From positions 1,184,001 to 1,248,000 of the forward strand of contig JBEKFP010000001.1 in NCBI GenBank assembly GCA_050013255.1: DNA of 64,000 bases, in the 5' to 3' direction. Within the stretch, counting starts at the first letter, position 1, and every line of letters begins with the position of its first letter. The notes beneath the pieces are model-generated. The model saw only the letters and a list, made by a program, of their open reading frames with translations, was not told the origin of the DNA and made no database searches. This DNA is from Candidatus Bathyarchaeia archaeon. GTDB lineage: Archaea > Thermoproteota > Bathyarchaeia > 40CM-2-53-6. This document shows, piece by piece, positions 1 through 64,000 of the stretch. The translations under genes were made by a program, and so were the position numbers.

Positions 1-2
1 TT

Positions 3-692
3 GTTTCGGGAATTGGTTGTACAGCTAGAATTCCTGGCTACTTGAACTTGGACACCTATCACACGACCCATGGGAGAGCCATTGCGGTTGCCACGGGCAT
101 CAAGGTTGCAAAGCCCGAACTTGAGGTAACGGTCATCGCGGGAGACGGGGACCTATTTAACATAGGTGGCAATCATCTAATACATGCAATTCGACGAAAC
201 GTGGACCTGAATATTTTCTGTGTGAACAATTTCAATTACGGGATGACAGGCGGGCAGTTCGGCGCAACTACACCAACGGGGGCGAAGACAGCTACAACTC
301 CTTACGGCAATTTCGAATCTTCCTTCAACATACCGTATATGGTCGCCGCAGCCGGAGCACCATTCGTGGCCAGATGGACTGCGCTACACGTAAGGCAATT
401 GCTGAAAACGATGTTGAGAGCATTTCAAGTTCAGGGTTTAGCATTCGTGGAAATTGTCTCCCCGTGCCCTCCCACCTTTGGAAACTTGAACAACTTCGAA
501 GATGCCCTAGCTATGATGCAATACTTCAAGACCTGCTCACGAGTGGACGATAAGGCAGACCTCAGCAAGGTCGCCCTTACAATGAAACCCCCTGACCCAA
601 TTTTCGTAGGTAACTTCGTCGATATCAAGAAACCTACGTATCACGAAATTGAACGCGAAATGATCGAAAAGGTGGTGAGCCGGTCGAAATGA
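3..692 (+). CDS. korB: 2-oxoacid:ferredoxin oxidoreductase beta subunit (5' truncated by window edge)
   Basis: Frame open from nt 3 (VSGIGCTARIPGY); TTHGRA motif and TPP-binding GDGD...NN motif; YGMTGGQ; SPCP. Confidence 0.93.
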   Translation, partial: VSGIGCTARIPGYLNLDTYHTTHGRAIAVATGIKVAKPELEVTVIAGDGDLFNIGGNHLIHAIRRNVDLNIFCVNNFNYGMTGGQFGATTPTGAKTATTPYGNFESSFNIPYMVAAAGAPFVARWTALHVRQLLKTMLRAFQVQGLAFVEIVSPCPPTFGNLNNFEDALAMMQYFKTCSRVDDKADLSKVALTMKPPDPIFVGNFVDIKKPTYHEIEREMIEKVVSRSK

Positions 693-1246
693 CGCGGTGT
701 GAGGTCCGGCTCCAAGGGCTGGGAGGTCAAGGTATAATCTCCGCTGGCCGCCTGATTGGGGAAGCTGCATCTATTCATGAACGAAAAGAGGCCGTGATGA
801 CGGAGGATTACAGCCCATACGTAACCGGCGGCTGGTCTAGGGCAGACCTCATCATATCAGACGAACCCATCGACTACCCACTTGTCACACGCCCGAACAT
901 CCTGGTGGCTATGTCGCAAGACGGTTTTGACGGCAACTGGAAGAGCACACAACCCGATGCCGCGATAATCGTTGATAAGGGAATGATTAACACCTGTCCA
1001 GTACAAGACCGCAAATTATTCTCAGTCCCTGCACTCAACATCGCTGAAGAACTGGGAAAACGTGTCGTCGCTAACATAGTTATTCTAGGCTTTCTGGCAG
1101 CGAAAACCCATGTCGTGAGCACCGAGTCCCTGCAAGCAGCAATTCTGGCCAGGTACCCCAAGGCAGCCGACCTGAATCGCAGAGCCTTCCAGAGGGGGGT
1201 CGAACTCGCTTCCCGCACTACGGAAGTCTTGGAGCTAATGACCTGA
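689..1246 (+). CDS. korC: 2-oxoacid:ferredoxin oxidoreductase gamma subunit
   Basis: GLGGQGIISAG N-terminus, ANIVILG; ATGA overlap with the beta subunit. Confidence 0.92.
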   Translation: MTRCEVRLQGLGGQGIISAGRLIGEAASIHERKEAVMTEDYSPYVTGGWSRADLIISDEPIDYPLVTRPNILVAMSQDGFDGNWKSTQPDAAIIVDKGMINTCPVQDRKLFSVPALNIAEELGKRVVANIVILGFLAAKTHVVSTESLQAAILARYPKAADLNRRAFQRGVELASRTTEVLELMT

Positions 1247-1526
1247 TAGATGAAGGAGGTGAGCAAGCATAGACTCTAGGCGCACTGAAGGAGTTCTCCA
1301 ATTCGAAATCCGTGAACCGGGTACTGACGCTCGGATTGGACCTGTGCGCGCCTCATCAGTCCTAAGTCGTTGTGAAAACTGCTACGAATATTGGAATCAA
1401 AAGTGTGATCAATGCTCGCGTTGCGGAACAACCAAGTTCACGCCATGCCTGCACTGCGATCTTGGCCTGAGACGTTCGCACGGACGACCGAACTAATGAT
1501 CAAAAGGAAAGTGGGGGTGGAATAGT

Positions 1527-1667
1527 TTGGCGGGAAACACGATTGGGAGATGCGCGGAATGCAAAGGCACGTACGGTGATGATGAGTGCGAGGTATGCAC
1601 GATCTGCGGGGCTGGCGCCCTTGAGGTATGTACGCATTGCCCACCTAGCCCAACGATGGGTGGTTGA
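1527..1667 (+). CDS. 46-aa Cys-rich microprotein (not in ORF track)
   Basis: TTG start after GGGGTGG; MAGNTIGRCAECKGTYGDDECEVCTICGAGALEVCTHCPPSPTMGG; 7 Cys in CxxC/CxxCxxC/CxxC. Confidence 0.55.
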   Translation: MAGNTIGRCAECKGTYGDDECEVCTICGAGALEVCTHCPPSPTMGG

Positions 1668-1781
1668 TCCTTCTCGGTGAAGATGTCTGATGAGAAGAAG
1701 GTCAATAGGTAGTGTCCTGTTCATGCTGCGTTAGACATTTCTCGGGATCCGGAGGATACTTGCATCTTCTCCGAGTTGGAT

Positions 1782-2078
1782 CTACCTAAAGGATTTGAGC
1801 AGTTCCTTCAATTCCAGTTCCGCATGAGTTCGGGCCGAGGCTTTGACGCGCTCCGCTAGAGTGGAGCGATTCAGAAGATCAAGCATGTCACCTTGAGAGT
1901 AAGCATGCCAGTCGCTGACCCTCAGCTGATACATGCATGGGTCGCCGCGAACCGATGAAGGATATGTTCGGAAAGTGAATATTTTCAGCTCCATCCGTGA
2001 GACAACGTATGTTAGGACCTCGCCCGCAAGTATGACGCCGCCGCCTGATTCGCCTGCTAGCCGAATCGCCAAGTCCAA
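1782..2078 (-). pseudogene. N-terminal fragment of a 2-oxoacid:acceptor oxidoreductase alpha subunit (gamma-like domain)
   Basis: IRLAGESGGGVILAGEVL...FTFRTYPSSVRG...YQLRVSD...SQGD.LDLL then similarity is lost; 98 aa versus roughly 550-600 expected. Confidence 0.75.
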
Positions 2079-2161
2079 TCTGTATCATCGTGGGCGAGCA
2101 TGGATTCCAAAGGTCTTAGGCTCACTGCTGGTACTCGGGACTGAATTTCCGTCGACCAACG

Positions 2162-2797
2162 CTACCGTTTCTTAACGAACAGAACCGACGGGCTTAACCC
2201 TATTCTCGTACCAATGTCGTCGAGAATTTTCTGGAATTTAACGTGGGAGAGCCCGAGTCCTTTGCGCCCCTTTGGTGGGTAGGGGTCGTTGAAAATGACA
2301 TACTCTTCATCAGCGTCGGTTACGACGATCCAGTGTGGGATGTTGAGCGAGTGTATGACCCCCATATGCACAAGGGCTATAGGAACTTGATTCCCACGAA
2401 CTCCTCGCAAGATGTCCGCAACGACGGGCCGTTTGTACGTGACCGGCAATTTCCTCCTGATGGCTCTCTGCCGGTTTTCCTTCATACCGAATATACTGAG
2501 TTCGATCTCTTCGGAGGAGAAAGTCCTGAGCAGCCTCCGTCTCCACGCATCGTGTTCAACAGTTCTACTGCGCTGCGTTATCAGCCGCACGTCGTAGCCT
2601 GAGTCAATTAAAGGGACACAGAGTCCGAACGGGTCAGCACCCTTTATGCCAATCATGTTGCATTGGCGCCACACCTCAAATTCAAGCTCGCGGCCGATTT
2701 CAAGGTCCCGGTCGAAATGTTTCATTACCATTAACACGCAGGCGGGGCCGCAAGTGAATTCCGAGCTCTGCGCATAGTAAGGCACGTTGAACTTCAT
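2162..2797 (-). CDS. Stand-alone C39-like cysteine peptidase
   Basis: VPYYAQSSEFTCGPAC (Gln, catalytic Cys), PHWIVV (His), NDP (Asp). Confidence 0.85.
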   Translation of the reverse strand: MKFNVPYYAQSSEFTCGPACVLMVMKHFDRDLEIGRELEFEVWRQCNMIGIKGADPFGLCVPLIDSGYDVRLITQRSRTVEHDAWRRRLLRTFSSEEIELSIFGMKENRQRAIRRKLPVTYKRPVVADILRGVRGNQVPIALVHMGVIHSLNIPHWIVVTDADEEYVIFNDPYPPKGRKGLGLSHVKFQKILDDIGTRIGLSPSVLFVKKR

Positions 2798-2845
2798 GTT
2801 TCTATCTCTAGAGGATGCGAATCTTCCAAGTCATCGACTATATCT

Positions 2846-3853
2846 TTAACGCCTGAAATGTTCCCAGCCCTTCATCGCTACTTTCACATCTCCCCCGGCC
2901 AGCCGTAAACGTACTCCAGCAGATTTCCTTGTTACGACACCGATCGCCTTCAATTTTCCGCGGGCAGCCTTCTGTGCAAGCCTGAACTTCTCAGGTTTCA
3001 CTGTGACCACAAGGCAATACTCCTCTCCACCGTAGAGGGCGAGGTCTCTCGCCCCGTAGCGATGACGAGCCGCAAACTGCTCCGCAGCCTTGCTGACGGG
3101 AACATGATCGATCCTTATTCCGACGCCGCTAGCTCTCGACAACTCGTGAAGGCTCCAAGCCAATCCATCACTTGAATCGATAGAAGCAGTCAGGGCTCCT
3201 GAGGAGCCTAACCTAAGCCCGAGGTCTAGTTCGGCGCGAGGGTTGTAAACAGCTTGATACATCGGGCGCGGTAATTTAGCGGGTCGAGTCCCGTGCTGGA
3301 GCAGTGCCTTCAGCCCCGCCGAGGCAGACCCAAATTCGCCGCTAACCGCAACGACATCGCCAATTCGTGCACCGGAACGAAGAATAAGCTGTTCTTTGCG
3401 GGCGATCGCGAATAGGGCTATCGATATTGTCAGGTCATTTGATTCATTGGTGTCCCCACCCACGAGTGGGAACTGGTACTGGATCGCAGCCGAACTTAGT
3501 CCGGCAGCTATTTCTTGAACATCTTTCCTTCTCAGAGTAGCTGGCAGACCGAGCGCAACGAGCCCCGCCAGAGGCCGGACCCCTTTGGCTGCGAGGTCGC
3601 TAACGTTTGCCACAACCGCTTTGCGAGCTACCTGGCGCATTGTCATACCCGGCGGGATATCGGTGCTGCCGACGAGCATGTCTGTTTTCAGAATCGCAAC
3701 TTTTCCGTCTGCCAGTTTCACTGCGGAAACATCATCCCCGAAACCGACAACGGTATTACGATTGGTGCCGAGTGAACGTTCCATGATGCGAATTATGCGT
3801 AGTTCACCCAGCTGTCTAAGTGAAGTCAACTCTCCCATGCCACCGCTTTCCAC
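2846..3853 (-). CDS. thiL: Thiamine-monophosphate kinase
   Basis: GDD, KTDML, NVSDLAAKG, GGDTN, DSSDGL, GGEEY motifs. Confidence 0.95.
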   Translation of the reverse strand: MESGGMGELTSLRQLGELRIIRIMERSLGTNRNTVVGFGDDVSAVKLADGKVAILKTDMLVGSTDIPPGMTMRQVARKAVVANVSDLAAKGVRPLAGLVALGLPATLRRKDVQEIAAGLSSAAIQYQFPLVGGDTNESNDLTISIALFAIARKEQLILRSGARIGDVVAVSGEFGSASAGLKALLQHGTRPAKLPRPMYQAVYNPRAELDLGLRLGSSGALTASIDSSDGLAWSLHELSRASGVGIRIDHVPVSKAAEQFAARHRYGARDLALYGGEEYCLVVTVKPEKFRLAQKAARGKLKAIGVVTRKSAGVRLRLAGGDVKVAMKGWEHFRR

Positions 3854-3910
3854 GTGTCTCTCTTACACTACGCATATTTTGAATAGTTCGATTGGCCTCA
3901 GCCAGACGGG

Positions 3911-4891
3911 ATGAATGGAGGGGGGAAGTTGCCCGACATTGTCTGTATGGGTGAAGTTATGGTTGAACTCAACGCTGTTAACCGTGGCCCATTGAGGAGT
4001 GTGGATCTCTTCGAAAAACATGCGGCAGGGGCCGAGGGGAATGTAGCAATCGGAGCCTCGAGGCTCGGTTGCAGTTCCGGGATAATCACGAGGGTTGGTG
4101 ATGATGAATTCGGCCTCTTCCTCATGGCGACCCTTAAAGGAGAAAACGTGGACACGTCTCACGTCCACGTCGACAAGGATTTTCCGACAGCAATCTTCTT
4201 CATTCAACGTGGCTTTCCAATTCCTGACAGGAGTGAGGCATACTATTACCGCCACAATTCAGCCGGAAGCAAACTCAGTCCCAAAGACCTAGACACGAAA
4301 TACATCGGTTCAGCAAAGGTCCTCCATGTTTCCGGAATAACTCCCGCATTAAGCGAAAGCGCCAAAGAGGCAACAACAGCCGCTGTGAAAATCGCGAAAG
4401 AAAACAAGGTGATGGTCTCACTGGACACGAACATTCGCCTCAAACTTTGGACTGAAGGAGCAGCAAGACCTACCCTACTCCCGCTATGCAATATGGCGGA
4501 CATACTCTTCACAAGTCTACCGGACGCAAGAATAATCCTAGGCCTCGACGAACCTGCAGAAATAGCTAAAGCTCTACACAAAAGCGGCGTCAAAACTGTA
4601 GTAATCAAGCTCGGGAACAAGGGGGCGTTTGCTAGCTCTAACGGCGAGACCTTGACTCAACCCATGATCCATACGAGCGTTGAGGATCCAACAGGTGCTG
4701 GCGATTCTTTCGCGGCAACATTTCTAGCAACTCAGTTGAAAGGTTGGGTACTGCAGGACAGTTTGCGCGGGGCTTTGGCGACAGCAGCTTTAGTCGTAGG
4801 CATCAGAGGCGATTATGAGAACATACCGAGCATGGATGCGTTACGGACTTATCTTGAATTTCAAAAAGGTAAGGCTGAGTACCTTCGATGA
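3911..4891 (+). CDS. PfkB-family sugar kinase (2-keto-3-deoxygluconate kinase-like)
   Basis: GAEGNVAIG, VGDDEFG, DTNIRLKLW, DPTGAGDSF. Confidence 0.9.
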   Translation: MNGGGKLPDIVCMGEVMVELNAVNRGPLRSVDLFEKHAAGAEGNVAIGASRLGCSSGIITRVGDDEFGLFLMATLKGENVDTSHVHVDKDFPTAIFFIQRGFPIPDRSEAYYYRHNSAGSKLSPKDLDTKYIGSAKVLHVSGITPALSESAKEATTAAVKIAKENKVMVSLDTNIRLKLWTEGAARPTLLPLCNMADILFTSLPDARIILGLDEPAEIAKALHKSGVKTVVIKLGNKGAFASSNGETLTQPMIHTSVEDPTGAGDSFAATFLATQLKGWVLQDSLRGALATAALVVGIRGDYENIPSMDALRTYLEFQKGKAEYLR

Positions 4892-4950
4892 GGTTCAACG
4901 AAGCATAGAGTAGTAGGGTTCAGAACGGGAAAGAAGATGTTTGGTGCCTT

Positions 4951-5094
4951 TCAGGACTGTTGAGCTGACGGCGTTTGCGTCACCACATCGGCGGTCGGGA
5001 CGGGCTGTTCGGCCAGTCCGCACTTTGTGAGGTGCGTTTTGTATTCGTCGAGCCTGATCTGTCTATGGCATCGAAGGCATTCGAGCGTCTTCAT
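4951..5094 (-). CDS. 47-aa C2HC zinc-finger microprotein (not in ORF track)
   Basis: MKTLECLRCHRQIRLDEYKTHLTKCGLAEQ...; C-x2-C-x11-H-x3-C; co-oriented downstream of the DEAD-box gene and followed by a pyrimidine-rich tract. Confidence 0.65.
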   Translation of the reverse strand: MKTLECLRCHRQIRLDEYKTHLTKCGLAEQPVPTADVVTQTPSAQQS

Positions 5095-5175
5095 CTCGGT
5101 GCGTACGCTTCTATTACGGAATTGTCGACGGCCCGTCTATTTCACTCTCGCGATTGCAATTTGCTCTGTCGTTAT

Positions 5176-6363
5176 TCAACGTTGGCTTTTGAAGCCGTCC
5201 GACCATGAAGGTTGATGCAAGCTTGGTTGGATGGTTCTAACGCTTTGCGGTCTCAGTCGTTCCCCTATCTCATGCATTCGGGTACCTGTCATGCCTTGAA
5301 TGCGTCTCAAATCAGTCATTTCGCGTCGAGAAACTAACGTCACCGCAATACCGCTGGCTCCAGCCCTGCCGGTCCGGCCAATTCTATGGAAGTAAAGCAG
5401 AGGGTCGTTGGGTAGGTCATAATTCACGACATGCGTGACGCCTTCGATATCCAAGCCCCGTGAGGCAACATCCGTTGCTACCAGGAATCGCGCACGGCCT
5501 CTTCGGAAATCATCCAACGCTCGTTCGCGTTGCGCCTGCGTCAGGTCACCATGTATTACAGCGACGTCACGCCGGTTCCGCCTTAGTCTATATCCAATCC
5601 GATCAGCGCCTCTCTTGGTGGAGCAGAAAATCAAAGCACGCTGAACAGATTTTTCGTCCATTATGTCGCAGAGTGCTTGAAACTTGCGTTCTGGGTCTAC
5701 TACGCGGTAGAGCTGGTCTATTTCCTCAACCGCTATCTCGTCCCTGCTGACCAGTATTTTCTCAGCATTGTACATGTGCCTCGACGCCAATTCGAGGATT
5801 TCGTCGGGCATGGTAGCAGAGAACATTGCTGTCTGCTTTTCGTTGGCCGTTCTTCGCAGTATGAACTCTATGTCGTCGATGAAACCCATGTCGAGCATGC
5901 GGTCGCCTTCGTCGAGGACAACAAACGTTGCTTGGTCGATTAGCAGAGTGCCTCTTCGGAGGTGGTCGATGATTCTGCCCGGTGTCCCAACCACGATGTG
6001 CACAGTGCTTTGAAGTGCTTGCATCTGGCTGTAGATTGGTTGGCCACCATAAACGGCGAGCGTTCGTACTGAGAGGTATTTCCCATATCTGTTCAGGTCT
6101 GAGGCAACTTGAACGGCTAGTTCACGGGTCGGGACAAGAACAAGCGCTTGCACCGCATCCATGGACCTATCAATTCTCTGAATCATAGGTACGCCGAAAG
6201 CAGCAGTCTTACCTGTACCAGTTTTCGCTTGGCCTATCACATCTCTGCCATCAAGCAGAGGGCCAATTGCTGCAGCCTGAATTGGGAACATCTCTTCAAA
6301 ACCGAGTTCCCTGAGGCTGCGAATTATCTCTCCCTTTATCGGGAGTTCTTCGAAACTTTGCAT
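5176..6363 (-). CDS. DEAD-box ATP-dependent RNA helicase
   Basis: Q motif, AKTGTGKT, PTRELA, TPGR, DEGD (variant of DEAD), SAT, HRIGRTGR. Confidence 0.95.
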   Translation of the reverse strand: MQSFEELPIKGEIIRSLRELGFEEMFPIQAAAIGPLLDGRDVIGQAKTGTGKTAAFGVPMIQRIDRSMDAVQALVLVPTRELAVQVASDLNRYGKYLSVRTLAVYGGQPIYSQMQALQSTVHIVVGTPGRIIDHLRRGTLLIDQATFVVLDEGDRMLDMGFIDDIEFILRRTANEKQTAMFSATMPDEILELASRHMYNAEKILVSRDEIAVEEIDQLYRVVDPERKFQALCDIMDEKSVQRALIFCSTKRGADRIGYRLRRNRRDVAVIHGDLTQAQRERALDDFRRGRARFLVATDVASRGLDIEGVTHVVNYDLPNDPLLYFHRIGRTGRAGASGIAVTLVSRREMTDLRRIQGMTGTRMHEIGERLRPQSVRTIQPSLHQPSWSDGFKSQR

Positions 6364-6607
6364 TCCTAGTTTACACTTTCCTACGTAAACCGCTTTTAGA
6401 AAACCGAACAGCTAAGCTTCCGCGTTTACGGGTAAACCGCGTTCCAGTTTCGCTGTGCAGAACTTCTCTGTATCCGCACGCGGTCTTCGTTAAAACTACG
6501 CAAACACAACACTACCATTTAAACGTTAGTTGAAACTGACAGAGTAATGGGCTCTTCAAGAACGAAATGAATCGTAGTCTGCCAAGAGTTCAAACGGGGG
6601 CAGGTTC

Positions 6608-8578
6608 TTGGGAGAATTGCTTTGGACACCCTCAAAGGAACAAGTGAGACAGGCCAACATTACCCGTTTTATCGACTTCGTCAACAGGAAGTACGGACTT
6701 AAGATTCAGAACTATTGGCAGCTGCACGAGTGGTCTGTTGAGAAAATTCCCGACTTCTGGGCGGCCATGTGGGAATTTGGGGGCATAGTCTCTAGTCGCA
6801 GCTATGACAATGTGGTCGACGACCTAACCAAATTCCCCGGCGCAAAATGGTTTCCAGGTGCAAAACTGAATTTCGCTCAGAACCTATTGAGGCATAGAGA
6901 CGATCAATATGCGCTTTTGTTCAGAGGCGAGACGCAGAAGACAGCCCAGATGACCTACGGAGAATTGTATGCTCAAGTCGCAGCGCTAGCAAAGTGGCTG
7001 GTCCGAGAGGGAGTTGCACCGGGGGATAGAGTGTGTGCCTACCTGCCCAACATGACCGAAACGGTTGTCGCCATGCTTGCCGCCACAAGTGTTGGAGCTG
7101 TTTGGGCTTCCTGTGGGACTGAACTTGGGCCGACAGCTGTTTTGGATCGTTTCTGTCAGGTCGAGCCTAAGATCCTCTTTACGGCCGACGGATACTTTTA
7201 TGGAAACAAAGTTTTCGACAGGTTAGCTTACGCCGAAAGGGTTGCCCGGGGAATCCCTTCGTTAGAACATGTGGTCGCTGTTCCGTATCTAAACGAGAAA
7301 CCTGATATCACGAACATACCAAACTGTGTGCTCTACAACAATATCATCTCATCCGAGAACGTGTCCGAAATCCACTTCGAGCAACTGCCTTTCGACCATC
7401 CCGTCTACATAATGTTCTCCTCCGGAACAACTGGCAAGCCGAAGTGCATGGTTCAAGGCGTTGGTGTGCTTCTGAATCAGCTGAAGGATCTGATGCTCCA
7501 TACGGACCTGAAGCGAGAAGATAGGATAACCTACATTACAACTGCAAGCTGGATGATGTGGAATTGGCTTGTAAGTTCACTAGCCGTGGGGGCTACGATA
7601 GTTCTCTACGATGGTAACCCGAACTATCCAAATTGGGGTAACATGTGGAGGTTGATACAGGATGATAAGATAACTATTTTCGGTTGTAGCGCCAGCTACA
7701 TCAACTATCTCAGAACCCTTGAGGCAAGGCCTGGCAAGGTTTATGATTTAACGTCCCTCCGTGAAATATCGCAGACTGGTTCACCTCTTTCCGCCGAAGG
7801 CTTCGGGTGGATTTATCGTGAGGTCAAGCGAGACCTACACTTCAATTCAATTTCAGGTGGCACTGATCTCAACGGGGGGTTCGCCTCTGGAAACCCTACA
7901 CTTCCTGTCTATGCAGGTGAGGTTAGCGGGCCTGAATTAGGAATGAAGATTAGAGCCTACGACGAGCAGGGAAAGCAGGTAGTTGACCAAGAAGGAGAAC
8001 TTGTGTGTGAGGCTCCTTCCCCATCCATGCCACTTCATTTCTGGAAGGACCCAGGGAATGAAAGATACAGAGAGGCCTACTTCAATTTCTACCTACACGT
8101 GGAAAAAAACGTTTGGAGACACGGCGACTACATTATTATCCATAGTGACACGGGCGGAATAACGTTCCTCGGCCGCTCAGATAGTGTGTTGAAGCCATCA
8201 GGAGTCCGCATCGGCACGGCTGAGATTTATAGTGTCGTGGAAAAATTCCCTGAAATTGCCGATAGCGTAGTCGTGGGGCAAAATTGGAAAGGAGACCAAC
8301 GGTTGATCCTCTTCGTCCAACTTGCCTCCGGCCAACGCTTAACCGAGGATCTGAAATCTAAAATAAAACAATCCCTACGTCAAGATGCTTCTCCAAGGCA
8401 TGTTCCTGCGCTCATACTTGAAACGCCAGGTATCCCTTACACATTCAACATGAAGAAGGTTGAGAGTGCCGTCAGAAACATAATAGACGGCAAACCGGTC
8501 GCAAACAGAGCTGCAATAACCAATCCTGAGTCTCTAGAATATTTCGAGAAACTCTTACCGCAACTTCAATCGGAGTAA
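6608..8578 (+). CDS. Acetoacetate-CoA ligase
   Basis: LLWTPS, WFPGAKLNFAQNLL, FSSGTTGKPKC, WMMWNWL, SGGTD, GVRIGTAEIY. Confidence 0.92.
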   Translation: MGELLWTPSKEQVRQANITRFIDFVNRKYGLKIQNYWQLHEWSVEKIPDFWAAMWEFGGIVSSRSYDNVVDDLTKFPGAKWFPGAKLNFAQNLLRHRDDQYALLFRGETQKTAQMTYGELYAQVAALAKWLVREGVAPGDRVCAYLPNMTETVVAMLAATSVGAVWASCGTELGPTAVLDRFCQVEPKILFTADGYFYGNKVFDRLAYAERVARGIPSLEHVVAVPYLNEKPDITNIPNCVLYNNIISSENVSEIHFEQLPFDHPVYIMFSSGTTGKPKCMVQGVGVLLNQLKDLMLHTDLKREDRITYITTASWMMWNWLVSSLAVGATIVLYDGNPNYPNWGNMWRLIQDDKITIFGCSASYINYLRTLEARPGKVYDLTSLREISQTGSPLSAEGFGWIYREVKRDLHFNSISGGTDLNGGFASGNPTLPVYAGEVSGPELGMKIRAYDEQGKQVVDQEGELVCEAPSPSMPLHFWKDPGNERYREAYFNFYLHVEKNVWRHGDYIIIHSDTGGITFLGRSDSVLKPSGVRIGTAEIYSVVEKFPEIADSVVVGQNWKGDQRLILFVQLASGQRLTEDLKSKIKQSLRQDASPRHVPALILETPGIPYTFNMKKVESAVRNIIDGKPVANRAAITNPESLEYFEKLLPQLQSE

Positions 8579-8775
8579 CGAATGCGCAGAGTCTTGCCCG
8601 CGTAGCCTAGGATCGTTCCCAACTGCTACCACATTCGGTTTTTCCTGCGGATACACCATAGGGGAAACTTGTGCGGAGTTTCTGGTGATTTAAGCGTCCA
8701 GATTGTAATGCCTCAGAAAAAAAACAAGCCATAGTGTTATTAGGACTGCGAGTAGTCCATCTCTGGGAAAATACC

Positions 8776-9876
8776 TTGAGTTCTACAGAAAAACCAAAAT
8801 CAAGCAACAAGATGTACATCGGGATAGGAATAATTGTTATTCTCGTCATCGCAATTGGAGCAGGAGTTTACCTATACAACCCAACCCAAGCCCCGTCATC
8901 TACAACTCAGACAATGGTGACCTCTGCAGCAGGCGCAATCAAGATTGCTTTTATCAGCAGCGCGCCAATGGAGGAACCGTGGACCTCAGTCATACACACA
9001 GCCATCAACTACTCAATCCAGTACTACGGCGCAGATAAAATAACGTACAAGTGGACTGAAAACGTCCAGTACTCCGACACGCCCAGAGTCATGCGTGAAT
9101 ATGCAACTAACGGCTTCAATCTAATATTCGTTGACGCATTTGGGGCGGACGACACCGCCCGAGCCGCCGCAAAGGACTTTCCAAACACGTACTTCGTCCT
9201 CGGAACAGATAATCACGTGTTCGGCGACAACGTGGCTGTGTTCGACGACTGGATTCATGAACCCGCTTACATGTGCGGCATGATTGCCGGCAACATAACG
9301 AAGAGCAACGTGATCGGAGTCGTTGGAGGCGTAGCCGACCCCGAGGTCAACAGGCTCATAAACGCATTCAAGGATGGAGCAAAGGCCGTAAACCCCAACG
9401 TCAAGGTTCTAATCACATTCATGGGCGAGTGGTTCAACCCTCCCAAGGCAAAGGAAGCTGCATTAGCAGAAATCAACGCTGGCGCGGATGTTCTGTACAG
9501 TGAACGGGAGGGAGGAATTGAGGCAGCAGAACTGAAACACATACCCGTGTTCGGAAGCCTACAGGATCAATATCAACTAGCGCCCGACGTGGTAATCACA
9601 GGGCCTGTTTGGAACATGTGGCCAACAGTCAAACACGAGATTGACTTAGTGATGCAACAAAAGTGGGTAGCCGAAGATCTCAGATTCTATTCAATGATGG
9701 AGAAGGGCGGTTCAATGCTCGCGCCTTGGCATGACTGGGAGACAAGACTAAGTCCGGACATTGTGGCGATGTTGAAGAAAACTAACGCAGTATCAGCGAT
9801 GGACGCAGTCACGGCCCAGATAATGTCTGGAGCTCTTACTGTCCCGATGGATGAGTCCGAACCAGTATCAGGCTAG
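8776..9876 (+). CDS. BMP-family (nucleoside) ABC transporter substrate-binding protein, N-terminal TM anchor
   Basis: TM segment plus Ser/Thr linker; TKSNVIGVVGG, AFKDGAKAVNPNVKV, WFNPPKAKEAA; TTG start chosen (ORF open from 8734). Confidence 0.88.
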   Translation: MSSTEKPKSSNKMYIGIGIIVILVIAIGAGVYLYNPTQAPSSTTQTMVTSAAGAIKIAFISSAPMEEPWTSVIHTAINYSIQYYGADKITYKWTENVQYSDTPRVMREYATNGFNLIFVDAFGADDTARAAAKDFPNTYFVLGTDNHVFGDNVAVFDDWIHEPAYMCGMIAGNITKSNVIGVVGGVADPEVNRLINAFKDGAKAVNPNVKVLITFMGEWFNPPKAKEAALAEINAGADVLYSEREGGIEAAELKHIPVFGSLQDQYQLAPDVVITGPVWNMWPTVKHEIDLVMQQKWVAEDLRFYSMMEKGGSMLAPWHDWETRLSPDIVAMLKKTNAVSAMDAVTAQIMSGALTVPMDESEPVSG

Positions 9877-9898
9877 TGAGGCAGTGCACAGAGGCTAA

Positions 9899-9945
9899 GT
9901 TCCATTTTTCCTTCCCATCTTTCTTTTCCATTTTTGTTTTCTTCT
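9899..9945 (+). terminator. T-rich archaeal terminator/attenuator after BMP gene
   Basis: Long pyrimidine/T tract (tttttccttcccatctttcttttccatttttgttttc) between BMP and ATPase genes. Confidence 0.5.
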
Positions 9946-9973
9946 ATAGCTTTCGGTTAGGACGGCGCTTCGA

Positions 9974-11491
9974 ATGAATGGGCGCGAATACGCAGTAGAC
10001 ATGAGGGGCATCGTCAAGACATTTCCTGGTGTAGTTGCCAACGATAATGTCGATCTTCAGCTGGAACGTGGGAAGATACACGCTCTCCTCGGGGAGAACG
10101 GGGCCGGAAAGACAACACTGATGAACGTGCTATACGGCCTTTACAGGCCCGACGGGGGCGAAATTCTAGTCGGTGACAAGCGGGTTGTTTTCAACTCTCC
10201 CCAAGACGCCATAGCCGTGAAGATTGGAATGATACATCAACACTTCATGCTAGTACAAGCAATGAGCGTTGTCGACAACATAATCTTGGGGCTGAAGTCT
10301 AACAAAGTCGTGTTAGACGAGGTTTCGGCTCAGAAGAGAATTCGGGAGCTTGCTGACACTTATGGCCTGGAGGTTGACCCAGATAGCTACATTTGGCAAC
10401 TGAGTGTTGGCGAACAGCAACGAGTTGAGATCCTAAAAGCAATCTACAGGGACGCTAGCATCTTAATTCTCGACGAACCGACTGCAGTTTTGACCCCTCC
10501 AGAGATCAAGGACTTGTTCCGAGTTCTTCGCAGAATGAAAGGCGAAGGAAAATCCATCGTCTACATCAGTCACAAACTCGATGAGGTACTGGAAATCAGT
10601 GACAGGATCTCCGTCCTAAGGCTCGGCAAAATAGTGGCAGAGGTCTTGACGAAAGAGACAAGCAAGGTAGAACTCGCTCGTATGATGGTGGGTCGAGAAG
10701 TAATCTTCAGACTCTCCAAGACAGCGGCCAAGACTGGAAAACCGATCCTTGAGGTTCAAGACATTTCCGCAGTGAATGATAGGAAGGCGCTTGCGTTAAG
10801 GAAAGTCTCATTTACCGTCGGGGAAGGTGAGATCCTCGGTATCGCTGGCGTCTCGGGCAACGGACAGCGAGAACTCGCGGAGGTTCTTATCGGGCTGAGG
10901 AAGGTTGCGAATGGAAATGTCAAGATCGGTGGCGTCGATGTTACGAATTCGAGCCCAAGAAAAATGGCCGATATGAGCGTGGGGTTCATTCCAGAGGATC
11001 GGGTGGGAGTAGGCTTAGTGATGAATCTCCCAATTCTCAACAACGCGATTCTGAAAGAGTATCGGAACTTTTCGAACGGCCCGCTTCTGGATTATGCCGC
11101 CGCCTCCGCTTACACGGAACGGATAATCAAGGAATTTGGCGTTAAGACGCCCAACATGCGTTACCCCACAAAGACGCTCTCAGGTGGTAATCTGCAGAAA
11201 CTCATCTTGGCACGTGAACTCGCTAGGGACCCGAGGTTATTAATTGCGTCCCAGCCCACACGAGGGCTTGATGTGGGCGCAACTGAGGAAATACGCTCAA
11301 GACTCATAGAAGAAAGATCTCACGGCCGAGGGGTTCTGCTCATCTCCGAAGACCTCGACGAGATACTGTCCCTGAGCGATAGGATCGCTGTAATGTTTGA
11401 GGGACAGATCATGGGTATTGTTCAAGCTGAGGATGCGAAGCTGGAAGATATTGGACTGATGATGGCCGGGTCCAAGAGAATGGAGGCGTGA
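9974..11491 (+). CDS. CUT2/nucleoside ABC transporter ATP-binding protein (duplicated ATPase)
   Basis: GENGAGKT, LSVGEQQRVEI, DEPT, LSGGNLQK. Confidence 0.95.
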   Translation: MNGREYAVDMRGIVKTFPGVVANDNVDLQLERGKIHALLGENGAGKTTLMNVLYGLYRPDGGEILVGDKRVVFNSPQDAIAVKIGMIHQHFMLVQAMSVVDNIILGLKSNKVVLDEVSAQKRIRELADTYGLEVDPDSYIWQLSVGEQQRVEILKAIYRDASILILDEPTAVLTPPEIKDLFRVLRRMKGEGKSIVYISHKLDEVLEISDRISVLRLGKIVAEVLTKETSKVELARMMVGREVIFRLSKTAAKTGKPILEVQDISAVNDRKALALRKVSFTVGEGEILGIAGVSGNGQRELAEVLIGLRKVANGNVKIGGVDVTNSSPRKMADMSVGFIPEDRVGVGLVMNLPILNNAILKEYRNFSNGPLLDYAAASAYTERIIKEFGVKTPNMRYPTKTLSGGNLQKLILARELARDPRLLIASQPTRGLDVGATEEIRSRLIEERSHGRGVLLISEDLDEILSLSDRIAVMFEGQIMGIVQAEDAKLEDIGLMMAGSKRMEA

Positions 11492-11494
11492 GAG

Positions 11495-12562
11495 TTGGCC
11501 TTCTTTACAGTCGAGAAACGTTTACTGCCGTCACGGCGACTCAACATCGCTGCGCCTATTGTATCAACGTTGGTCGCTCTGGTCATTTCTGCTGTCCCAA
11601 TCTATGTGGGCGGAGTCAATCCCCTATACGGTTATGGGGAACTCTTGTATGGCGCCCTCGGCGACAAACTCGCTATAACAGAAACTTTCGTGTTGTTCGC
11701 ACCACTGCTGCTCTGCGGTTTGGCGGTCGCACTAGCCTTCACGTGTAAGTTTTGGAACATCGGAGCAGAGGGACAACTCTATTCCGGAGGGTTGTTCGCA
11801 TCATTCTTCGCGGTTTACGCTACATCTATTCCATCGGTTATAGCCATTCCAGCAATGTTGGCCGTGGGTTTCCTCGGAGGGGCGGGATGGGCTGCGATCC
11901 CTGCGATTCTGAAAGTGAAACTGAAAGTTGACGAAGTTGTAACCACCCTGCTAGGCAACTGGATAATGACCTACGCCGTTGAGGCACTTCTGTTCGGCCC
12001 TTGGAAGAATCCTGCTACGGGATGGCCTGAATCGCCCGTAATCTCTGATACAACGAAATTCCCAATCCTCATAGCGGGCTCGAGATTTCATTTTGGCATA
12101 ATCCTCGCACTACTCGTGGCTGTCGTATTCTATATCATAGTTCGGAAAACGAAGTGGGGGTTTGAGCTGCTCGGAATCGGAGGGAATCAGACCGCTTCGT
12201 ACGCAGCTGGCATTAATGTTCCGAGACAAATCATCCTTGCCGCGATTGTCAGCGGGGGCATTGCAGGCCTTGCAGGCGTAGGTCAAGTTGCGGGTATCCA
12301 GTTTCATATGACGACTGACCTCTCGCCGGGTTACGGTTATACTGGAGTGATAATTGCGATGGTAGGCGCCCTTAACCCCATTGGAGTAGTGTTGGCTTCC
12401 TTCCTTCTGGCAGTAGTTGTTCAGGGTACACAAGCGATGCACCGCGCCACAGGCGTCCCTTGGGCGTTGGCGGAGGGCATGCAGGGGATAATCCTCCTTT
12501 GCCTGTTGGTAGGCATTTTCTTCACCAAATATCGCCTGAAGCAAGGTAGGAGGCGCAGTTAA
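11495..12562 (+). CDS. Nucleoside ABC transporter permease 1
   Basis: WNIGAEGQ, GYGYTGVIIA; multiple TM helices. Confidence 0.93.
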   Translation: MAFFTVEKRLLPSRRLNIAAPIVSTLVALVISAVPIYVGGVNPLYGYGELLYGALGDKLAITETFVLFAPLLLCGLAVALAFTCKFWNIGAEGQLYSGGLFASFFAVYATSIPSVIAIPAMLAVGFLGGAGWAAIPAILKVKLKVDEVVTTLLGNWIMTYAVEALLFGPWKNPATGWPESPVISDTTKFPILIAGSRFHFGIILALLVAVVFYIIVRKTKWGFELLGIGGNQTASYAAGINVPRQIILAAIVSGGIAGLAGVGQVAGIQFHMTTDLSPGYGYTGVIIAMVGALNPIGVVLASFLLAVVVQGTQAMHRATGVPWALAEGMQGIILLCLLVGIFFTKYRLKQGRRRS

Positions 12563-13501
12563 TTGTCGTTACTTGATGCCACCCTGATCACCGGCGTGCT
12601 TGCGATGACGCTGAGAATGGCAACTCCATTGATTTACGGGACTGTAGGGGAAACGTTCTCTGAACGAGCAGGAATCCTAAACTTGGGAATAGAGGGCATG
12701 ATGTTGATGGGTGCAAGCATAGGGTTTCTCGTTGGATTTACTACGGGAGACCTATGGCTAGGAGTAGCCGCAGCTGCACTCACAGGGCTCGTGTTGGGAT
12801 TAGTAATGGCGTTCCTGACGGTATCAATAGGCGCCCAACAGCATGTTGCTGGTTTGGGGCTCACGATAGCCTGCTCGGGTTTCAGCTTTTACATTTACCG
12901 AATATCCGTGGCCAATGTTGGAGGCGTTGCACCACACGTAGAACCATTCGCCACAATTCCCATTCCATACCTGAGTCAAATACCGATCATTGGAGAGGTC
13001 CTGTTCAACCAGCACGCGTTGGCTTACATTGGGTTGATCCTTGTACCAGTCTCAGCCTTCGTACTCTTCAGAACCAGATTTGGCCTTTCTCTTCGCGCTG
13101 TCGGTGAAAACCCGAACGCTGCTGCGACAGCAGGCATCGACGTGTTCAAGATGAGATACATCAGCCTCATCATAGCGGGTGTCCTCAGTGCCATTGGCGG
13201 GGCTTGGCTCTCATTGGCACAGTCGGGCATGTTCCTTCCGGGACTTACGCAGGGGCGAGGATGGGTGTGTATTGCGTTGGTTGTTTTCGCTAACTGGATG
13301 CCCTACAGAGTTCTAGGCGGGGCCATACTGTTCGGTGGAATAGACGCCGTTCAACTGTCGTTGCAGGGAGTTGGTTGGAACATACCTTACCAACTATTCC
13401 TCATGCTTCCTTACGTGCTAACAATAGTGGCCCTAGTAGCGGTCTCTCGACGAGCAAGAGCCCCAGCCGCGCTTCTTCTTTCGTACAAGAGGGAAGATTG
13501 A
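12563..13501 (+). CDS. Nucleoside ABC transporter permease 2
   Basis: SERAGILNLGIEG, RAVGENP, GRGW. Confidence 0.93.
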   Translation: MSLLDATLITGVLAMTLRMATPLIYGTVGETFSERAGILNLGIEGMMLMGASIGFLVGFTTGDLWLGVAAAALTGLVLGLVMAFLTVSIGAQQHVAGLGLTIACSGFSFYIYRISVANVGGVAPHVEPFATIPIPYLSQIPIIGEVLFNQHALAYIGLILVPVSAFVLFRTRFGLSLRAVGENPNAAATAGIDVFKMRYISLIIAGVLSAIGGAWLSLAQSGMFLPGLTQGRGWVCIALVVFANWMPYRVLGGAILFGGIDAVQLSLQGVGWNIPYQLFLMLPYVLTIVALVAVSRRARAPAALLLSYKRED

Positions 13502-13568
13502 ACTTTCTCGTTACTGCAAACGGCATGCGGCTATCACACTAAAGTGTAGAATCCCGAGAGCGACAAGT

Positions 13569-14798
13569 ATGAGCCCCGACCTTATAGTTCGGAACGCGAG
13601 GTTGCGTTCGGGAAAGGTTTGTGACATATCGATCAGTGATGGAAAATTCGAGGAAATTGGCGAACATCTGAATAGTTCGGCAGGGCGAGTAGTGGACGCG
13701 AACGGTAATTTAGCAACTGAATCCTTCCCAGTTGCCCATCTGCACCTCGATAAGGTCATGACTGGCGCGTTCGCGGAAGAAGCCGTCCTGGTTGAGTATG
13801 AGAAGCCATCCATGGGCGGTGCGATGACCGCCATTGAACTCGCATCGAAAGTGAAGGAACATTACGTGGAATCGGAGATCCTAGAACGAGTTCGACATGT
13901 ACTGACTGACGCTGAGTACTACGGTGTAAGCCACGTTAGAGCCTTCGCCGACGTGGACACCAAAGCAAAGTTGATCGGTGTCAAAGCACTTCTAAAGGCA
14001 AGGGACGAATTCAAGAACCAAGTTGACATTCAGATTGTTCCTTTTCCACAAGACGGAATCATTAGGGAACCTGGGGCAGAGGAATTGCTTTACAAATCCA
14101 TGGACCTAGGCGCAGATTTGGTCGGTGGAATCCCATGGATAGAGCTAACGGAGGAGGATTCGAAGAAGCACATTGACATCGCATTCGAGATTGCGAAGAA
14201 GTATGATGCCGATGTGGCTATGCTGACTGATGACGCAGGCGATCCTGAGCTCAGGACCACTGAGTACTTGGCAAAGTCCGCAATGAAGAATGGTTGGGAA
14301 GGCAGAGTTACTGCCTGCCATGCTAGGGCGACTGCGCTTTACAATGATGTTTACCATAGAAAGTTCGCTGCCCTGCTGAAGAAGGCGGGTGTCGGAATTG
14401 TCACCGACCCTCATACTGGTCCGTTGCATGTGCGCGTGAAGGAGCTTTTGAACGCCGGCGTGACTGTGGCGCTCAGCCAGGACGATGTTTACGATGCGTA
14501 CTATCCGTATGGACGGTGTAACATGCTCGAAATCGCCTTTCTGGCAGCTCATCTGTTGTGGATGACGTCGAACCGGGATCGCGAGATACTGTACGATATG
14601 ATTACCAAGAACCCTGCCAATATTATGGGAATCGACGACTATGGCTTGGCGAATGGAAACGCTGCAGACCTTGTCATACTGAATGCTCAGGATCTAAGGA
14701 CCGCCCTCACATATCACACAGAACCGCTTTACGTCATCAGGAATGGCATGGTCACATGTGAAACACGTGTGAACAGAACCCGCAATGCCGAGAATTAG
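13569..14798 (+). CDS. Metal-dependent amidohydrolase, bacterial cytosine/creatinine deaminase (CodA)-like
   Basis: HLHLDK, FPQDG, GGIPW, ACHA, QDD..DAYYPYG. Confidence 0.88.
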   Translation: MSPDLIVRNARLRSGKVCDISISDGKFEEIGEHLNSSAGRVVDANGNLATESFPVAHLHLDKVMTGAFAEEAVLVEYEKPSMGGAMTAIELASKVKEHYVESEILERVRHVLTDAEYYGVSHVRAFADVDTKAKLIGVKALLKARDEFKNQVDIQIVPFPQDGIIREPGAEELLYKSMDLGADLVGGIPWIELTEEDSKKHIDIAFEIAKKYDADVAMLTDDAGDPELRTTEYLAKSAMKNGWEGRVTACHARATALYNDVYHRKFAALLKKAGVGIVTDPHTGPLHVRVKELLNAGVTVALSQDDVYDAYYPYGRCNMLEIAFLAAHLLWMTSNRDREILYDMITKNPANIMGIDDYGLANGNAADLVILNAQDLRTALTYHTEPLYVIRNGMVTCETRVNRTRNAEN

Positions 14799-14893
14799 AA
14801 TTCGTCATTAAGTCAGGAGCGGGAGTGTTCGGCCTATAGACTCATAGTGCTGGTGGGTAATTATTTCAATGAGCCATCGCCTATCTTGGAACC

Positions 14894-15985
14894 TTGTTTT
14901 CCGAGATGAACCATTTGGAAGAACTTGAAACAAACTTAGTGGATTCCATAATTCAGGAATACGGAGTCAATGTCGACGCTACAAGACCCGCTAACCTAAC
15001 CAAAACAAGACTCAATCCGCAGACTAGAGTCTTTGAAGTCCAACACTCATCATTGAATGCCTTCATCATCGACACTCCTATGACCCGAAGAATCGCTTGC
15101 CACCCACATGTGGTGGGGGATGAACTTGAGAACCTTACACTCGAGGCAGCAGAACAGAGCTTGCCTGCTATTCTTGAACTATCACAAATCAATCCCACTA
15201 GGAAGGGGGCAATAGTGTTTGAGCAAATCCTCAGAGCCGCTCCCGGGTACAACCTGCATCAGGCAGCGAGCCGAGTAATTCCAGGCAATTATAGAACCGT
15301 CAACATTAGGCCTCGCTACACTCACACATCCTATCGAGATCACGACGGCATGGTTCACCGACAACTCGACATAGTTTACGAAGATTTTGCGGAACTCCCC
15401 GCAAACAGAGAGGTTTTCTTGATAATGCAAGATACGGTGGCAAGCAGTAGGTCAGCCGAAGTCAGCATCGAAGCCGCAATTAATCATTGCGAAGAAGTCG
15501 GCTCGCATATCGCCAAGTGGATTCTTTATGGGTTCATCGCTCTAGAAGGACTCAAGCTGCTCGACAAAATTGCGCGAAGCCACCGCATTCCATTAGTAGC
15601 ATTTGCAATGGGAAATCTGACCGCTCTCTGCGCCAACAATTACGACATGCCACTATACGGTGTAGACGAATGGCTCTGGCGCAAGGATCATTCGATCAGC
15701 AAGCTTGGTGCATTGCTCGATAGAGACACATTTGTGGAATATCTACACGAATTTGTTCCCGGGTCGGATCAACCCGGTGATTGGTCCGCACGTCAAAGTA
15801 GACTGTTCAACGGCCAGGGTTATGAAGGAGGTGACATAGCTGGCCACCTAGAAAACAGCATACGACTAATGAAAAGTCTGCTAGAGATCGGAGAATTGAA
15901 GGATTGGCAGGAAAAGATAGCATCAGATGAGCTACTCAGACTGGAGAAGGGATTGGAAAAGGTAAGGGCGGATCCTCTGAGATAG
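14894..15985 (+). CDS. Hypothetical protein, divergent type I phosphoribosyltransferase (UPRTase-like)
   Basis: ILRAAPG, IMQDTVASSRS (PRPP-loop-like), PGSDQPGDW; context of nucleoside genes. Confidence 0.5.
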   Translation: MFSEMNHLEELETNLVDSIIQEYGVNVDATRPANLTKTRLNPQTRVFEVQHSSLNAFIIDTPMTRRIACHPHVVGDELENLTLEAAEQSLPAILELSQINPTRKGAIVFEQILRAAPGYNLHQAASRVIPGNYRTVNIRPRYTHTSYRDHDGMVHRQLDIVYEDFAELPANREVFLIMQDTVASSRSAEVSIEAAINHCEEVGSHIAKWILYGFIALEGLKLLDKIARSHRIPLVAFAMGNLTALCANNYDMPLYGVDEWLWRKDHSISKLGALLDRDTFVEYLHEFVPGSDQPGDWSARQSRLFNGQGYEGGDIAGHLENSIRLMKSLLEIGELKDWQEKIASDELLRLEKGLEKVRADPLR

Positions 15986-16022
15986 CGGTCGGGTCAGATT
16001 CAGGAATCAGGCAACGAAGTCG

Positions 16023-16484
16023 TCAGAGTTTCCCTATATCCTCATTCCATAACTTTGGATTTCTCTCTATGAACTGCTTCATGATTTCCTTGCATTCATC
16101 GAGGTTTAAGTTGATTACCTGAACGCCATGGTTTACCATTAGCTCCTCAGCCCCGGGAAAAGTCGCCGACTCTCCCACAACTACCTTCTTTATTTCAAAT
16201 TGGACGACTGCGCCTGCACAGAGGTAGCAGGGCATCAATGTGGAGTAGAGTGTTGTGCCGCTATAGCTACCTATTCTTCCTGTCTTGCGAAGACAATCGA
16301 TTTCTGCGTGCGAAGTTGGGTCTCTCTCTTGTACCCGCTTGTTGTGGCCCTGCCCAATGATCTTTCCGTCCCGTACAAGAAGGGACCCAATTGGAATGCC
16401 CCCTTCACGCATTCCGAGCTTTGCTTCCTCGATGGCTACCTTCATGAAATCTTGATAGACTTTCCTATCTTCAATATGATCCAT
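16023..16484 (-). CDS. Zn-dependent nucleoside/cytosine deaminase (yeast FCY1-like)
   Basis: EGGIPIG, HAEIDCL, PCYLC, WNEDIG. Confidence 0.92.
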   Translation of the reverse strand: MDHIEDRKVYQDFMKVAIEEAKLGMREGGIPIGSLLVRDGKIIGQGHNKRVQERDPTSHAEIDCLRKTGRIGSYSGTTLYSTLMPCYLCAGAVVQFEIKKVVVGESATFPGAEELMVNHGVQVINLNLDECKEIMKQFIERNPKLWNEDIGKL

Positions 16485-16529
16485 TTTCAGAACCCTCGGT
16501 GAAGATCGATTTTGTTTGGGGAATGGATT

Positions 16530-17252
16530 CTATAGGTCGATATGTTCTGGCATTTTCGGGTTCTGCGATTGCTTCAGCAAGTCGCTTGGTACGGGCCTTT
16601 CACCCAGGCGGGGCCCATACTTCGGCTTCACGAAGCTATGCCACTGGTCCTTGGTGTTGAAGAAGACTCTTGCTCCGCCTAATTCGTGTTGAATTTGAGG
16701 GTAGGGTTTCTGGAATTGAGCGAGTCCTAGTCCCCAGTACCTAATTCCCGTGTAGCTCTCATAGGTTGCCCACCATTCCTCCATTCCAAGGTTCTCGAAG
16801 GCATGCTCCATCTTCGCAAGATACATGAGCGCTCCTATGCCTGCCCCACGCTTGAAAGTCAACGTGTGAAGACTTATCGCGACTTTCTCATCCCAAAGGC
16901 GCGCATTAGCAATCGCGGCTAATTCTCCCTCCAAAACCCCGACGAGGCAATAGTGATCCTTTACGCGCTTCCTGTACCATGACATTATTTCCGCATAGAC
17001 TCTTGACGCGACTAGGTCGTAGAAGTCCTTCTGCTCATCCATGATGGATCGCGTGGTCTTCAGAATAACAGGGATGTCGTCTGTCGTAGCCATCCGCACC
17101 ACCATTTTCTTCCCGTCCGGCAGTTTGAGAAGTCGCGGATCATACTTTCTGGCAAGAAGAGGGGATTCTGGTGGCCGGAGAATTGGTTCCAAGTCCTCGA
17201 CATTTATCTTGACTTCCTGAAGCGTCACAGGACAAGGAGGTTTGAAAGACAT
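16530..17252 (-). CDS. Uncharacterised GNAT-like protein, paralog A
   Basis: VVRMATTDD start and SLHTLTFKRGAGIG acetyl-CoA-loop-like motif; clear paralog of 37030..37767. Confidence 0.65.
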   Translation of the reverse strand: MSFKPPCPVTLQEVKINVEDLEPILRPPESPLLARKYDPRLLKLPDGKKMVVRMATTDDIPVILKTTRSIMDEQKDFYDLVASRVYAEIMSWYRKRVKDHYCLVGVLEGELAAIANARLWDEKVAISLHTLTFKRGAGIGALMYLAKMEHAFENLGMEEWWATYESYTGIRYWGLGLAQFQKPYPQIQHELGGARVFFNTKDQWHSFVKPKYGPRLGERPVPSDLLKQSQNPKMPEHIDL

Positions 17253-17348
17253 CTAGTAAAGCACCGTCCGGAAGTCCCGCGCGCGTCCTTTTAGCGGTTG
17301 CGACACGAATTCAGAACTGGAAAAGGTGTGCGAAGGTCCATCGAATGC

Positions 17349-18266
17349 TTATGATAGTCCCATGCTCTGCGCGATGCTCTCCGTGTTGCGCCCGTTCCCT
17401 TTGATATCTGAAATCAAACAAAGCGCTAGGATCGCGCCAACCGAAATGTCAATACCGGAAGTGTGACCTCTGGGTAGAAGAGTTTCCATAGCCAAGATGA
17501 ACTCATCTTCATTTCCTAATGCTGCTGAACGAATTAGTTGTTGAACTTGGTCGTCGAGCACCTGACGTTGCATGTAATCCATCAACTTGGCACTAATCCA
17601 GTTAGTGTTCTCTTGGACAAGGTCGAGGTCTAGAAGCACCTTTGAACGGTTAATGTTGTGTGCGAGAGAGTTGTATGTGGAAAGGAACCCGCCGAGAACG
17701 TCATCTCCCGAGGGGGTGAACCCTGATCCTAAGCCTACAATTTTCATAGCCGGTTCAGAAAATTGCCCAGCCTTTCCGGAGTCTCTTAGGGTGATAATGC
17801 CTCTACGGACAAAGTCCCTCACCCCTTCGTGCGCTAGACCTTTCGAGTCTAAGACGCTCTGACTGGTGTCGATTACCGTTAGAATTGTGGAGGAGAGGGT
17901 CAGAGCCTCTTTAGTTAACCCAAATTGTTGAGCGGGTGGGTTTTCGAGATTGTACGCATTGCCGTACGGGATTGCTGCACTTAGCTGAATTGTTGCCGTA
18001 TCGCCGACGTGAATATTTCTTTCATCAACCGAAACAGGTTCTAAAGGCGTCACTATTCGCTCAACCACAGCTGCTGAATCAAGATTGATGGTTATTGGTG
18101 ATTTCAAATGCCGGTTAGTGATGAAGATGAGGTCGTTCTTGATGGTTTTCACGTAGAATGAATTCGGGAAAGCGCTTACCACAGATCCTACGACGCCTGA
18201 TCCTCCAACTAAGAGTGACCTAGCTGCAAGTGCACCTATGCAGTTCGCTTGGAGGAGGGTTCTCAA
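17349..18266 (-). CDS. DUF2877 / YlbF(AllH)-like protein
   Basis: GLGSGFTPSGDDVLGG and GHTSGID motifs. Confidence 0.85.
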   Translation of the reverse strand: MRTLLQANCIGALAARSLLVGGSGVVGSVVSAFPNSFYVKTIKNDLIFITNRHLKSPITINLDSAAVVERIVTPLEPVSVDERNIHVGDTATIQLSAAIPYGNAYNLENPPAQQFGLTKEALTLSSTILTVIDTSQSVLDSKGLAHEGVRDFVRRGIITLRDSGKAGQFSEPAMKIVGLGSGFTPSGDDVLGGFLSTYNSLAHNINRSKVLLDLDLVQENTNWISAKLMDYMQRQVLDDQVQQLIRSAALGNEDEFILAMETLLPRGHTSGIDISVGAILALCLISDIKGNGRNTESIAQSMGLS

Positions 18267-18275
18267 CCTTCGCCC

Positions 18276-19580
18276 TTAGATCCCATACCTTTGCGCGAAG
18301 GATTTGAGTGCTTGCTTGAAGATCTCTACCGGGAATGAGACTATTCCCGCTCCCACTTGCCCTATTCCTGCTTCCCTGTGGGCAATCCCTGTGTTTATCG
18401 TCGGCGTTATCCCCGTCCTAACGACTTTGCGGATATCGATGCCGGTTGGTGTTCCTTGAAAATCGAGGAAGGGTATTATGAAATCCTTGTTCTTTGCTTG
18501 AGTAATCTCATACATCTTCTGAGTGTTCTCGATGGCGTATGCTACGCTTCCACCAACCCATGAAACAATGCCTGGGGCGGCTGCCATCGCAAACCCACCA
18601 AAACCAGCTGTCTCAGTTATCGCGCTGTCCCCAAGGTCTGGATTCGCATCCTTCTCAGTAAACCCCGGGAACCACACTCCTTTTGGCACTTGTGCGGGCG
18701 CAGTGAACCACTCGTGCTCTAGGCCGCTAACCCAGATTCCCGCGTCCGTCCCATTTCGAGTAAGGACCGTGACTATGGTGCTATACTTGATTTTATCCGC
18801 GGCCAGTGCGATTGCTTTCGCGCTGGCCATTCCTAGGTTGAGGAGGGTGAAGTTGTTTTGGCTCATGAAATTGAAGGTCTCAATCAACGTCTTCTTGTCT
18901 AACCCGGTTTTCATCATGTAGGGGGCAATCTCTTTGAGAAAGAGTGGGGTTGCCGCGTTGTAGCGGTTATGGCAGTCGTCGCCCATTGTTAGAGCTTGGG
19001 TGATTATCGGCTTCATCGCGACGCCATCTTTGTCCCTCTTGATCTCCTTGATTGTGGCTTCAAGTGTTGTGGCTAGTGTGTCGCTCATCCAAACGAGTCT
19101 TTGTATTACTTCGTTAGAGTAGGCGCCATACCTCAGGACTTTTCCGATTCCTTCGTTCAGGTTCGAGTAGGTTTTAACTTCGAACTTACGGTCGTGAACG
19201 ACATATACGGGCATGTTTGGTGATACGATGCCCGCCATGGGGCCTACCGAGTCATGGTGATGGTTCGGTACGAAGGTTATCTGTCCCGCCGCCGCAAGCT
19301 TCTCAGCCTCGACCCCGTCGCGTGCCCAGCCTTCGTAGATCGCTGCGCCCATTACAGCTCCCTTCATTGGTCCACTCATGCCCTGCCATGCGATGGGTGG
19401 CCCTGCATGAAGCAGCATCTTGTCTTTCATGCCCGGAATAACCTTGCGAGCTAGTCCAATGTCGACCCACACCGGGTCGGACTCCATCATTCTACTTACT
19501 GCCTGCTGATTGGCTTTCTCAATTTCATTCTTGAGTTCAGCGGGCGCCAAAAGAACCACGGGTGCGCTGAGCCTTGCCAA
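18276..19580 (-). CDS. DUF1116 / YlbE(AllG)/YahG-like protein
   Basis: LLHAGPPI, VGPMAG, KVLRYGA, MGDDCHNR, DLGDSAITET, INTGIAH. Confidence 0.92.
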   Translation of the reverse strand: MARLSAPVVLLAPAELKNEIEKANQQAVSRMMESDPVWVDIGLARKVIPGMKDKMLLHAGPPIAWQGMSGPMKGAVMGAAIYEGWARDGVEAEKLAAAGQITFVPNHHHDSVGPMAGIVSPNMPVYVVHDRKFEVKTYSNLNEGIGKVLRYGAYSNEVIQRLVWMSDTLATTLEATIKEIKRDKDGVAMKPIITQALTMGDDCHNRYNAATPLFLKEIAPYMMKTGLDKKTLIETFNFMSQNNFTLLNLGMASAKAIALAADKIKYSTIVTVLTRNGTDAGIWVSGLEHEWFTAPAQVPKGVWFPGFTEKDANPDLGDSAITETAGFGGFAMAAAPGIVSWVGGSVAYAIENTQKMYEITQAKNKDFIIPFLDFQGTPTGIDIRKVVRTGITPTINTGIAHREAGIGQVGAGIVSFPVEIFKQALKSFAQRYGI

Positions 19581-19697
19581 GCTATAAGTCGATTTTGGCG
19601 AGGTTTCAACGGTGTGAATGGGAATTATGTTAAATGCATAATCGAAGCGGTCGTACAGTTGCAGTTGATTAGAGGACTGCTAGTGTGGTTGGGGAGA

Positions 19698-21317
19698 TTG
19701 AGCATAATTCGGAACCTAGTGAAGCGGAATTTCCATAGAGATTCCGTTCAACTCCTTCACCTCTCCGAGGAGGCGAAGAAGATCGGTGGAGTCAAGGATG
19801 CGGCTGTTGTTATGGGCACAACGACAAACAAGGAAATACTGGCGAGGCTCGGCCTTCTGACCAAGGAAGGGGAAGCAGCATCAGATTCTGATATGATACT
19901 CGCCGTTGTTGCTGACTCCCAACCGAGAATAGATGAAGGCTTGCACCAAATCGAGGAAATGTTACTAAGGCCACCCGCCGCCAAAGGGCGTAGCTTCTAC
20001 AGTGTAGAAGCGGCTTTGCAGGCGATGCCTGGAGCTAACCTAGCGATTGTTTCAATTCCTGGGGAATTTGCCAGGGATGTCGTCCTCAAGTTGTTGGACA
20101 AGGGCATCAATGTTCACCTGTTCAGCGACCATGTCCCACCTCAGCATGAGCTGGAGCTGAAACAGTATGCGAAATCCAAGGGTTTGCTTGTCATGGGGCC
20201 TGGAGCCGGAACTTCGATCATCGGCGGCAAAGCGGTTGCCTTCGCTAATGTTGTCAAGAAAGGGAAAATTGGCATCGTTGCCGCGGCTGGTACAGGGCTC
20301 CAAGAGGTAAGCGTCCTACTCAGCGAGGCTGGCTTGGGAGTTTCAGTTGGGCTGGGAACGGGCGGTGGGGATGTCAAAACCAAGATTCGCGGACTAATGA
20401 TGCTCCAGTGCATTGACGCACTTGAACGCGACATAGGAACGAGCACAATCGTTGTTGTTTCCAAACCACCCGACAGCGATGTGAAGAAGAGTATACTCGG
20501 CCACATAGCGAACGACACTAAGAAAAAATATGTAACATGTTTCCTTGGCCCAGAGAACTATGAGATCCCTGCGACTGCGCGAGAACGTGTTAAGGGAACA
20601 AAAACGCTTCACGCAGCATTCGTAGAAGCTACTCGAACCTCGACCACTGACTCGCAGCAAGGCACTGCGAAACAATATACGTTTTCACGGAATGAATTAG
20701 CCGCTCTAACCGACAAAGCAGTAAAGGGATTGAGTGACAGGCAGAAGTACATCAGAGGTCTGTACACAGGCGGCACGCTCGCTTACGAGACCCTCATCAT
20801 CCTCGGCCGACTGCTTGGCCCCGTTTATTCCAATGCTCCTCTTGATCCCAAGCTGAAGTTGGCTGATTCCTATCGCAGTACAAGAGATGCCATAATAGAC
20901 CTAGGGGAGGAAGAATTCACTGCTGGCCGAGCACACCCAATGATAGACCCTACAATCCGAAACATTAGGCTCATGGAAGAGGCTAAAGATCCGGAAGTGG
21001 CTGTAATTCTAATGGACGTAATGCTGGGATTTGGATCCCATCCGGATCCCGCCGGTGCGATGCTGGGCGCGATCGAAGAGTCTGAGAAGATTGCTCAGGC
21101 GGACGGGAGAACAATGCCAATACTGGCGCACGTATGTGGAACTGAACAAGATCCACAACCTCTCTCAGACCAGGAGGCGAAGTTGAACAAAGCGGGTGTG
21201 CACCTATTTCCAACAAACGCAATGATGGCCATCGCTTCCGCAATGATCTCGAGAAGGGGAACATTGGACGAGCGGGCAATGGAAGATATATACTCGCATT
21301 TCCTTGTGAGCTTCTGA
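19698..21317 (+). CDS. fdrA: FdrA(AllF)/YahF-like acyl-CoA synthetase-family protein
   Basis: DSVQLL, MGTTTNK, LFSDHV, GTGLQEV, GTGGGD, GLYTGGTL, DLGEEEFT.GRAHPMIDP; TTG start chosen (ORF open from 19614). Confidence 0.9.
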   Translation: MSIIRNLVKRNFHRDSVQLLHLSEEAKKIGGVKDAAVVMGTTTNKEILARLGLLTKEGEAASDSDMILAVVADSQPRIDEGLHQIEEMLLRPPAAKGRSFYSVEAALQAMPGANLAIVSIPGEFARDVVLKLLDKGINVHLFSDHVPPQHELELKQYAKSKGLLVMGPGAGTSIIGGKAVAFANVVKKGKIGIVAAAGTGLQEVSVLLSEAGLGVSVGLGTGGGDVKTKIRGLMMLQCIDALERDIGTSTIVVVSKPPDSDVKKSILGHIANDTKKKYVTCFLGPENYEIPATARERVKGTKTLHAAFVEATRTSTTDSQQGTAKQYTFSRNELAALTDKAVKGLSDRQKYIRGLYTGGTLAYETLIILGRLLGPVYSNAPLDPKLKLADSYRSTRDAIIDLGEEEFTAGRAHPMIDPTIRNIRLMEEAKDPEVAVILMDVMLGFGSHPDPAGAMLGAIEESEKIAQADGRTMPILAHVCGTEQDPQPLSDQEAKLNKAGVHLFPTNAMMAIASAMISRRGTLDERAMEDIYSHFLVSF

Positions 21318-21330
21318 TGAAGTGAGAGGA

Positions 21331-21504
21331 ATGAGTGAAAATATCCTACAGCTTTTCACTTCAGAGTTGAAGGTAATCAACATTGGGCTTGAGCTTTTCC
21401 GGGACGCGTTAGAGGCTCAAGGTGTCGACGTGGCACAAGTCTCGTGGCAGATGCCCATTAAACTTGAGAAAGAGTATGAGGACATTCTCTCGAAGATACT
21501 CTAA
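21331..21504 (+). CDS. Small FdrA-associated domain protein
   Basis: LKVINIGLELFRDALEAQGVDVAQVSW motif, normally fused to FdrA or YahG. Confidence 0.8.
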   Translation: MSENILQLFTSELKVINIGLELFRDALEAQGVDVAQVSWQMPIKLEKEYEDILSKIL

Positions 21505-21577
21505 CCTCTCTTCTTCGCCTCTTTTGTGATTTGCCGAATAATTGTCGTTAACCGGGTGGCGGGTCAATGGTTTCGCA

Positions 21578-22111
21578 TTAGTTGGATTGTTCGTTCTTCT
21601 TTTTTGTCTTCCTAGGTGGCTGGGGAACTGCGATTTCCTGTTCCTGCCTTTGCTCTTTCGCGTATTCGAGAATGGCTTCAATCATCTGCTTGTAGGTTCC
21701 ACAACGGCAGATGTGGCCGCTAAGGAATTCCCTGATCTCCCGTTCTGTTGGGTTCGGATTCCGCTTTAGAAGATATTGTGCGGTTAGTACGAAAGAAGGC
21801 GTGCAGAAACCGCATTGCATCGCCGCTTTTTCAACGAAAAGTTTCTGGAGACGGGAGAGTTGCCCTTCCGGTGCAAGCCCTTCAGCCGTCGTAACTTCTT
21901 TCCCTTTTGCCTCCAACGCCAGTACGAGGCATGACTTCACAGGTTTACCTTCGAGGAGAACCGTGCATAGGCCGCACTCTCCGCGCCAGCATCCGGCCTT
22001 AACGCTCTTCACTTCGGCTTTGTCGCGGATGAGGTCGAGCAGAAGGACGTTATCTTTCGTTTCAATTTTCTTGGGAACGCCGTTTATCTTGATGTCGATT
22101 ACTTGAGTCAA
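21578..22111 (-). CDS. Xanthine dehydrogenase/CoxS-family [2Fe-2S] subunit (copy 2)
   Basis: GCWRGECGLCTV, QCGFCTP, ICRCG. Confidence 0.95.
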   Translation of the reverse strand: MTQVIDIKINGVPKKIETKDNVLLLDLIRDKAEVKSVKAGCWRGECGLCTVLLEGKPVKSCLVLALEAKGKEVTTAEGLAPEGQLSRLQKLFVEKAAMQCGFCTPSFVLTAQYLLKRNPNPTEREIREFLSGHICRCGTYKQMIEAILEYAKEQRQEQEIAVPQPPRKTKKKNEQSN

Positions 22112-22116
22112 TCTTC

Positions 22117-23013
22117 CTACGCTCCAAGAACTCTACCGAGTGCCTCGATGGCCAGGACTTCTAGTATATGTGATCGGTACTCAGCCGTGCCTAGAACATC
22201 TGTCATCGGTTCGACAGTTTTCTTGATCACTTGCACAGCTTCGTCTATGAGTTGTGGAAGGGGCGCTTTTCGGTTGAAGGTCTTCTCAACCTCATAGACT
22301 CTGCTCGGTATTGGGGCAAGTGCGCCATAGGCGAATCGTACTATTCGATCTTCCGCGCGTGACGGGTTTGCGCACAAAGCTGCAACGTTTACCACGCTAA
22401 ACTCACTGTTCGAAGTATGTTTCAGGAATATGCTTCTTGCGTTGTCTGGTGGGGCTTTCAAATGGACAGCAACCGCGATCTCGTTCGGTTCTAGCGCGGT
22501 TTCCGCTAAACCTTTTATGAATTCCTTAATCGGAATCAGCCTTCTTCCCTTGACACTTGCCGCTTCGATTTCTGCGTCGAAGATCAGTAGTGGGGTTGGT
22601 GAGTCGACGAAGGGTAAGGCCTCGCATAGGTCGCCGAGGAGTGTGGAACGGTTTCTCAGGACGGGGTCGCTTAGTTCTGCGCCGCAGTCGTACATTGCTG
22701 TATACCTTTCCTGCAAGGGCCTCCAGTCTAGGAGCTGGCTTAGTGTGACCGTTGCCCCGATCGTTATTCCCTTCGGGCCTCCGTCGCTAAGTGTCTCGAG
22801 TTCTGGTATGCCTTTGATGTCCACGACGTATGAGGGGCTGACCAGGCGTTCCTTCATGAACGCGAGTAGGCCAACGCCACCTGCCATTACCTTAGCGTCG
22901 TCTTTGTGCTCGTCGAGCACTTGGAGTGCTTCCTGCAATGAAGCCGGTTTGAGATATTGAAAGTCAGGCAGGGTTAGGTAGGGTGAGCCAAATGACGTCT
23001 CAATTACCCCCAC
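22117..23013 (-). CDS. Xanthine dehydrogenase/CoxM-family FAD subunit (copy 2)
   Basis: FQYLKPASL, AGGVGL, IGATVT, RNRSTLLGD, AEYR. Confidence 0.93.
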   Translation of the reverse strand: MGVIETSFGSPYLTLPDFQYLKPASLQEALQVLDEHKDDAKVMAGGVGLLAFMKERLVSPSYVVDIKGIPELETLSDGGPKGITIGATVTLSQLLDWRPLQERYTAMYDCGAELSDPVLRNRSTLLGDLCEALPFVDSPTPLLIFDAEIEAASVKGRRLIPIKEFIKGLAETALEPNEIAVAVHLKAPPDNARSIFLKHTSNSEFSVVNVAALCANPSRAEDRIVRFAYGALAPIPSRVYEVEKTFNRKAPLPQLIDEAVQVIKKTVEPMTDVLGTAEYRSHILEVLAIEALGRVLGA

Positions 23014-25375
23014 TCATCTTCAAGCGGTTTTTCGCTTCCTCGATGAGTTCAGGCCTTTGTTGTTGGATTGCTCTCCAAACGTTCTCGGGTGACATCGGCA
23101 ATTTCGTAATCTGGACTCCAATTGCATGAAAGATAGCGTTGGCAATCGCTGGGGCAACACCAATCATAACAAGTTCACCTATGCCCCTAGCACCGTGAGG
23201 GCCGTCTTTCTGTGGAGTCTCAATAAGAATTCCGTCGATCTCACTAGGTACTTCTTTGGCTCTGAGTATCTTGTAGTTAGATAAATTCGGGTTCAGAACC
23301 CAACCTTGTTCGTCGAAGAGAATTTCTTCGTGAAGTGCAACGCTCTGTCCCATGATGAAGCCGCCATCAATTTGACCCTTCAATAGGAGTGGGTTGATCG
23401 CTTTGCCGACATCATAGGCCTGAGACGCCTTGATGATTTCAATGTCCCCCGTCAAGACATCAACTTCTACTTCGACGCCGGTACCACCGAACGTGTGGAA
23501 GATTGTGGGGACTCCCTGGCCCGTGTCGGGGTCAAGATAGGTCGTTAATGCTGACATGAATTTGCCCCGGCCTATGATTGGCCCTCCAATCGAACGTCCG
23601 TCTGGATATGTGTACCCAAACACAACCTCGCTGAGTTGTAGCCCGTGCCACGGAACACCGCTCACAAAGACCCTTTCGTCTGCTATCTCAAGCTCTTCGG
23701 GCCGCACTTTGAGGACTTGGGCTGCAACTTCCCTTATCTGATCCTTAGCATCCTTGGCCGCATCTATCAACGCGGCGCCATCAGTGAAAAGCCCGCGGCT
23801 ACCCACCGTCTGCCATGTGTAAGCCGACGTATCCGTGCTACGTACAAGCCCGACGTGAACCTTATCGAATGGTATACCCAATTCATCGGCGACGAGTTGG
23901 CAGAGCCCCGTAGGGGTGCCTTGGCCGAATGATCCAGTTCCGATTAGGAGATCGACTGAAACATCTTCATTGAACTTTATGATCGCAGAGGCAGCAGCGT
24001 TTGGTGGTTGTGCTGGACCCTTGAGGCAGAGTGCCATACCCTTCCCCCTGAATCTGCCTGGACGTGTGGGCTTCTGGGAGGGGAGCCCCCAACCGATTGA
24101 TTTGGCAACAGACTTTGCAACGCTCACAGGGTCTCCAGCGTCTTCGCGGAGTCGCTCTCCTGTTCCTGTTTCCGAGATTCCTGGTTTCAGTAAATTCTTC
24201 AATCTGATTTCGACTGGGTCGAGCTTTAATTTTTCAGCCGCCATATCCATGACGCGTTCCAGCGCCCAGTGGCTCTCTGGGTAGCCGAATCCTCTCATCG
24301 CACTTGTGGGGACTTTTGTTGTGTAAACTGCGAGCGACTCGCATTGGATGTTCGGGACCTCGTAGCATCCTTCGGAAGAATATCCGGCGGCTCGGCAGAC
24401 GTTCACTGTGTAGTCTGCGTAGCCGCCCGCGTCCATGACGAAGCGAGCTTTGTACGCGAACAGTTTCCCATCTTTCTTGAACCCCGCCTTAACAGATGCG
24501 TGAAATCCTTCTCTTACAGGTGCAGAGCAGAATTGTTCCTTTCTCGACAGGACGAGCTTAACGGGCTTGTAGCCTGCCTTCTTGGATAACAGTGCAACTA
24601 GCGGCTCCCACCCGATTCCAACTTTGCCCCCGAAGCCTCCTCCGCACAGAGGGGCCTTGATGATCACCTTGTTGACTGGAATCCCAAGCGAGAGAGCCAT
24701 CAGATAACGTGTGGAGAAGGGCGATTGGGTGCTCGTCCAAATCTCGACCGTTCCATCCTTCTTGTAATCGGCTATTATGGACTGTAGTTCCATGAAGCCG
24801 TGGCTTACATGTGGAATGTCGAATTCTCCTTCGATGATTACGTCTGCTTCTTGTAGGCCTCTCTCAGCGTCACCCCTCACCAGTTTGAATTGGTTCGCAA
24901 TGTTGGTGCCTGGGATAGGTTTGAAGGCGGGAGAGACTCGGTACTCTGACATCCTTTCATGTATTATCGGAGCATTGGGCTTCAGCGCCTCACCGGGGTC
25001 GAAGATGCCGGGTAACGGCTCATATTCCACTTCAACTTGATCGATACCGCGCTCAGCTGCTTCCAATGATTCTGCGATAACCGCGGCGACAGGATGGCCA
25101 ACCCACCGGACTTTGTCGACGGCGAGGACGTCTCTGTCGCCTACGTAAATGCCCAGCCTGTAAGGAAATTCGGCGCCCGTTGCAACAGCAACAACACCTG
25201 GCACGCTTTGGGCTTTGCTCGTGTCAACCTTGACGATTCTCGCATGTGCATGGGGGCTCGTTACCAGTTTGGCGTACAGCATTCCCGCGAGTTCGATGTC
25301 GAATGCGTAGGTTGCGGTTCCAGTGACTTTGAGGTAGGAATCATACTGAGGGATGGATTTTCCAATGTAACCCAT
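23000..25375 (-). CDS. Xanthine dehydrogenase-family molybdopterin subunit (copy 2)
   Basis: KVTG, GGGFGGK, SAMRGFG, GQG, TVGSR, GQIDGG, GARGIGE. Confidence 0.95.
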   Translation of the reverse strand: MGYIGKSIPQYDSYLKVTGTATYAFDIELAGMLYAKLVTSPHAHARIVKVDTSKAQSVPGVVAVATGAEFPYRLGIYVGDRDVLAVDKVRWVGHPVAAVIAESLEAAERGIDQVEVEYEPLPGIFDPGEALKPNAPIIHERMSEYRVSPAFKPIPGTNIANQFKLVRGDAERGLQEADVIIEGEFDIPHVSHGFMELQSIIADYKKDGTVEIWTSTQSPFSTRYLMALSLGIPVNKVIIKAPLCGGGFGGKVGIGWEPLVALLSKKAGYKPVKLVLSRKEQFCSAPVREGFHASVKAGFKKDGKLFAYKARFVMDAGGYADYTVNVCRAAGYSSEGCYEVPNIQCESLAVYTTKVPTSAMRGFGYPESHWALERVMDMAAEKLKLDPVEIRLKNLLKPGISETGTGERLREDAGDPVSVAKSVAKSIGWGLPSQKPTRPGRFRGKGMALCLKGPAQPPNAAASAIIKFNEDVSVDLLIGTGSFGQGTPTGLCQLVADELGIPFDKVHVGLVRSTDTSAYTWQTVGSRGLFTDGAALIDAAKDAKDQIREVAAQVLKVRPEELEIADERVFVSGVPWHGLQLSEVVFGYTYPDGRSIGGPIIGRGKFMSALTTYLDPDTGQGVPTIFHTFGGTGVEVEVDVLTGDIEIIKASQAYDVGKAINPLLLKGQIDGGFIMGQSVALHEEILFDEQGWVLNPNLSNYKILRAKEVPSEIDGILIETPQKDGPHGARGIGELVMIGVAPAIANAIFHAIGVQITKLPMSPENVWRAIQQQRPELIEEAKNRLKMSGGN

Positions 25376-25528
25376 TTTCTAGGCCTCTCAATTTCGGTAG
25401 TTCAATACGATGCGTTGAGTTCTCGCTTTAACCGTATCGTACCTGAAGGACATTCAGGACCGGGTGTCTGTCTGTTTTGAACGTTACCTAACTATATGAA
25501 ACTCTCCTTCGAAGAATGCGCCCTCTTA

Positions 25529-26002
25529 CTAGTGTGGATTAATCTTTGAAGCGTCTAATATTGCGTTAATGATTTGCCGGTAGCCCGTGCATCTACAGAG
25601 GATTCCCTCAACGGATTCTACGACTTCTTCGCGGGTGGGTGACGGGTTTCTTTTGAGTAGAGCTGTTGCGACGAGGACTGCTGCCGGCGTGCAGAAACCG
25701 CATTGAAGTGCTCCATGCTCGATGAACTTCGTTTGAAGAGTGGAAAGGGCGCCTTCTTTGGTAATGCCTTCGATTGTTGTTATTTTGTGTGCGTTCGCTT
25801 CGACAGCAAGTACAAGACAGGATTTCACGGGCTCGTCATCAAGAAGGATTGTGCAAAGGCCACAATCACCACGTTCACACGCAGGTTTGGCGCCAGTTAA
25901 TCCAAGTTTGTGTCGCAGGATCCAAAGCAAGGTCTTGTTGGCGTCAGTTTCGATGGTGTGTCGTTTTCCGTTCACTGTCAGCTCAATCAAATGTTTCGTC
26001 AA
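25529..26002 (-). CDS. Xanthine dehydrogenase/CoxS-family [2Fe-2S] subunit (copy 1)
   Basis: CERGDCGLCT, QCGFCTP, LCRCTGY. Confidence 0.95.
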   Translation of the reverse strand: MTKHLIELTVNGKRHTIETDANKTLLWILRHKLGLTGAKPACERGDCGLCTILLDDEPVKSCLVLAVEANAHKITTIEGITKEGALSTLQTKFIEHGALQCGFCTPAAVLVATALLKRNPSPTREEVVESVEGILCRCTGYRQIINAILDASKINPH

Positions 26003-26003
26003 C

Positions 26004-26867
26004 TCAGCTAGCCTCCCACAATTGCTTCACCAATCTCCTGGTCAGAACTTTCACTAGGTTGACGCGGTATTCCTTCCCAGCTCTCACGTCCGTAATTGGG
26101 GAGACGGCTTTCATTACGACTGGTATGGCCTCGTCAACAAGTTCGTCGACTGGCCTGTCTTTCCTGAAGATTTTTTCGGCTTCAAAAGCTCGAACCGGTG
26201 TGGGCGCTACTGAAGCGTACGCAAGCCTGATTTCCTTCCCAGACCCACCGGTAGGAGCCGCGAGCCCGCCCACTCCGACCACTGCCAAGTCCTCACCCAT
26301 CGTTCTTCGAGCCTTCATGTAGGCGCTGATTGATTTCTCAGGAGGTATGGGAAGATCGATGGAAGTAACTAGCTCGTTACCGGCAAGGATGTTCTTCTTC
26401 ACGCCGGTAAAGAATTGATGAATTGGGACCTTCTTTGTGCCATCTTGCGTTGAGATGTTCACCGTTGCATTGAGAACCAAGAGGGCTGGCGCTGTGTCTG
26501 CTGCGGGGGAGGCATTGCAAATATTTCCGACCAAAGTTGCTCGGTTTCGAACCTGAAAGTCTCCGATGGTGCTCGCAGCTTCTCTCAGAATTGGGTAGTT
26601 CTTTGAGACCGCGTCATGACGAATTAGCCGATTCAGCGTCACACCGGCCCCGACCGTAAGCCCGGACTTATCGTTGAATGATAGGTTTTGAAGTTCTTTG
26701 ACTCTTTTGATGTCGATTAGGTATTTTGCGGGTTCCTGTCCGCCCCTTAGGCTGACTAGTAGGTCCGTCCCACCAGCTAGAGGTCTTGCATCCTTTCCGT
26801 ACTTGTCTAAGAGTGAGAATGTTTCTTGGAGGCTTTCAGGGCCGAAGTAGTCGAACTTTGGGAGCAT
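26004..26867 (-). CDS. Xanthine dehydrogenase/CoxM-family FAD subunit (copy 1)
   Basis: AGGTDL, QVRNRATLVGNICNASPAAD; ATG at 26867 after AGGTGA. Confidence 0.95.
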   Translation of the reverse strand: MLPKFDYFGPESLQETFSLLDKYGKDARPLAGGTDLLVSLRGGQEPAKYLIDIKRVKELQNLSFNDKSGLTVGAGVTLNRLIRHDAVSKNYPILREAASTIGDFQVRNRATLVGNICNASPAADTAPALLVLNATVNISTQDGTKKVPIHQFFTGVKKNILAGNELVTSIDLPIPPEKSISAYMKARRTMGEDLAVVGVGGLAAPTGGSGKEIRLAYASVAPTPVRAFEAEKIFRKDRPVDELVDEAIPVVMKAVSPITDVRAGKEYRVNLVKVLTRRLVKQLWEAS

Positions 26868-26872
26868 GCATG

Positions 26873-29221
26873 TCACCTGTTTCTTGTGAGCAGTTCCGGC
26901 TTCTGTTTCTTGATTGCAGCCCACACCCGTTCCTGCCTCATCGGAAGGTCGAACAGCTGCACTCCCGAGGCATCGAAAACGGCGTTCGCAATTGCCGGAG
27001 GTATCGAGAGCATTGTAAGCTCTCCGATGCCTCTCGCGCCGTACGGGCCATCGGATTGTGGATTCTCGATTAATGTGACAACGTGTTCTTCAGGCATGTC
27101 TGAGGCTCTGGCAATTTTGTAATCGGTGAAATTGCTATTGAGCATCGCTCCGGCTTCGTTGTAGACGTAACCCTCCATCAACCCGATGCTCAACGATTGG
27201 AGCATCCCCCCGTACACCTGCCCCAGTACAAGGAGGGGGTTGATGGTTTTCCCTATGTCGAATGCTGAGGCGACTTTGAGAACTTCGATTTCTCCAGTGT
27301 CCGGATCGAGTTTAATCTTGACTCCCTGCGCCCCGAAAGTCCACTTCAATGCCGGAAATCCTTGGCCCGTCTCAGGGTCCAAGTAGGTTAGCCCGCGCGG
27401 AACGTATGAGCCACGCCCGATGACGGGGCCGCCTATTGCCGAACCATTAGGGTATGTGTAACCCATAGCGAATTGTTGAATGGGTATCCCTTTGTCGGGT
27501 TGCCCTCGTGGAAAGACCATTTCGTTTTCGAGGATTAGTTCCGATTTGGAAACCCTGAGGGCTTGTGATGCCATGTCGATGATCTGTTCTTTCGCATCCC
27601 GTGCAGCACTGATTACTGCCTTCCCTTCCATGAAGAGGTTCCTACTTGCGACTGTCTGCCATGAGTAAGGTGTCAGGTCTGTGATTCTCTCTGGGACGAC
27701 ACGGATTTTCTCAATTGGTAAGCCTAATTCTTCAGCAGCCATCTGCGCCAGACTGGTTGTCGTCCCCTGGCCGATTTCAGTTACACCAACGGCCAGGCTG
27801 GCGCTTCCATCTTCATTGAACTTTATGATGGCAGATGAGCCTGCATTCGGCGGCATCGCTGGGGCTTTCCAAAGGGCCGCGATACCCATTCCGTATAGCT
27901 TGCCGTCTGCGGCAGGCGGTTGTTTTCCTCCCCACCCAAGTTTTTCCGCAACCGTTCTGATGCACTGATCCACTCTCCCAGCGTCTTCCCTAAGCTTCTC
28001 GCCTGTAGCTGTAATCGAGCCTGGTCGGAGAGCATTTCGTAGCCGAATTTCAACCGCGTCGATGCCAAGCTTGTTGGCGAGGATGTCCATCTGACGTTCT
28101 ATTGCCCACAAGAACTCGAGATGGCCGAAGCCTCGGAATGCTGTTCCATATGGGTGGTTCGTGTAGACGGTAATTGAGTCGCAGTGAATGTTCGGAACTT
28201 CGTATGGGCCGGTGCAGGCGTATCCGGCAGCGCGGCCAATGTTGACGCCATAGTCCGCATAAGCACCAGCATCGTACACGTACTTTATTTGTTCCGCGAC
28301 GATTTTGCCTTTTGCGTCAACCCCTGTCTTGATCCATCCGTAGAATCCTTGCCTGAGTGGAGCGGTTGTAAGTTCTTCCTCTCGAGTCAAGGAGAGTTTG
28401 ACTGGGCGTCCTTCGGAAAACTTGGATAGCAAAACTACTAGGGGCTCAAAGTTGATGCCCGCCTTACCTCCGAAACCTCCGCCGACATGGGGTACGTGAA
28501 CGTTGATTTTTTGGAGTGGAATTCCAAGCGCGTGGCTCAGTATGTACCTAACCGCGAAAGGTGATTGGGCGCAGGTCCAGACCTCGGCGCTTCCGTCTTG
28601 GAAGTACTGGGCTATGCATGCGCGCGGTTCCATGGCCGCATGGCTTACTTGTGGCATTGAGAATTCGTTCTCAACGACAACGGTTGCGTTTTCGAAACCT
28701 GACTTGATATCGCCTTTGCGCACTTTAAAGATGTTCGCAATGTTTGTTCCGGGAATAGGGGTGAAGACAGGGGAGTGTTCGTATTGAGCCAAGTTTTCGT
28801 GAACTAGCGGTGAACCTGGCTTCAGAGCCTCGTTCACATCAAAAACAGGCGGCAGTGGTTCATATTTCACATCGATGAGGTCGATTGCTTCCTCAGCTGC
28901 TTCCTCACTTTCAGCCGCAACGGCTGCGACTGGCTCCCCGGCCCACCTGACCTTGTCTTTCGCCAGAACCATCTTATCACGTACGTACAAGCCCATTCTG
29001 TAAGGGAAGGCTTGACCTGTAATGGCGGCTTCAACACCTGGATATTTTTCCGCCTTCTTCACGTCGATGCTAAGAATGCGAGCGTGTGCATGTGGGCTCC
29101 GGAGGAACTTGGCGTACAGCATGCCCGAGACTTCTAAGTCCGCAACAAACTTCGTCGTTCCAGTAACTTTCTCGAACGCATCGACACGGGGTATGCTCTT
29201 GCCAACGTACTTGTAACTCAA
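26873..29221 (-). CDS. Xanthine dehydrogenase-family molybdopterin subunit (copy 1)
   Basis: VGKSIPRVDAFEKVTG, GGGFGGK, TAFRGFG, EIGQG, TVASR, GARGIGE; TTG start chosen (ORF open from 29281). Confidence 0.95.
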   Translation of the reverse strand: MSYKYVGKSIPRVDAFEKVTGTTKFVADLEVSGMLYAKFLRSPHAHARILSIDVKKAEKYPGVEAAITGQAFPYRMGLYVRDKMVLAKDKVRWAGEPVAAVAAESEEAAEEAIDLIDVKYEPLPPVFDVNEALKPGSPLVHENLAQYEHSPVFTPIPGTNIANIFKVRKGDIKSGFENATVVVENEFSMPQVSHAAMEPRACIAQYFQDGSAEVWTCAQSPFAVRYILSHALGIPLQKINVHVPHVGGGFGGKAGINFEPLVVLLSKFSEGRPVKLSLTREEELTTAPLRQGFYGWIKTGVDAKGKIVAEQIKYVYDAGAYADYGVNIGRAAGYACTGPYEVPNIHCDSITVYTNHPYGTAFRGFGHLEFLWAIERQMDILANKLGIDAVEIRLRNALRPGSITATGEKLREDAGRVDQCIRTVAEKLGWGGKQPPAADGKLYGMGIAALWKAPAMPPNAGSSAIIKFNEDGSASLAVGVTEIGQGTTTSLAQMAAEELGLPIEKIRVVPERITDLTPYSWQTVASRNLFMEGKAVISAARDAKEQIIDMASQALRVSKSELILENEMVFPRGQPDKGIPIQQFAMGYTYPNGSAIGGPVIGRGSYVPRGLTYLDPETGQGFPALKWTFGAQGVKIKLDPDTGEIEVLKVASAFDIGKTINPLLVLGQVYGGMLQSLSIGLMEGYVYNEAGAMLNSNFTDYKIARASDMPEEHVVTLIENPQSDGPYGARGIGELTMLSIPPAIANAVFDASGVQLFDLPMRQERVWAAIKKQKPELLTRNR

Positions 29222-29287
29222 ATCTCGCACGCAGAAAGGTTCACGCTTATCCAAAGCCTTGTGCTTGGCGTAGACACTCAAGCTCGC

Positions 29288-29728
29288 CTATTGAGCAACC
29301 TTCTGGCTGACGCAATCGAGGGTCTGAGTGATGATTTTTTGGGCTGCGTTCTCGAGTAGGCCTTTAGCGATGCTTCCTAGGGGGCCACTTATCGTGGCGT
29401 CCGCAGCCCAACTCAATTCTGTGCCTTCAGGGACTGGGTTGCAGTTGATTGAAATCTCTGCTTTGAATGCGCTCGTTACGCCGGAACCATCCACCAGCAG
29501 TTTCGCATGATGATTTACAGGGTCTTCCTCCGTCACTCTACTGTTAACTCTGAACGATCCTTTGATGAATCCAATGCCTATCTTCGTTTTTGCCTCGATC
29601 TTTTTTCCCTCAGTTATCTTGTACTCCTCGACTCCGGGTAGGCACTGAGCGATTGATTCAGGCGTCGAAATGAAATTCCATAACTTTTCGACAGGGGCCT
29701 TTACAACCGCTTTCGATTCAAAATGCAA
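29288..29728 (-). CDS. CoxG/SRPBCC-family accessory protein
   Basis: APVEKLWNF...CLPG, IGIGFIKGSF, ISGPLGS. Confidence 0.88.
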   Translation of the reverse strand: MHFESKAVVKAPVEKLWNFISTPESIAQCLPGVEEYKITEGKKIEAKTKIGIGFIKGSFRVNSRVTEEDPVNHHAKLLVDGSGVTSAFKAEISINCNPVPEGTELSWAADATISGPLGSIAKGLLENAAQKIITQTLDCVSQKVAQ

Positions 29729-29891
29729 GAAGGAAACACGAACTTCGACTCGCCTAAGCGGCTATATTGCTGTGCTGTTCCAATCCTAAGGGTAAGAATA
29801 GCTTCACGCAGTGGATTCTATTACCGCTAAGCGCGGTACTTACACAGTTCTTATAAAATCCTGAACAAGAGCGTACAATCGATGATGAAGA

Positions 29892-30659
29892 ATGAAACTG
29901 ATTGACCTGTCACAACCACTCAACCAGGAAACGCCCTTCTGGCCGCTCTACCCACCTTTCGAAGTCAAGTTCATCAAGAGAAAGGCTGAGCATGGAGTAA
30001 ACGCCCAGTATATCATGACCTCAAACCACATGGGAACCCACCTTGATGCGCCCCTTCATTTTGTGACCGGAGGCAAAGACATAGAGAAGATCCCCCTCGA
30101 ACAGCTCTACGGACCAGGCGTGATAGTCGATGTCAGCGATGTTGGAGACCTAGGTATTTACACGCCGGATATGGTGGAAAAAAGAGTGCAGCTTCGCGAC
30201 GGAGACATTCTTCTCCTCCATACCGGGTTCCACAGATATTCGTGGTACCAGCCGCAGGGCATGGCCGACGAGGAGAGATACATCCACCGACACCCAGGCC
30301 CAACGAGGGAATGGGTGGATTGGATACTGGGACGAAAAATCAAGCTGTGGGGCGTCGACGCGGTCTCAACCGACCACCCAATGAACCTGCCCATAGGGAG
30401 ATTTCTGCCGAGAATCGCTCCGAAAGTACGCGCCTTATGTGAGAAGAAGTTTGGAAAGGAGAATGTGGACAAACTATTCCCGGAGGAGGATTACCAGTTA
30501 ACACACAACGCTTTGTTTCCACACGATTGCATCCACATTGAAAACCTCGGTGGAGATATTGAGAAACTGCTGAACAAGCGCGTGACAATTGGTTGCTTCC
30601 CTTGGAAGTTCCGTGGTGGGGAAGCTGCTTTTGCTAGGGTTGTCGCGTTTGTAGATTAA
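29892..30659 (+). CDS. Cyclase (kynurenine formamidase/isatin hydrolase) family metal hydrolase, paralog A
   Basis: LIDLSQPL, HMGTHLDAPLHF, GVDAVSTDHP, HIENL. Confidence 0.9.
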   Translation: MKLIDLSQPLNQETPFWPLYPPFEVKFIKRKAEHGVNAQYIMTSNHMGTHLDAPLHFVTGGKDIEKIPLEQLYGPGVIVDVSDVGDLGIYTPDMVEKRVQLRDGDILLLHTGFHRYSWYQPQGMADEERYIHRHPGPTREWVDWILGRKIKLWGVDAVSTDHPMNLPIGRFLPRIAPKVRALCEKKFGKENVDKLFPEEDYQLTHNALFPHDCIHIENLGGDIEKLLNKRVTIGCFPWKFRGGEAAFARVVAFVD

Positions 30660-30682
30660 AACGGATCATTCCTTTGTTTTTC

Positions 30683-30982
30683 TTAGCCTCCGCCCACGAT
30701 TTCCAAAACGTCAACGCTGTCTATCGTGACCATGTCGTGTTCGAGGAGTGGAGTCCTTAAGCCCTCTAGCATTTTGACGCTATGCCCATTAACAAGCATG
30801 ATTAGGTTGGCGCTCATCTCTTTCGTTCCTGGGTCGAATATGTAACGGCTGAAATCCGGGCCAATCCTTCGTGTGAGCTCCTCCAAGAGGTCACCAACGG
30901 TTTTTACTGTTTCAGCAACTTCGATTTCATCAGAACCTGCAGCCGTTCTTGCACGGCCATGCAATTTGACTCGTATTGCCAT
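30683..30982 (-). CDS. MoaD/ThiS/SAMP ubiquitin-like sulfur carrier
   Basis: beta-grasp pattern, LVNG, GLRTPL, C-terminal GGG. Confidence 0.85.
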   Translation of the reverse strand: MAIRVKLHGRARTAAGSDEIEVAETVKTVGDLLEELTRRIGPDFSRYIFDPGTKEMSANLIMLVNGHSVKMLEGLRTPLLEHDMVTIDSVDVLEIVGGG

Positions 30983-31255
30983 CACGCCCACCCACAAATA
31001 CTATGTCGACAAGGCTTTGCCGAAGCCTCCTAATTCGGTTAACGTTTGGTTTTCGCCTAACGACCAGCATTAACGTTAAGGTTCGAAATCGGCGTCTGCA
31101 TTTTGTCATGCGGCGGCTGCAGCGAATCTTGGGTTAATCTCGGGTTGTGTTGGCTCTCTCTGCCCGTGGGTAGTTTGCAAAAATAATGGGGACCCATTAC
31201 AGTATGAACTTGTGTTTCTCGGGTAAGAGCAACACTGCAAAGGCTTTAATTCAAA

Positions 31256-32383
31256 ATGAGTGCCACCTCATATCGAGAAAATATGAAACAATCAATGACA
31301 GCGGTTGCTTTAATCGTAATGCTTGTCGTCGGAGTTGTAATCGGCATTTTCGTCGGGCCCTCTATGATGCCAAGTCAAGGCGGAATGAGTACAGTAACTA
31401 CAACGGTCGGCGGTGGTGAGGCTAACGCTATCGGGAAACTCAAAGTAGGCCTCATACTGCCAATAACGCCAGAAGACTATTCGTGGAACTACCAAGCGGA
31501 CAAATCAATCAAGTTACTGGGCAGTCAGTTTGGCTTCAACGCTACTGTAGCAGAGAACCTCTTTGATGGAACCAAAGCCGAACCCGTTGCCACTCAATGG
31601 GCAAGCCAAGGCTACAATGTGATCATCGGACAGGGCATCCAATACCAAGACATGTTCATCAAAATCGCTCCACAATTCCCCAACACCCTCTTCCTTTGCG
31701 TTGACTGCTTCAAAGGCGGCCATGACGGCACAGACCCAAGTAATGTTGGCGATGTCTGGTGGTACATGGCTGACGGCGCCTACCTAATGGGTCTACTAGC
31801 AGGAAACATGACCAAGACCAACAAACTGGGCTTGATTGGAGGTGGCCGGGTTCCCTCAATTTGGGCTGGCCACGAAGCTTTCAAGCGCGGAGCTCTCCAT
31901 TCGAACCCCAATGTTCAGTTCATCGAAACATGGATGCCATTCTCGTGGGCCGATGTGGCGGGAGCAAAGAAATCAGCAGAACAAATGGCAGACCAAGGCG
32001 TTGATTTCATTTTCAGCAGTGGAGATGGGGTTGACGTCGGAGTCAGACAAGCGGCTGCAGAAAGGAACATCATGATGACTGGCGTGTACGCCGACGCAGC
32101 ACACTTGGATCCGACCCACATTATGCAAAGCATCGTCGTTCACTGGGACATTGCGTACCTTACAGCTCTCGCTGACTACGTCAGAGGCGATTACAAGAAC
32201 ATCTGGCTACAAGCAGACTTGTTCTCCGGCATGGTTTCCCTAGGCGAATTTGGGTCTCTTGTGCCTGCGAACTATCAGGCTGCTCTTCTACAAGCACAAT
32301 TCAACATACGATTGAACAGTCTTCCATACACGCTGGACCCGACGTGCTTCGACAACGGAAACCAACCGCAGTGCAAACCATAG
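31256..32383 (+). CDS. BMP-family ABC transporter substrate-binding protein (second system)
   Basis: TM anchor plus Thr linker; DYSWN, TKTNKLGLIGG, AFKRGA, WADVAGAK. Confidence 0.87.
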   Translation: MSATSYRENMKQSMTAVALIVMLVVGVVIGIFVGPSMMPSQGGMSTVTTTVGGGEANAIGKLKVGLILPITPEDYSWNYQADKSIKLLGSQFGFNATVAENLFDGTKAEPVATQWASQGYNVIIGQGIQYQDMFIKIAPQFPNTLFLCVDCFKGGHDGTDPSNVGDVWWYMADGAYLMGLLAGNMTKTNKLGLIGGGRVPSIWAGHEAFKRGALHSNPNVQFIETWMPFSWADVAGAKKSAEQMADQGVDFIFSSGDGVDVGVRQAAAERNIMMTGVYADAAHLDPTHIMQSIVVHWDIAYLTALADYVRGDYKNIWLQADLFSGMVSLGEFGSLVPANYQAALLQAQFNIRLNSLPYTLDPTCFDNGNQPQCKP

Positions 32384-33399
32384 ACCGGCTTCGGGGCGTG
32401 GGCTACAATGCCTTCGCACTCGCAGTCGGTATAGTCTTGGGGCTCGCTATAGTCGTCGCCATTGGGGGCGACATTAGAGCAGCCTCAACCTCTCTTTTGT
32501 TAAGTCCGATAAGTTCCGTCTATTCCTTTAGTGAGATTTTCGTTCGAGTGACCATACTTCTGATTATGGGTTTGGGAATTGCCCTTGGTCTCAGGGCCGG
32601 GGTCTGGAATGTTGGTGCTGAAGGCCAATACATTGTCGGTAGCGTCATGGCGATGTACGTTGCCTTCCACGTCACATCGGTTCCTCCGTCAATAGTGATC
32701 GTTCTAATGATTTTGGCAGGTGCCGCGGGAGGTCTCCTCTGGATGGTTGTTCCTGCGCTCCTTAAGGCCAAGTTTGGAGCCAATGAAATTGTAGTTACTC
32801 TTCTGCTGAACCTTGTTGCCTCCAACTTCCTACTGTATGCCCTCGACGGGCCCATCCGCGGGAAAGCTTCTTTCGGCTATCTAATCTCAGATATGTTACC
32901 TACTGATCTGAGAATTCCGAAACTGATTCCAGCAACAAGACTCGGGTTTGGGATTGTAATCGCTATTGTCTTGGTCGTTGCCTTCTACTTGCTGAGCGAA
33001 AGGACTTCTTTCGGACTTCAAGTTAGGACTGTGGGAAAGAATCTGGAAGCCGCAAAATACGCGGGCATTAGCGTCCCTAGAGTCTACATTGTCACTTTGC
33101 TGCTAGCGGGTGCAATGGCTGGCCTCGCTGGAGCAATTCACGTGAGCGGTGTCATTTACACCCTAGACCCCGGTTACCCCTCAGGTTATGGGTATATCGC
33201 AATAATCGTCGCGATGCTAGGTGGGACGTCTGTGATAGGCACCGCAGTCGCTTCGGTAGTCATTAGCTACTTCGTCGTTGGCGCCGAAAATATGCAAAGC
33301 GCTGCACAGGTTCCTTTCGCATTGGTCTACACAATCGAAGGAATTATCCTCTTCAGCCTAGCTGCCGGTCAGTATTTAATGGGACGGAAAAAGTCGTGA
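32344..33399 (+). CDS. Nucleoside ABC transporter permease 1 (second system); true start probably a little downstream
   Basis: WNVGAEGQ, ANEIVVTLLLN, GYGYIAI. Confidence 0.9.
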   Translation: MLRQRKPTAVQTIDRLRGVGYNAFALAVGIVLGLAIVVAIGGDIRAASTSLLLSPISSVYSFSEIFVRVTILLIMGLGIALGLRAGVWNVGAEGQYIVGSVMAMYVAFHVTSVPPSIVIVLMILAGAAGGLLWMVVPALLKAKFGANEIVVTLLLNLVASNFLLYALDGPIRGKASFGYLISDMLPTDLRIPKLIPATRLGFGIVIAIVLVVAFYLLSERTSFGLQVRTVGKNLEAAKYAGISVPRVYIVTLLLAGAMAGLAGAIHVSGVIYTLDPGYPSGYGYIAIIVAMLGGTSVIGTAVASVVISYFVVGAENMQSAAQVPFALVYTIEGIILFSLAAGQYLMGRKKS

Positions 33400-33406
33400 G
33401 TTCCAC

Positions 33407-34420
33407 TTGTTAAGTAAGTTAAGTAAGTTTTCGCTCAAGACTTGGATTTTGGCCGCCATCATAGGCGTTGCAGTTATGTTGGTGGTTTACGAGCAGTTCG
33501 GCATGTTATTCTTGGAAGCAATTCTTTACCAGACCCTCAAACTAGTTCCTGCACTCTTGCTAGCCGCTCTTGGCGAGTTAATCGCGGAAAAATCAGGTGT
33601 TCTAAACTTAGGAGTGGAAGGGCTCATGCTAATGGGTGCCTTCACGGCCTTCGGCGTAACCTACGTTACTGGAGATCCCGTGATAGGAGTGCTTGCCGCA
33701 ATGGGATTTACTGTTCTTCTCGGTCTAGCCTTCTCCTTCTTCGCGATTAGTCTGCGTACCAATCAGGTCGTAATTGGGCTCGGCCTCTGGCTCTTTGGAC
33801 TGGGGTTATCAGACACCTTGAACCGAGCTTTCTTTACGTCTGGAGCTCCGAGCACTATTCCCATAATCGGAGACATGCATATCCCGGTACTCTCAACGCT
33901 GCCATTGATTGGGAGGTTCATCTTTCAACAGAACCCCATCGTCTACATTTCCATTGCCCTCATACCTGTAGTCGACATTTTCTTGAATAGGACCAGCCTT
34001 GGCGTGAAGATTCGGGCAGTAGGTGAAAACCCGCGTGCAGCTGAAACGATGGGTGTTGACGTTTACAAGATCCGATACGTAGCCGTGCTCATAGGTGCCG
34101 CATTTGCCGGCGCGGGAGGAGCATACTACACGACAACTCTCCTGGGAACTTTCATTCTAAACATCACATTTAGCCGCGGATTCATCGCACTCGCGCTCAT
34201 CTACTTTGGTAAGTGGAAACCTTACAAAGTCTTATTGCCGTTGATTGTTTTCAGTTTTGTTGATTCTTTCCAGCTCGGTCTGCAGGGCGCAGGGGTCCCG
34301 ATCAAATACTTCTTTCTGAATATGCTCCCCTACATCACTATCGTTGCATTGATTCCAATTCTCGGTAGAAAGGCCATTGCTCCGGCTGCTCTGATGCAAC
34401 CCTACAAGAAGGGCGGGTAG
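33407..34420 (+). CDS. Nucleoside ABC transporter permease 2 (second system)
   Basis: EKSGVLNLGVEG, RAVGENP, RGFIALA. Confidence 0.92.
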   Translation: MLSKLSKFSLKTWILAAIIGVAVMLVVYEQFGMLFLEAILYQTLKLVPALLLAALGELIAEKSGVLNLGVEGLMLMGAFTAFGVTYVTGDPVIGVLAAMGFTVLLGLAFSFFAISLRTNQVVIGLGLWLFGLGLSDTLNRAFFTSGAPSTIPIIGDMHIPVLSTLPLIGRFIFQQNPIVYISIALIPVVDIFLNRTSLGVKIRAVGENPRAAETMGVDVYKIRYVAVLIGAAFAGAGGAYYTTTLLGTFILNITFSRGFIALALIYFGKWKPYKVLLPLIVFSFVDSFQLGLQGAGVPIKYFFLNMLPYITIVALIPILGRKAIAPAALMQPYKKGG

Positions 34421-34444
34421 GGGAGAAGGCTACTCCATCTACTA

Positions 34445-35995
34445 TTAGCTAGACTTACTCTGCGTCATCAGTTTAGCTATCTCTTCAATTTTGACGGCAC
34501 CAATAGGAAATGTTCCTGAAATTTTGCCGTTGGATATGACCGCGATTCTATCGCTCATGTCCAATAATTCATCAAGTTCAGTGGAGATAAGTAGGATTGC
34601 TTTTCCCCTTTCTTTCTCTCTCATCAGGAGCTTACGTGTATACTCCGTTGCGGCTACGTCTAAGCCCTTCGTGGGGTTGTGGGCTACTATTATCTTCGGA
34701 TCCCAGAAGAGTTCTCTCGAAAGGAGAAACTTCTGCTTATTCCCCCCTGACAGAGTCCATACAGGAACTGTTTGAGACTGGGCGCGGACGTCATACTCAG
34801 ACATGAGTTTGGTTAGTTGAATGCCAATTGATCGTAAGTCGAGCAATCCAACCTTAGTGAACATTCTAGCCACGTGCGGCTCGATTACCAAATTATCAGA
34901 TAGCGGGAAGTCGAATACCAAACCTGTCTTCTGGTCTTCAGGAATGTGCGCTACGCCGAGTTGTCTGATTTCATCAGGAACCCATCCCGTCACATCCTTA
35001 CCCATGGCAGAAATCTTCCCAGCAGTAGGTTTCCGAATGCACGTCGCTACCTCGACAAGTTCCTTCTGGCCATTCCCAGCAATACCTGCTATCCCTAGTA
35101 TCTCTCCGCCCTTGACGGAAATTGAGATCCCGTCCAAGGCGGTGAGTCCCAAGTTATTCACCGCCGATATGCTACTTAACTCAAGGAGCGGGGTAGTTGT
35201 CTCAGAGGTCAGCCTCTCCGTTCGGAACAGGACCTCACGGCCCACAATCATCTTCGCAAGTTCGGGTCCAGTCACTTTTTTCGTGCTTTCGGTGGCCACA
35301 ACTTTGCCTTGCTTCAGAACGGTAACGTTGTCGGTCACTGCTAAGATCTCATCGATCTTGTGTGAGACAAATACAATAGACTTCCCCGCCTTCGCCATTT
35401 GACGCAGAGCAGAGAAAAGTTCACGCGTTTCTAAGGGCGTGAGAACGGAGGTCGGTTCATCCAGAATCAGGACGTTTGCGCCTTTGAGAAGAGCCTTCAT
35501 AATCTCGACCGACTGCCTCTGCCCAGCAGATAGTTCACGAACCGTTGCATTCGGGTCAACGGCTAGCCCGTTTCGTTTCGAAACATCGTTGATTTCTTTT
35601 TCCAGTCTCTCGCGTTTTACGAGGGGATGCCTCAAGCTCTCGTCCTGCATTACAGCAACGTTCTCAACCACTGTCATTGAATTGATGAGCATGAACTCTT
35701 GGTGAACCATGGCGATTTTCGCGGCCATTGCGTCGCGGGGCGAGTGAAAGTGAGTTTCTTTTCCATATACTAGGATTCTTCCAGAGTCAGGTCGCAGAAG
35801 ACCATAGAGCATGTTGCACAGAGTCGTCTTTCCTGCACCATTCTCTCCAAGAAGCGCGTGGACTTCGCCTTGCTTGACGCTGAAGTTGACGTTGTCATTC
35901 GCAACGAGCGTCCCGAATCGTTTTGTTATGCCCTCAGCCACGAGTGCGTAATCATTTTCAAGTGACGTGTTTGGATTCGTCATCCCGAGTTCCAC
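34445..35995 (-). CDS. Nucleoside ABC transporter ATP-binding protein (second system, convergent)
   Basis: GENGAGKT, DEPT, LSGGNKQK. Confidence 0.94.
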   Translation of the reverse strand: MELGMTNPNTSLENDYALVAEGITKRFGTLVANDNVNFSVKQGEVHALLGENGAGKTTLCNMLYGLLRPDSGRILVYGKETHFHSPRDAMAAKIAMVHQEFMLINSMTVVENVAVMQDESLRHPLVKRERLEKEINDVSKRNGLAVDPNATVRELSAGQRQSVEIMKALLKGANVLILDEPTSVLTPLETRELFSALRQMAKAGKSIVFVSHKIDEILAVTDNVTVLKQGKVVATESTKKVTGPELAKMIVGREVLFRTERLTSETTTPLLELSSISAVNNLGLTALDGISISVKGGEILGIAGIAGNGQKELVEVATCIRKPTAGKISAMGKDVTGWVPDEIRQLGVAHIPEDQKTGLVFDFPLSDNLVIEPHVARMFTKVGLLDLRSIGIQLTKLMSEYDVRAQSQTVPVWTLSGGNKQKFLLSRELFWDPKIIVAHNPTKGLDVAATEYTRKLLMREKERGKAILLISTELDELLDMSDRIAVISNGKISGTFPIGAVKIEEIAKLMTQSKSS

Positions 35996-36158
35996 TGTGT
36001 TGGAGAGAATGATTGGGCTAAAGAGTGTTGTGGCAATTCTGAAATGATTATACTTGGAGAAATTACTCTATGTGCTTCATTATCTGCTTGGACGCCGGCA
36101 ACGCGTATTAGCGCATGCCCGCAGAGTAGACGGAATCACGACATGGGGATGGGTAGTA

Positions 36159-37013
36159 GTGAAGCTAGGCAGTCCAAAATTCGTCAAAGGGCTCCTACTT
36201 GCATCTCTGATGATTCTCGTACTTTGTATTTCTTCGCCACCGATGGCATCATACGCGCTTCAAGACGCGAAAATAGAACTAACCTTTAGCAATGATAGAC
36301 CCTTGCGGGGGGATGTCATAACAATTGCTGGACGCCTCTCAACGACAGTAGACAATCGTCCAATCCCTTTAGCCTCAGTTAGTTTGGAATACACTAGGGT
36401 GGGAGATACAAGCCCAACCCGCGAGGTATCCATGATTACCTCGAACCCCAGCGGTCTCTTTCAGGACATTGTGAACACAACATATCTCCTACGAATCGGT
36501 CCATGGATAGTCAATGCATCATTTCCAAGCCAGGTAGGTTACCAAGCGACATCAACCACGAAAACATTCACGGTAGTCGTCCAGCCAAGCCTCTCACTTT
36601 ACCTCTCCATGAATCACGTCAGCCTCGGTCGCGAAGTTGAGTTCAACGGGCTCCTGTTTGCTTGCATTCCATGCCTTCATGACCAAGTCGTTGTAAAACT
36701 GTTCCGCCCAGATAATACATCAATTATGCTAACCCTCGACCTCAATGCTATAGGCGGGCCCTACCCAGCAGGGTTCTATGAAGGCAGTTACGTACCTGAT
36801 ACGCCGGGCCAATGGCATATTCAAGCCATCTGGGAAGGAGATAACGTGAGTCTACCTGCATACTCGGAGGTCCATACGCTGGATGTCGAATCACAGTCGA
36901 ATCTTGCAGGACTCCCTGTAATGCAGTTCTACGAAGTCCTTGCTATCATAGCGGGAGCAATTGCACTAGCGGTCTTTCTCATACGAAGGCGCGTCAGCAA
37001 ACGGCCTCAGTAA
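36159..37013 (+). CDS. Secreted/surface protein with Ig-like beta domains and C-terminal membrane anchor
   Basis: Signal-peptide-like N-terminus, beta-rich domains (ITIAGRL, GPWIVNASF, GQWHIQAIWEGD), C-terminal TM plus RRR; GTG start chosen (ORF open from 36054). Confidence 0.7.
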   Translation: MKLGSPKFVKGLLLASLMILVLCISSPPMASYALQDAKIELTFSNDRPLRGDVITIAGRLSTTVDNRPIPLASVSLEYTRVGDTSPTREVSMITSNPSGLFQDIVNTTYLLRIGPWIVNASFPSQVGYQATSTTKTFTVVVQPSLSLYLSMNHVSLGREVEFNGLLFACIPCLHDQVVVKLFRPDNTSIMLTLDLNAIGGPYPAGFYEGSYVPDTPGQWHIQAIWEGDNVSLPAYSEVHTLDVESQSNLAGLPVMQFYEVLAIIAGAIALAVFLIRRRVSKRPQ

Positions 37014-37029
37014 GATGACCGTGACTGGG

Positions 37030-37767
37030 TTAGACGTCTGCTTTCTCTGGAATCCTGAATTTTTGCGACTTGGCTAGCAGGTCCTTTGGTACCGGTTTCT
37101 CACCAAGGTAGCGGGCGTACTTCAATTTCACGAAGTTCTCCCAGTCTTCCTTCGCAGTGTAGAAGATCCGTGAGCCACCGAGTTCGTGCTGCATCTCGGG
37201 GAAGGGTTTCTGCTTGGGAGCCCATTCAGTTCCCATGATCCTCAGGCCGATGTAGCTTTCGAAGGTTGCCCACCATTCCCTCGCTCCCAAATGGTCAAAG
37301 GCGTGCTCCATCTTCGCGAAGTAGAGGGCGGGCCCCACATCAATACCACGTTTGAATGACATTGTGTGAAGGCTGATCGCGATATTCTGATCCCACATTC
37401 TTGCGTTGACGATTCCTACTAGTTTGTCGTCTTGAATTCCCAGTAGCAGGTAGTGGTCCTTAATTCTGTACATCTTCCAGGCCAAGATTTCTGCGTACGT
37501 CCGCCACGCGACGATATCGTAGAAGTCTTTGTTGACATCGACGTAGAGTCTAACTGCCTTGAGAACCTCTGGTGCTTCGGCTCGACTGGCTTGCCGAACA
37601 ACAATTTTGCTTCCATCCTTCATACCCACAAGCTTGGGAGGGTAAACGGCTTTTTCCAAGTAGGGAGCGTCAACAGCCCTGAGAATCGCCTCCATATCCT
37701 GAACTCGCAACTTATGTTCCGTCATAGAGACTTCTGTTGGCGGTTCATAGTAAGTCATAGAATTCAC
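37030..37767 (-). CDS. Uncharacterised GNAT-like protein, paralog B
   Basis: Shares KDFYD.VA.R.YAEI, KDHY, NAR.WD, ISLHT..FKRG, AKMEHAF, EWWAT.ESY, QHELGG with 16530..17252. Confidence 0.65.
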   Translation of the reverse strand: MNSMTYYEPPTEVSMTEHKLRVQDMEAILRAVDAPYLEKAVYPPKLVGMKDGSKIVVRQASRAEAPEVLKAVRLYVDVNKDFYDIVAWRTYAEILAWKMYRIKDHYLLLGIQDDKLVGIVNARMWDQNIAISLHTMSFKRGIDVGPALYFAKMEHAFDHLGAREWWATFESYIGLRIMGTEWAPKQKPFPEMQHELGGSRIFYTAKEDWENFVKLKYARYLGEKPVPKDLLAKSQKFRIPEKADV

Positions 37768-37953
37768 TTGGAGGGCTGAAGTGAATTTGTTCCAATATGA
37801 GTGTTATTCTTCGTTTCCAGCATGTCTAGTAACGCTACAACCTCTATTCGAAAGTTGGGGAATTTTCATTTGATTCATTCCGTTATTGTCGCATGTAGTA
37901 AATGCCCAAAAGACTTGTCAAGCGGGCAACTCGAACTTGATTTTGAGCGAGCC

Positions 37954-38802
37954 TTGAAGTTTCTTGACTTAACTATCCCACTCGGAATTGCTACACCACC
38001 GTGGCCGACGTACGAACCGCTTCAGCTGAAATACTTCAAACGGTTGGCTCCCAACGGAGCGAACGGCCAAGTCCTAACGCACTCGAACCATGTCGGAACC
38101 CATTTGGACGGTGAGATCCATTTCTTCACCCCTGGAAAGGATATGGCGAGTTTGACGATGGACTTCCTGGTTGGACCGGGCGCTGTTGTCGACCTTTCCG
38201 ATGTTGCCGGTGATTACGATGTATACACTTCGAAGATGATTGAAGATAGAGTCAAAGTTGGAGAAGGCGACATACTCCTCATCCATACTGGCTACCACAG
38301 GTATGGTTGGGATCAACCGACGGCGGACGAGATTCGGTATATGGTGAAGCACCCAGGCCCAGACAGGGAGTTTGCCGAATGGGCGAAGCGGAAGAAGATC
38401 AAATGGATTGGCGTCGACTGCGGCAGCGCCGACCATCCAATGAACACGATTATTCGTGATTGGATGCCCAGACAGGCAAAAGAGGCTGACGCGCACTTTC
38501 AGAAGAAGTTCGGCATGAAATTGAACGAGTACTTCACGGACGATAAGTACCAACTCATGCATATCGAAATGTTTCCTTATGGAATCATTCACGCCGAATG
38601 CGTTGGCGGCGACATAGACCTACTCCTCAACAAACGCACAACCATCGGCTTCTTCCCGTGGCGCTTCGTAGACGGCGAGGCAAGCATTGGACGGTGTGTA
38701 GCCGTCATGGATGATACCGAATACGAACAAGCGATGAAAAAGAAAGCCGCGCTACCGAAAACCCGCTTTGGGGATTCGATCGGATGCAAAGGTTTCAAGT
38801 GA
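37954..38802 (+). CDS. Cyclase-family metal hydrolase, paralog B
   Basis: FLDLTIPL, HVGTHLDG, HPGP, GVDCGSADHPMN, HAEC; TTG start chosen (ORF open from 37801). Confidence 0.9.
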   Translation: MKFLDLTIPLGIATPPWPTYEPLQLKYFKRLAPNGANGQVLTHSNHVGTHLDGEIHFFTPGKDMASLTMDFLVGPGAVVDLSDVAGDYDVYTSKMIEDRVKVGEGDILLIHTGYHRYGWDQPTADEIRYMVKHPGPDREFAEWAKRKKIKWIGVDCGSADHPMNTIIRDWMPRQAKEADAHFQKKFGMKLNEYFTDDKYQLMHIEMFPYGIIHAECVGGDIDLLLNKRTTIGFFPWRFVDGEASIGRCVAVMDDTEYEQAMKKKAALPKTRFGDSIGCKGFK

Positions 38803-38857
38803 ATTAAGGACCCCTTCCATTTTACACTCAGCTTGAGGCCAGAATAGACAGCTGTGC

Positions 38858-39133
38858 TTACCGCTTTCTGGCAGTCGCATGTATCGCAAACATAGAAACT
38901 ACTAGGGCGATAAGGACCCAGATCGCTAGGTCTGCCATGAACATGTCCCAAAGAATATGGTCGCCCATCGGGATCACTCGTATGACCCATGGAAACGGTG
39001 CCCCCTTTTGGACCACGTCAACACCCATCCTGGTGAAGGGCGTCATGAATAGGCCCGAAATGGCCGTAACAACCGCCCCAACTATCGCAGAGGTTACCAT
39101 ACCAATTGCAAACTTGGATTTCAACCCAGACAC
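38858..39133 (-). CDS. Small two-TM membrane protein
   Basis: Two hydrophobic helices flanking GAPFPW, D...W. Confidence 0.65.
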   Translation of the reverse strand: MSGLKSKFAIGMVTSAIVGAVVTAISGLFMTPFTRMGVDVVQKGAPFPWVIRVIPMGDHILWDMFMADLAIWVLIALVVSMFAIHATARKR

Positions 39134-39302
39134 TTCCGCATCGAATTAGACAGTCCGCCTCCCGCGTAATCAATCAATAATTTCGAACGCGTGTTCGGCA
39201 TGTTCGAACAAATCACTTCACACTTGCTTACACGAATAATCAGGAAGAAAAAAGGTAAAGAAAAATGGTGATGAGGTTCATCCACGAACCGTCGAGTTTA
39301 GG

Positions 39303-39650
39303 CTACTTCTTCGTTAGCTTAATCTCGATCGTGGAAACATTTCTCGTTTGGCCCTCTTCACCTAGCACTTCGGTTCCTATGTTCACGTCCTTTATCTCCA
39401 ACTTTCCTTCGAAGAAGCGTCTTCGGCAAACTTCGACTACGTCGACTGCCTTAGATATGACGCGGCCTCGTGCCTTAACGGAAAGTTCCTTAGAACCACT
39501 GTTGATTTGCATAACGATAGCGGTTGCGTAGGCCATCAACGGTTTCTGGCCGATTAGGACTGTATTCATTGGAATGTTGCCTCTGGTGGAAGGGGCTCTT
39601 TGCGCAACTGGCGCAACTGGCGTTACTGGCGTAACTGGTTTTTCTGTCAA
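39303..39650 (-). CDS. albA: DNA/RNA-binding chromatin protein Alba with Pro-rich N-terminal extension
   Basis: VLIGQKPLMAY, KARGRVISKAVDVVE, NVSTIEI; GGAGGTGA precedes TTG at 39650. Confidence 0.93.
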   Translation of the reverse strand: MTEKPVTPVTPVAPVAQRAPSTRGNIPMNTVLIGQKPLMAYATAIVMQINSGSKELSVKARGRVISKAVDVVEVCRRRFFEGKLEIKDVNIGTEVLGEEGQTRNVSTIEIKLTKK

Positions 39651-39886
39651 GCGTTGTTCACCTCCGTGATGAAAGTATGCTGGAAGTGTTGTAGCATCGG
39701 CGACACCACTTCCAACGAATAAAAGCCTTCCTGCGTGAACCGACTGATTCAAACCTGGAACACGTGAGTGATTTTTCAATTCTCGCAGTTCGTAAGGACT
39801 GTAAGAAGCCATAGTTTTGGAAGAACGAATGTGCAGTCGAGGCGCATTAAATAGGATGTTAATGCATTCCCAAACCTAGAGCACAT

Positions 39887-40210
39887 ATGGCGGAGAGCAG
39901 CCCCGAGAAGAAGAGCCCGTCAAAATTGGAAATTGACAGGGCGAATGATTTCAAATTCCATATCGCTTACGGCGTTTATTCCCGAACGTGGGATGAGAAT
40001 TCTTCAGACGCGACTCGATTGAAACTTAACGAATTGATTTCGTCTCTTGCAAGCAATGAGGACGGGTATCAGGATTTCTACGGCCAAATTCAGGAATTCC
40101 GGAGGGATCAGCCAGCCTTCCGATCCGGTCGGACAAGAATTGAGACTCAAAGGAAGAGAGACTGGCAGCGGGCTGATACGAGGGATGGGAGAAACCGCCG
40201 CCACAAATAA
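39887..40210 (+). CDS. Hypothetical protein with basic C-terminus
   Basis: 107-aa ORF with ATG; TATA-like TTAAATA upstream. Confidence 0.65.
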   Translation: MAESSPEKKSPSKLEIDRANDFKFHIAYGVYSRTWDENSSDATRLKLNELISSLASNEDGYQDFYGQIQEFRRDQPAFRSGRTRIETQRKRDWQRADTRDGRNRRHK

Positions 40211-40385
40211 GATCGCTGTCGAACTGAATTTCCGGTTTTTGAGGTAGCGTTATTAGGCGCTGAGGAGGCTATGGGAGCAAGCTATGTGTACGGGCTGAAG
40301 CCGACCGTCTTATACGTAACCAATCGTTCCGACGCGCGAGTTTTCTCCCGACGAACTAGCTGAACGAAAAGTCGAGGTGAAACGC

Positions 40386-40592
40386 ATGAGCTTTGAACGT
40401 TCCTTCAACAAGCCAGTCGAGGAAGGGAAGGAATACGAAGTTGAGATCAAAGAGACTAGCCGTCGCGGTGACGGAGTTGCTAGGATCGAAGGTTTCGTAG
40501 TCTTTGTCCCACAAACCAAACCTGGCGATAAGGTGAAGGTAAAGATCAACACTGTTGGTCCACGTTTCGCAACTGGTGAAGTCGTCAAGTAA
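40386..40592 (+). CDS. Single-TRAM-domain RNA chaperone (archaeal cold-shock-like)
   Basis: KPVEEGKEYEVEI, RGDGVARIEGFVVFVP; GAGGTGA RBS. Confidence 0.92.
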   Translation: MSFERSFNKPVEEGKEYEVEIKETSRRGDGVARIEGFVVFVPQTKPGDKVKVKINTVGPRFATGEVVK

Positions 40593-40618
40593 TCTCTTGG
40601 CGTCTAAACCCGCGAAAC

Positions 40619-40646
40619 CCTTTCCTTTCTTCTTATTTCTTTTTTC
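40619..40646 (+). terminator. T-rich terminator after TRAM gene
   Basis: ctttccttttcttcttatttcttttttc tract. Confidence 0.55.
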
Positions 40647-40664
40647 ATCAAACCCTAACTAATT

Positions 40665-41801
40665 CTAGTGTGTGCCTGGCGGGAAAATTACCTGCCTTCC
40701 ACGCCAGTAAGCCGGTGTCGAATATCTCAACAGGTCAGGGTTGAACCCCCGCGCCACGCTCGAATAGTAGGCAAAGAGGTAGAGCGGAATAATGTTGGTG
40801 AACGGCGATAGGTACTCGTCTACGGCGGGGAGTTGAACGGCCTCATCGCAGAGAGAACGTAGCTCACTGTCCCCATCATCAATCAAACCGATGACGGGTG
40901 TCCCGAATTCCTTTGCTGCCTTCACTAGGGCTACATTGCGCCCGTGACACATGCCATTCGGGGCCAAGACTACGAGGGTGCTCCTATCGTCCATTGACAC
41001 CCAAGGGCCGTGCAGCAATTGTTCAGTTTCAAACCCTTGTGCAGGAATGAAACTTGTTTCCATAATCTTCAGGGCGGCCTCAAGCGTGTTAGGAACGTTA
41101 GGCCCTGTCCCTGCGAAGTAACAACTATTAGAGCTGCGCCATCCTTCCGCCAACCGCTTGCAAAGCCCATCTACAGACTTCAGCACACGCGCCGCAATCT
41201 CGGGCAGTTGATTCAGGCCTGCCTCAAGCCTATGCAAGCGATCTGGTTCGCGACCTTCGGAATGTTTCAGTAATTCAATCCCAATTCGCATACATGCTAC
41301 GGCGGACGCCACGTAGCACTTCGTGTGGCATCGTGATATGTCGGGTCCGTTTCCTACAACCAGTGTCTCGTCCGAGGCGCCTGAGATGGGTCTGCCTTCG
41401 AAATGTGTCACGCCGATAGTGAGCGCTCCCTTTCCCCTTGCATGCTTCAATGCATCGACGGTTGTCCTCGTGATACCGCTATGAGAGAGCCCGACTACGG
41501 CACATGTGTTGTCGATTGGATAGCCGTAGCTTTGAAGCTCGAGCGCGGGGACCGCTGCGCATCGGACGCTTACCTCTCTTGACGGCGAGAGGATCTGTGA
41601 ACCGAGCATTGAAGCGAAGAAGGCAGTTCCGCATCCCGTGAAATAGATGCGGCTCCTATCCTCGAGCTTTCTCGCGATAGGCTCAACTTTCTTTTCCATC
41701 GTCTGGAGTGTCTGTTTGATGGCTTGCGGTATTTCGAAGATCATGTCGTAAGTGTGAAATGGGTGAGTTGCGCGGTCGGGTTTCGGAGGTGGCTCTGACA
41801 T
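40665..41801 (-). CDS. Double-SIS-domain sugar-phosphate isomerase/deglycase (GlmS C-terminal/FrlB-like)
   Basis: EIPQAI, GCGTA, SHSGIT, TKCY, EAALKIME, HGP, GFNPD. Confidence 0.88.
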   Translation of the reverse strand: MSEPPPKPDRATHPFHTYDMIFEIPQAIKQTLQTMEKKVEPIARKLEDRSRIYFTGCGTAFFASMLGSQILSPSREVSVRCAAVPALELQSYGYPIDNTCAVVGLSHSGITRTTVDALKHARGKGALTIGVTHFEGRPISGASDETLVVGNGPDISRCHTKCYVASAVACMRIGIELLKHSEGREPDRLHRLEAGLNQLPEIAARVLKSVDGLCKRLAEGWRSSNSCYFAGTGPNVPNTLEAALKIMETSFIPAQGFETEQLLHGPWVSMDDRSTLVVLAPNGMCHGRNVALVKAAKEFGTPVIGLIDDGDSELRSLCDEAVQLPAVDEYLSPFTNIIPLYLFAYYSSVARGFNPDLLRYSTPAYWRGRQVIFPPGTH

Positions 41802-41845
41802 TAAATCTCGTCGCCATGAAAACTTGTTCTAAAGCGCTTTCCGTT

Positions 41846-42544
41846 TCATGGGATGGTGAAGTAGAGCCTTCTGTTGCTTTTGCCTTTGTTTTCGAATTTC
41901 GACGGGTCTATCCTGGTTATTTCCCCAAGCTCTTTCACGTGGACACCGCCGTCGGCTTGGATATCGTATCCTTCGATTTCTACGATGCGGAGTTCCTTAA
42001 CGTCGGGTGGGGCAGCGGCTGCGAGTTTTATGATACCCGGAATCTTCATTGCCTCTTCCTTTTGCATGAAATATGTTTTGACCTTCGGGTTCTTGGCAAT
42101 AGCTTCGTTAGCCTGCTTGCAGTGGAGAAGCATTTTCTCTCTATCGAAGTTCTCTAGGCTGAAATCTATCCTTGACTTGTCGGGTTCTATTTGGTTCCCT
42201 GTGATCAGGGCGCCGGTTTCCTTGTTGAATATGGAGCTGAGAAGGTGCGCGGAGGTGTGCATCCTCATTATCCTATGCCGCCTGTCCCAGTCAAGGTTTC
42301 CATGCACACTACTTCCTGAACTCAAAGCAGCAGCCGATTCGACTACGTGTACGATGGAATCGTTGGCTCCTTTTATTGTGTCAAGGACCTTCACATTACC
42401 CAAGGTCCCAATATCTCCAACCAGTCCCCCTCCACGAGGATTAAACGCGGTCTGGTCGAGCACCACTTGATTGCCATCAACAGACAGGATTTTTGCGTCA
42501 AATTCCTTGATGTATGCATCATCCCAGAAGAGCTTCTTGGTCAT
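41846..42544 (-). CDS. alaX: AlaX-M trans-editing protein (Ser/Gly-tRNAAla deacylase)
   Basis: TAFNPRGGG, RMHTSAHL (HxxxH), ADGGVHV, KGKSNRR. Confidence 0.92.
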   Translation of the reverse strand: MTKKLFWDDAYIKEFDAKILSVDGNQVVLDQTAFNPRGGGLVGDIGTLGNVKVLDTIKGANDSIVHVVESAAALSSGSSVHGNLDWDRRHRIMRMHTSAHLLSSIFNKETGALITGNQIEPDKSRIDFSLENFDREKMLLHCKQANEAIAKNPKVKTYFMQKEEAMKIPGIIKLAAAAPPDVKELRIVEIEGYDIQADGGVHVKELGEITRIDPSKFENKGKSNRRLYFTIP

Positions 42545-42627
42545 TGGTTAGGGCCGAGGGTAGGCAGTTCACTGGCCGGAAAAAGGTTTGCGGGACCTTA
42601 AATCCAATCCAAGCATACTGACAACCT

Positions 42628-43104
42628 ATGACTCGCCCGAGTTGGGACGAATACTTCCTAAAAATCGTGGATACCGTCTCTGAACGGTCAACGTGTGACA
42701 GGGGGAAAGCCGGTGCATTAGTCGTGAAAGATCGGAGAATTCTGTCGACTGGCTATGCTGGGTCTCCCCCAGGCCAACCGCACTGTGACGAAGCGGGGCA
42801 TATGATGAGAAGAGTCGTTGATGAAGACGATAACATTAGCCAACACTGCGTCAGAACCATACACGCCGAAGCCAATGCCCTAATCCAAGCCGCAAAATTC
42901 GGAACACCCGTAGAGGGGGCAACGCTATACTCGAAATTCGAACCTTGCTATGCATGCGCCATGATCACTGTAGGCGCCGGAATCAGAAGAGTAGTTGCAA
43001 GAAAGAGATACCACGCCGCCGAAGAGACTAGAAAGCTCTTTGAGAATGCAGGTGTCGAAATGGTTGTGATCGAAGACAACGTCATGAGTTACGAAAATCA
43101 ATAG
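42628..43104 (+). CDS. dCMP deaminase family protein
   Basis: RPSWDEYF, RSTC, HAEANA, PCYAC. Confidence 0.92.
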   Translation: MTRPSWDEYFLKIVDTVSERSTCDRGKAGALVVKDRRILSTGYAGSPPGQPHCDEAGHMMRRVVDEDDNISQHCVRTIHAEANALIQAAKFGTPVEGATLYSKFEPCYACAMITVGAGIRRVVARKRYHAAEETRKLFENAGVEMVVIEDNVMSYENQ

Positions 43105-43129
43105 CTCCTAGACATACAACCGAATTCAT

Positions 43130-44533
43130 GTGTTAACGCCCGGTGTGGGTCAGATAATGGATAAAATTCTCATAGAAGAGTTCGAGAGGATCGTAGGGAA
43201 GCCTAACGTAGTAACTAACATCGAACAAATGCAAAATTACCTAGTCGATGAAACCCCTCCCTCAGTCAGGCCGAAGCCAGCTAACGATCTTGCTTTGATA
43301 AGGCCGGCCGATACTCAACAGGTCTCCTCGGTGCTACGACTTGCGAGCAAGAGTCGGCTGCCGGTTTTCCCTAGAGGAGGCGGCACGGGCCTTGTGGGCG
43401 GTGCCGTCCCGACGAGGGGCGGGATAATCCTCTCAATGGAGAGGATGAACGGAATCGAGATAGACGAAGCCAATCTCCTAGCGATCGCAGATGCCGGGGT
43501 CACGCTCGGAGGGCTTGTGAACGCAGCGGAAGAGGTCGGCTTATCTTTTCCACCCCATCCGGGCGATGAACATGCCCAGGTGGGCGGGCTCGTGGCGACG
43601 AATGCTGGAGGGTCCCGAGCAGTGAGACACGGGGTGATGAGAAATCAGGTTAGGGGAATGGAAGCCGTGCTTCCGACTGGAGAAATATTGAAGCTTGGAG
43701 GGCGGCTCCATAAGAACAACGTAGGGTACGACCTTATGCAGCTCATTATAGGTAGCGAAGGAACGCTTGCAGTAATAACCAAAGTGATCCTCCGACTCTA
43801 CCCCAAGCCTGGAGCAACGATGACCCTCATCGTGCCCTACGACAACCGACACGATGCACTATCAAGCGTCCCAAAGATACTGCATTCAAGCACCCCGCTC
43901 GCCGTAGAGTATGTCGAGAGAGACCTACTGGAGAGAACCGCAAAACGCCTAAACGCAAATTGGCCGGTAAAGACGGGAAGAAGCCATCTAATCGTAATGA
44001 TGTCCGAACCCAACAGAGATCAAGTTCTTTCAGAAAGCCTCAAAGTAGCGGAAATATGCCGAGAGAACACGAATTACGAAACGTTTGTTGCGGAATCAAA
44101 GAGTGACCAAGATAATATTCTCAGAATAAGAAGCGACATTTACTTCGCCTTGAAGAGCGAAACGATGGACCTCTTGGACATAACTGTGCCCACTGCTGAG
44201 TTAGAGAAAGTGATGGGAGAGATAGAGAACGTCGCGACGAGACGGGCCGCCTTGCTCGAAGTCTTTGGGCATGCAGCGGATGGGAACCTTCACGTCCACA
44301 TAATGAAAAAAGAAGGCGAGGGCGCAAAATACGTGGAGGACCTGAGGAACGAGATCTATGAGATTGCGACGAGGGCTGGGGGCGTAATTACGGGGGAGCA
44401 CGGAATCGGGAAGATAAGGACGAAGAAGCTCGAATCGCTCATGACGAGGAAAGAGTTCGAACTGATGAAGAGCGTTAAGAGGATGTTCGATCCGGACGGG
44501 ATACTGAACCCTGGAACCAAGATACCTGCCTAA
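43130..44533 (+). CDS. FAD-linked oxidoreductase, GlcD/D-lactate dehydrogenase family
   Basis: RGGGTGLVGGA, GSEGTL, GHAADGNLH, TGEHGIG, LNPG. Confidence 0.92.
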   Translation: MLTPGVGQIMDKILIEEFERIVGKPNVVTNIEQMQNYLVDETPPSVRPKPANDLALIRPADTQQVSSVLRLASKSRLPVFPRGGGTGLVGGAVPTRGGIILSMERMNGIEIDEANLLAIADAGVTLGGLVNAAEEVGLSFPPHPGDEHAQVGGLVATNAGGSRAVRHGVMRNQVRGMEAVLPTGEILKLGGRLHKNNVGYDLMQLIIGSEGTLAVITKVILRLYPKPGATMTLIVPYDNRHDALSSVPKILHSSTPLAVEYVERDLLERTAKRLNANWPVKTGRSHLIVMMSEPNRDQVLSESLKVAEICRENTNYETFVAESKSDQDNILRIRSDIYFALKSETMDLLDITVPTAELEKVMGEIENVATRRAALLEVFGHAADGNLHVHIMKKEGEGAKYVEDLRNEIYEIATRAGGVITGEHGIGKIRTKKLESLMTRKEFELMKSVKRMFDPDGILNPGTKIPA

Positions 44534-44748
44534 GGCTCGTTGAGCCGGGCCTGTAGACCGGTTCGTATGAGGGGATCGAGGCGTAAAATGAGGCGAGGGT
44601 TGCCTTCGTTTGGCACCGTTTGGCACCACCCCAAGATGGGTGGATCCACCCTCTTCCTTGCGAAAGGTTGTGGCGAAGCTACGGGATTTTGGCCATCATG
44701 GGAGCAGGGTTGTGCGCGCACGCTTGACAGGGGGGGTAGGGGGGGTGG

Positions 44749-44802
44749 GGTTCTGGTAACTTTTGAAGGGGGCTTTTCTCAGTGGTAACTGGGTAGGGGG
44801 GC
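44749..44802 (+). repeat. Left copies of motif GGTTCT(G/A)GTAACTT-Nx-GGGGG
   Basis: 44749-44773 ggttctggtaacttttgaagggggc; 44783-44802 tggtaactgggtaggggggc. Confidence 0.75.
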
Positions 44803-44838
44803 GTTTTAAATGGCTATCATCACCTATGAAAGATAGCC

Positions 44839-45566
44839 ATGTATCAGAAACTCGGCCATTCCCTAGTGAAGTTCGTAAAGGCCATCTTCGGACTTGCCTT
44901 CATGCTCATAGTTACGGTTGGATTAGCGGTTGCGGCAGTCTACCTGATTCAACTCGTACTCATCCCAGCGGCCCAAGGGTTCGTATCGAATCTAGCCGTT
45001 ATCGTTGGCATAACGGAAGTTATCATAGCGATAGCCATAGGCGCAGAGGCTTTTGTTGGAGTTTCCACTTTTTTATGGAACGACGAGATAGGCACTATCA
45101 CTACTTGAATGAGCAAGTTTTCAAGCCTCTTTCAGAACTCCGAGTAGAACGGAAGTCCACTCCAACTAGAACAGAAATCCACCTATTGTCGATACGAGTT
45201 CCGAAAGATGCCTATCTGTGGGAGTCTGCGGTAAAGCACATGATGAAAGGCGATGAACTTAGACGGGGTATGCCTGAGTTTATCAAGAAAGTTGAGAAGA
45301 AGATTGAGGTTCACAATCAACAAGCCGCTTCTTTCAGTGGACCAGAGTTGGAAAATGCCGTAGAAGATTTGATGCGTGCTCAAAGAGGAAGGGGAGAGGT
45401 TAGACTCACTGACCTAGAACGTAGCACAAGCGAGATTGATGCCGATGTAGAGGCCATACGAGGCGCATTTTCCTCTATATCTAAGGCCATTGAAGTTGAC
45501 CAGTATAGCGTAAAGGCGGATTGCTGTCCGACAATTAGAACCATACTAAGGCAATATTGGTTCTAG
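44839..45566 (+). CDS. Hypothetical two-TM membrane protein whose soluble domain lies in the -1 frame (split at T TTT TTA, 45069-45075)
   Basis: ORF 44839..45108 (hydrophobic) overlaps ORF 45075..45566 (hydrophilic). Confidence 0.55.
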
Positions 45567-45737
45567 TCCTCGTTCTTCGCTAGATCGAAGGGCAACGAAT
45601 CTACTACGACTACCTACGCCCACACACAGCCCTCGATGGCAAGACACCAGCGCAAGCGGCTGGAATCGAACTTGGCTTGACAGGGAACAAGTGGGAATCC
45701 ATAATAAGAAAGTCTGCAAAGAATTGCTCTGATAGAC

Positions 45738-45932
45738 ATGCCAACAATATTCAAGACCAAACGTAGCATTGATACGCGTATTGTGAGTAATGCAATCCGA
45801 AACGCTGGCTTCAAAGACATTTCAATGGTTGTATCTTCAGATGACAACAACAATACCACTATCGTTAGGGTCGATTCGCCGCTAAGCCCAGAAGACGAAA
45901 CGAAGATCAGGAAAATAGTCGACGGTCTCTAG
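45738..45932 (+). CDS. Small hypothetical protein
   Basis: 64-aa ATG ORF with plausible alpha/beta amphipathic pattern. Confidence 0.55.
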   Translation: MPTIFKTKRSIDTRIVSNAIRNAGFKDISMVVSSDDNNNTTIVRVDSPLSPEDETKIRKIVDGL

Positions 45933-45935
45933 GCT

Positions 45936-46012
45936 GCCCCCAGAAGTTACCAGACCAACAAACCACCCACCTAAGTTACTAGAACCTACAACGCTGTACC
46001 CCCTACAAGTTG
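45936..46012 (-). repeat. Middle inverted copies of the G-string motif
   Basis: Reverse complements: ggtctggtaacttctgggggc (45936-45956), ggttctagtaacttaggtgggtg (45964-45986), partial aacttgtagggggt near 46000. Confidence 0.75.
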
Positions 46013-46017
46013 AAGGA

Positions 46018-46344
46018 ATGCAAATGGGCGACAAAACCGTCTTCCTAAAAGATGTAACCATTGCTTTTCTATCTACGAGTGCGCTGCTTCTTACATTGGT
46101 CTTGGCATTCATTTCACCGTCACTTCCAAAATTGGCGGTCACGAAATACCTAGTTTTGTTTGCAACAGTAGGGTTCTTCTTTACCGGTTTTATGAGCGCA
46201 TATACCTTAGTTGCTTTAGGAGGCGTTGTTGGAGGTGACGATAGAGCACTAGGAGTGCGAAGCCTGTTACTCTTCCAATTCTTTCCTTTCTTTCTAGGAC
46301 TGCTCTTTCTCTTGGTAGCCGTCGTGCTTGAACTCCAGCTCTAA
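46018..46344 (+). CDS. Small three-TM membrane protein
   Basis: Three hydrophobic helices in 108 aa. Confidence 0.6.
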   Translation: MQMGDKTVFLKDVTIAFLSTSALLLTLVLAFISPSLPKLAVTKYLVLFATVGFFFTGFMSAYTLVALGGVVGGDDRALGVRSLLLFQFFPFFLGLLFLLVAVVLELQL

Positions 46345-46346
46345 GT

Positions 46347-46407
46347 GCCCCCCAGTTGTTAGCACCAACAAAATCTAGACGTGCCCCCCATCCAACTTAG
46401 CAGAACC
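46347..46407 (-). repeat. Right inverted copies of the G-string motif
   Basis: Reverse complements: ggtgctaacaactggggggc (46347-46366), ggttctgctaagttggatggggggc (46383-46407). Confidence 0.65.
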
Positions 46408-46607
46408 GGGGGTGGTGCATTTTTTGGAGTCAGACGGGGTTGATTTTGGGCCGTTTTGGTTGGAGAGCAACATCAGGCTTGGGATGTTTTGGTTATCATG
46501 TACCTCTTCCCTGGCGAATATGGTCCTCTTCATGTGCGAATGTATTGGCCAGCATACATATCCAATGATTGGGTGTCATACACCCGGACGCCCCTTGGCC
46601 TCTTATC

Positions 46608-46751
46608 TTAGAGTCTGGGCAGGTATTCGCGCATTAGAAGACCGCACTTTGCGCATCTTACGAGTTTGAGGAGCCTTCCGTCCTTGTCGAAGTCTTCCCC
46701 AATCTCGTGCACGCGCGTGTGTTGGCAGTCTTCAAGGATTAGTGACTGCAT
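46608..46751 (-). CDS. 47-aa zinc-finger microprotein (not in ORF track)
   Basis: MQSLILEDCQHTRVHEIGEDFDKDGRLLKLVRCAKCGLLMREYLPRL; CxH...CxxCG; GAGGCG upstream. Confidence 0.65.
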   Translation of the reverse strand: MQSLILEDCQHTRVHEIGEDFDKDGRLLKLVRCAKCGLLMREYLPRL

Positions 46752-46819
46752 TCTCTCGCCTCTATGCCATACGGAATAATATTTCGTGTTCTTAAGCCAA
46801 TCCTCTGACTGTCAAAAGC

Positions 46820-47137
46820 CTACGGGCTGGGTGGCTTGGACTTACGTAGGCATAGACCGAGCCAGACTATTCCGATGATGGCGATGACCACAGCTACGAG
46901 CATCACGCTACCCACGATGCCCCCATACGGGTTGACGTTTCCGAACTGGCGAACCCTCGTAAAGTTCCCAAACTGATTTCCCGTGAAGTTTCCTGGATTG
47001 AAGGAAGGGCGGGATCGAAACATTTGGCTGAACATGTACGAACGAACAGCATTGTACGCCGTGGTTACAGCCGCAAGAACCACGCCAACCAAAGCCACTA
47101 AGTACGCATATATTGTCTGCTTATCATTACCGACCAA
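46820..47137 (-). CDS. Small two-TM protein with Gly/Asn/Phe-rich loop
   Basis: TM - FNPGNFTGNQFGNFTR..FGN - TM; NxT sequons. Confidence 0.65.
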   Translation of the reverse strand: MVGNDKQTIYAYLVALVGVVLAAVTTAYNAVRSYMFSQMFRSRPSFNPGNFTGNQFGNFTRVRQFGNVNPYGGIVGSVMLVAVVIAIIGIVWLGLCLRKSKPPSP

Positions 47138-47426
47138 TTAACTACACACCGTAGTTAGCCCTCTACCCAGCCCACTATATAACCCGCATGGATGAATCAT
47201 CCACCGAACCTCGTAATATGTCGAGAACCCACCTAAGACAGGCTCCCCAAGGCCGTCTTCGTTTGGCGGCTCGTGTTGTCAAAAACTGTTTTTACAGCCC
47301 CGGACACCAAACACGAACTTGTCAGCAGTTCTTCAGAGATTGGACTGTCACCTTGACACTGTTCTATTTGTGATCAACTTGCAGCAACTCATAAACGTAA
47401 ACGAGGCAACTTCCAAGTGGGATTAA

Positions 47427-47918
47427 ATGCAGTCAACTACACGCTGCCCCCGCTGCGGATATGTGCTGACCTACAGCGGGTCCGCGTATTATTGCAACTT
47501 CTGCGGTTATCCTCGAACGCAAGATACACTTACCCCAGCACTTCATTCCCTTAAGAAGAAGGTTAGCGATAGAATCCAACGATTTCTCGCCGAACTCAAA
47601 CCCAAGATACCGCCTCAACCAAGCTACTATCCGGTTAATGTCATCATGCAGCCTTGCATCAACTGCAGCTTTAGCTTTCCAAAAATGGCCCAAATCTGCC
47701 CTTCCTGCGGCACACAGCGCGCAATTGTTTCCCAAAACACTACGGAAATTTCGACTACTGGAACTCATGACCTTGACCGCAGAGTTTTCGATTATATTTC
47801 CGCCCATGGAGGAACTATCTCTCTCTCACAAGCTGCGCAGGATCTCGCTATCACCCAGGCGACCTTGCTCACATCCATCGAGCGACTGAAAAACGGAGGA
47901 TTCCTGAGTCAGTCTTGA
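47427..47918 (+). CDS. Double zinc-ribbon protein with C-terminal winged-helix domain
   Basis: CPRC..CNFC, CINC..CPSC; VFDYISAHGGTISLSQAAQDLAIT...IERLK..GFL. Confidence 0.8.
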   Translation: MQSTTRCPRCGYVLTYSGSAYYCNFCGYPRTQDTLTPALHSLKKKVSDRIQRFLAELKPKIPPQPSYYPVNVIMQPCINCSFSFPKMAQICPSCGTQRAIVSQNTTEISTTGTHDLDRRVFDYISAHGGTISLSQAAQDLAITQATLLTSIERLKNGGFLSQS

Positions 47919-48464
47919 AATGCAAGCGAGACCGAAATTTCGTCCTTTGGTTGACAGGCGACGATAGGATAGGCCGCTTGGAAACTCAAGTTAGATTGGT
48001 AGCCGGCTTAGTTGTGGACTAGTTTCCTCAAACACTCCTAACGCGTCCGCTTTGTCTGCGTTTGGCTCGTGGTTTCAGAAACTGTTTGGTGCAGTTCCAG
48101 GGTGAATTTGATAGAGTGTAACCTTCGCTAAGCCGAATATCCTCCGAATCAATGACCGAAGTTTGCGAAATGCCCGCTTTGCGTAAAAGAGAATAAGTGC
48201 CCAGACGCTTACGAGTACTGCAATTATCTCCATATGAAGCATAGGATCCAAATCAAATACCCAGCAAACGCGACCAGAACCTCTTCTTATCTCTTATCCA
48301 GCCCTTTCAAATGGGAATTTACAGGCCAAGACACCAACAAGGACTTGACGGCACACGTAGTCAGGAGGCTCGCAAAAGTCCCGAATAGTATATGGAAATC
48401 GTTCTAAGGAGATATAGCGCGGGTCAAATGATGTGGAAGGCCAGAGAACCAGTAGTTGTAGTAG

Positions 48465-49427
48465 TTGTTAGAGCAATACAGCGCTCTAAACGAGCACGGG
48501 CATCGTGAGAATAGTATCGAACAGACTGCTGGAACGATTTTTGATATAGTAAAATTCTCCACCCACGACGGCCCAGGAATCCGAACGGCCGTCTTCTTCA
48601 AAGGGTGTCCCCTTCATTGCTGGTGGTGCCACAACCCTGAGGGGCAGTTTTCAGTAGCGCAACTCGTTTACCGGGAAGAGAGATGCATCCGATGCTTCAG
48701 TTGCGTAGAAGCGTGCCCGAATCGTGCCATCAAGATCGTAGACGGTACTCCAACTATTCTGAGAGATGCCTGTAGGCTTTCTGGCCTGTGCGTTCGGGTG
48801 TGCCAGACGAAAGCTAGAGAAATGGCGGGGAAGCGGGTCAGGGTCTCCGATGTTATGGAAGAGGTGGAGAAGGACAATATCTTCTATGACGAATCTGGGG
48901 GCGGGGCCACCTTCTCAGGCGGCGAACCCTTCATGCAACCCACCTTTCTTCAAAACCTACTTGAAGCCTGTAAGGAGAGAAGGATCCACACCGCCGTGGA
49001 GACTTGCGGGTTCGTAAACGCCGAGACTCTGATGGCCAGCTGCCCGTACGTGGATTTGTATTTGTACGATTTGAAGGTCATAGATAACGAAACGCATCGT
49101 AGGTTCACCGGCGTGTCGAATGAATTAATACTGAAGAACTTGCGGCAACTATCCCGCTCCCACGAACATGTGATTGTTCGCTTTCCCATTATCCCAGGCG
49201 TGAATGACGATGACGAGAACGTCCTTCGACTGGGCGAATTCGTGTCATCGTTGGGAAGCGTGAAAGAAATTGATGTTCTTCCCTACCACGAACTTGGCGT
49301 TGAAAAGTACAAGCGACTTGGAATGATGAATAGAATGCCGGAAGTCGAGCTGCCTTCCTCCGTGAGAGTGAGTGGGATAGTGGAGAAATTGGAAGGTTTT
49401 GGCTTATTGGTTAAGGTAGGAGGTTGA
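48465..49427 (+). CDS. Glycyl-radical enzyme activating protein (radical SAM with ferredoxin insert)
   Basis: HDGPGIRT.VFFKGCPLHCWWCHNPE, CIRCFSCVEACP, GGATFSGGEP; start uncertain. Confidence 0.95.
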   Translation: MLEQYSALNEHGHRENSIEQTAGTIFDIVKFSTHDGPGIRTAVFFKGCPLHCWWCHNPEGQFSVAQLVYREERCIRCFSCVEACPNRAIKIVDGTPTILRDACRLSGLCVRVCQTKAREMAGKRVRVSDVMEEVEKDNIFYDESGGGATFSGGEPFMQPTFLQNLLEACKERRIHTAVETCGFVNAETLMASCPYVDLYLYDLKVIDNETHRRFTGVSNELILKNLRQLSRSHEHVIVRFPIIPGVNDDDENVLRLGEFVSSLGSVKEIDVLPYHELGVEKYKRLGMMNRMPEVELPSSVRVSGIVEKLEGFGLLVKVGG

Positions 49428-49431
49428 CGAG

Positions 49432-51789
49432 ATGAATGAAAGAGTGAAGAAGCTTAGGCAACAAAGCTTGGATACGAAACCGGGGATCTCAAGTGAAAGA
49501 GCCGAATTAATGACAGAATTCTACGAGCACTCCTCAGAATCTAGCGCCCCTATCAGAAGAGCTCTCGCATTCAAGCACTTAATGGAAAGCAAGACGATCT
49601 GCATAGGTGACGAAGAGTTAATCGTGGGTGAAAGGGGCCCCGCCCCGAAGGCTACTCCCACATACCCGGAGCTGTGCTGCCACAGCCTCGAGGACCTTCA
49701 AATTCTCAATGACCGAAAGAAGATTCCCTTTGCAGTCGACGATCAGACGCGAAAGCTCTACCAAGATAGGATTATTCCGTTCTGGCGAGGCCGAACCATC
49801 CGTGACATCCTCTTTTCAGAGATGTCGGAGGAGTGGAAAGCAGCATACGAGGCCGGCATCTACACCGAATTCATGGAGCAACGCGCCCCAGGCCATACCG
49901 TTTTGGACGATAAGATCTACCGCAAGGGATTCCTAGACTTCAAAGCAGACATCGAGAATGCGAAGCAAAAGCTCGATTACCATAACGACCCAGACGCTTA
50001 CAGGAAACAGAAAGAACTCGAAGCTATGACCATTTGCTGTGATGCCATCATCAGGTTTGCTGAACGCCACGCTGAGAAAGCGCGCGAGATGGCTCAGCAT
50101 GAAACCAACCCTCAACGAAGAGAGGAACTGGAAAGAATTGCTGACGTTTGCTCATATGTTCCCGCGCATGCACCACGCGACTTCTGGGAGGCACTGCAGG
50201 CTTACTGGTTCGTTCACTTAGGCGTAATCACGGAACTCAACACGTGGGATTCCTTCTGCCCCGGCCACCTTGACCAGCACCTGTTCCCGTTCTACAAGAA
50301 AGGGCTCGGGGACGGAACTCTAACAAGGGACACGGCGAGGGAACTCTTGGAATGCTTCTGGGTCAAGTTCAACAATCAACCCGCGCCGCCGAAAGTCGGT
50401 GTAACGGCGGAGGAGAGTGCCACGTACACGGACTTCGCAAACATCAACGTTGGCGGCCTAAGGCCGGACGGTTCCGATGGAGTCAACGAACTCAGTTACT
50501 TGATCTTAGATGTAATTGATGAGATGAGGCTCGTGCAACCCTCTTCGAACATTCAACTCAGCAAGAAAAGTCCCGACCGTTTTCTAAAGAGGGGATGCGA
50601 GATTATTAGAAAGGGATGGGGGCAACCCTCGATATTCAACGTTGACCTAATTGTCGACGAACTGGTCCGCCAAGGAAAAGCCGTTGAAGACGCGCGGTCA
50701 GGGGGGATAAGCGGCTGCGTTGAGACGGGCTGCTTTGGCAAGGAAGCCTACATACTCACAGGGTACCTGAACTTACCAAAGATACTGGAAATTGCCCTAC
50801 ACAAGGGAGTGGACCCGCGCACGGGCAAGAAGATAGGATCCACCACAGGCGACCCTACTGAGTTCAACTCTTTCGACGAAGTCTTTGATGCCTTCACTAA
50901 ACAATTGAAGCATTTCGTTGATATCAAGGTTAAAGGTAGCAATATTATCGAAAGACTATTCGCCACGCAAATGCCCGCCCCATTTCTATCAACGATAATC
51001 GATGATTGCATCAAGAACGGCAGAGACTACAACGACGGCGGCCCACGCTACAATACAACCTACATAATGCCCGTTGGAATTGGCACGTTAACGGACAGCC
51101 TAACCGCGATCAAACATCATGTTTTCGATGAGAAGCATTTGAGCATGGAGCAGATGCTGAAGACGCTCGAGGACAATTTTGAAGGACACGAAGTAATCCG
51201 GCAAATGCTCTGGAATAAGACGCCGAAGTACGGAAACGACGACGACTACGCCGACGCCCTATTGAGGGCCTCATTCGATTCATTGTACCACATAATTAGC
51301 GGCCGAAAGAACACGAAGGGAGGATTCTACGCAGTCAACTACCTTTCCACAACCTGCCACATCTACTTCGGCTCAGTTGTGGGTGCAACTCCCGACGGAA
51401 GACACGCGCATGAGCCATTATCCGAAGGTGTCTCGCCCGTGCAAGGAGCGGATACACATGGGCCTACAGCCGTGATAAAGTCCGTTGCCAAAATGGACCA
51501 GGTTCGCGCGGGTGGAACGCTACTAAACCAGAAATTCTCCCCATCACTCCTAGAGGGCGAATTGGGGATTGACAACCTGGCACACCTGGTGCGGTCTTAT
51601 TTCAAGTTGGATGGCCACCACGTCCAAATGAATGTCGTGACTGCGGAAACTCTACGTGCAGCACAAGCAAACCCAGAGAAATACCGGGACTTGATCGTTC
51701 GAGTAGCAGGTTACAGCGACTACTTCTGCGACCTCGGCAAGACACTGCAAGACGAGATTATTGCTCGGACAGAACACAAGTCCTTCTAG
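49432..51789 (+). CDS. hypD: Glycyl radical enzyme, trans-4-hydroxy-L-proline dehydratase type
   Basis: EFMEQRAPGH, NTWD, PAPPKVG.T.EESATYTDFANIN, SGCVETGCFGKEAY.LTGY, TTCHIYFG, RVAGY. Confidence 0.88.
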   Translation: MNERVKKLRQQSLDTKPGISSERAELMTEFYEHSSESSAPIRRALAFKHLMESKTICIGDEELIVGERGPAPKATPTYPELCCHSLEDLQILNDRKKIPFAVDDQTRKLYQDRIIPFWRGRTIRDILFSEMSEEWKAAYEAGIYTEFMEQRAPGHTVLDDKIYRKGFLDFKADIENAKQKLDYHNDPDAYRKQKELEAMTICCDAIIRFAERHAEKAREMAQHETNPQRREELERIADVCSYVPAHAPRDFWEALQAYWFVHLGVITELNTWDSFCPGHLDQHLFPFYKKGLGDGTLTRDTARELLECFWVKFNNQPAPPKVGVTAEESATYTDFANINVGGLRPDGSDGVNELSYLILDVIDEMRLVQPSSNIQLSKKSPDRFLKRGCEIIRKGWGQPSIFNVDLIVDELVRQGKAVEDARSGGISGCVETGCFGKEAYILTGYLNLPKILEIALHKGVDPRTGKKIGSTTGDPTEFNSFDEVFDAFTKQLKHFVDIKVKGSNIIERLFATQMPAPFLSTIIDDCIKNGRDYNDGGPRYNTTYIMPVGIGTLTDSLTAIKHHVFDEKHLSMEQMLKTLEDNFEGHEVIRQMLWNKTPKYGNDDDYADALLRASFDSLYHIISGRKNTKGGFYAVNYLSTTCHIYFGSVVGATPDGRHAHEPLSEGVSPVQGADTHGPTAVIKSVAKMDQVRAGGTLLNQKFSPSLLEGELGIDNLAHLVRSYFKLDGHHVQMNVVTAETLRAAQANPEKYRDLIVRVAGYSDYFCDLGKTLQDEIIARTEHKSF

Positions 51790-51931
51790 TAGACTCCCAC
51801 ACGAAACGCTCAGAGGCCTCGAACTTATCTTGATTCCATCGTAGCATTATCGCCCGGTGCAGATGTGAGGAGCCTCCTACACTTTCTGATGAACCGAGTA
51901 CACCCATTTCCACTGATCTATAGTGGGATGC

Positions 51932-52795
51932 TTAGCCGCTTACGAGCGAGCGGGCTAGGAGGAATATGTTGCTTTTATGTTCGCGAATTCGCCGTACCGA
52001 GTAGGCCCACCAGCCTTTCCCGTATGGTATGTATTCGCTCACTCGATATCCGCGTTGGGCGAGTTCAATCTTCTTCTTGTCCCTAATCCCCATCAGCATT
52101 TCAAACTCGAAATCTACCTGCCGACTCCTGCTTAGTTCCACTGCTTCCTCAATCAATTTCTCATGATGGGTAGCGATGGCGAATCCTTGTCCCCGCTCAA
52201 ACATCATTCGCATTAGCTTTGAGAAGTTCTCGTTGATCTGCTTCTTGCTTTTGAAAGCGATCGCGGGTTTCTCGTTGTAGGCACCTTTGACTAACCTTAT
52301 CATTCCTTTTGAGTCAAGGATTCGGTTCACGTCTTCCTCGCTTCTCTTCAAGTATGACTGGATCGCAACCCCAACATTGTCCAATTTCTTCCGGAATTCT
52401 AGGTATGAATCGATCGTATCCGTTGTGTATGGGGATCCTTCCATGTCGATCCATACGAAGTTCCCGAATAATTTTGCGGTGCTTAGAATGCTGTTCAAAT
52501 TGTCTTCGAAGAGTTTCTTGTCGATACTCAGGCCGAGTTGGGTTGGCTTGATGGATATGCAGCTTCGGATCTTACGTGCGTCGATTGCTTTCAGGATCTC
52601 CAGATACTCTGTCGTGGCAGCAGCAGTTTCATCCTGTGCGGCGACATCCTCTCCAAGAAGGTTTATGATTCCCAGCATTTTGTTAGCGTTCGATTGCTCA
52701 GCGCGTTCCATCGCCGCCTCGTAGGTCTCGCCAGCTATCCAATGTTTAGCAATTTGGAAGAGCAGACCATTCCACAGACTAGCCGACTCAGACAC
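51932..52795 (-). CDS. Monofunctional proline dehydrogenase (ProDH family)
   Basis: IAGET, SIKPTQLG, IDME, QSYL, RLVKGAY.E, ATH, YIPYG..W..Y..RR. Confidence 0.92.
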   Translation of the reverse strand: MSESASLWNGLLFQIAKHWIAGETYEAAMERAEQSNANKMLGIINLLGEDVAAQDETAAATTEYLEILKAIDARKIRSCISIKPTQLGLSIDKKLFEDNLNSILSTAKLFGNFVWIDMEGSPYTTDTIDSYLEFRKKLDNVGVAIQSYLKRSEEDVNRILDSKGMIRLVKGAYNEKPAIAFKSKKQINENFSKLMRMMFERGQGFAIATHHEKLIEEAVELSRSRQVDFEFEMLMGIRDKKKIELAQRGYRVSEYIPYGKGWWAYSVRRIREHKSNIFLLARSLVSG

Positions 52796-53016
52796 CGCTC
52801 ACCCACATGCACGGTGCCGAATAAAGTTGATTGGTATTTCTAGCCCTACGCAACTTCGATTCTAAATTCGCTCGTAGGTTTAGAAAAGAGACTCCGACGT
52901 TATGGAAGCGTCAAGTTTGCGCTTCAACATGAACTGCCGGTGTGTGTACTCCTGGAGCGAGCAACAGAATTTGAACCGTCGTCGTTAAGCGTTGGAAAGT
53001 GTGTGTGTGGGTCTAG

Positions 53017-53045
53017 TGGTGCGGGAGGCCGAATTTGAACTGACC
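53017..53045 (-). pseudogene. Degenerate tRNA 3' end (T-arm, acceptor strand, CCA); possible att scar
   Basis: Reverse complement GGTCAGTTCAAATTCGGCCTCCCGCACCA; no matching 5' half upstream. Confidence 0.6.
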
Positions 53046-53182
53046 TCTCGCGTAACCTCCTAGCTGAATTATGCGGGCTTGTGCCCATTAGGAAATCTCG
53101 TGGCACCGAAAAATCAACTGGTCCAAATCCGAACCATTCGGGCAGGAAACGGCCAAGAATCTGGAAAACGGTTGCTTTATGT

Positions 53183-53298
53183 TGGAGCCTCGGGCGGGGT
53201 TTGAACCCGCGACCTGCCGCTTTCTTGAAAAGCGGTTACGAGGCGGCCGCTCTCCAGTCCCCGCGGTGCGGGAATCTGCCAGGCTGAGCCACCGAGGC
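53183..53298 (-). tRNA. tRNA-Thr(CGT) with two introns (D-arm ~22/23, 53252-53275; canonical 37/38, 53222-53236), CCA encoded
   Basis: Spliced GCCTCGG TG GCTC AGCCTGGCA GAGC G GCCGC CT CGT AA GCGGC AGGTC GCGGG TTCAAAC CCCGC CCGAGGC T CCA folds into a complete cloverleaf. Confidence 0.9.
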
Positions 53299-53435
53299 AT
53301 CCGTCCTTAGCCAGACAGTTTCGAGTCTTAAAGTGTATTCATCCTTCAGTTTCATCCGAAACCTCATGTCCTTCACCTAGGAATCTTGTTCGTTCGTGGG
53401 CGGCCCAGATAGCCTTCGGCGAACCATATCGTCTT

Positions 53436-54731
53436 CTAAATGACGAATTCTTCTTTAGGGACAGCCCGGTTTGTCAGGCCAAGTCGCAGTGTGCTAATTC
53501 TCTGGTCGCCGAAGAGCTTAGCCTCCTGCTTCCCTTCGGTGATCGCGGCCGCCATACGTCCCACGGCGTCCGCCTTCATGATTCCGCTCCCACTCATACC
53601 CGTCGCTAGAACACAATTACTGATTCTCGCCACGATGGGCGTGGAGTCTACGGAGTTAACGTCGTAGAAACCTGCCCACGAATTGACAGGCCGCAAGTTT
53701 GCGAAGCAAGGAAAATACTCGCTCAAGATAGGGTAAATGTTGTACGTGTAATTGTTTTCGTCTGCGATTGGTTCTTCTTCAAGCTTGAAGGGTTGCCCGA
53801 TTCCAGCGGTTGACGATAACCAGAAACTTCGTTCGCCTGGATTGGGGCGGAAGTAGGCTTCGCCCCTAGGAAGAATTGTGAACGGAACCGTGCCTTGCGG
53901 GTTGAAGCCCTTGGTCTTAAGCAATCTTTGAATGTTTTCGCCGCGAACTTGGTAGACTTGGTTCTTTTGGGGTTTAGTTAGGCAATCAACCCCCAAGGGG
54001 TCAAGAAGTGTCGCGGTTCTGATCCCGGTGGCTAGCACAATTGTGTCAGCGAGGATTGTTCCGTGGTTCGTTTCAACTTCCTTGAAGACCTTATCCTGCC
54101 ACGCGAAAGGTTCCCCTGGAAGCTCCAAAGGTTTCCCGGCACCTAAATGAAGGGACTTGGCGTCTGTGCCGAATTGAAGCTCTCCGCCGAGTTTCTTGAA
54201 CTCATTCTCGTAGAATTTCACGATTAATTCAGGCGCAACTATGCCACAGTCCAACCCAAAGACTGCTTTGTGAATGCTTTCCAGTCCTAGTATCTTGCTC
54301 TGTTCAGACGCAGGGTCCAAGACTAGGTCGGGCATCAAGGAGGCTAGCTCGTCGCGTTCAACCACCTTCAGCCGAATCCCTTGCGCAAGCATCTGGTTCG
54401 CGATGCTTTCGTAAGCGATGAACTGCTTCTCGGTCAGCAGCCAAAGGTAACCAACCATATCGAGGTTGAGGTTGAACCCAACCTCGGTTTGAACATGTTT
54501 GTAAAAATCAATCGTGCTTCTAGCTAGAAGCCGGTTAACGTCTGAGGTGAAAGTGTCCCGCAATGCCGCCATACTCTTGGCGGTGTCCCCTTGACCTGTT
54601 GCGGGGTAACGGTCTATCACCAAAACTGAGAGCTGAGGATTGTTTTCCTTGATGTGGTAAGCTGTGGATAGGCCAATGACGCCCGCGCCTATCACAAGCA
54701 CGTCCCAGTGTCGTCCGCTGCCTGCAGTCAA
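53436..54731 (-). CDS. FAD-dependent oxidoreductase, DAO/sarcosine oxidase beta/dye-linked proline dehydrogenase family
   Basis: VIGAGVIG, WAGFYD, SGSGIMKADAVGR. Confidence 0.85.
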   Translation of the reverse strand: MTAGSGRHWDVLVIGAGVIGLSTAYHIKENNPQLSVLVIDRYPATGQGDTAKSMAALRDTFTSDVNRLLARSTIDFYKHVQTEVGFNLNLDMVGYLWLLTEKQFIAYESIANQMLAQGIRLKVVERDELASLMPDLVLDPASEQSKILGLESIHKAVFGLDCGIVAPELIVKFYENEFKKLGGELQFGTDAKSLHLGAGKPLELPGEPFAWQDKVFKEVETNHGTILADTIVLATGIRTATLLDPLGVDCLTKPQKNQVYQVRGENIQRLLKTKGFNPQGTVPFTILPRGEAYFRPNPGERSFWLSSTAGIGQPFKLEEEPIADENNYTYNIYPILSEYFPCFANLRPVNSWAGFYDVNSVDSTPIVARISNCVLATGMSGSGIMKADAVGRMAAAITEGKQEAKLFGDQRISTLRLGLTNRAVPKEEFVI

Positions 54732-54946
54732 AGCGCCAACCCCCTGATGCTAAGCGGTGAGTCACTGATCTTTGCACTATTAATTCTACGCACACAACGC
54801 ATTTGTGGTCACGAGGCCACTCAGTCGCCGACCCCCATGTCCCGGTGTCATGTGCGCCGCGTCTGAACCTAGTTTTTCCCCAGCCCCGATAGCTCAGCGA
54901 AAGGCATACCTATCCGGCAACACGTCAACTACCTAGGCTTTGTTGC

Positions 54947-55420
54947 ATGAGAATGAGGTACGACAAGAAGACCGATCAGCTGCAACTACTCATTCGCGAG
55001 GACAAGGATACTACGCCCAGGGTTTTGGATGAGGATGTGACGGTGGCCTACACTAAAGATGGGGAAGTAGCCAAGATCAGTGTCAAGAACGCGCTTACCC
55101 GAATCTTCGACGGCCTTGGAGTAAAACTGCCCTCTGAACGGCACGCACCAGCCGAAGAACGGGAGGGCGGAATAAAGGTCGAAGTCGAAGCGGACAAATG
55201 CCTCGGCTTCGGCAGCTGCGTCATAGTCTCACCCGACGTTTTCCGACTCGACGAGCGCCCTGGCCAAGGAGTATTCCGTAGCCGTGCTAAGCTGGATGTC
55301 TTGGACGAGGCTGGGGGAAAAGACTACGAAAATCTCCTAATCGCCGCGCAATCATGCCCAACTCAGGCAATCACAATAATCGACAGAAAGACCGGAAAAA
55401 GAGTTTACCCACCCGAGTAG
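54947..55420 (+). CDS. DUF2283-like domain fused to single-cluster ferredoxin
   Basis: YDKKTDQL...YTKDGEVAKISV; CLGFGSC...SPDVF...AAQSCPTQAI. Confidence 0.7.
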   Translation: MRMRYDKKTDQLQLLIREDKDTTPRVLDEDVTVAYTKDGEVAKISVKNALTRIFDGLGVKLPSERHAPAEEREGGIKVEVEADKCLGFGSCVIVSPDVFRLDERPGQGVFRSRAKLDVLDEAGGKDYENLLIAAQSCPTQAITIIDRKTGKRVYPPE

Positions 55421-55539
55421 GCTCCTCCGTGCTGTGCTTGAAAAGCAGTTGAGGGCCAAATGGCCGACGCATAACCCTTCAACATTTAACGCCCGCGCCG
55501 CAGAACAATCGCCTCATTGAAAGAAGGGCTCGGGTTCCA

Positions 55540-56751
55540 CTGACCTCTATCTACACAATTTCTCGTGAAGACCTCTACGACTACCGAAGGTGCCCGAAGA
55601 TCGTAGCCATCAAAGCTTACAGGGCACTCAGGGCCGTACGAGAAAACCGGCGCAGCGAGCCGCGCGTACTGGAACCCGTAACAATTGGCATGATTGGGGA
55701 AGCGGCCGTAAAGCTTGGATTCCAAGGCCTACCCAGAGCCGTCGCGATGGGGCAGATCGCCCAAGCTATTCCTCAAGTGAATTTCAATGAGTACCTCGAA
55801 GAGATCGCATCCCAGTCCCTGAAGGGCGTCGAGGAGGTTCGGGCAAAACTCGCTAGGGAGTATGGGGATCTAACAATAATTGGGAAGGGTGAAGGGCGCC
55901 ACCCCGACCTTCCCGGGAAGGTGCGCCCTGATTTCATTGCCTTCAAAGAGCGAAACCAAAATCCAATCATCATCGAGACTAAAGACACTACGAGAATGAA
56001 TCCAACGGATAACTTCCAAGCCGCGCTCTACAACGGCATAGCTGAACGGTACGGTGTCTATCTCATTGAGGAGAGGGTCGAGGGCGGCGTGCGCACGTTT
56101 TCTCCGTTTACGATACAAGGCAATGCCGAGGCTATTCTGATTTATCCAAGGCTCGCCGAATACTCCATCGTTAAGGACCGATTTGTTCCAGGAAGCGAAT
56201 TGATAAGGGAAATTTGGAAGGCAAAGCAACTTGGGTTCAAAGGCTTAACCCCTGAGACAGATTGCGGAAAGAAATGCGCACACAACAGGTTGAAGGTAAA
56301 ACTGGAGGAGGGGAACATGGAGCCAGCGCCACCGCTCCCCCTCATATTTTCCAACGCCGTTCTGGAAAGCGGCTTCAGTTATGACATAGGCTACCAAGTA
56401 AGCTACGGTTGGAATCTCCTCCCGCTTAGGGTCAAGGTCGCCATCACCTTGTCAGAGCGAAGGGCTGGCATGGCTGGTGTAAAGGAATGGTTGACGAGGA
56501 CGGTGGGGCTCGAAGAAGAAGCCGCTCAGATCGTTGTAAATTCGGAGAGGCGAGAGGCGTTTCTTCATTCTAGGTCAGATGCGGAAAGTTTGCTGAAATC
56601 CGCGGACAGCGAACTTGAACCGTGGAAAAGCATCCTCAAAGGGAGGCTTACTGCTGGGGCGCCCAGCATCTTGGCCATAGCCACAGCCATCTACTCTCTA
56701 CCAAAGAAAAGTTCCAGGTTTGTCCGTGAAGCATGGGATAGGTGGCGATAG
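55540..56751 (+). CDS. Solo Cas4-like PD-(D/E)XK nuclease (probable CTG start at 55540)
   Basis: In-frame upstream ISREDLYDYRRCPK; GKVRPDF, IIETK, FQAALY; CGKKCAH. Confidence 0.7.
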   Translation: MTSIYTISREDLYDYRRCPKIVAIKAYRALRAVRENRRSEPRVLEPVTIGMIGEAAVKLGFQGLPRAVAMGQIAQAIPQVNFNEYLEEIASQSLKGVEEVRAKLAREYGDLTIIGKGEGRHPDLPGKVRPDFIAFKERNQNPIIIETKDTTRMNPTDNFQAALYNGIAERYGVYLIEERVEGGVRTFSPFTIQGNAEAILIYPRLAEYSIVKDRFVPGSELIREIWKAKQLGFKGLTPETDCGKKCAHNRLKVKLEEGNMEPAPPLPLIFSNAVLESGFSYDIGYQVSYGWNLLPLRVKVAITLSERRAGMAGVKEWLTRTVGLEEEAAQIVVNSERREAFLHSRSDAESLLKSADSELEPWKSILKGRLTAGAPSILAIATAIYSLPKKSSRFVREAWDRWR

Positions 56752-56870
56752 GAGTAAATGGTACCCGGAGCGTGTGCCTCGTCCCTTGAAATTGATGTCT
56801 AGCATATGTTATACAACGTAAGAGAAGTGAAGTCTGCCTACCCTGCATGGGGTGTCCCCACGCTACTAAG

Positions 56871-57875
56871 TTAGTCGCCTTGGGGTGATGCTACGCTGAT
56901 GTACTCAAGCTTTTGCGGGGGTGATTCGGGCAGTGGGCGGGAGGCTACGCGCATTAGTATGATCCTGTTTCTGGTTCCGGGTACGCTTCCTTTCAAGGTC
57001 ACGTAGTCCGAGTTGATTATGCCGTAACGTAGGAAGCCGCCTTTCGGCGTGATTTCGGTGCCGTCATTGCCCACTTTCATAACAAGTTTGTTGTATTCGG
57101 TTCGTTGGTGGAAACCCATTTGGCCAGCCCTGGGGACGGAGTACATGACGTAGTGCGGTGTCCATGCGCCGATCGAACCGACTTGGCGAACGGTTTTTCG
57201 GGCTTTGTGGAACTTCCTTCGAATTCCCCACCGCTTAACCGGCCCCTGTATCCCCTTGCCCTTTGTAATGCCAATCGTGTCAACCACTTGCCCTTCCTTG
57301 ATGAAGTCGGCGGCCTTCACCTCTTGCCCGAGTATCTTCTTGCAATACTCAAACTGGTCCTTGATGGAGCCTCCTCCGACTTTCACTTCGATGATTTCCG
57401 GCGCCTTCTTGCCGTGTTTTGCGAGGCGAGGTTGAGTGGCCATGAGCATGCGCAAATCGGCAATCTTATCCAAGTTACCCTCAATCTTCTTCAGCCCGGC
57501 TTCTGTGGGAAATTTCTCTGGAACCGAAATAACGCGGCCGAAATCCTTTGGCACTGTTTCCATCCATGCCTCGCCAAAGGTTCTCAGCCCTTCGTAGGGC
57601 TTGGTGTAGGCACGCAAGGCGGTGGCCAACATTGGTGGTGCCTCCAAAGTGGTTAATGGAATTACAATTTCCTTCCCGAACATAAGCGAGCCCTCGCGGT
57701 TGTCTACGGCTAAGGCGTAGGTCATGCCAGCCTTGAAGCCGGCAAAAGCGAGTAGCCGCGGGCCCTCATCAACTTCGGGCCAATACCTTATTCTGCCAAC
57801 CCAACGTGAAGCGCGCCCCCTTGGCAAATAGGCGAGGGAGCCTCGCTTTGGGGCGTGAACTTTCCTGTGACCCAT
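56871..57875 (-). CDS. rpl3: 50S ribosomal protein uL3 (archaeal)
   Basis: PKRGSLAYLPR, GFKAGMT, TKGKGIQGPVKRWG, GQMGFHQRTEYNK, KGSVPG. Confidence 0.97.
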   Translation of the reverse strand: MGHRKVHAPKRGSLAYLPRGRASRWVGRIRYWPEVDEGPRLLAFAGFKAGMTYALAVDNREGSLMFGKEIVIPLTTLEAPPMLATALRAYTKPYEGLRTFGEAWMETVPKDFGRVISVPEKFPTEAGLKKIEGNLDKIADLRMLMATQPRLAKHGKKAPEIIEVKVGGGSIKDQFEYCKKILGQEVKAADFIKEGQVVDTIGITKGKGIQGPVKRWGIRRKFHKARKTVRQVGSIGAWTPHYVMYSVPRAGQMGFHQRTEYNKLVMKVGNDGTEITPKGGFLRYGIINSDYVTLKGSVPGTRNRIILMRVASRPLPESPPQKLEYISVASPQGD

Positions 57876-58006
57876 TTATTCCACCAATCTGGGTTGGCTG
57901 TTTCTTGGGTGTTCCATTCAAGCTCTAAAATACTTTACCATGAACCTCGGCCCAAGAGGGCATAGACCTTTTTTAAGGTGAAATTAGAGCAGGGGGGATT
58001 CTATTT

Positions 58007-58294
58007 CTAGCGGCGTGAAATTTCGAGTAGGCGTTTCTCCCAGCCTTTGCTGTTGAAGAAGGTTGTACCATCTTCGAAGTCAGACATTCCGAGGAAATCT
58101 CTTTCCGCCTGTCGAGACGTGCTTATCGAGATCTTGCAATCAAAAGGAGGTTCGACTGGGTTAGGAGGCAGGTCTGGCAAATCCACTATTGCGAATGCAT
58201 GGTCTGTCCTCTCGTTGATCCTCAAGAAAAGCAACACGTATCGTTTCTTAAGCCATTCCTGAATGGCGACAGAATCGCATTTTCCCATAATCAA
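58007..58294 (-). CDS. Hypothetical protein, possibly a fragment
   Basis: 95-aa TTG ORF with no recognised motif. Confidence 0.3.
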   Translation of the reverse strand: MIMGKCDSVAIQEWLKKRYVLLFLRINERTDHAFAIVDLPDLPPNPVEPPFDCKISISTSRQAERDFLGMSDFEDGTTFFNSKGWEKRLLEISRR

Positions 58295-58579
58295 TCCACA
58301 GGGGGGTCTTCGTCAACTGGCGATAATAAGGTCTAACGGAGAAGTCCAGTTCGTGACGATTAGCTAATTTGGGCGTTCCTAGCGTGTGTATACAATCGTA
58401 CGGGTGAGGCAATTTGAACTGCGATTTGTGGCGGCGGTAATTCATCTTGTCGGCTGGGACATAGAATTGTGAGACTAGGTTTCCTCAGAAGCTGGTATGG
58501 TTCTTTGGCAGGTCTCACCGAAGTAAGGAAGGCTTAAGGGTGTCTCTGGCTGCATGGCGCAATTCGGTCGTCATCTAGA

Positions 58580-58903
58580 ATGCAGTTCTGCCCGAAATGC
58601 AGTCTCGCGCTTATTCCAACGAAGAAGGAAAAGTTTGTTGTGCTAGCATGCCCTAAATGCGGGCAAGAAACGAGGCGCTCGGATCCTATGATACAGAAAT
58701 TCGGAAAGGCCAAGGAATCCGTCGTGGTAATCGGTAAGGAGGAGAGGAGCATACAGACTCTCCCGACCATGAAAGTTAGCTGCCAAAAATGCGGGCATGG
58801 AGAAGCTTTCTATTGGATGGTGCAAACGCGCGGGGGGGATGAAGCCTCGACTCAATTCTTCAGGTGCGCCAAATGCGGAGCAACATGGCGCGAATATTCA
58901 TAA
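58580..58903 (+). CDS. tfs: Transcription factor S (TFS/RpoM)
   Basis: Two zinc ribbons; QTRGGDE acidic hairpin; WREY. Confidence 0.93.
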   Translation: MQFCPKCSLALIPTKKEKFVVLACPKCGQETRRSDPMIQKFGKAKESVVVIGKEERSIQTLPTMKVSCQKCGHGEAFYWMVQTRGGDEASTQFFRCAKCGATWREYS

Positions 58904-58909
58904 TTCTTC

Positions 58910-59173
58910 CTAAGTCTGCTTCGCGTTAGTGCCGTCTCTTGCTTCCTTGATCTCCGTCTTGATCCTTTCCCGCGTTAGTCCCGCTGACAGAGCGCTCCTG
59001 AAAATTCCTTTTCTCAACTCTTTGCAGGAATCCCTCAATGCAAGATAGCGCAGCGATTTGTCGCCGTTGCCACTCTTAATCTCTTCGAACAGGCCGTCAC
59101 ACTCGTTTTCCCGTTCAGCCAGGTCATGGATTCTCTCGTCGAATTCATCGAAACCTGTCGTCATCACAATCAC
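58910..59173 (-). CDS. Small helical hypothetical protein
   Basis: 87-aa charged ORF; GAGG upstream of start and TTTATA box. Confidence 0.55.
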   Translation of the reverse strand: MIVMTTGFDEFDERIHDLAERENECDGLFEEIKSGNGDKSLRYLALRDSCKELRKGIFRSALSAGLTRERIKTEIKEARDGTNAKQT

Positions 59174-59616
59174 AGCCTCATTGTTCTGGTTGGTATAAAG
59201 TACTTAGGCCAACTAGAATCGCATAAACAGGTGAATAATTGTTTCAGGTTGCCGTCAAAGTTGCAAATACGTCATTGTGAGTGTATACGGTAACTTGAAC
59301 GCGACGTGGATTAAAGGTTACCCGACTCTGCCGCTTGCGCCTGGAGAAGCCATGCGGATTAACATGAACACACTAGCAACCCTTGTGCCAGAGTAGAAGG
59401 TTAGGGTTGCGTCAGCAAGCGGGCAAACCGACTTGACAAATTCGTGGTCGAAGCTTAAAACCGCGCCCCAGGCATAGACTTCGAAACGCGGCAACAAATC
59501 CCAACGTCATCCACCAACCGTGGACACTGCGCGGTTTCTAAAACAGCTTAACCTCACACGCCCACAGAACGCAACGAAAACACAACCCCACAATACTTTG
59601 TGGGGTGCTCTTCCTA

Positions 59617-59904
59617 TTACTCTTCGTCGTTGTCCTTGTCAGAATCTTCTTCTTCCTCGCCTGCCGTGGCTGCCACTTTTTCTGAAGTTTCAACCTTCTC
59701 GAAAGATTGCAAGGCTTCTTGAAGCTCTTCTTCGGTTATTTTACCCGCGACGAAAAGTATGTCGTTGATCCATTCAGACACGAGGGCTTCGATGTTTGCT
59801 GCGGGGACCAACGGATGCTTCTGGAGGGCGGCTTGAAGCTCGGTGAAGAGCTGGTCTAGCTCGACGCCGTCAACCTGCTGTTTTTTTCCGTAAACGAACT
59901 TCAA
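59617..59904 (-). CDS. Small acidic hypothetical protein
   Basis: 95 aa, poly-Glu/Asp tail. Confidence 0.7.
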   Translation of the reverse strand: MKFVYGKKQQVDGVELDQLFTELQAALQKHPLVPAANIEALVSEWINDILFVAGKITEEELQEALQSFEKVETSEKVAATAGEEEEDSDKDNDEE

Positions 59905-60029
59905 TTAGGCCACTAGCTCGCCCTGTCTCATCTAGGCTGGGCTCAATGATGGTTGACTAGATAATCTTTAAGACTTGCCACACGCGCTGTCGACGCGGAC
60001 CCTTACGGGTGAACTTGTTTGGCCTGGAG

Positions 60030-60171
60030 GCGGGGGTAAGGTTCAGCATGAATCTCCCTAGAGCCAAGCCAGGTCTAAGGCGCAGGACTGAACACTCCTA
60101 AACGTTTCGAGTGTGTCCAGAGGCTCCTGTCCCGCAGGGGTTCCGGGGTTCGAATCCCCGCCCCCGCACCA
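60030..60171 (+). tRNA. tRNA-Leu(GAG) with two non-canonical introns (8/9: 60038-60061; 34/35: 60091-60120), CCA encoded
   Basis: Spliced GCGGGGG TA GCC AAGCCAGGTCTAA GGC G CAGGA CT GAG GC TCCTG T CCCGCAGGGG TT CCGGGG TTCGAAT CCCCG CCCCCGC A CCA, long variable arm; both junctions form BHB-type motifs. Confidence 0.9.
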
Positions 60172-60321
60172 AACCCACATGGCTATTCGCGCCGAGTATG
60201 CGCAGATTTTGCGCAACAGGGGCGAGTTCTAAACGCGGTTTCCTGCACTGGTTTTCTAAAGAGCGTTTGAACCCGCAGTTCATACGCAGAATGTGAGACA
60301 CTCAGATAACCTCTGACCGTT

Positions 60322-61398
60322 TCAGAGCATTTTCCCTCTAGCGGCCACAGACCAAGTAGCAATGACCACATTGCCTCTAACCGCGTGGATCTGTTCGAAC
60401 ATGTTTGTGGCCGTGCATGCATGGTAAGGCACGAACTGAACGTGATCTCCTACGTGAAAGCCTGAATCCTTTGCCTCAAGTGTCAGGTGTTCCTCGTGGA
60501 TCTCAATGGCTTTCATGCTTTCGGTATCGAGGGGTTCTGGAAACCTTCCTTGGTCATGTGCGAAGGCTTTGTTGCCTGCATCAACGACCACTCTTCCGGC
60601 GACGGGGGTGCTGATGACTGTTGTGAGAACACGTTGGGCACAATCCCGCAATTTCGCGGAACCGAGCTCTGTCTGCATTACGTCGTAGAAGACGTAGTTA
60701 CCCGGCTGCAGTTCTGTGACGCCGTCGACTTCAGCAACTGCCTTAGCCGTTGGTGTCGACCCACAACTGAGTACTGGAATTTCTATGCCGGATTTGCGAA
60801 TTCGTTTTGCAGTCTCAATAAACCGCCCTATCGTTCGCTTCGCAAGTAAGTCCCTACGCTTAACGTTCGGGATTTCATAGAACTGTCCTTCGTACGTCAT
60901 CAATCCGTCTAGCCGCAATCCAGCGACCTTGGATACTTCTCGTGTCAAGTTGGCAACTGCGGGGCCCAACGGGACGCCGCAACGTCTCATCCCACAATCA
61001 ACATCGATGAGGACGGGGACCGTTTGACCGTTTGCTGCTGCCACCTTTCCTATTGCTTCAGCAACTTTCAGCGAGTCAACGGCAACTTTCACGCTGGCTT
61101 TCTGTTGAAGTCTCACTAGGCGTTCTATCTTTGTTGGTTGCACTATCTCGTTCGTGATGAATACGTCTTTGATTCCGGCGTCAACCATGACTTCTGCTTC
61201 GCTTAGCCTTTGAGCGCATATGCCCGACGCACCTTCGGCCAGTTCTATCTTGGCAATTTCAGGGCATTTGTGGGTCTTCAAGTGTGGTCTCAACGCGACG
61301 CCGTTGCGGGAGGCGGTTGCCTGCATGTCCTTGATGTTTCGAAGCATTTTGCCATAATCTACGAGCAATGCTGGGGTTTCCAAATCAGAAATGTTCAC
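60322..61398 (-). CDS. Fold-type III PLP enzyme, D-threonine aldolase/D-serine dehydratase (DSD1) family
   Basis: ETPALL, RPHLKTHK, MRRCGV, GSTPT, PGNYVFYD, EEH, HAC. Confidence 0.9.
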   Translation of the reverse strand: MNISDLETPALLVDYGKMLRNIKDMQATASRNGVALRPHLKTHKCPEIAKIELAEGASGICAQRLSEAEVMVDAGIKDVFITNEIVQPTKIERLVRLQQKASVKVAVDSLKVAEAIGKVAAANGQTVPVLIDVDCGMRRCGVPLGPAVANLTREVSKVAGLRLDGLMTYEGQFYEIPNVKRRDLLAKRTIGRFIETAKRIRKSGIEIPVLSCGSTPTAKAVAEVDGVTELQPGNYVFYDVMQTELGSAKLRDCAQRVLTTVISTPVAGRVVVDAGNKAFAHDQGRFPEPLDTESMKAIEIHEEHLTLEAKDSGFHVGDHVQFVPYHACTATNMFEQIHAVRGNVVIATWSVAARGKML

Positions 61399-61517
61399 AG
61401 CCCGTCACTTTAGCACAGTCTGACTTATGATGCTACTAAGATTTTTGGGCAACAGCACAACAGGGCGCCTACTTCATATGTGAAACACATCGCCCAATCT
61501 GCTGGAGGAAAGGTTCG

Positions 61518-61931
61518 ATGCGACTGATAATTCGAAACGGGGTAATCGTCGACGGCACCCGTGCCCCACGTTTTTGAGGCGATGTGGCTGTGGAACATGG
61601 CAGAATCGATTCAGTCTCACGGAACGGTGGCCTGCAAGGCGACGAGCGTATCGACGCGAATGGCCTGATCGTTGCCCCAGGCTTCATTAATATTCACACT
61701 CACTCAGTTTTCCCGCTGTTGATGAATCTGAAGGCGGACAGCTATGTTCGGCAGGGAGTAACTACCTTTGTTCTCGGGGCTTGCGGACGTTCCTGCGCGC
61801 CGGTTAACGACGCCACGAGAGATTTGCTGCTCAAGGACATAATCGGCTATGATTCTCGGCTACCGATCAGGAAACTGGGAGCAAAACGCGACCTAGAGAA
61901 AGCAGAAGCCAAACTAGCAGCCCGCACATGA
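61518..61931 (+). pseudogene. N-acyl-D-amino-acid deacylase pseudogene
   Basis: IIRNGVIVDGT...RF*GDVAV (in-frame TGA 61575-61577), APGFINIHTHS, QGVTT; similarity ends after ~120 codons. Confidence 0.85.
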
Positions 61932-62281
61932 CCGGCACACACAGGCAGTAAATTGGGGTCAGAATCCCCTGCCTCAACTCTGAGGGTATCGCCGCTACTT
62001 GCGGATTATGAGGGTTCAAACGTGGGTGTAAAGCTAAAACCCCGCACCATGGTACACACACAGATTCGGGACAGGGCCTACATCGAAGGCTATTCTCTTT
62101 ACAGTCAGGTGCTTTAGGATCGGGTTATGGGTAGTGAAGCCGAAACACATGAGGAGAGTCGGCGAGGGCACCCTAATGGTAACGTGTTTTGTTCCCTAAA
62201 CGAAGTCCCCGAAGAACAAAGTCAAAATCACCGATACGAAAGCAGCAGAATACATAACGCTATCTGCATTGCCGGCGTATT

Positions 62282-63247
62282 TTGGGAACTCGCATACTAG
62301 CAGCGACGGTGTTCACAGTGGACGGCTCTGCTTGGATCCTGGAATCTCTGGTGATTGTTGTCGGTTTGAGTATCTTCGAAGTCGTGAACAGTGTGGACAA
62401 CGCCATCATCAACTCCGAGGTCCTCTCCACAATGCCCGCGAAATCACGGAAGTGGTTCCTCACATGGGGAATCATCATCGCCGTCTTTCTCGTCAGGGGC
62501 CTCCTCCCAATTCTCATCCTGTGGGGCAGCAATCCGAACCTCAGCTTTCTCGAGGTCGTAACGGCAATGGTCAGCTCCAACCCGGCGTTGGTCGAAGCCG
62601 TCGAGACATCCGCCCCAGTCTTGTTGATTGGCGGTGGAACTTTCTTGGTGTTCCTTTTCTTTTCCTGGTTGTTTCTTGAGCCGAAACACTATGGCTTGAG
62701 GGGGGAAGCCGTGATTCAGAAGCATGGAGTATGGTTCTACGCGGCAGTCTCGATTTTTCTCGCTATCGTGGTATGGTTTAGCATTTGGGATAATCCCGCG
62801 ATGGCCTTCGGAGCCGTCGTTGGTTCTACTGGGTTCTTCATAACTCACGGGTTCAAGGAGAACGCGGCTCAAATGGAGAACAGGGTACTCAGCGGATCGA
62901 CCCACATGTCCGCAATAAGCAAGCTGCTCTATCTGGAAGTGATAGATTCAACATTCTCCATCGACGGCGTGCTAGGCGCCTTCGCCTTCACCCTCGCAGT
63001 TCCCCTGATACTCATTGGAAATGGCATCGGGGCAATAGTTGTTAGGCAGCTCACACTGAGCAACATCGAGAAAGTGAAGAAGTATAAGTACCTGAAGAAC
63101 GGCGCGATGTACTCCGTCTTCGCGCTCGGGATAATAATGATTCTTGACAGCTTCAATGTTCACATCCCAACTTGGTTTTCGCCCGTGGTCACATTCTTGA
63201 TAATCGGCTATTTCTTCCACAAGTCAAGACGCGCTTATCACCTCTGA
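62282..63247 (+). CDS. DUF475/TerC-like integral membrane protein
   Basis: FE..NSVDNAIIN, LYLEVIDSTFSIDGVLGAFA, YLKNGAMYS. Confidence 0.9.
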   Translation: MGTRILAATVFTVDGSAWILESLVIVVGLSIFEVVNSVDNAIINSEVLSTMPAKSRKWFLTWGIIIAVFLVRGLLPILILWGSNPNLSFLEVVTAMVSSNPALVEAVETSAPVLLIGGGTFLVFLFFSWLFLEPKHYGLRGEAVIQKHGVWFYAAVSIFLAIVVWFSIWDNPAMAFGAVVGSTGFFITHGFKENAAQMENRVLSGSTHMSAISKLLYLEVIDSTFSIDGVLGAFAFTLAVPLILIGNGIGAIVVRQLTLSNIEKVKKYKYLKNGAMYSVFALGIIMILDSFNVHIPTWFSPVVTFLIIGYFFHKSRRAYHL

Positions 63248-63394
63248 AGAATTCAAGTTGCTAACGTTCTGCCCGAAATGCGGGAACACACTCGCCTAGC
63301 CGAAACTGGCAAAGTGGGGTCAAAATCCCATGCCCCATCTTTTCTTTGGGAGATTGTCTATTTATCCGGTTAAACCTACTAGAAGCAACCGAGT

Positions 63395-63664
63395 TTGTCG
63401 ATTATGAAGGGAGTCATTGGGAAGAAGTTCTTCGTAGATTCAGTTGCTTCAGCAATCTTCTGGACATTAGTATACATCCCTGTCTTTGCCTACACATCAA
63501 AGTCCGTAGAGCTAGCTCTAGTGGGTCTCGGCTCGGCAGCTTTGATTGAGATATTGTTTGGTGGAGCTTATGGAAGATTCCTTGATTGGTTCAGAAGGGC
63601 GTTCGGCATCAAAAACACCCAATCTGAAACACCCTCACGTAGTCTTGTGGGCAACAGAACTTGA
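63395..63664 (+). CDS. Small membrane protein, AlaE (alanine exporter)-like half
   Basis: FFVDS.A...FW, G..YGRFLDWFRR. Confidence 0.55.
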   Translation: MSIMKGVIGKKFFVDSVASAIFWTLVYIPVFAYTSKSVELALVGLGSAALIEILFGGAYGRFLDWFRRAFGIKNTQSETPSRSLVGNRT

Positions 63665-63789
63665 TTACACTAGAATGTGGTCGAACACGAGATTTTTGTC
63701 GGCGTTCTCTATGGTGATTGGTGTTTCAAGGATCGTTTGAATACCATATGTAGGAGGCTTGATGAGTCGTCCCCAAATCAATTCGAGCG

Positions 63790-63999
63790 GTGGAGGAAAG
63801 AGGCGCATTGCATGAGGGAGCGTGGTACGCGAAGAGCGGCGGCAAGATTCGCGAACTGTATACCATCATGCATTTGCCATACACGTCGATGGTTCTCTCT
63901 TACGTTTTGATCGGCGCAGCCGTTTCGCCCTCGATGCACCCGTCCCGACTAATCCTAACACTATTAGCCTATTTCCTGGGGCTGGGGCTTTCGGCTCAC
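63790..63999 (+). CDS. UbiA-like membrane protein, 3' truncated by window edge
   Basis: Open frame AWYAK...MHLPYTSMVLSYVLIGA...RLILTLLAYFLGLGLSAH. Confidence 0.6.
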   Translation, partial: MEERGALHEGAWYAKSGGKIRELYTIMHLPYTSMVLSYVLIGAAVSPSMHPSRLILTLLAYFLGLGLSAH

Positions 64000-64000
64000 G

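Follow-up and report, generated by a model that had tools for sequence, protein, structure and literature searches.

Which compound does a 30-kb gene island of a peat archaeon break down, and do its genes act as one route? The island lies within a 64,000-nucleotide stretch of DNA (the window), and an original prediction had read it as an undescribed archaeal route for purines and nucleosides. All of the genes listed there are located at 8734-38802 by Pfam and NCBIfam scans, which covered the 30 ORFs in 6608-41801 (Table 1). The archaeal origin is borne out by the nearest contigs, which are Bathyarchaeia MAGs, and by an Alba gene adjoining the island. We also find that the island is a conserved catabolic unit, as had been held, that its gene content matches the proposed order of import, deamination, Mo-dependent oxidation, cyclase ring opening and carbamoyl transfer, and that no paper on such a route is found in the literature that could be searched. 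The substrate is a different matter. Judged from the sequence, the island most likely serves to import pyrimidine bases, to oxidise and open their ring, and to convert the urea-like piece that results to carbamoyl phosphate, from which ATP is made, and a pyrimidine base appears more likely as the substrate than a purine nucleoside.

Table 1. Features of the island and its flank, with positions in the window
Feature	Position	Strand	Basis
Acetoacetate-CoA ligase	6608..8578	+	NCBIfam NF002937 872 bits, TIGR01217 819 bits, both above cut-off
BMP-family substrate-binding protein 1	8734..9876	+	Pfam Bmp E 2.7e-33
Importer 1 ABC ATPase	9974-11491	+	Pfam ABC_tran, two domains
Importer 1 permeases (two)	11495-12562, 12563-13501	+	Pfam BPD_transp_2
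CodA/AtzC-type amidohydrolase deaminase	13569..14798	+	Amidohydro_3
UPRTase-fold orphan	14906..15985 (ORF from 14894)	+	Predicted structure
Yeast (Fcy1)-type cytosine deaminase, CDA fold	16023..16484	-	Pfam dCMP_cyt_deam_1
GNAT-fold orphan copy 1, 240 aa	16530..17252	-	Same strand as AllG-AllH, directly downstream
AllH (DUF2877) subunit homolog	17349..18266	-	Pfam AllH E 5.7e-20
AllG (DUF1116) subunit homolog	18276..19580	-	Pfam AllG E 1.5e-84
AllF (FdrA) subunit homolog	19614..21317	+	NF004760 400.7 bits (cut-off 433)
Detached C-terminal piece of AllF, 57-aa ORF	21331..21504	+	Profile and E. coli FdrA match
XDH-family set A [2Fe-2S] subunit	21578-22111	-	Pfam domains
XDH-family set A FAD subunit	22117-23013	-	Pfam domains
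XDH-family set A Mo subunit	23000-25375	-	Pfam domains
XDH-family set B [2Fe-2S] subunit	25529-26002	-	Pfam domains
XDH-family set B FAD subunit	26004-26924	-	Pfam domains
XDH-family set B Mo subunit	26873-29281	-	Pfam domains
CoxG-like SRPBCC protein	29288..29728	-	Pfam COXG E 1.3e-25
Cyclase-family metal amidohydrolase copy 1	29892..30659	+	Pfam Cyclase (PF04199) E 7.7e-38
ThiS/MoaD-type sulfur-carrier protein	30683..30997	-	Pfam ThiS; C-terminal GGG
Importer 2 BMP	31256-32383	+	Pfam
Importer 2 permeases	32344-33399, 33407-34420	+	Pfam
Importer 2 ATPase	34445-35995	-	Pfam
Secreted membrane-anchored surface protein, 319 aa	36054..37013	+	By-eye N-terminal hydrophobic signal, C-terminal membrane anchor, basic tail
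GNAT-fold orphan copy 2, 245 aa	37030..37767	-	51% identical to copy 1
Cyclase-family metal amidohydrolase copy 2	37801..38802	+	Pfam Cyclase (PF04199) E 4.1e-31

Nearly every module had been described as duplicated. This stands for the BMP-ABC importer, the XDH L/M/S trimer, the cyclase hydrolase and the GNAT-fold orphan, but not for AllFGH, CoxG, ThiS and the UPRTase-like gene, which occur once. The paired copies are old paralogs and not recent duplicates, with identities of 29-53% (XDH large subunits 53%, 240/245-aa orphans 51%, cyclases 50%, BMPs 29%), and they may form two parallel lines for different bases.

Around homologs of the GNAT-fold orphan, 89 loci (from the best 80 of 503 matches, mostly kin, so that the counts are not independent) carry a cyclase in 39 cases, BMP in 39, AllH in 33, AllG in 27 and AllF in 27; within the same best 80 of 503, 40 loci reach 10 kb or more, and of these 29 carry BMP, 25 cyclase and 20 AllG.

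The case for pyrimidines is drawn from the Fcy1-type and CodA/AtzC-like deaminases, the UPRTase-fold neighbour, the Val/Ala residues of the XDHs discussed below, and a second, purine-looking island of the genome; the apparent preference of the importers for free bases and the lack of a nucleoside-cleaving enzyme in the island (Pfam and NCBIfam scans) likewise make a purine nucleoside doubtful. Two unrelated deaminases are present, as predicted. The amidohydrolase scores 270 bits against the cytosine deaminase model NF005748, under the cut-off of 438, and in the PDB it comes closest to AtzC (194 bits), followed by E. coli CodA (175 bits); a CodA-like deaminase occurs in 13 of the 89 loci (best 80 of 503 matches). 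The CDA-fold protein matches the yeast cytosine deaminase (PDB 1uaq/1ox7) over its full length (E 5e-36, 127 bits); TadA reaches 72 bits and guanine deaminase 53 bits. In sequence both BMPs resemble free-base binders, with scores against AtzT and 3s99 about twice those against the nucleoside-binding PnrA (BMP1: AtzT 6pi5 117 bits, 3s99 113 bits, PnrA 6y9u 62 bits; BMP2: 3s99 94 bits, AtzT 72 bits, PnrA 35 bits), and BMP1 retains equivalents of AtzT Trp194 and Glu165, but not of Ser97, Asn218 and Asn220.

The best NCBIfam matches of the XDH subunits are the XdhA/B/C models, all below cut-off, and set A lies under every equivalog cut-off. The set A motif is GGGFGGK-V, with RGFG and GIGE retained; in both large subunits the catalytic Glu and the Arg are conserved, and Val/Ala stands at what would be the Glu802 position of bovine XDH; an XDH paralog of the other island reads GGAFGGKE. 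Glu802 is presumably the xanthine-type residue; the apparent lack of this Glu makes a purine substrate doubtful. Orthologs of set B adjoin AllG in genomes G113, G136 and G030, and the one beside AllG in G066 is distant. CoxG is found in 30 of the 89 loci (best 80 of 503 matches), usually as the immediate neighbour of the GNAT orphan. What had been called SAMP is indeed a ThiS/MoaD-type protein, although it falls slightly under the SAMP1 and MoaD_arch cut-offs (47.4 against 49.5 bits for the latter), and it probably serves molybdopterin synthesis; related loci also carry ThiS/ThiF, MoeA, MobA and XdhC. XDH subunits occur in only two of the 89 loci, which come from metagenomes or MAGs (best 80 of 503 matches), as one large subunit and, elsewhere, medium and small together, and a group of loci at 56-61% identity has nearby Mo-cofactor genes only. 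This scarcity speaks against the pyrimidine reading.

FdrA, DUF1116 and DUF2877 had been credited only with a part in allantoin use, which is outdated: they are now characterised as the oxamate carbamoyltransferase AllFGH (Kim and Kim 2024, PMC11326118), for which oxalurate/oxamate, a ureide derived from purines, is the sole known substrate pair. The island shares with the E. coli allFGHK of that study three adjacent subunit families, carbamoyl phosphate as the expected output, and a carbamate kinase in the genome. Identities to E. coli are only 35% for AllF (525 residues, against FdrA residues 1-491), 46% for AllG (417 residues, YlbE) and 30% for AllH (107 C-terminal residues, YlbF). AllF is moreover split: the homolog covers positions 2-508 of the 555 in the NF004760 profile and lacks the last ~45 residues, and the 57-aa ORF matches profile positions 502-539 (E 0.0017) and E. 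coli FdrA residues 511-537. This tail is found by tblastn in 24 of the 89 loci (best 80 of 503 matches) and in L128; it stands immediately 3' of AllF in 20 of the 24, and the other four have no half-length AllF match.

Uricase, allantoinase, allantoate amidohydrolase and carbamate kinase had been reported as absent, and none is named by Pfam or NCBIfam among the 55 ORFs of the window, but carbamate kinase is not missing from the genome: it lies about 180 kb upstream and scores above the equivalog cut-off. Its position outside the operon, beside other carbamoyltransferases, is a point against the pyrimidine reading. The whole-genome search finds no uricase and no Ldh_2/AllD, and allantoinase below cut-off only, which suggests a genome without a classical source of oxalurate. 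Unlike E. coli AllFGH, that of the island has no allB/C/D/E neighbours, keeps company with XDH, cyclase, GNAT orphan and BMP importers, and probably acts on a substrate other than oxalurate.

The HxGTHxDxPxH motif is present in cyclase copy 1, whose matches include kynurenine formamidase and isatin hydrolase. Copy 2 probably starts at the TTG at 37954, its identity to copy 1 being counted from residue 52 onward, and orthologs are 278-305 aa long; the tree places the copies in the cyc1 and cyc2 clades, respectively (support 100/100 each). Copy 1 of the GNAT-fold orphan has no Pfam match, and copy 2 matches Acetyltransf_1 weakly (16.4 bits, cut-off 20.7). The predicted GNAT-like fold is confirmed on an AlphaFold model (pLDDT 89, Foldseek E 5e-6), which aligns with VIA over 164 residues (Z 13.8, rmsd 3.2 A). 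Copy 1 has 570 homologs, with 38 invariant columns across 19 diverse members, and retains an R-x-x-G-x-G stretch (R135 and G140 invariant). The 89 loci (best 80 of 503 matches) also contain carboxyltransferase (25), methylmalonyl-CoA epimerase (19), mutase (17) and thiolase (11), and such C3-CoA genes often stand immediately after the cyclase or GNAT orphan. This repeated presence of (methyl)malonyl-CoA enzymes and thiolases near the cluster in other genomes favours a pyrimidine base as the substrate.

We propose with moderate confidence that the island carries out an anaerobic, ATP-yielding breakdown of ring-nitrogen bases, most likely cytosine, uracil and thymine via barbiturate, each step being based on family, fold and gene neighbourhood. 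Free bases would enter through the two importers, and the deaminases would convert cytosine-type bases to uracil or thymine. The two Mo hydroxylases, with CoxG and the MoaD-type cofactor helper, would hydroxylate C6 to give barbiturate or 5-methylbarbiturate, whose ring the two cyclases, replacing the unrelated barbiturase, would open to an acyl-urea (ureidomalonate). AllF with its 57-aa tail, AllG and AllH would then use phosphate to release carbamoyl phosphate and malonamate, in parallel to the known step from oxalurate to oxamate, and carbamate kinase would make ATP. The C3 remainder would pass to acyl-CoA metabolism, where the GNAT-fold orphan is a candidate for an enzyme acting on acyl-CoA, such as an acyl transferase or a decarboxylase of malonyl- or malonamoyl-CoA.

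The oxidative pyrimidine pathway of aerobic actinobacteria uses uracil/thymine dehydrogenase (EC 1.17.99.4), barbiturase (EC 3.5.2.1) and ureidomalonase (EC 3.5.1.95). It shares with our scheme the intermediates uracil, barbiturate and ureidomalonate and a multi-subunit Mo/FAD/FeS dehydrogenase at the start. The island differs in that a cyclase-family hydrolase would open the ring, in an anaerobic archaeon, and phosphorolysis would release the ureido group as carbamoyl phosphate, with a gain of ATP, whereas in the actinobacteria hydrolysis releases it as urea. No homolog of barbiturase (AtzD-type) or ureidomalonase is named in the window by Pfam or NCBIfam.

That the XDHs instead turn guanine or xanthine into urate, the cyclases stand in for allantoinase-type enzymes to yield oxalurate, and AllFGH acts as in E. 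coli seems to us quite unlikely. Such a purine or nucleoside route would agree with the only demonstrated reaction of AllFGH, which tells against pyrimidines (PMC11326118), with the XdhA/B/C models as top matches, and with the closest solved relatives of both BMPs, which bind guanine or adenine; pyrimidines (uracil, cytosine, thymine) are bound by AtzT only in the 0.6-1.6 mM range. Many steps from urate to oxalurate would, however, be left without a candidate, the deaminases are of neither guanine nor adenine type, and (methyl)malonyl-CoA enzymes fit a C2 product such as oxamate poorly. The Glu802 equivalent appears to be missing, and a better purine candidate lies elsewhere in the genome. Besides adenine deaminase and the carbamate kinase, this second island holds two further XDH trimers, two OTC-type carbamoyltransferases and an SsnA-like amidohydrolase, and it looks like the reductive uric acid pathway that bioRxiv 10.1101/2025.05.19.654654 gives for E. 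coli and gut anaerobes (XdhD, YgfK, SsnA, HyuA, YgeW, YgeX, carbamate kinase). That pathway resembles our island as an anaerobic nucleobase route with an XDH homolog first and carbamoyl transfer and carbamate kinase last, but its markers (SsnA-like, OTC-type, carbamate kinase, adenine deaminase) are those of the host's other island, outside the window, and AllFGH and cyclases stand in their place here. Another ureide or N-heterocycle, be it triazine-type (ammelide, cyanurate, biuret), hydantoin/parabanate or some other heterocycle of peat, is an unlikely but conceivable substrate; deaminases and XDHs would prepare its ring, and AllFGH would phosphorolyse an acyl-urea or biuret-type product. 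AtzC and AtzT are the top solved matches of the amidohydrolase and BMP1, the sequence does not reveal the substrates of XDH or cyclase, and many loci have no XDH nearby. PMC12625717 describes allFGHK/bmpA-nupABC clusters in ammonia-oxidising archaea and comammox that combine AllFGH with a BMP-type importer, as in the island; by that account they also hold allK and hydrolases for biuret and triuret, and no genes for upstream ring degradation. The hydrolases favour such heterocycles, the 'purine product' context reported for the archaeal clusters favours purines, and XDHs, cyclases, GNAT orphans and cytosine-type deaminases set the island apart. Against other heterocycles, the Fcy1-type deaminase matches a cytosine-specific enzyme closely and over its full length, the C3-CoA neighbours suit malonate-type products, and neither AtzD/barbiturase-type, biuret hydrolase nor allophanate hydrolase families are named in the window (Pfam and NCBIfam).

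It is very unlikely, in our view, that the island is no single pathway and that what adjoins here is a set of modules independent of one another, namely two importers, Mo enzymes with unrelated functions, and AllFGH. Combinations of parts do vary between contigs (a GNAT orphan accompanied by nothing but ABC-2, or by nothing but AllFGH, among others), at least ten transcription units lie on both strands, and no common operator motif is found, with one chance 10-mer shared between 15 intergenic regions. Among 151 Bathyarchaeia genomes, however, the GNAT orphan is present in 8, AllG in 9 and cyclase in 8, and the trio occurs together in 6. In four of the five trio genomes besides the host's, AllG and an XDH large subunit are about 5 kb or less apart, and G030, of a different family, has the same trio and XDH contiguous in a changed order. 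Both cyclase paralog lines also keep company with the cluster in the tree.

It had been suggested that the orphans may supply missing chemistry. This does not extend to the 319-aa surface protein, which is not an enzyme and has a signal peptide and C-terminal membrane anchor, read by eye from the translation; it has no family match in Pfam or NCBIfam, and its homologs adjoin those of ABC-2 in 6 of the 89 loci (best 80 of 503 matches), as a partner of importer 2. For the UPRTase-like orphan, which has no match in Pfam or NCBIfam, the fold stands (model pLDDT 93.7; top seven Foldseek matches all uracil phosphoribosyltransferases, TMt ~0.6), but its link to the cluster is loose: the family, with only 92 representatives, occurs in 19 of the 151 genomes, of which 3 belong to the six with the trio and 16 have no cluster, a distribution that also weighs against pyrimidines. 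The acetoacetate-CoA ligase on the flank may handle the carbon skeleton, its membership being uncertain; it passes acetoacetate-specific cut-offs, so that a role on malonamate is a guess, and it adjoins the GNAT orphan in 4 of the 89 loci (best 80 of 503 matches), all of them from close relatives.

The gene order of the island, read from an ORF listing together with Pfam and NCBIfam scans, begins at the left end with an acetoacetate-CoA ligase, followed by the first importer (BMP1, an ATPase and two permeases), a CodA-like amidohydrolase and the 363-aa orphan. The minus strand then carries a CDA-fold deaminase, the 240-aa orphan, AllH and AllG; after AllF on the plus strand, the S/M/L genes of XDH sets A and B and CoxG again lie on the minus strand. 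The right part holds cyclase 1, a ThiS/MoaD-type protein, and BMP2 with two permeases, their ATPase being on the opposite strand, and the right end consists of the 319-aa ORF, the 245-aa orphan and cyclase 2, with an Alba gene immediately beyond. The gene inventory of the original prediction was correct. Its claim that nearly every module is duplicated held for the XDH sets, cyclases, GNAT-fold orphans and BMP proteins, but not for AllFGH, CoxG, ThiS and the 363-aa orphan, which are present in single copy. The paired copies share 53% identity (XDH large subunits), 50% (cyclases), 51% (240/245-aa orphans) and 29% (BMPs). Cyclases 1 and 2 fall in separate clades of a maximum-likelihood tree of 19 cyclases, each clade supported at 100/100 and each copy having closer orthologs on other contigs; the copies are old paralogous lines and not the product of recent duplication. 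Across 15 intergenic regions, a search for a shared operator motif gave only one common 10-mer, taken as chance.

Coordinates of the features discussed (window positions unless a locus or genome is named)
Feature	Position	Strand	Remark
pfkB-family kinase	3911-4891	+	outside the island
Island	8734-38802		
BMP1	8734-9876		first importer
363-aa orphan	14906-15985	+	UPRTase-like
240-aa orphan	16530-17252	-	GNAT fold, copy 1
57-aa ORF	21331-21504	+	directly after AllF
XDH set A	21578-25375	-	
XDH set B	25529-29281	-	
BMP2	31256-32383		second importer
319-aa ORF	36054-37013	+	
245-aa orphan	37030-37767	-	GNAT fold, copy 2
CDA-family deaminase	42628-43104	+	dCMP/cytidine-type, second of this family, outside the island
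Radical-SAM activase, then 785-aa glycyl-radical enzyme	48465-51789	+	PFL-like
IS605 OrfB/TnpB-type gene	L061:10495-12036	-	metagenome locus
Second island	G000:C1:~978000-1011000		same genome

The source genome comprises 2.46 Mb in three contigs. Among public sequences, the window is nearest to MAGs of Bathyarchaeia that come from peat and soil. The CDA-family deaminase and the pfkB-family kinase outside the island could serve nucleoside salvage; the window also encodes a glycyl-radical enzyme preceded by its radical-SAM activase.

To see how much of the island recurs elsewhere, we collected 89 loci that surround GNAT-orphan homologs (9 from genomes and 80 from metagenomes, the latter taken for their highest similarity among 503 confirmed hits) and searched all of them with the proteins of the window, counting separately the 40 loci of at least 10 kb. 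Many of these loci are short and related, so that the counts are not independent: a cyclase was found in 39/89 (25/40 of the longer loci), BMP in 39/89 (29/40), AllH in 33/89 (18/40), CoxG in 30/89 (17/40), AllG in 27/89 (20/40), AllF in 27/89 (18/40) and the CodA-like protein in 13/89 (12/40). XDH genes are absent from most of the fetched loci, the large subunit occurring in 1/89 (1/40). Among 151 Bathyarchaeia genomes the GNAT orphan and the cyclase are each present in 8 and AllG is present in 9, with all three together in 6, and in 4 of the 5 such genomes other than the source genome an XDH large subunit lies about 5 kb or less from AllG. A genome of another family (G030) has its own version of the cluster in a different gene order, consisting of BMP-ABC, AllH, the GNAT orphan, a thiolase, a cyclase, AllF, AllG, one XDH trimer, XdhC and MoeA. 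Judged by the locus counts, the six genomes, the proximity of XDH to AllG and the G030 version, the core comprises XDH, cyclase, AllFGH, the GNAT orphan and a BMP importer, with CoxG and the CodA-like deaminase as frequent companions. The co-location in other genomes, whose absence would have refuted the original prediction, is found for the cyclase, GNAT orphan, AllFGH and BMP. The acetoacetate-CoA ligase was rejected as a conserved member, being found in only 4/89 loci, all close kin.

All three AllFGH subunit families are encoded together (Pfam, 283 bits for AllG and 72 bits for AllH), and AllF matches the FdrA model NF004760 with 400.7 bits, just below the NCBIfam cut-off of 433. [quoted passage not shown] Identities of 35%, 46% and 30% to the E. 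coli AllF, AllG and AllH are enough for homology and leave room for another acyl-urea substrate. AllFGH is what the island has in common with E. coli allantoin use, but it has none of the allantoin genes: no allantoin-pathway family of an E. coli-type operon with allK and allB/C/D/E is named in the window, and the carbamate kinase of the genome lies 180 kb away. The AllF profile match ends at FdrA position 508 of 555, and directly after it stands a 57-aa ORF, absent from the original prediction, that matches profile positions 502-539 (E 0.0017) and aligns with residues 511-537 of E. coli FdrA. Homologs of 43-95% identity were found by tblastn in 24 of the 89 related loci, and a further one in locus L128. 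In the 20 of these 24 loci with half or more of an AllF match, the homolog immediately follows AllF; in G030 the AllG ORF begins with the corresponding stretch. This ORF is a detached C-terminal piece of AllF/FdrA.

Both cyclases belong to PF04199 (130 and 109 bits against a cut-off of 23.1) and carry the metal motif HxGTHxDxPxH, in which H, G, T, H, D and H are invariant among 19 homologs; family and motif liken them to kynurenine formamidase and isatin hydrolase. Both XDH sets carry the Mo, FAD and 2x[2Fe-2S] subunit domains in Pfam and score below every NCBIfam equivalog cut-off (485 and 536 bits for XdhA_XDHase, against 780). The large subunits keep RGFG (Arg) and GIGE (catalytic Glu), which we take to be the equivalents of bovine Arg880 and Glu1261, and have Val or Ala at the residue after GGGFGGK, presumably that of the substrate-binding Glu802 in bovine numbering. 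The xanthine-type Glu was found at this presumed position in neither large subunit of the window.

It is quite probable that the island encodes a single ureide pathway of Mo-hydroxylase, cyclase and AllFGH, whatever the ring. For the ring itself we propose a pyrimidine-base route through (5-methyl)barbiturate, to which we give an even chance. Bases would be taken up, those of the cytosine type deaminated, and C6 hydroxylated by the XDHs; the cyclases would open the (5-methyl)barbiturate ring to ureidomalonate, an acyl-urea like oxalurate, and AllF, its tail, AllG and AllH would phosphorolyse this to carbamoyl phosphate and malonamate. Carbamate kinase would then yield ATP, and the C3 part would enter acyl-CoA metabolism, with the GNAT orphan acting as an acyl-CoA enzyme. 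Any role for this orphan, or for the acetoacetate-CoA ligase, is a guess.

The original prediction had the importers take up nucleosides. The best matches of both BMPs (Pfam Bmp domain, 116 and 143 bits) are AtzT and 3s99, which in PMC6834077 are described as binding free guanine and as having adenine modelled in the binding site, respectively. BMP1 keeps two of the five hydrogen-bonding residues of AtzT (Glu165 and the backbone-bonding Phe98) and the stacking Trp194; three guanine-contacting side chains are not kept, and for AtzT Tyr45 the alignment has Thr84, next to Trp83. The island encodes no nucleoside phosphorylase or hydrolase, and the single PNP of the genome is far away. Since the best-matched BMPs take bases and the island is without a nucleoside-cleaving enzyme, free bases are the better guess for the ligands, and import of nucleosides is the less likely reading.

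Several findings bear on whether these bases are pyrimidines or purines. The CDA-fold deaminase has a dCMP_cyt_deam_1 domain, and its residues 11-152 align with residues 12-158 (of 158) of yeast (Fcy1) cytosine deaminase, a full-length match with E 5e-36 and 127 bits; it scores 72 bits against TadA and 53 bits against guanine deaminase. It is predicted to be a yeast-type cytosine deaminase, and the amidohydrolase of the island has its closest matches in AtzC and CodA. These deaminases, the BMP matches and the Val/Ala at the presumed Glu802 position are counted for pyrimidines, but the solved BMP relatives prefer purines. Purine-derived oxalurate as the substrate of AllFGH is made less likely by the genome, which has no Ldh_2/AllD and no uricase and gives only sub-threshold matches to allantoinase models. 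Across the 89 loci the cluster has recurrent neighbours from (methyl)malonyl-type acyl-CoA metabolism: a carboxyltransferase in 25, methylmalonyl-CoA epimerase in 19, methylmalonyl-CoA mutase in 17 and a thiolase in 11. A product of the malonate or methylmalonate type is in keeping with barbiturate and 5-methylbarbiturate, and not with oxamate.

The better purine candidate is a second island of this genome (loci L113 and L112), which lies upstream of the window at a distance of about 173-206 kb. It has two more XDH trimers, one of which carries the Glu (GGAFGGKE, xanthine-type), XdhC, ThiS, two luciferase-like oxidoreductases, an adenine deaminase, a third BMP-ABC importer, an SsnA/TRZ-ATZ-type amidohydrolase, a cysteine synthase, a threonine-synthase-like PLP enzyme and, one on each side of the genome's carbamate kinase (428 bits, above cut-off), two OTC-family carbamoyltransferases. 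It resembles the reductive uric acid route as presented in bioRxiv 10.1101/2025.05.19.654654.

The 240-aa orphan has 570 homologs at E<=0.001, those of named source coming from Bathyarchaeia, Acidilobales, Chloroflexota and others; they lack a Pfam domain and are annotated as hypothetical or N-acetyltransferase, and 19 diverse members share 38 invariant columns. In the Pfam GNAT families copy 1 has no match and copy 2 reaches 16.4 bits against a cut-off of 20.7 for Acetyltransf_1. The AlphaFold model (pLDDT 89.4) has a GNAT fold: Foldseek gave E 5e-6 and 191 PDB matches at E<=0.001, nearly all of those listed being GNAT acetyltransferases, and VIA aligned 164 residues with 1yre_A at Z 13.8 and an rmsd of 3.2 A. 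A wide VIA search had only generic GNATs in its top 50; malonyl-CoA decarboxylase, which stays a candidate, was not in that list. GNAT enzymes bind the CoA pyrophosphate by the motif R/Q-x-x-G-x-G/A, and the stretch R135-G-A-G-I-G140 of the orphan (R135 and G140 invariant), read from the sequence, may be this motif. The family of the 363-aa orphan is small, with 92 representatives in a set of 1.84 billion proteins. The model of this orphan (pLDDT 93.7) has a type-I PRTase fold, with uracil phosphoribosyltransferases as the top 7 Foldseek matches (E 3e-7 to 5e-6); it has no match to Pfam (PF14681) or to PDB sequences even at E<=10, the Atlas lead to UPRTase reached only 0.79, and its PRPP loop QDTVASSRS departs from the family consensus PDTxATGxT. 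Since this family occurs in 19/151 Bathyarchaeia genomes but in only 3/6 of those with AllG, cyclase and GNAT orphan, it was rejected as a core member. The 319-aa ORF is kept beside importer 2 in 6 related loci; inspected by eye, its translation starts like a signal peptide and ends in a membrane anchor, and it reads as a secreted, membrane-anchored surface protein.

The proposed route resembles the aerobic oxidative pyrimidine pathway in its working and not in its membership: no barbiturase (AtzD ring-opening amidase family) or ureidomalonase homolog is named among the 55 window ORFs, and where that pathway releases urea hydrolytically, the island would use phosphorolysis instead. To our knowledge no sequence has been assigned to uracil/thymine dehydrogenase activity. 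PMC12625717 places AllFGHK beside bmpA-nupABC in nitrifying archaea, together with biuret genes; in a literature search with most subscription journals outside its reach, no paper was found joining a cyclase-family enzyme with XDH and AllFGH, or barbiturate with carbamate kinase. The window contributes an archaeal version with two paralogous lines and the contrast to the purine-like island in the same genome. Taken jointly, a tentative and rather unlikely reading is that Bathyarchaeia, and those Chloroflexota that also have the GNAT orphan, live by fermenting pyrimidine bases along an unpublished barbiturate route that yields ATP, in which this XDH clade would be the uracil/thymine dehydrogenase, the cyclase-family enzyme a non-homologous barbiturase, AllFGH a general acyl-urea phosphorylase and the GNAT-fold family of about 240 aa a new acyl-CoA enzyme, the two lines serving different bases, e.g. 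uracil and thymine. We infer that, if this were true, it would provide gene candidates for uracil/thymine dehydrogenase, a second and unrelated solution to barbiturate ring opening, a broader substrate range for the newly identified AllFGH enzyme, and a substrate-level ATP gain from nucleobases in Bathyarchaeia, abundant anaerobes of peat and sediment, with a bearing on the recycling of nucleic-acid nitrogen and carbon there. The conserved GNAT-fold orphan family would gain a testable context.

Several of the related loci have features of their own. In one metagenome locus (L061) an inserted IS605 OrfB/TnpB-type gene separates the GNAT orphan from the cyclase, and in locus L074 a ParB-like gene stands between CoxG and the GNAT orphan. 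Two contigs (L005 and L009) whose archaeal cluster is near-identical (86-88%) to that of the window are filed under the bacterial MAG names Acidoferrales and Methylomirabilota, likely through mis-binning.

Follow-up and report, generated by a model that had tools for sequence, protein, structure and literature searches.

G-run repeat arrays downstream of a glcD-like gene in a Bathyarchaeia genome very probably bound a decayed, non-autonomous IS6-family element

Positions 44749-46407 of the 64-kb stretch of Bathyarchaeia DNA analysed here (the window) very probably hold a decayed, non-autonomous IS6-family element of 1659 bp, from a long-transposase subgroup found in Bathyarchaeia. The repeat arrays at this locus are the ends of the element: one left end and two right ends, of which R1 is internal and R2 terminal. 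The element has inserted into pre-existing intergenic sequence downstream of an FAD-linked oxidase (glcD-like) gene, has duplicated 8 bp of its target, and has lost its transposase gene except for the last ~46 codons; any present movement would depend on transposase made by an intact copy and acting in trans. The features of the locus, with positions in the window, are as follows.

44712-44748, plus strand: left half of the target, including the G-runs at 44730-44745; aligns to positions 8719-8753 of the related locus L001
44741-44748: left copy of the target duplication, GGGGGTGG, identical to 46408-46415
44749-44806, plus strand: left end, with outer subsite 44749-44773 (tip) and inner subsite 44778-44802; nhmmer match 44749-44799, E 2.5e-7
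44749-44773, plus strand: motif copy, GGTTCTGGTAACTT-ttgaa-GGGGGC
44778-44802, plus strand: motif copy, ctcagtGGTAACTG-ggta-GGGGGGC
44839-45108, plus strand: ORF-A, 89 aa, predicted membrane protein, no Pfam family
45075-45566, plus strand: ORF-B, 163 aa from the ATG at 45075, no Pfam family above the cut-off
45584-45766, plus strand: IS6-family transposase remnant, the last 46 residues (331-376 of 378), a diverged tail and a stop, by protein and nucleotide similarity
45738-45932, plus strand: ORF-C, 64 aa, stops 4 nt before R1, no family
45933-45986, minus strand: internal right end R1, with inner subsite 45936-45957, outer subsite 45963-45986 and tip at 45986; nhmmer match 45986-45933, E 6.3e-6
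45957-45936, minus strand: motif copy, tggtctGGTAACTT-ct-GGGGGC
45986-45963, minus strand: motif copy, GGTTCTAGTAACTT-ag-GTGGGTGG
45996-46020, minus strand: weak seventh copy, just outside the R1 tip; nhmmer E 7.4, model positions 48-63 only
46018-46344, plus strand: ORF-D, 108 aa, membrane protein, stops 3 nt before R2, two weak homologues
46345-46407, minus strand: terminal right end R2, with inner subsite 46347-46369, outer subsite 46383-46407 and tip at 46407; nhmmer match 46407-46341, E 3.9e-7
46369-46347, minus strand: motif copy, gttggtGCTAACAA-ct-GGGGGGC
46407-46383, minus strand: motif copy, GGTTCTGCTAAGTT-ggat-GGGGGGC
46408-46415: right copy of the target duplication, GGGGGTGG, identical to 44741-44748
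46416-46456, plus strand: right half of the target; aligns to L001 8756-8795

The repeats reported in a first-pass annotation of this DNA are real and correctly placed: six clear copies and a weak seventh lie in 44749-46407, with none elsewhere in the 64-kb window. The 14-mer of the motif, allowing up to three mismatches, matched 11 times in 64 kb against 4.73 ± 2.30 expected, a count reached by none of 100 shuffles. Four of the five matches with at most two mismatches fell inside 44749-46407, and a G-run after the 14-mer was absent at all seven matches outside it. The half-site pattern (core plus G-block) matched six times in the window, always within these limits (null mean 0.66, maximum 3 in 200 Markov sequences). 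Because this pattern was derived from the window sites themselves, the independent test is an HMM trained solely on five ends from two other genomes, at the loci L001 and L002 described below. This model gave exactly three matches in the window (nhmmer, E 2.5e-7, 3.9e-7, and 6.3e-6), each with model position 1 at the predicted tip, and nothing further in the window below E 7. The weak copy at ~45996-46020 matched the inner half of the end model only and is not significant; it is possibly a relic of another end. Both right-hand arrays begin within 4 nt of a stop codon, as had been pointed out: the ORF-C stop (45930-45932) is followed by a C-run at 45937, and the ORF-D stop (46342-46344) by one at 46348. 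A shared ccaacaaa tail, also remarked on, is present at both window right ends but missing from the L001 and L002 ends.

The element is bracketed by a perfect 8-bp duplication, GGGGGTGG, which pairs the left end with R2, not with R1; R2 directly abuts the second copy. Eight base pairs is the value for the IS6 family (PMC7986276). The L001 element (8817-13745) has an 8-bp duplication of its own, CGCTTGGA, on both sides, and the L002 ends carry no matching 8-bp duplication (CTCCTCCT versus CGCTAGAA). When the window flanks were joined in silico, they aligned across the junction to uninterrupted sequence at L001 8719-8795 (57 of 79 columns identical, z 12.8), scoring 66 where the null maximum in 1000 shuffles was 39. 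The G-runs at 44730-44745, which lie within the span proposed earlier (44721-46407), are target DNA outside the element. Both duplication-bearing elements sit in or beside one ~80-bp sequence family, which may be a preferred target; no more copies of this ~80-bp sequence were found in the window, L001, or L002. There is no tRNA in the window and no Rfam family at the site in either the window or L001, so the interrupted target is not a known RNA gene. The sole Rfam match in 106 kb was a tRNA at L002 244-355. A longer att-like direct repeat (CCTCTTCC...) was tried and rejected, the left flank scoring 20 against the right (null 18.9 ± 2.4).

Between the arrays, positions 45584-45766 code for the C-terminal 46-60 residues of a DDE transposase of the IS6 family. 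The remnant gave 38 matches, the best at 85-89% identity to full-length proteins of ~380 aa, and PF13610 is present in most of these 38 relatives (precomputed Pfam). Positions 45584-45721 are 87% identical to residues 331-376 of the 378-aa protein P0016, and the remnant shares 84% nucleotide identity over 129 bp with L001 10991-11119; the remnant itself has a weak rve_3 C-terminal match (E 0.0014). P0016 was identified as PF13610, DDE_Tnp_IS240 (E 4e-16, 59.9 bits versus a cut-off of 27), and also has rve_3 and SWIM matches; its nearest annotated plasmid relatives are labelled "IS6 family transposase" and are of the long ISCpe7 type (~30% identity, residues ~97-359). The full-length transposase combines a DDE domain with a SWIM zinc finger and a second zinc ribbon. 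No intact transposase was found in the window, so mobility here is historical. The remnant and the 8-bp duplication had both been missed in the first-pass annotation.

A search of genome contigs yielded 53 pattern matches, which reduced to two loci, L001 and L002, both in Bathyarchaeia MAGs. Window-type ends are present on both of these transposase-intact loci: in L001 the left end is at 8817 and the right ends are at 11510 and 13745, and in L002 the ends are at 9714 and 11985. The half-site pattern had no match outside the ends in either L001 (six matches) or L002 (four matches). The elements measure 1659 bp in the window, where the transposase is deleted, 2272 bp in L002, and 2694 or 4929 bp in L001, with two to six extra ORFs per element. 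Their neighbour genes differ: a glcD-like gene in the window, tRNA-binding-domain and VIT-like genes in L001, and a type-B DNA polymerase gene in L002.

Every end consists of two direct subsites, an outer one at the tip and an inner one 29-49 nt inward, each followed by a G-run; in the intact copies, the outer GGTTCTGNTAACTT and its G-run precede an inner copy 29-49 nt inward. The window left end and the L001 left end (8817-8882) share 82% identity over 67 bp, and R1 and the L001 right end at 13696-13745 share 82% over 50 bp. Core-to-core subsite spacings in the eight ends are 29, 29, 38, 29, 38, 29, 38, and 49 nt, in steps of about one helical turn, as might be expected if both sites are contacted from the same face. 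The tip reads GGTTCTG in seven of the eight ends and GGTTCTA in the other. The variable base is the same in the outer and inner subsites of all eight (G/G, C/C, or T/T), which hints at homogenisation or co-selection; at base 8, the duplication-linked ends have G (left) and C (R2) in the window, and G and G in L001. Both subsites are predicted transposase binding sites, the outer of which would carry the cleaved tip, and the roles that we infer for the inner subsite and the G-run are likewise putative. The suggestion that the arrays are binding sites of an unknown protein thus survives in spirit, although the protein is most likely an IS6-family transposase. In Mu and Tn7, each end has several directly repeated transposase-binding subsites, and the outermost alone lies at the cleaved tip; the analogy is functional only, with no sequence or protein relation beyond the general DDE/rve fold and no accessory transposition proteins here. 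Since only two related loci were retrieved, the generality of this end structure rests on eight ends from three genomes.

Of the three readings of the arrays put forward in the first pass, the one borne out is that they end a non-autonomous mobile element; it is supported by the transposase remnant, the IS6-copy ends, and the 8-bp duplication. A divergent archaeal replication origin, with ORB-like initiator sites facing an unwinding region, is extremely improbable. The copies are indeed inverted around a central region, and each ends in a G-run, as ORB elements do (PMC4010727); in two other genomes, however, the same motif flanks transposase genes at loci unrelated to this one, with an 8-bp duplication in L001. 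It travels with the transposase gene, and across the three loci compared it is not a fixed, position-conserved site of the origin type. The rejoined window flanks, moreover, match an unbroken stretch of L001. With a GC of 0.46 versus 0.51, the element is a little richer in AT than the window, but the DNA between the arrays (mean GC 0.46) is filled with ORFs and its GC falls no lower than 0.36 in any 100 nt, compared with 0.34 at the window minimum, so there is no distinct AT-rich unwinding element. The cumulative GC skew does have a local maximum at 44-47 kb; it is one of two equal peaks in the 64 kb (0.52, at ~22 and ~46 kb) and takes in the G-runs themselves. A Pfam scan of 58 window ORFs turned up no initiator of the Orc1/Cdc6 type, in agreement with the earlier remark that no orc1/cdc6 is present and leaving no such gene adjacent to the arrays. 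A zinc-ribbon/winged-helix ORF at 47427-47918 gave sub-threshold HTH matches only (Pfam). The G-string likeness to ORB elements is coincidental.

An integron-like system, in which a small ORF and its downstream array are moved as a cassette by a site-specific recombinase, is also very improbable. Successive modules of ORF plus array do occur (45738-45986 and 46018-46407), with arrays 3-4 nt past a stop codon, and the cargo ORFs differ among the three elements compared. Against this, no tyrosine or serine recombinase was found in the 58 window ORFs scanned or in the L001 and L002 elements, and the DDE transposase is the only recombinase linked to the motif; 8-bp duplications mark transposition, not site-specific recombination, and L001 has a small ORF and then a right end directly behind its intact transposase gene, which makes such a module the normal right-hand part of the IS. 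Because the arrays are IS6-type terminal repeats, the locus is an ordinary mobile-element remnant, not a replication origin, and the value of the finding is mainly negative: a candidate new origin or cassette locus turns out to be an insertion-sequence remnant. Positions 44534-47420 had no DNA match in plasmid and phage collections (distant mode), so nothing links them to a known plasmid or virus.

The three-ended layout would be a relic of two directly repeated copies, a pseudo-compound structure of the IS6 type, whose second copy has been cut down to its right-hand ~420 bp. Such a layout is compatible with cointegrate formation but is not proof of it. Less probably, the element is a single transposon that retains a spare internal right end and takes up downstream DNA by skipping that end (end read-through). 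In both duplication-bearing elements (window and L001), the duplication joins the left end to the distal right end, with the internal right end between them, as read-through would have it. ORF-D and R2 (~420 bp) together, however, resemble the right-hand part of an IS: in L001, the 373 bp at 11138-11510, directly behind the intact transposase gene, consist of a small membrane ORF (11164-11448) and then an end (11452-11510). Since neither the window nor the L001 element yielded a left end or transposase trace from a second copy, neither the tandem-copy nor the read-through model is proven.

Among known systems, the IS6/IS26 family is the nearest, and within it the long zinc-finger members (clostridial clade VII/h, ISCpe7 type), which likewise have a PF13610 DDE transposase; the 8-bp duplication, in the window and L001, and directly repeated copies or ends in compound-like structures are also held in common. 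PMC6807381 gives the IS6/IS26 TIR consensus as GGTTCTGTTGCAAA, with G1, G2, and G7; the GGTTCTG tip equals its first seven bases, and bases 8-14 of the ends here differ from this bacterial consensus. Unlike the known members, the elements here have an archaeal host, and the Bathyarchaeia transposase is longer (378-389 aa), with an N-terminal SWIM finger. Canonical IS6 elements are 700-890 bp long (long members up to 1.76 kb), with one ORF and 15-20-bp repeats, whereas the intact copies here are 2.3-4.9 kb long and carry several passenger ORFs, and the ends span ~55-70 bp, with two subsites and G-runs. A single IS6 member with a passenger gene is named in a 2021 review, and the word "subterminal" occurs in neither of the two IS6-family reviews. 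The window element resembles MITEs and other non-autonomous ISs in having both ends and a flanking target duplication but no functional transposase. Its length of 1659 bp, its four ORFs, and its additional internal end go beyond what is called miniature; the two IS6 MITEs mentioned in PMC7986276 measure 227 and 336 bp.

We can propose only tentatively, and with some doubt, that Bathyarchaeia host a distinct IS6-related subgroup defined jointly by a SWIM transposase, two-subsite ends, and spare internal ends that exchange cargo. Its ends may comprise two helically phased transposase-binding subsites with G-runs, a multi-site layout otherwise known from elements of the Mu/Tn7 type, and its cargo may be small membrane-protein genes swapped as modules in a transposase-driven, cassette-like system. 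The value for mobile-element biology is modest, in that an IS6-related subgroup is documented in an uncultured archaeal lineage that has received little study; its long two-subsite ends, its passenger genes, and its three-ended structures are unusual for IS6 and are described in neither of the two family reviews. With the end model, such elements and the genes they carry can be annotated in Bathyarchaeia genomes.

The small ORFs are passengers of the element and vary between copies. A search of the four against Pfam and NCBIfam gave nothing above the cut-off, and the passenger proteins of the window, L001, and L002 elements showed no significant similarity to one another; the only cross-element match (E 0.008) is a translation of conserved left-end DNA. 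ORF-A found no relative but itself among 1.84 billion representatives. Small membrane ORFs are similarly placed beside the left end of L001 (23% identity to ORF-A) and beside the L002_b end (16%), and at this level they are treated as positional analogues, not proven homologues. The bracketed genes had been described as orphans, which is true only in part, since ORF-B has homologues in three clusters (50-53% identity), of which two are 265 aa long. The ORF-B frame, which overlaps ORF-A, stays open from 44763 onward (267 aa), and its homology extends back to ~45009. ORF-C overlaps the end of the transposase remnant; its atlas search gave scores that were all <0.9, to be taken as leads only. The two weak homologues of ORF-D (E 1.3e-3 and 4.2e-3) have its N-terminal helix in common, and its 90% cluster is recorded on 29 contigs.

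The element at 44749-46407 is bounded by inward-facing copies of a repeat motif, present as the first-pass annotation had described for 44721-46407. Of the seven or so copies reported there, six are clear (5′ bases on the motif's own strand at 44749 and 44778, plus; 45957, 45986, 46369, and 46407, minus), and the seventh, near 45996-46020, is weak. Each clear copy has the core (GGTTCT)G-N-TAAC-TT, with a G-run 2 to 5 nt later. With up to three mismatches allowed, the 14-mer gave 11 matches in the 64-kb window, against 4.73 ± 2.30 expected from 100 shuffles, none of which attained 11. Four of the five matches with two or fewer mismatches fall within the 1.7-kb stretch, and the G-run is absent at all seven matches elsewhere in the window. 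Two G7 runs at 44730-44745, just within the left border of the annotated region, are flanking DNA and lie outside the repeat system. The parts of the element are as follows.

Element in the window, in order
44741-44748, target duplication
44749-44806, plus strand, left end
44839-45108, plus strand, ORF-A, 89 aa, membrane protein
From ATG 45075, ORF-B, 163 aa, frame open from 44763
45584-45766, transposase remnant
ORF-C, 64 aa
45933-45986, minus strand, R1, internal right end
Near 45996-46020, weak relic copy of the motif
ORF-D, 108 aa, membrane protein
46345-46407, minus strand, R2, terminal right end
46408-46415, target duplication

Translation of 45584-45766, between the inward-facing arrays, shows the C-terminal signature of rve-type DDE transposases. 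A search with this peptide against longer proteins found 38 relatives; the best are 85 to 89% identical, ∼380 aa long, and carry PF13610 (DDE_Tnp_IS240, the IS6 family domain) in precomputed annotation. P0016, a full-length relative, has a SWIM zinc finger as well as matches to PF13610 (E = 4e-16) and rve_3. When 72,556 plasmids were searched, its closest annotated relatives, at ∼30% identity, were genes labeled "IS6 family transposase" and belonging to the long ISCpe7 type. Only residues 331 to 376 of 378 survive in the window, where tblastn found no other transposase pieces.

Two loci, each in a Bathyarchaeia MAG, were recovered by a genome scan with A1, an alignment built from six full-length transposases; in both, the motif marks the borders of the transposase-bearing segment.

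Ends of the intact relatives
L001: left end at 8817; right ends at 11510 and 13745
L002: ends at 9714 and 11985

In this comparison, which rests on two related loci in addition to the window, a common plan emerges for all eight ends, three of the window and five foreign. The outer subsite starts at the tip, GGTTCT(G/A)-N-TAA(C/G)TT plus a G-rich block; the inner subsite, further in, is (G/A)-N-TAAC followed by a G-run. At every end, the two subsites agree in the variable eighth base, and core-to-core spacing is 29, 29, and 38 nt in the window, 29, 38, and 29 nt in L001, and 38 and 49 nt in L002. The left ends of the window and L001 are 82% identical over 67 bp, as are window R1 and the distal right end of L001 over 50 bp. 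An independent end HMM, trained on the five foreign ends with the window ends left out, matched the window at 44749-44799 (plus, E = 2.5e-7), 46407-46341 (minus, E = 3.9e-7), and 45986-45933 (minus, E = 6.3e-6), each match beginning at model position 1; the sole further match was the weak copy near 45996-46020 (E = 7.4). On sequence grounds, the window ends are homologous to those of intact copies.

The 8 bp before the left tip are repeated after the R2 tip as GGGGGTGG. The L001 element (8817-13745) lies between perfect 8-bp repeats of its own, CGCTTGGA, independent of the window's; no matching duplication was found at the L002 ends. For the IS6 family, the portions consulted of two sources give a target duplication of 8 bp (PMC7986276) and the TIR consensus GGTTCTGTTGCAAA, with conserved G1, G2, and G7 (PMC6807381). 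GGTTCTG at the tip is identical to that consensus over its first seven bases, all three conserved G's included. The element is an insertion with IS6-type tips and an 8-bp duplication, and it has no transposase of its own. The proposal that the arrays are the ends of a non-autonomous mobile element is borne out by the transposase remnant, the homology to the ends of intact copies, and the duplication.

Joined in silico with one duplication copy, the window flanks aligned across the junction to continuous L001 sequence at 8719-8795 (57 of 79 columns identical; score 66 against a maximum of 39 in 1,000 shuffles, z = 12.8), which would be the nearest thing to an empty site. Neighbor genes of the three elements are unrelated to one another. 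The element interrupts a member of an ∼80-bp sequence family (44712-44748 plus 46416-46456), also present immediately beside the L001 element, uninterrupted at 8719-8795 and again after the distal end at 13746-13796; each unit begins GCGCG(C/T)ACGCTTGGA. Rfam yielded nothing for this family, nor were additional copies seen in the 106 kb examined; it may represent a favored target, an older end now decayed, or some other small repeat.

Two other readings had been offered for the arrays, a divergent, ORB-like replication origin and the recombination sites of a gene-cassette system; we consider the second very improbable and the first even more so. As had been stated for orc1/cdc6, no Orc1/Cdc6-type initiator was found among the 58 window ORFs scanned against Pfam, nor was a site-specific recombinase. 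Measured against ORB features taken from part of PMC4010727, the region has no distinct AT-rich element between the arrays (GC there averages 0.46 and falls no lower than 0.36 per 100 nt, versus a window minimum of 0.34), and the local maximum of cumulative GC skew at 44 to 47 kb has an equal elsewhere in the window. The motif instead accompanies a transposase gene and target duplications. Against a cassette system, the sole recombinase linked to the motif is the DDE transposase, and the 8-bp duplications point to transposition.

We infer that the transposase would bind both subsites of each end and cleave at the outer GG tip; the spacing steps, of about one helical turn, would fit two subsites held on one DNA face. 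To move now, the element would depend on an intact copy elsewhere to supply transposase. The preferred reading of the three-ended layout is a relic of two directly repeated copies, the second cut to its right-hand ∼420 bp; such pseudo-compound arrangements are typical of the IS6 family in the literature as sampled. L001 is likewise three-ended, its duplication again pairing the left end with the distal right one. Capture of downstream DNA, with the proximal right end skipped, is a plausible but less likely source of the three ends.

Within the window, the element is an ordinary decayed insertion sequence. In its transposase domain, its tip sequence, and its 8-bp duplication the element agrees with the IS6 family, but the compact organization of that family is lacking; we therefore regard the group as a variant within it. 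Intact Bathyarchaeia relatives span 2.3 to 4.9 kb with several passenger ORFs, their ends are ∼55 to 70 bp with two subsites, and their transposase bears a SWIM finger; judged from sequence, the elements depart from known IS6 in all these respects. In the parts consulted of two family reviews, a passenger gene is ascribed to one member only, ISDsp3, and the word "subterminal" is absent; the sections seen of a 2026 archaeal IS survey (PMC13343696) mention neither Bathyarchaeia nor SWIM.

None of the four small ORFs has a Pfam or NCBIfam family. Their description as orphans holds for ORF-A, which recovered only itself, but not for ORF-B, with three homologue clusters (50 to 53% identity). ORF-D has two weak homologues, and 29 contigs are on record for its own cluster, which hints at multiple copies. 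The stops of ORF-C and ORF-D lie 3 to 4 nt from an array. In L001, the intact transposase gene is followed by an ORF for a 94-aa membrane protein, whose stop lies 3 nt ahead of the C-run of the R1 end; given this same tight fit, the ORF-plus-array module is the normal right-hand part of the IS. Passenger ORFs show no detectable similarity between the three elements, so the cargo turns over.

A 267-aa frame (44763-45566, plus), open from inside the left end, overlaps ORF-A in another frame; two ORF-B homologues are annotated at 265 aa, and their arginine/serine-rich N-terminal parts look like the same overprinted frame. By eye, TTTAAAT at 44808-44814, just inside the left end and 25 to 31 nt upstream of the ORF-A ATG, is a possible archaeal TATA box for the passenger genes. 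In both intact copies, a small divergent ORF lies immediately upstream of the transposase gene (L001 9735-9926 and L002 9776-9937, both minus); a match of the L002 one to ribbon-helix-helix CopG (E = 3.5e-4) makes a role in regulating the transposase possible. The deleted copy in the window lacks this ORF.

Just outside the L002_a end, at 9382-9507 (minus), sits a second, more diverged IS6-type transposase C-terminal remnant (42 to 50% identity over ∼40 aa), which argues for repeated insertions at this locus. A 470-aa ORF (12048-13460, plus) directly outside the L002 IS end matches DNA_pol_B_2, the protein-primed type B polymerases of organelles and viruses (E = 5.7e-14); this IS may be nested in, or adjacent to, a second mobile element or a virus-like region.

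Alba, a TFS-type zinc ribbon, and ribosomal protein L3 mark the window as archaeal, and the relatives of the transposase suggest a bathyarchaeal host. Metabolic genes fill the rest of the window, with an FAD-linked oxidase gene (43130-44533) directly upstream of the array region. Genes for purine or heterocycle breakdown may form an island: two tandem paralogous molybdopterin dehydrogenase gene sets (large, FAD, and 2Fe-2S subunits), then a CoxG-like gene (21578-29728, minus), adjoin AllG/AllH-like genes for oxamate carbamoyltransferase (17349-19580). Some 2 kb past the right-hand end of the element, 48465-51789 (plus) encodes a 785-aa glycyl-radical enzyme, of the pyruvate formate-lyase type, together with its radical-SAM activase.
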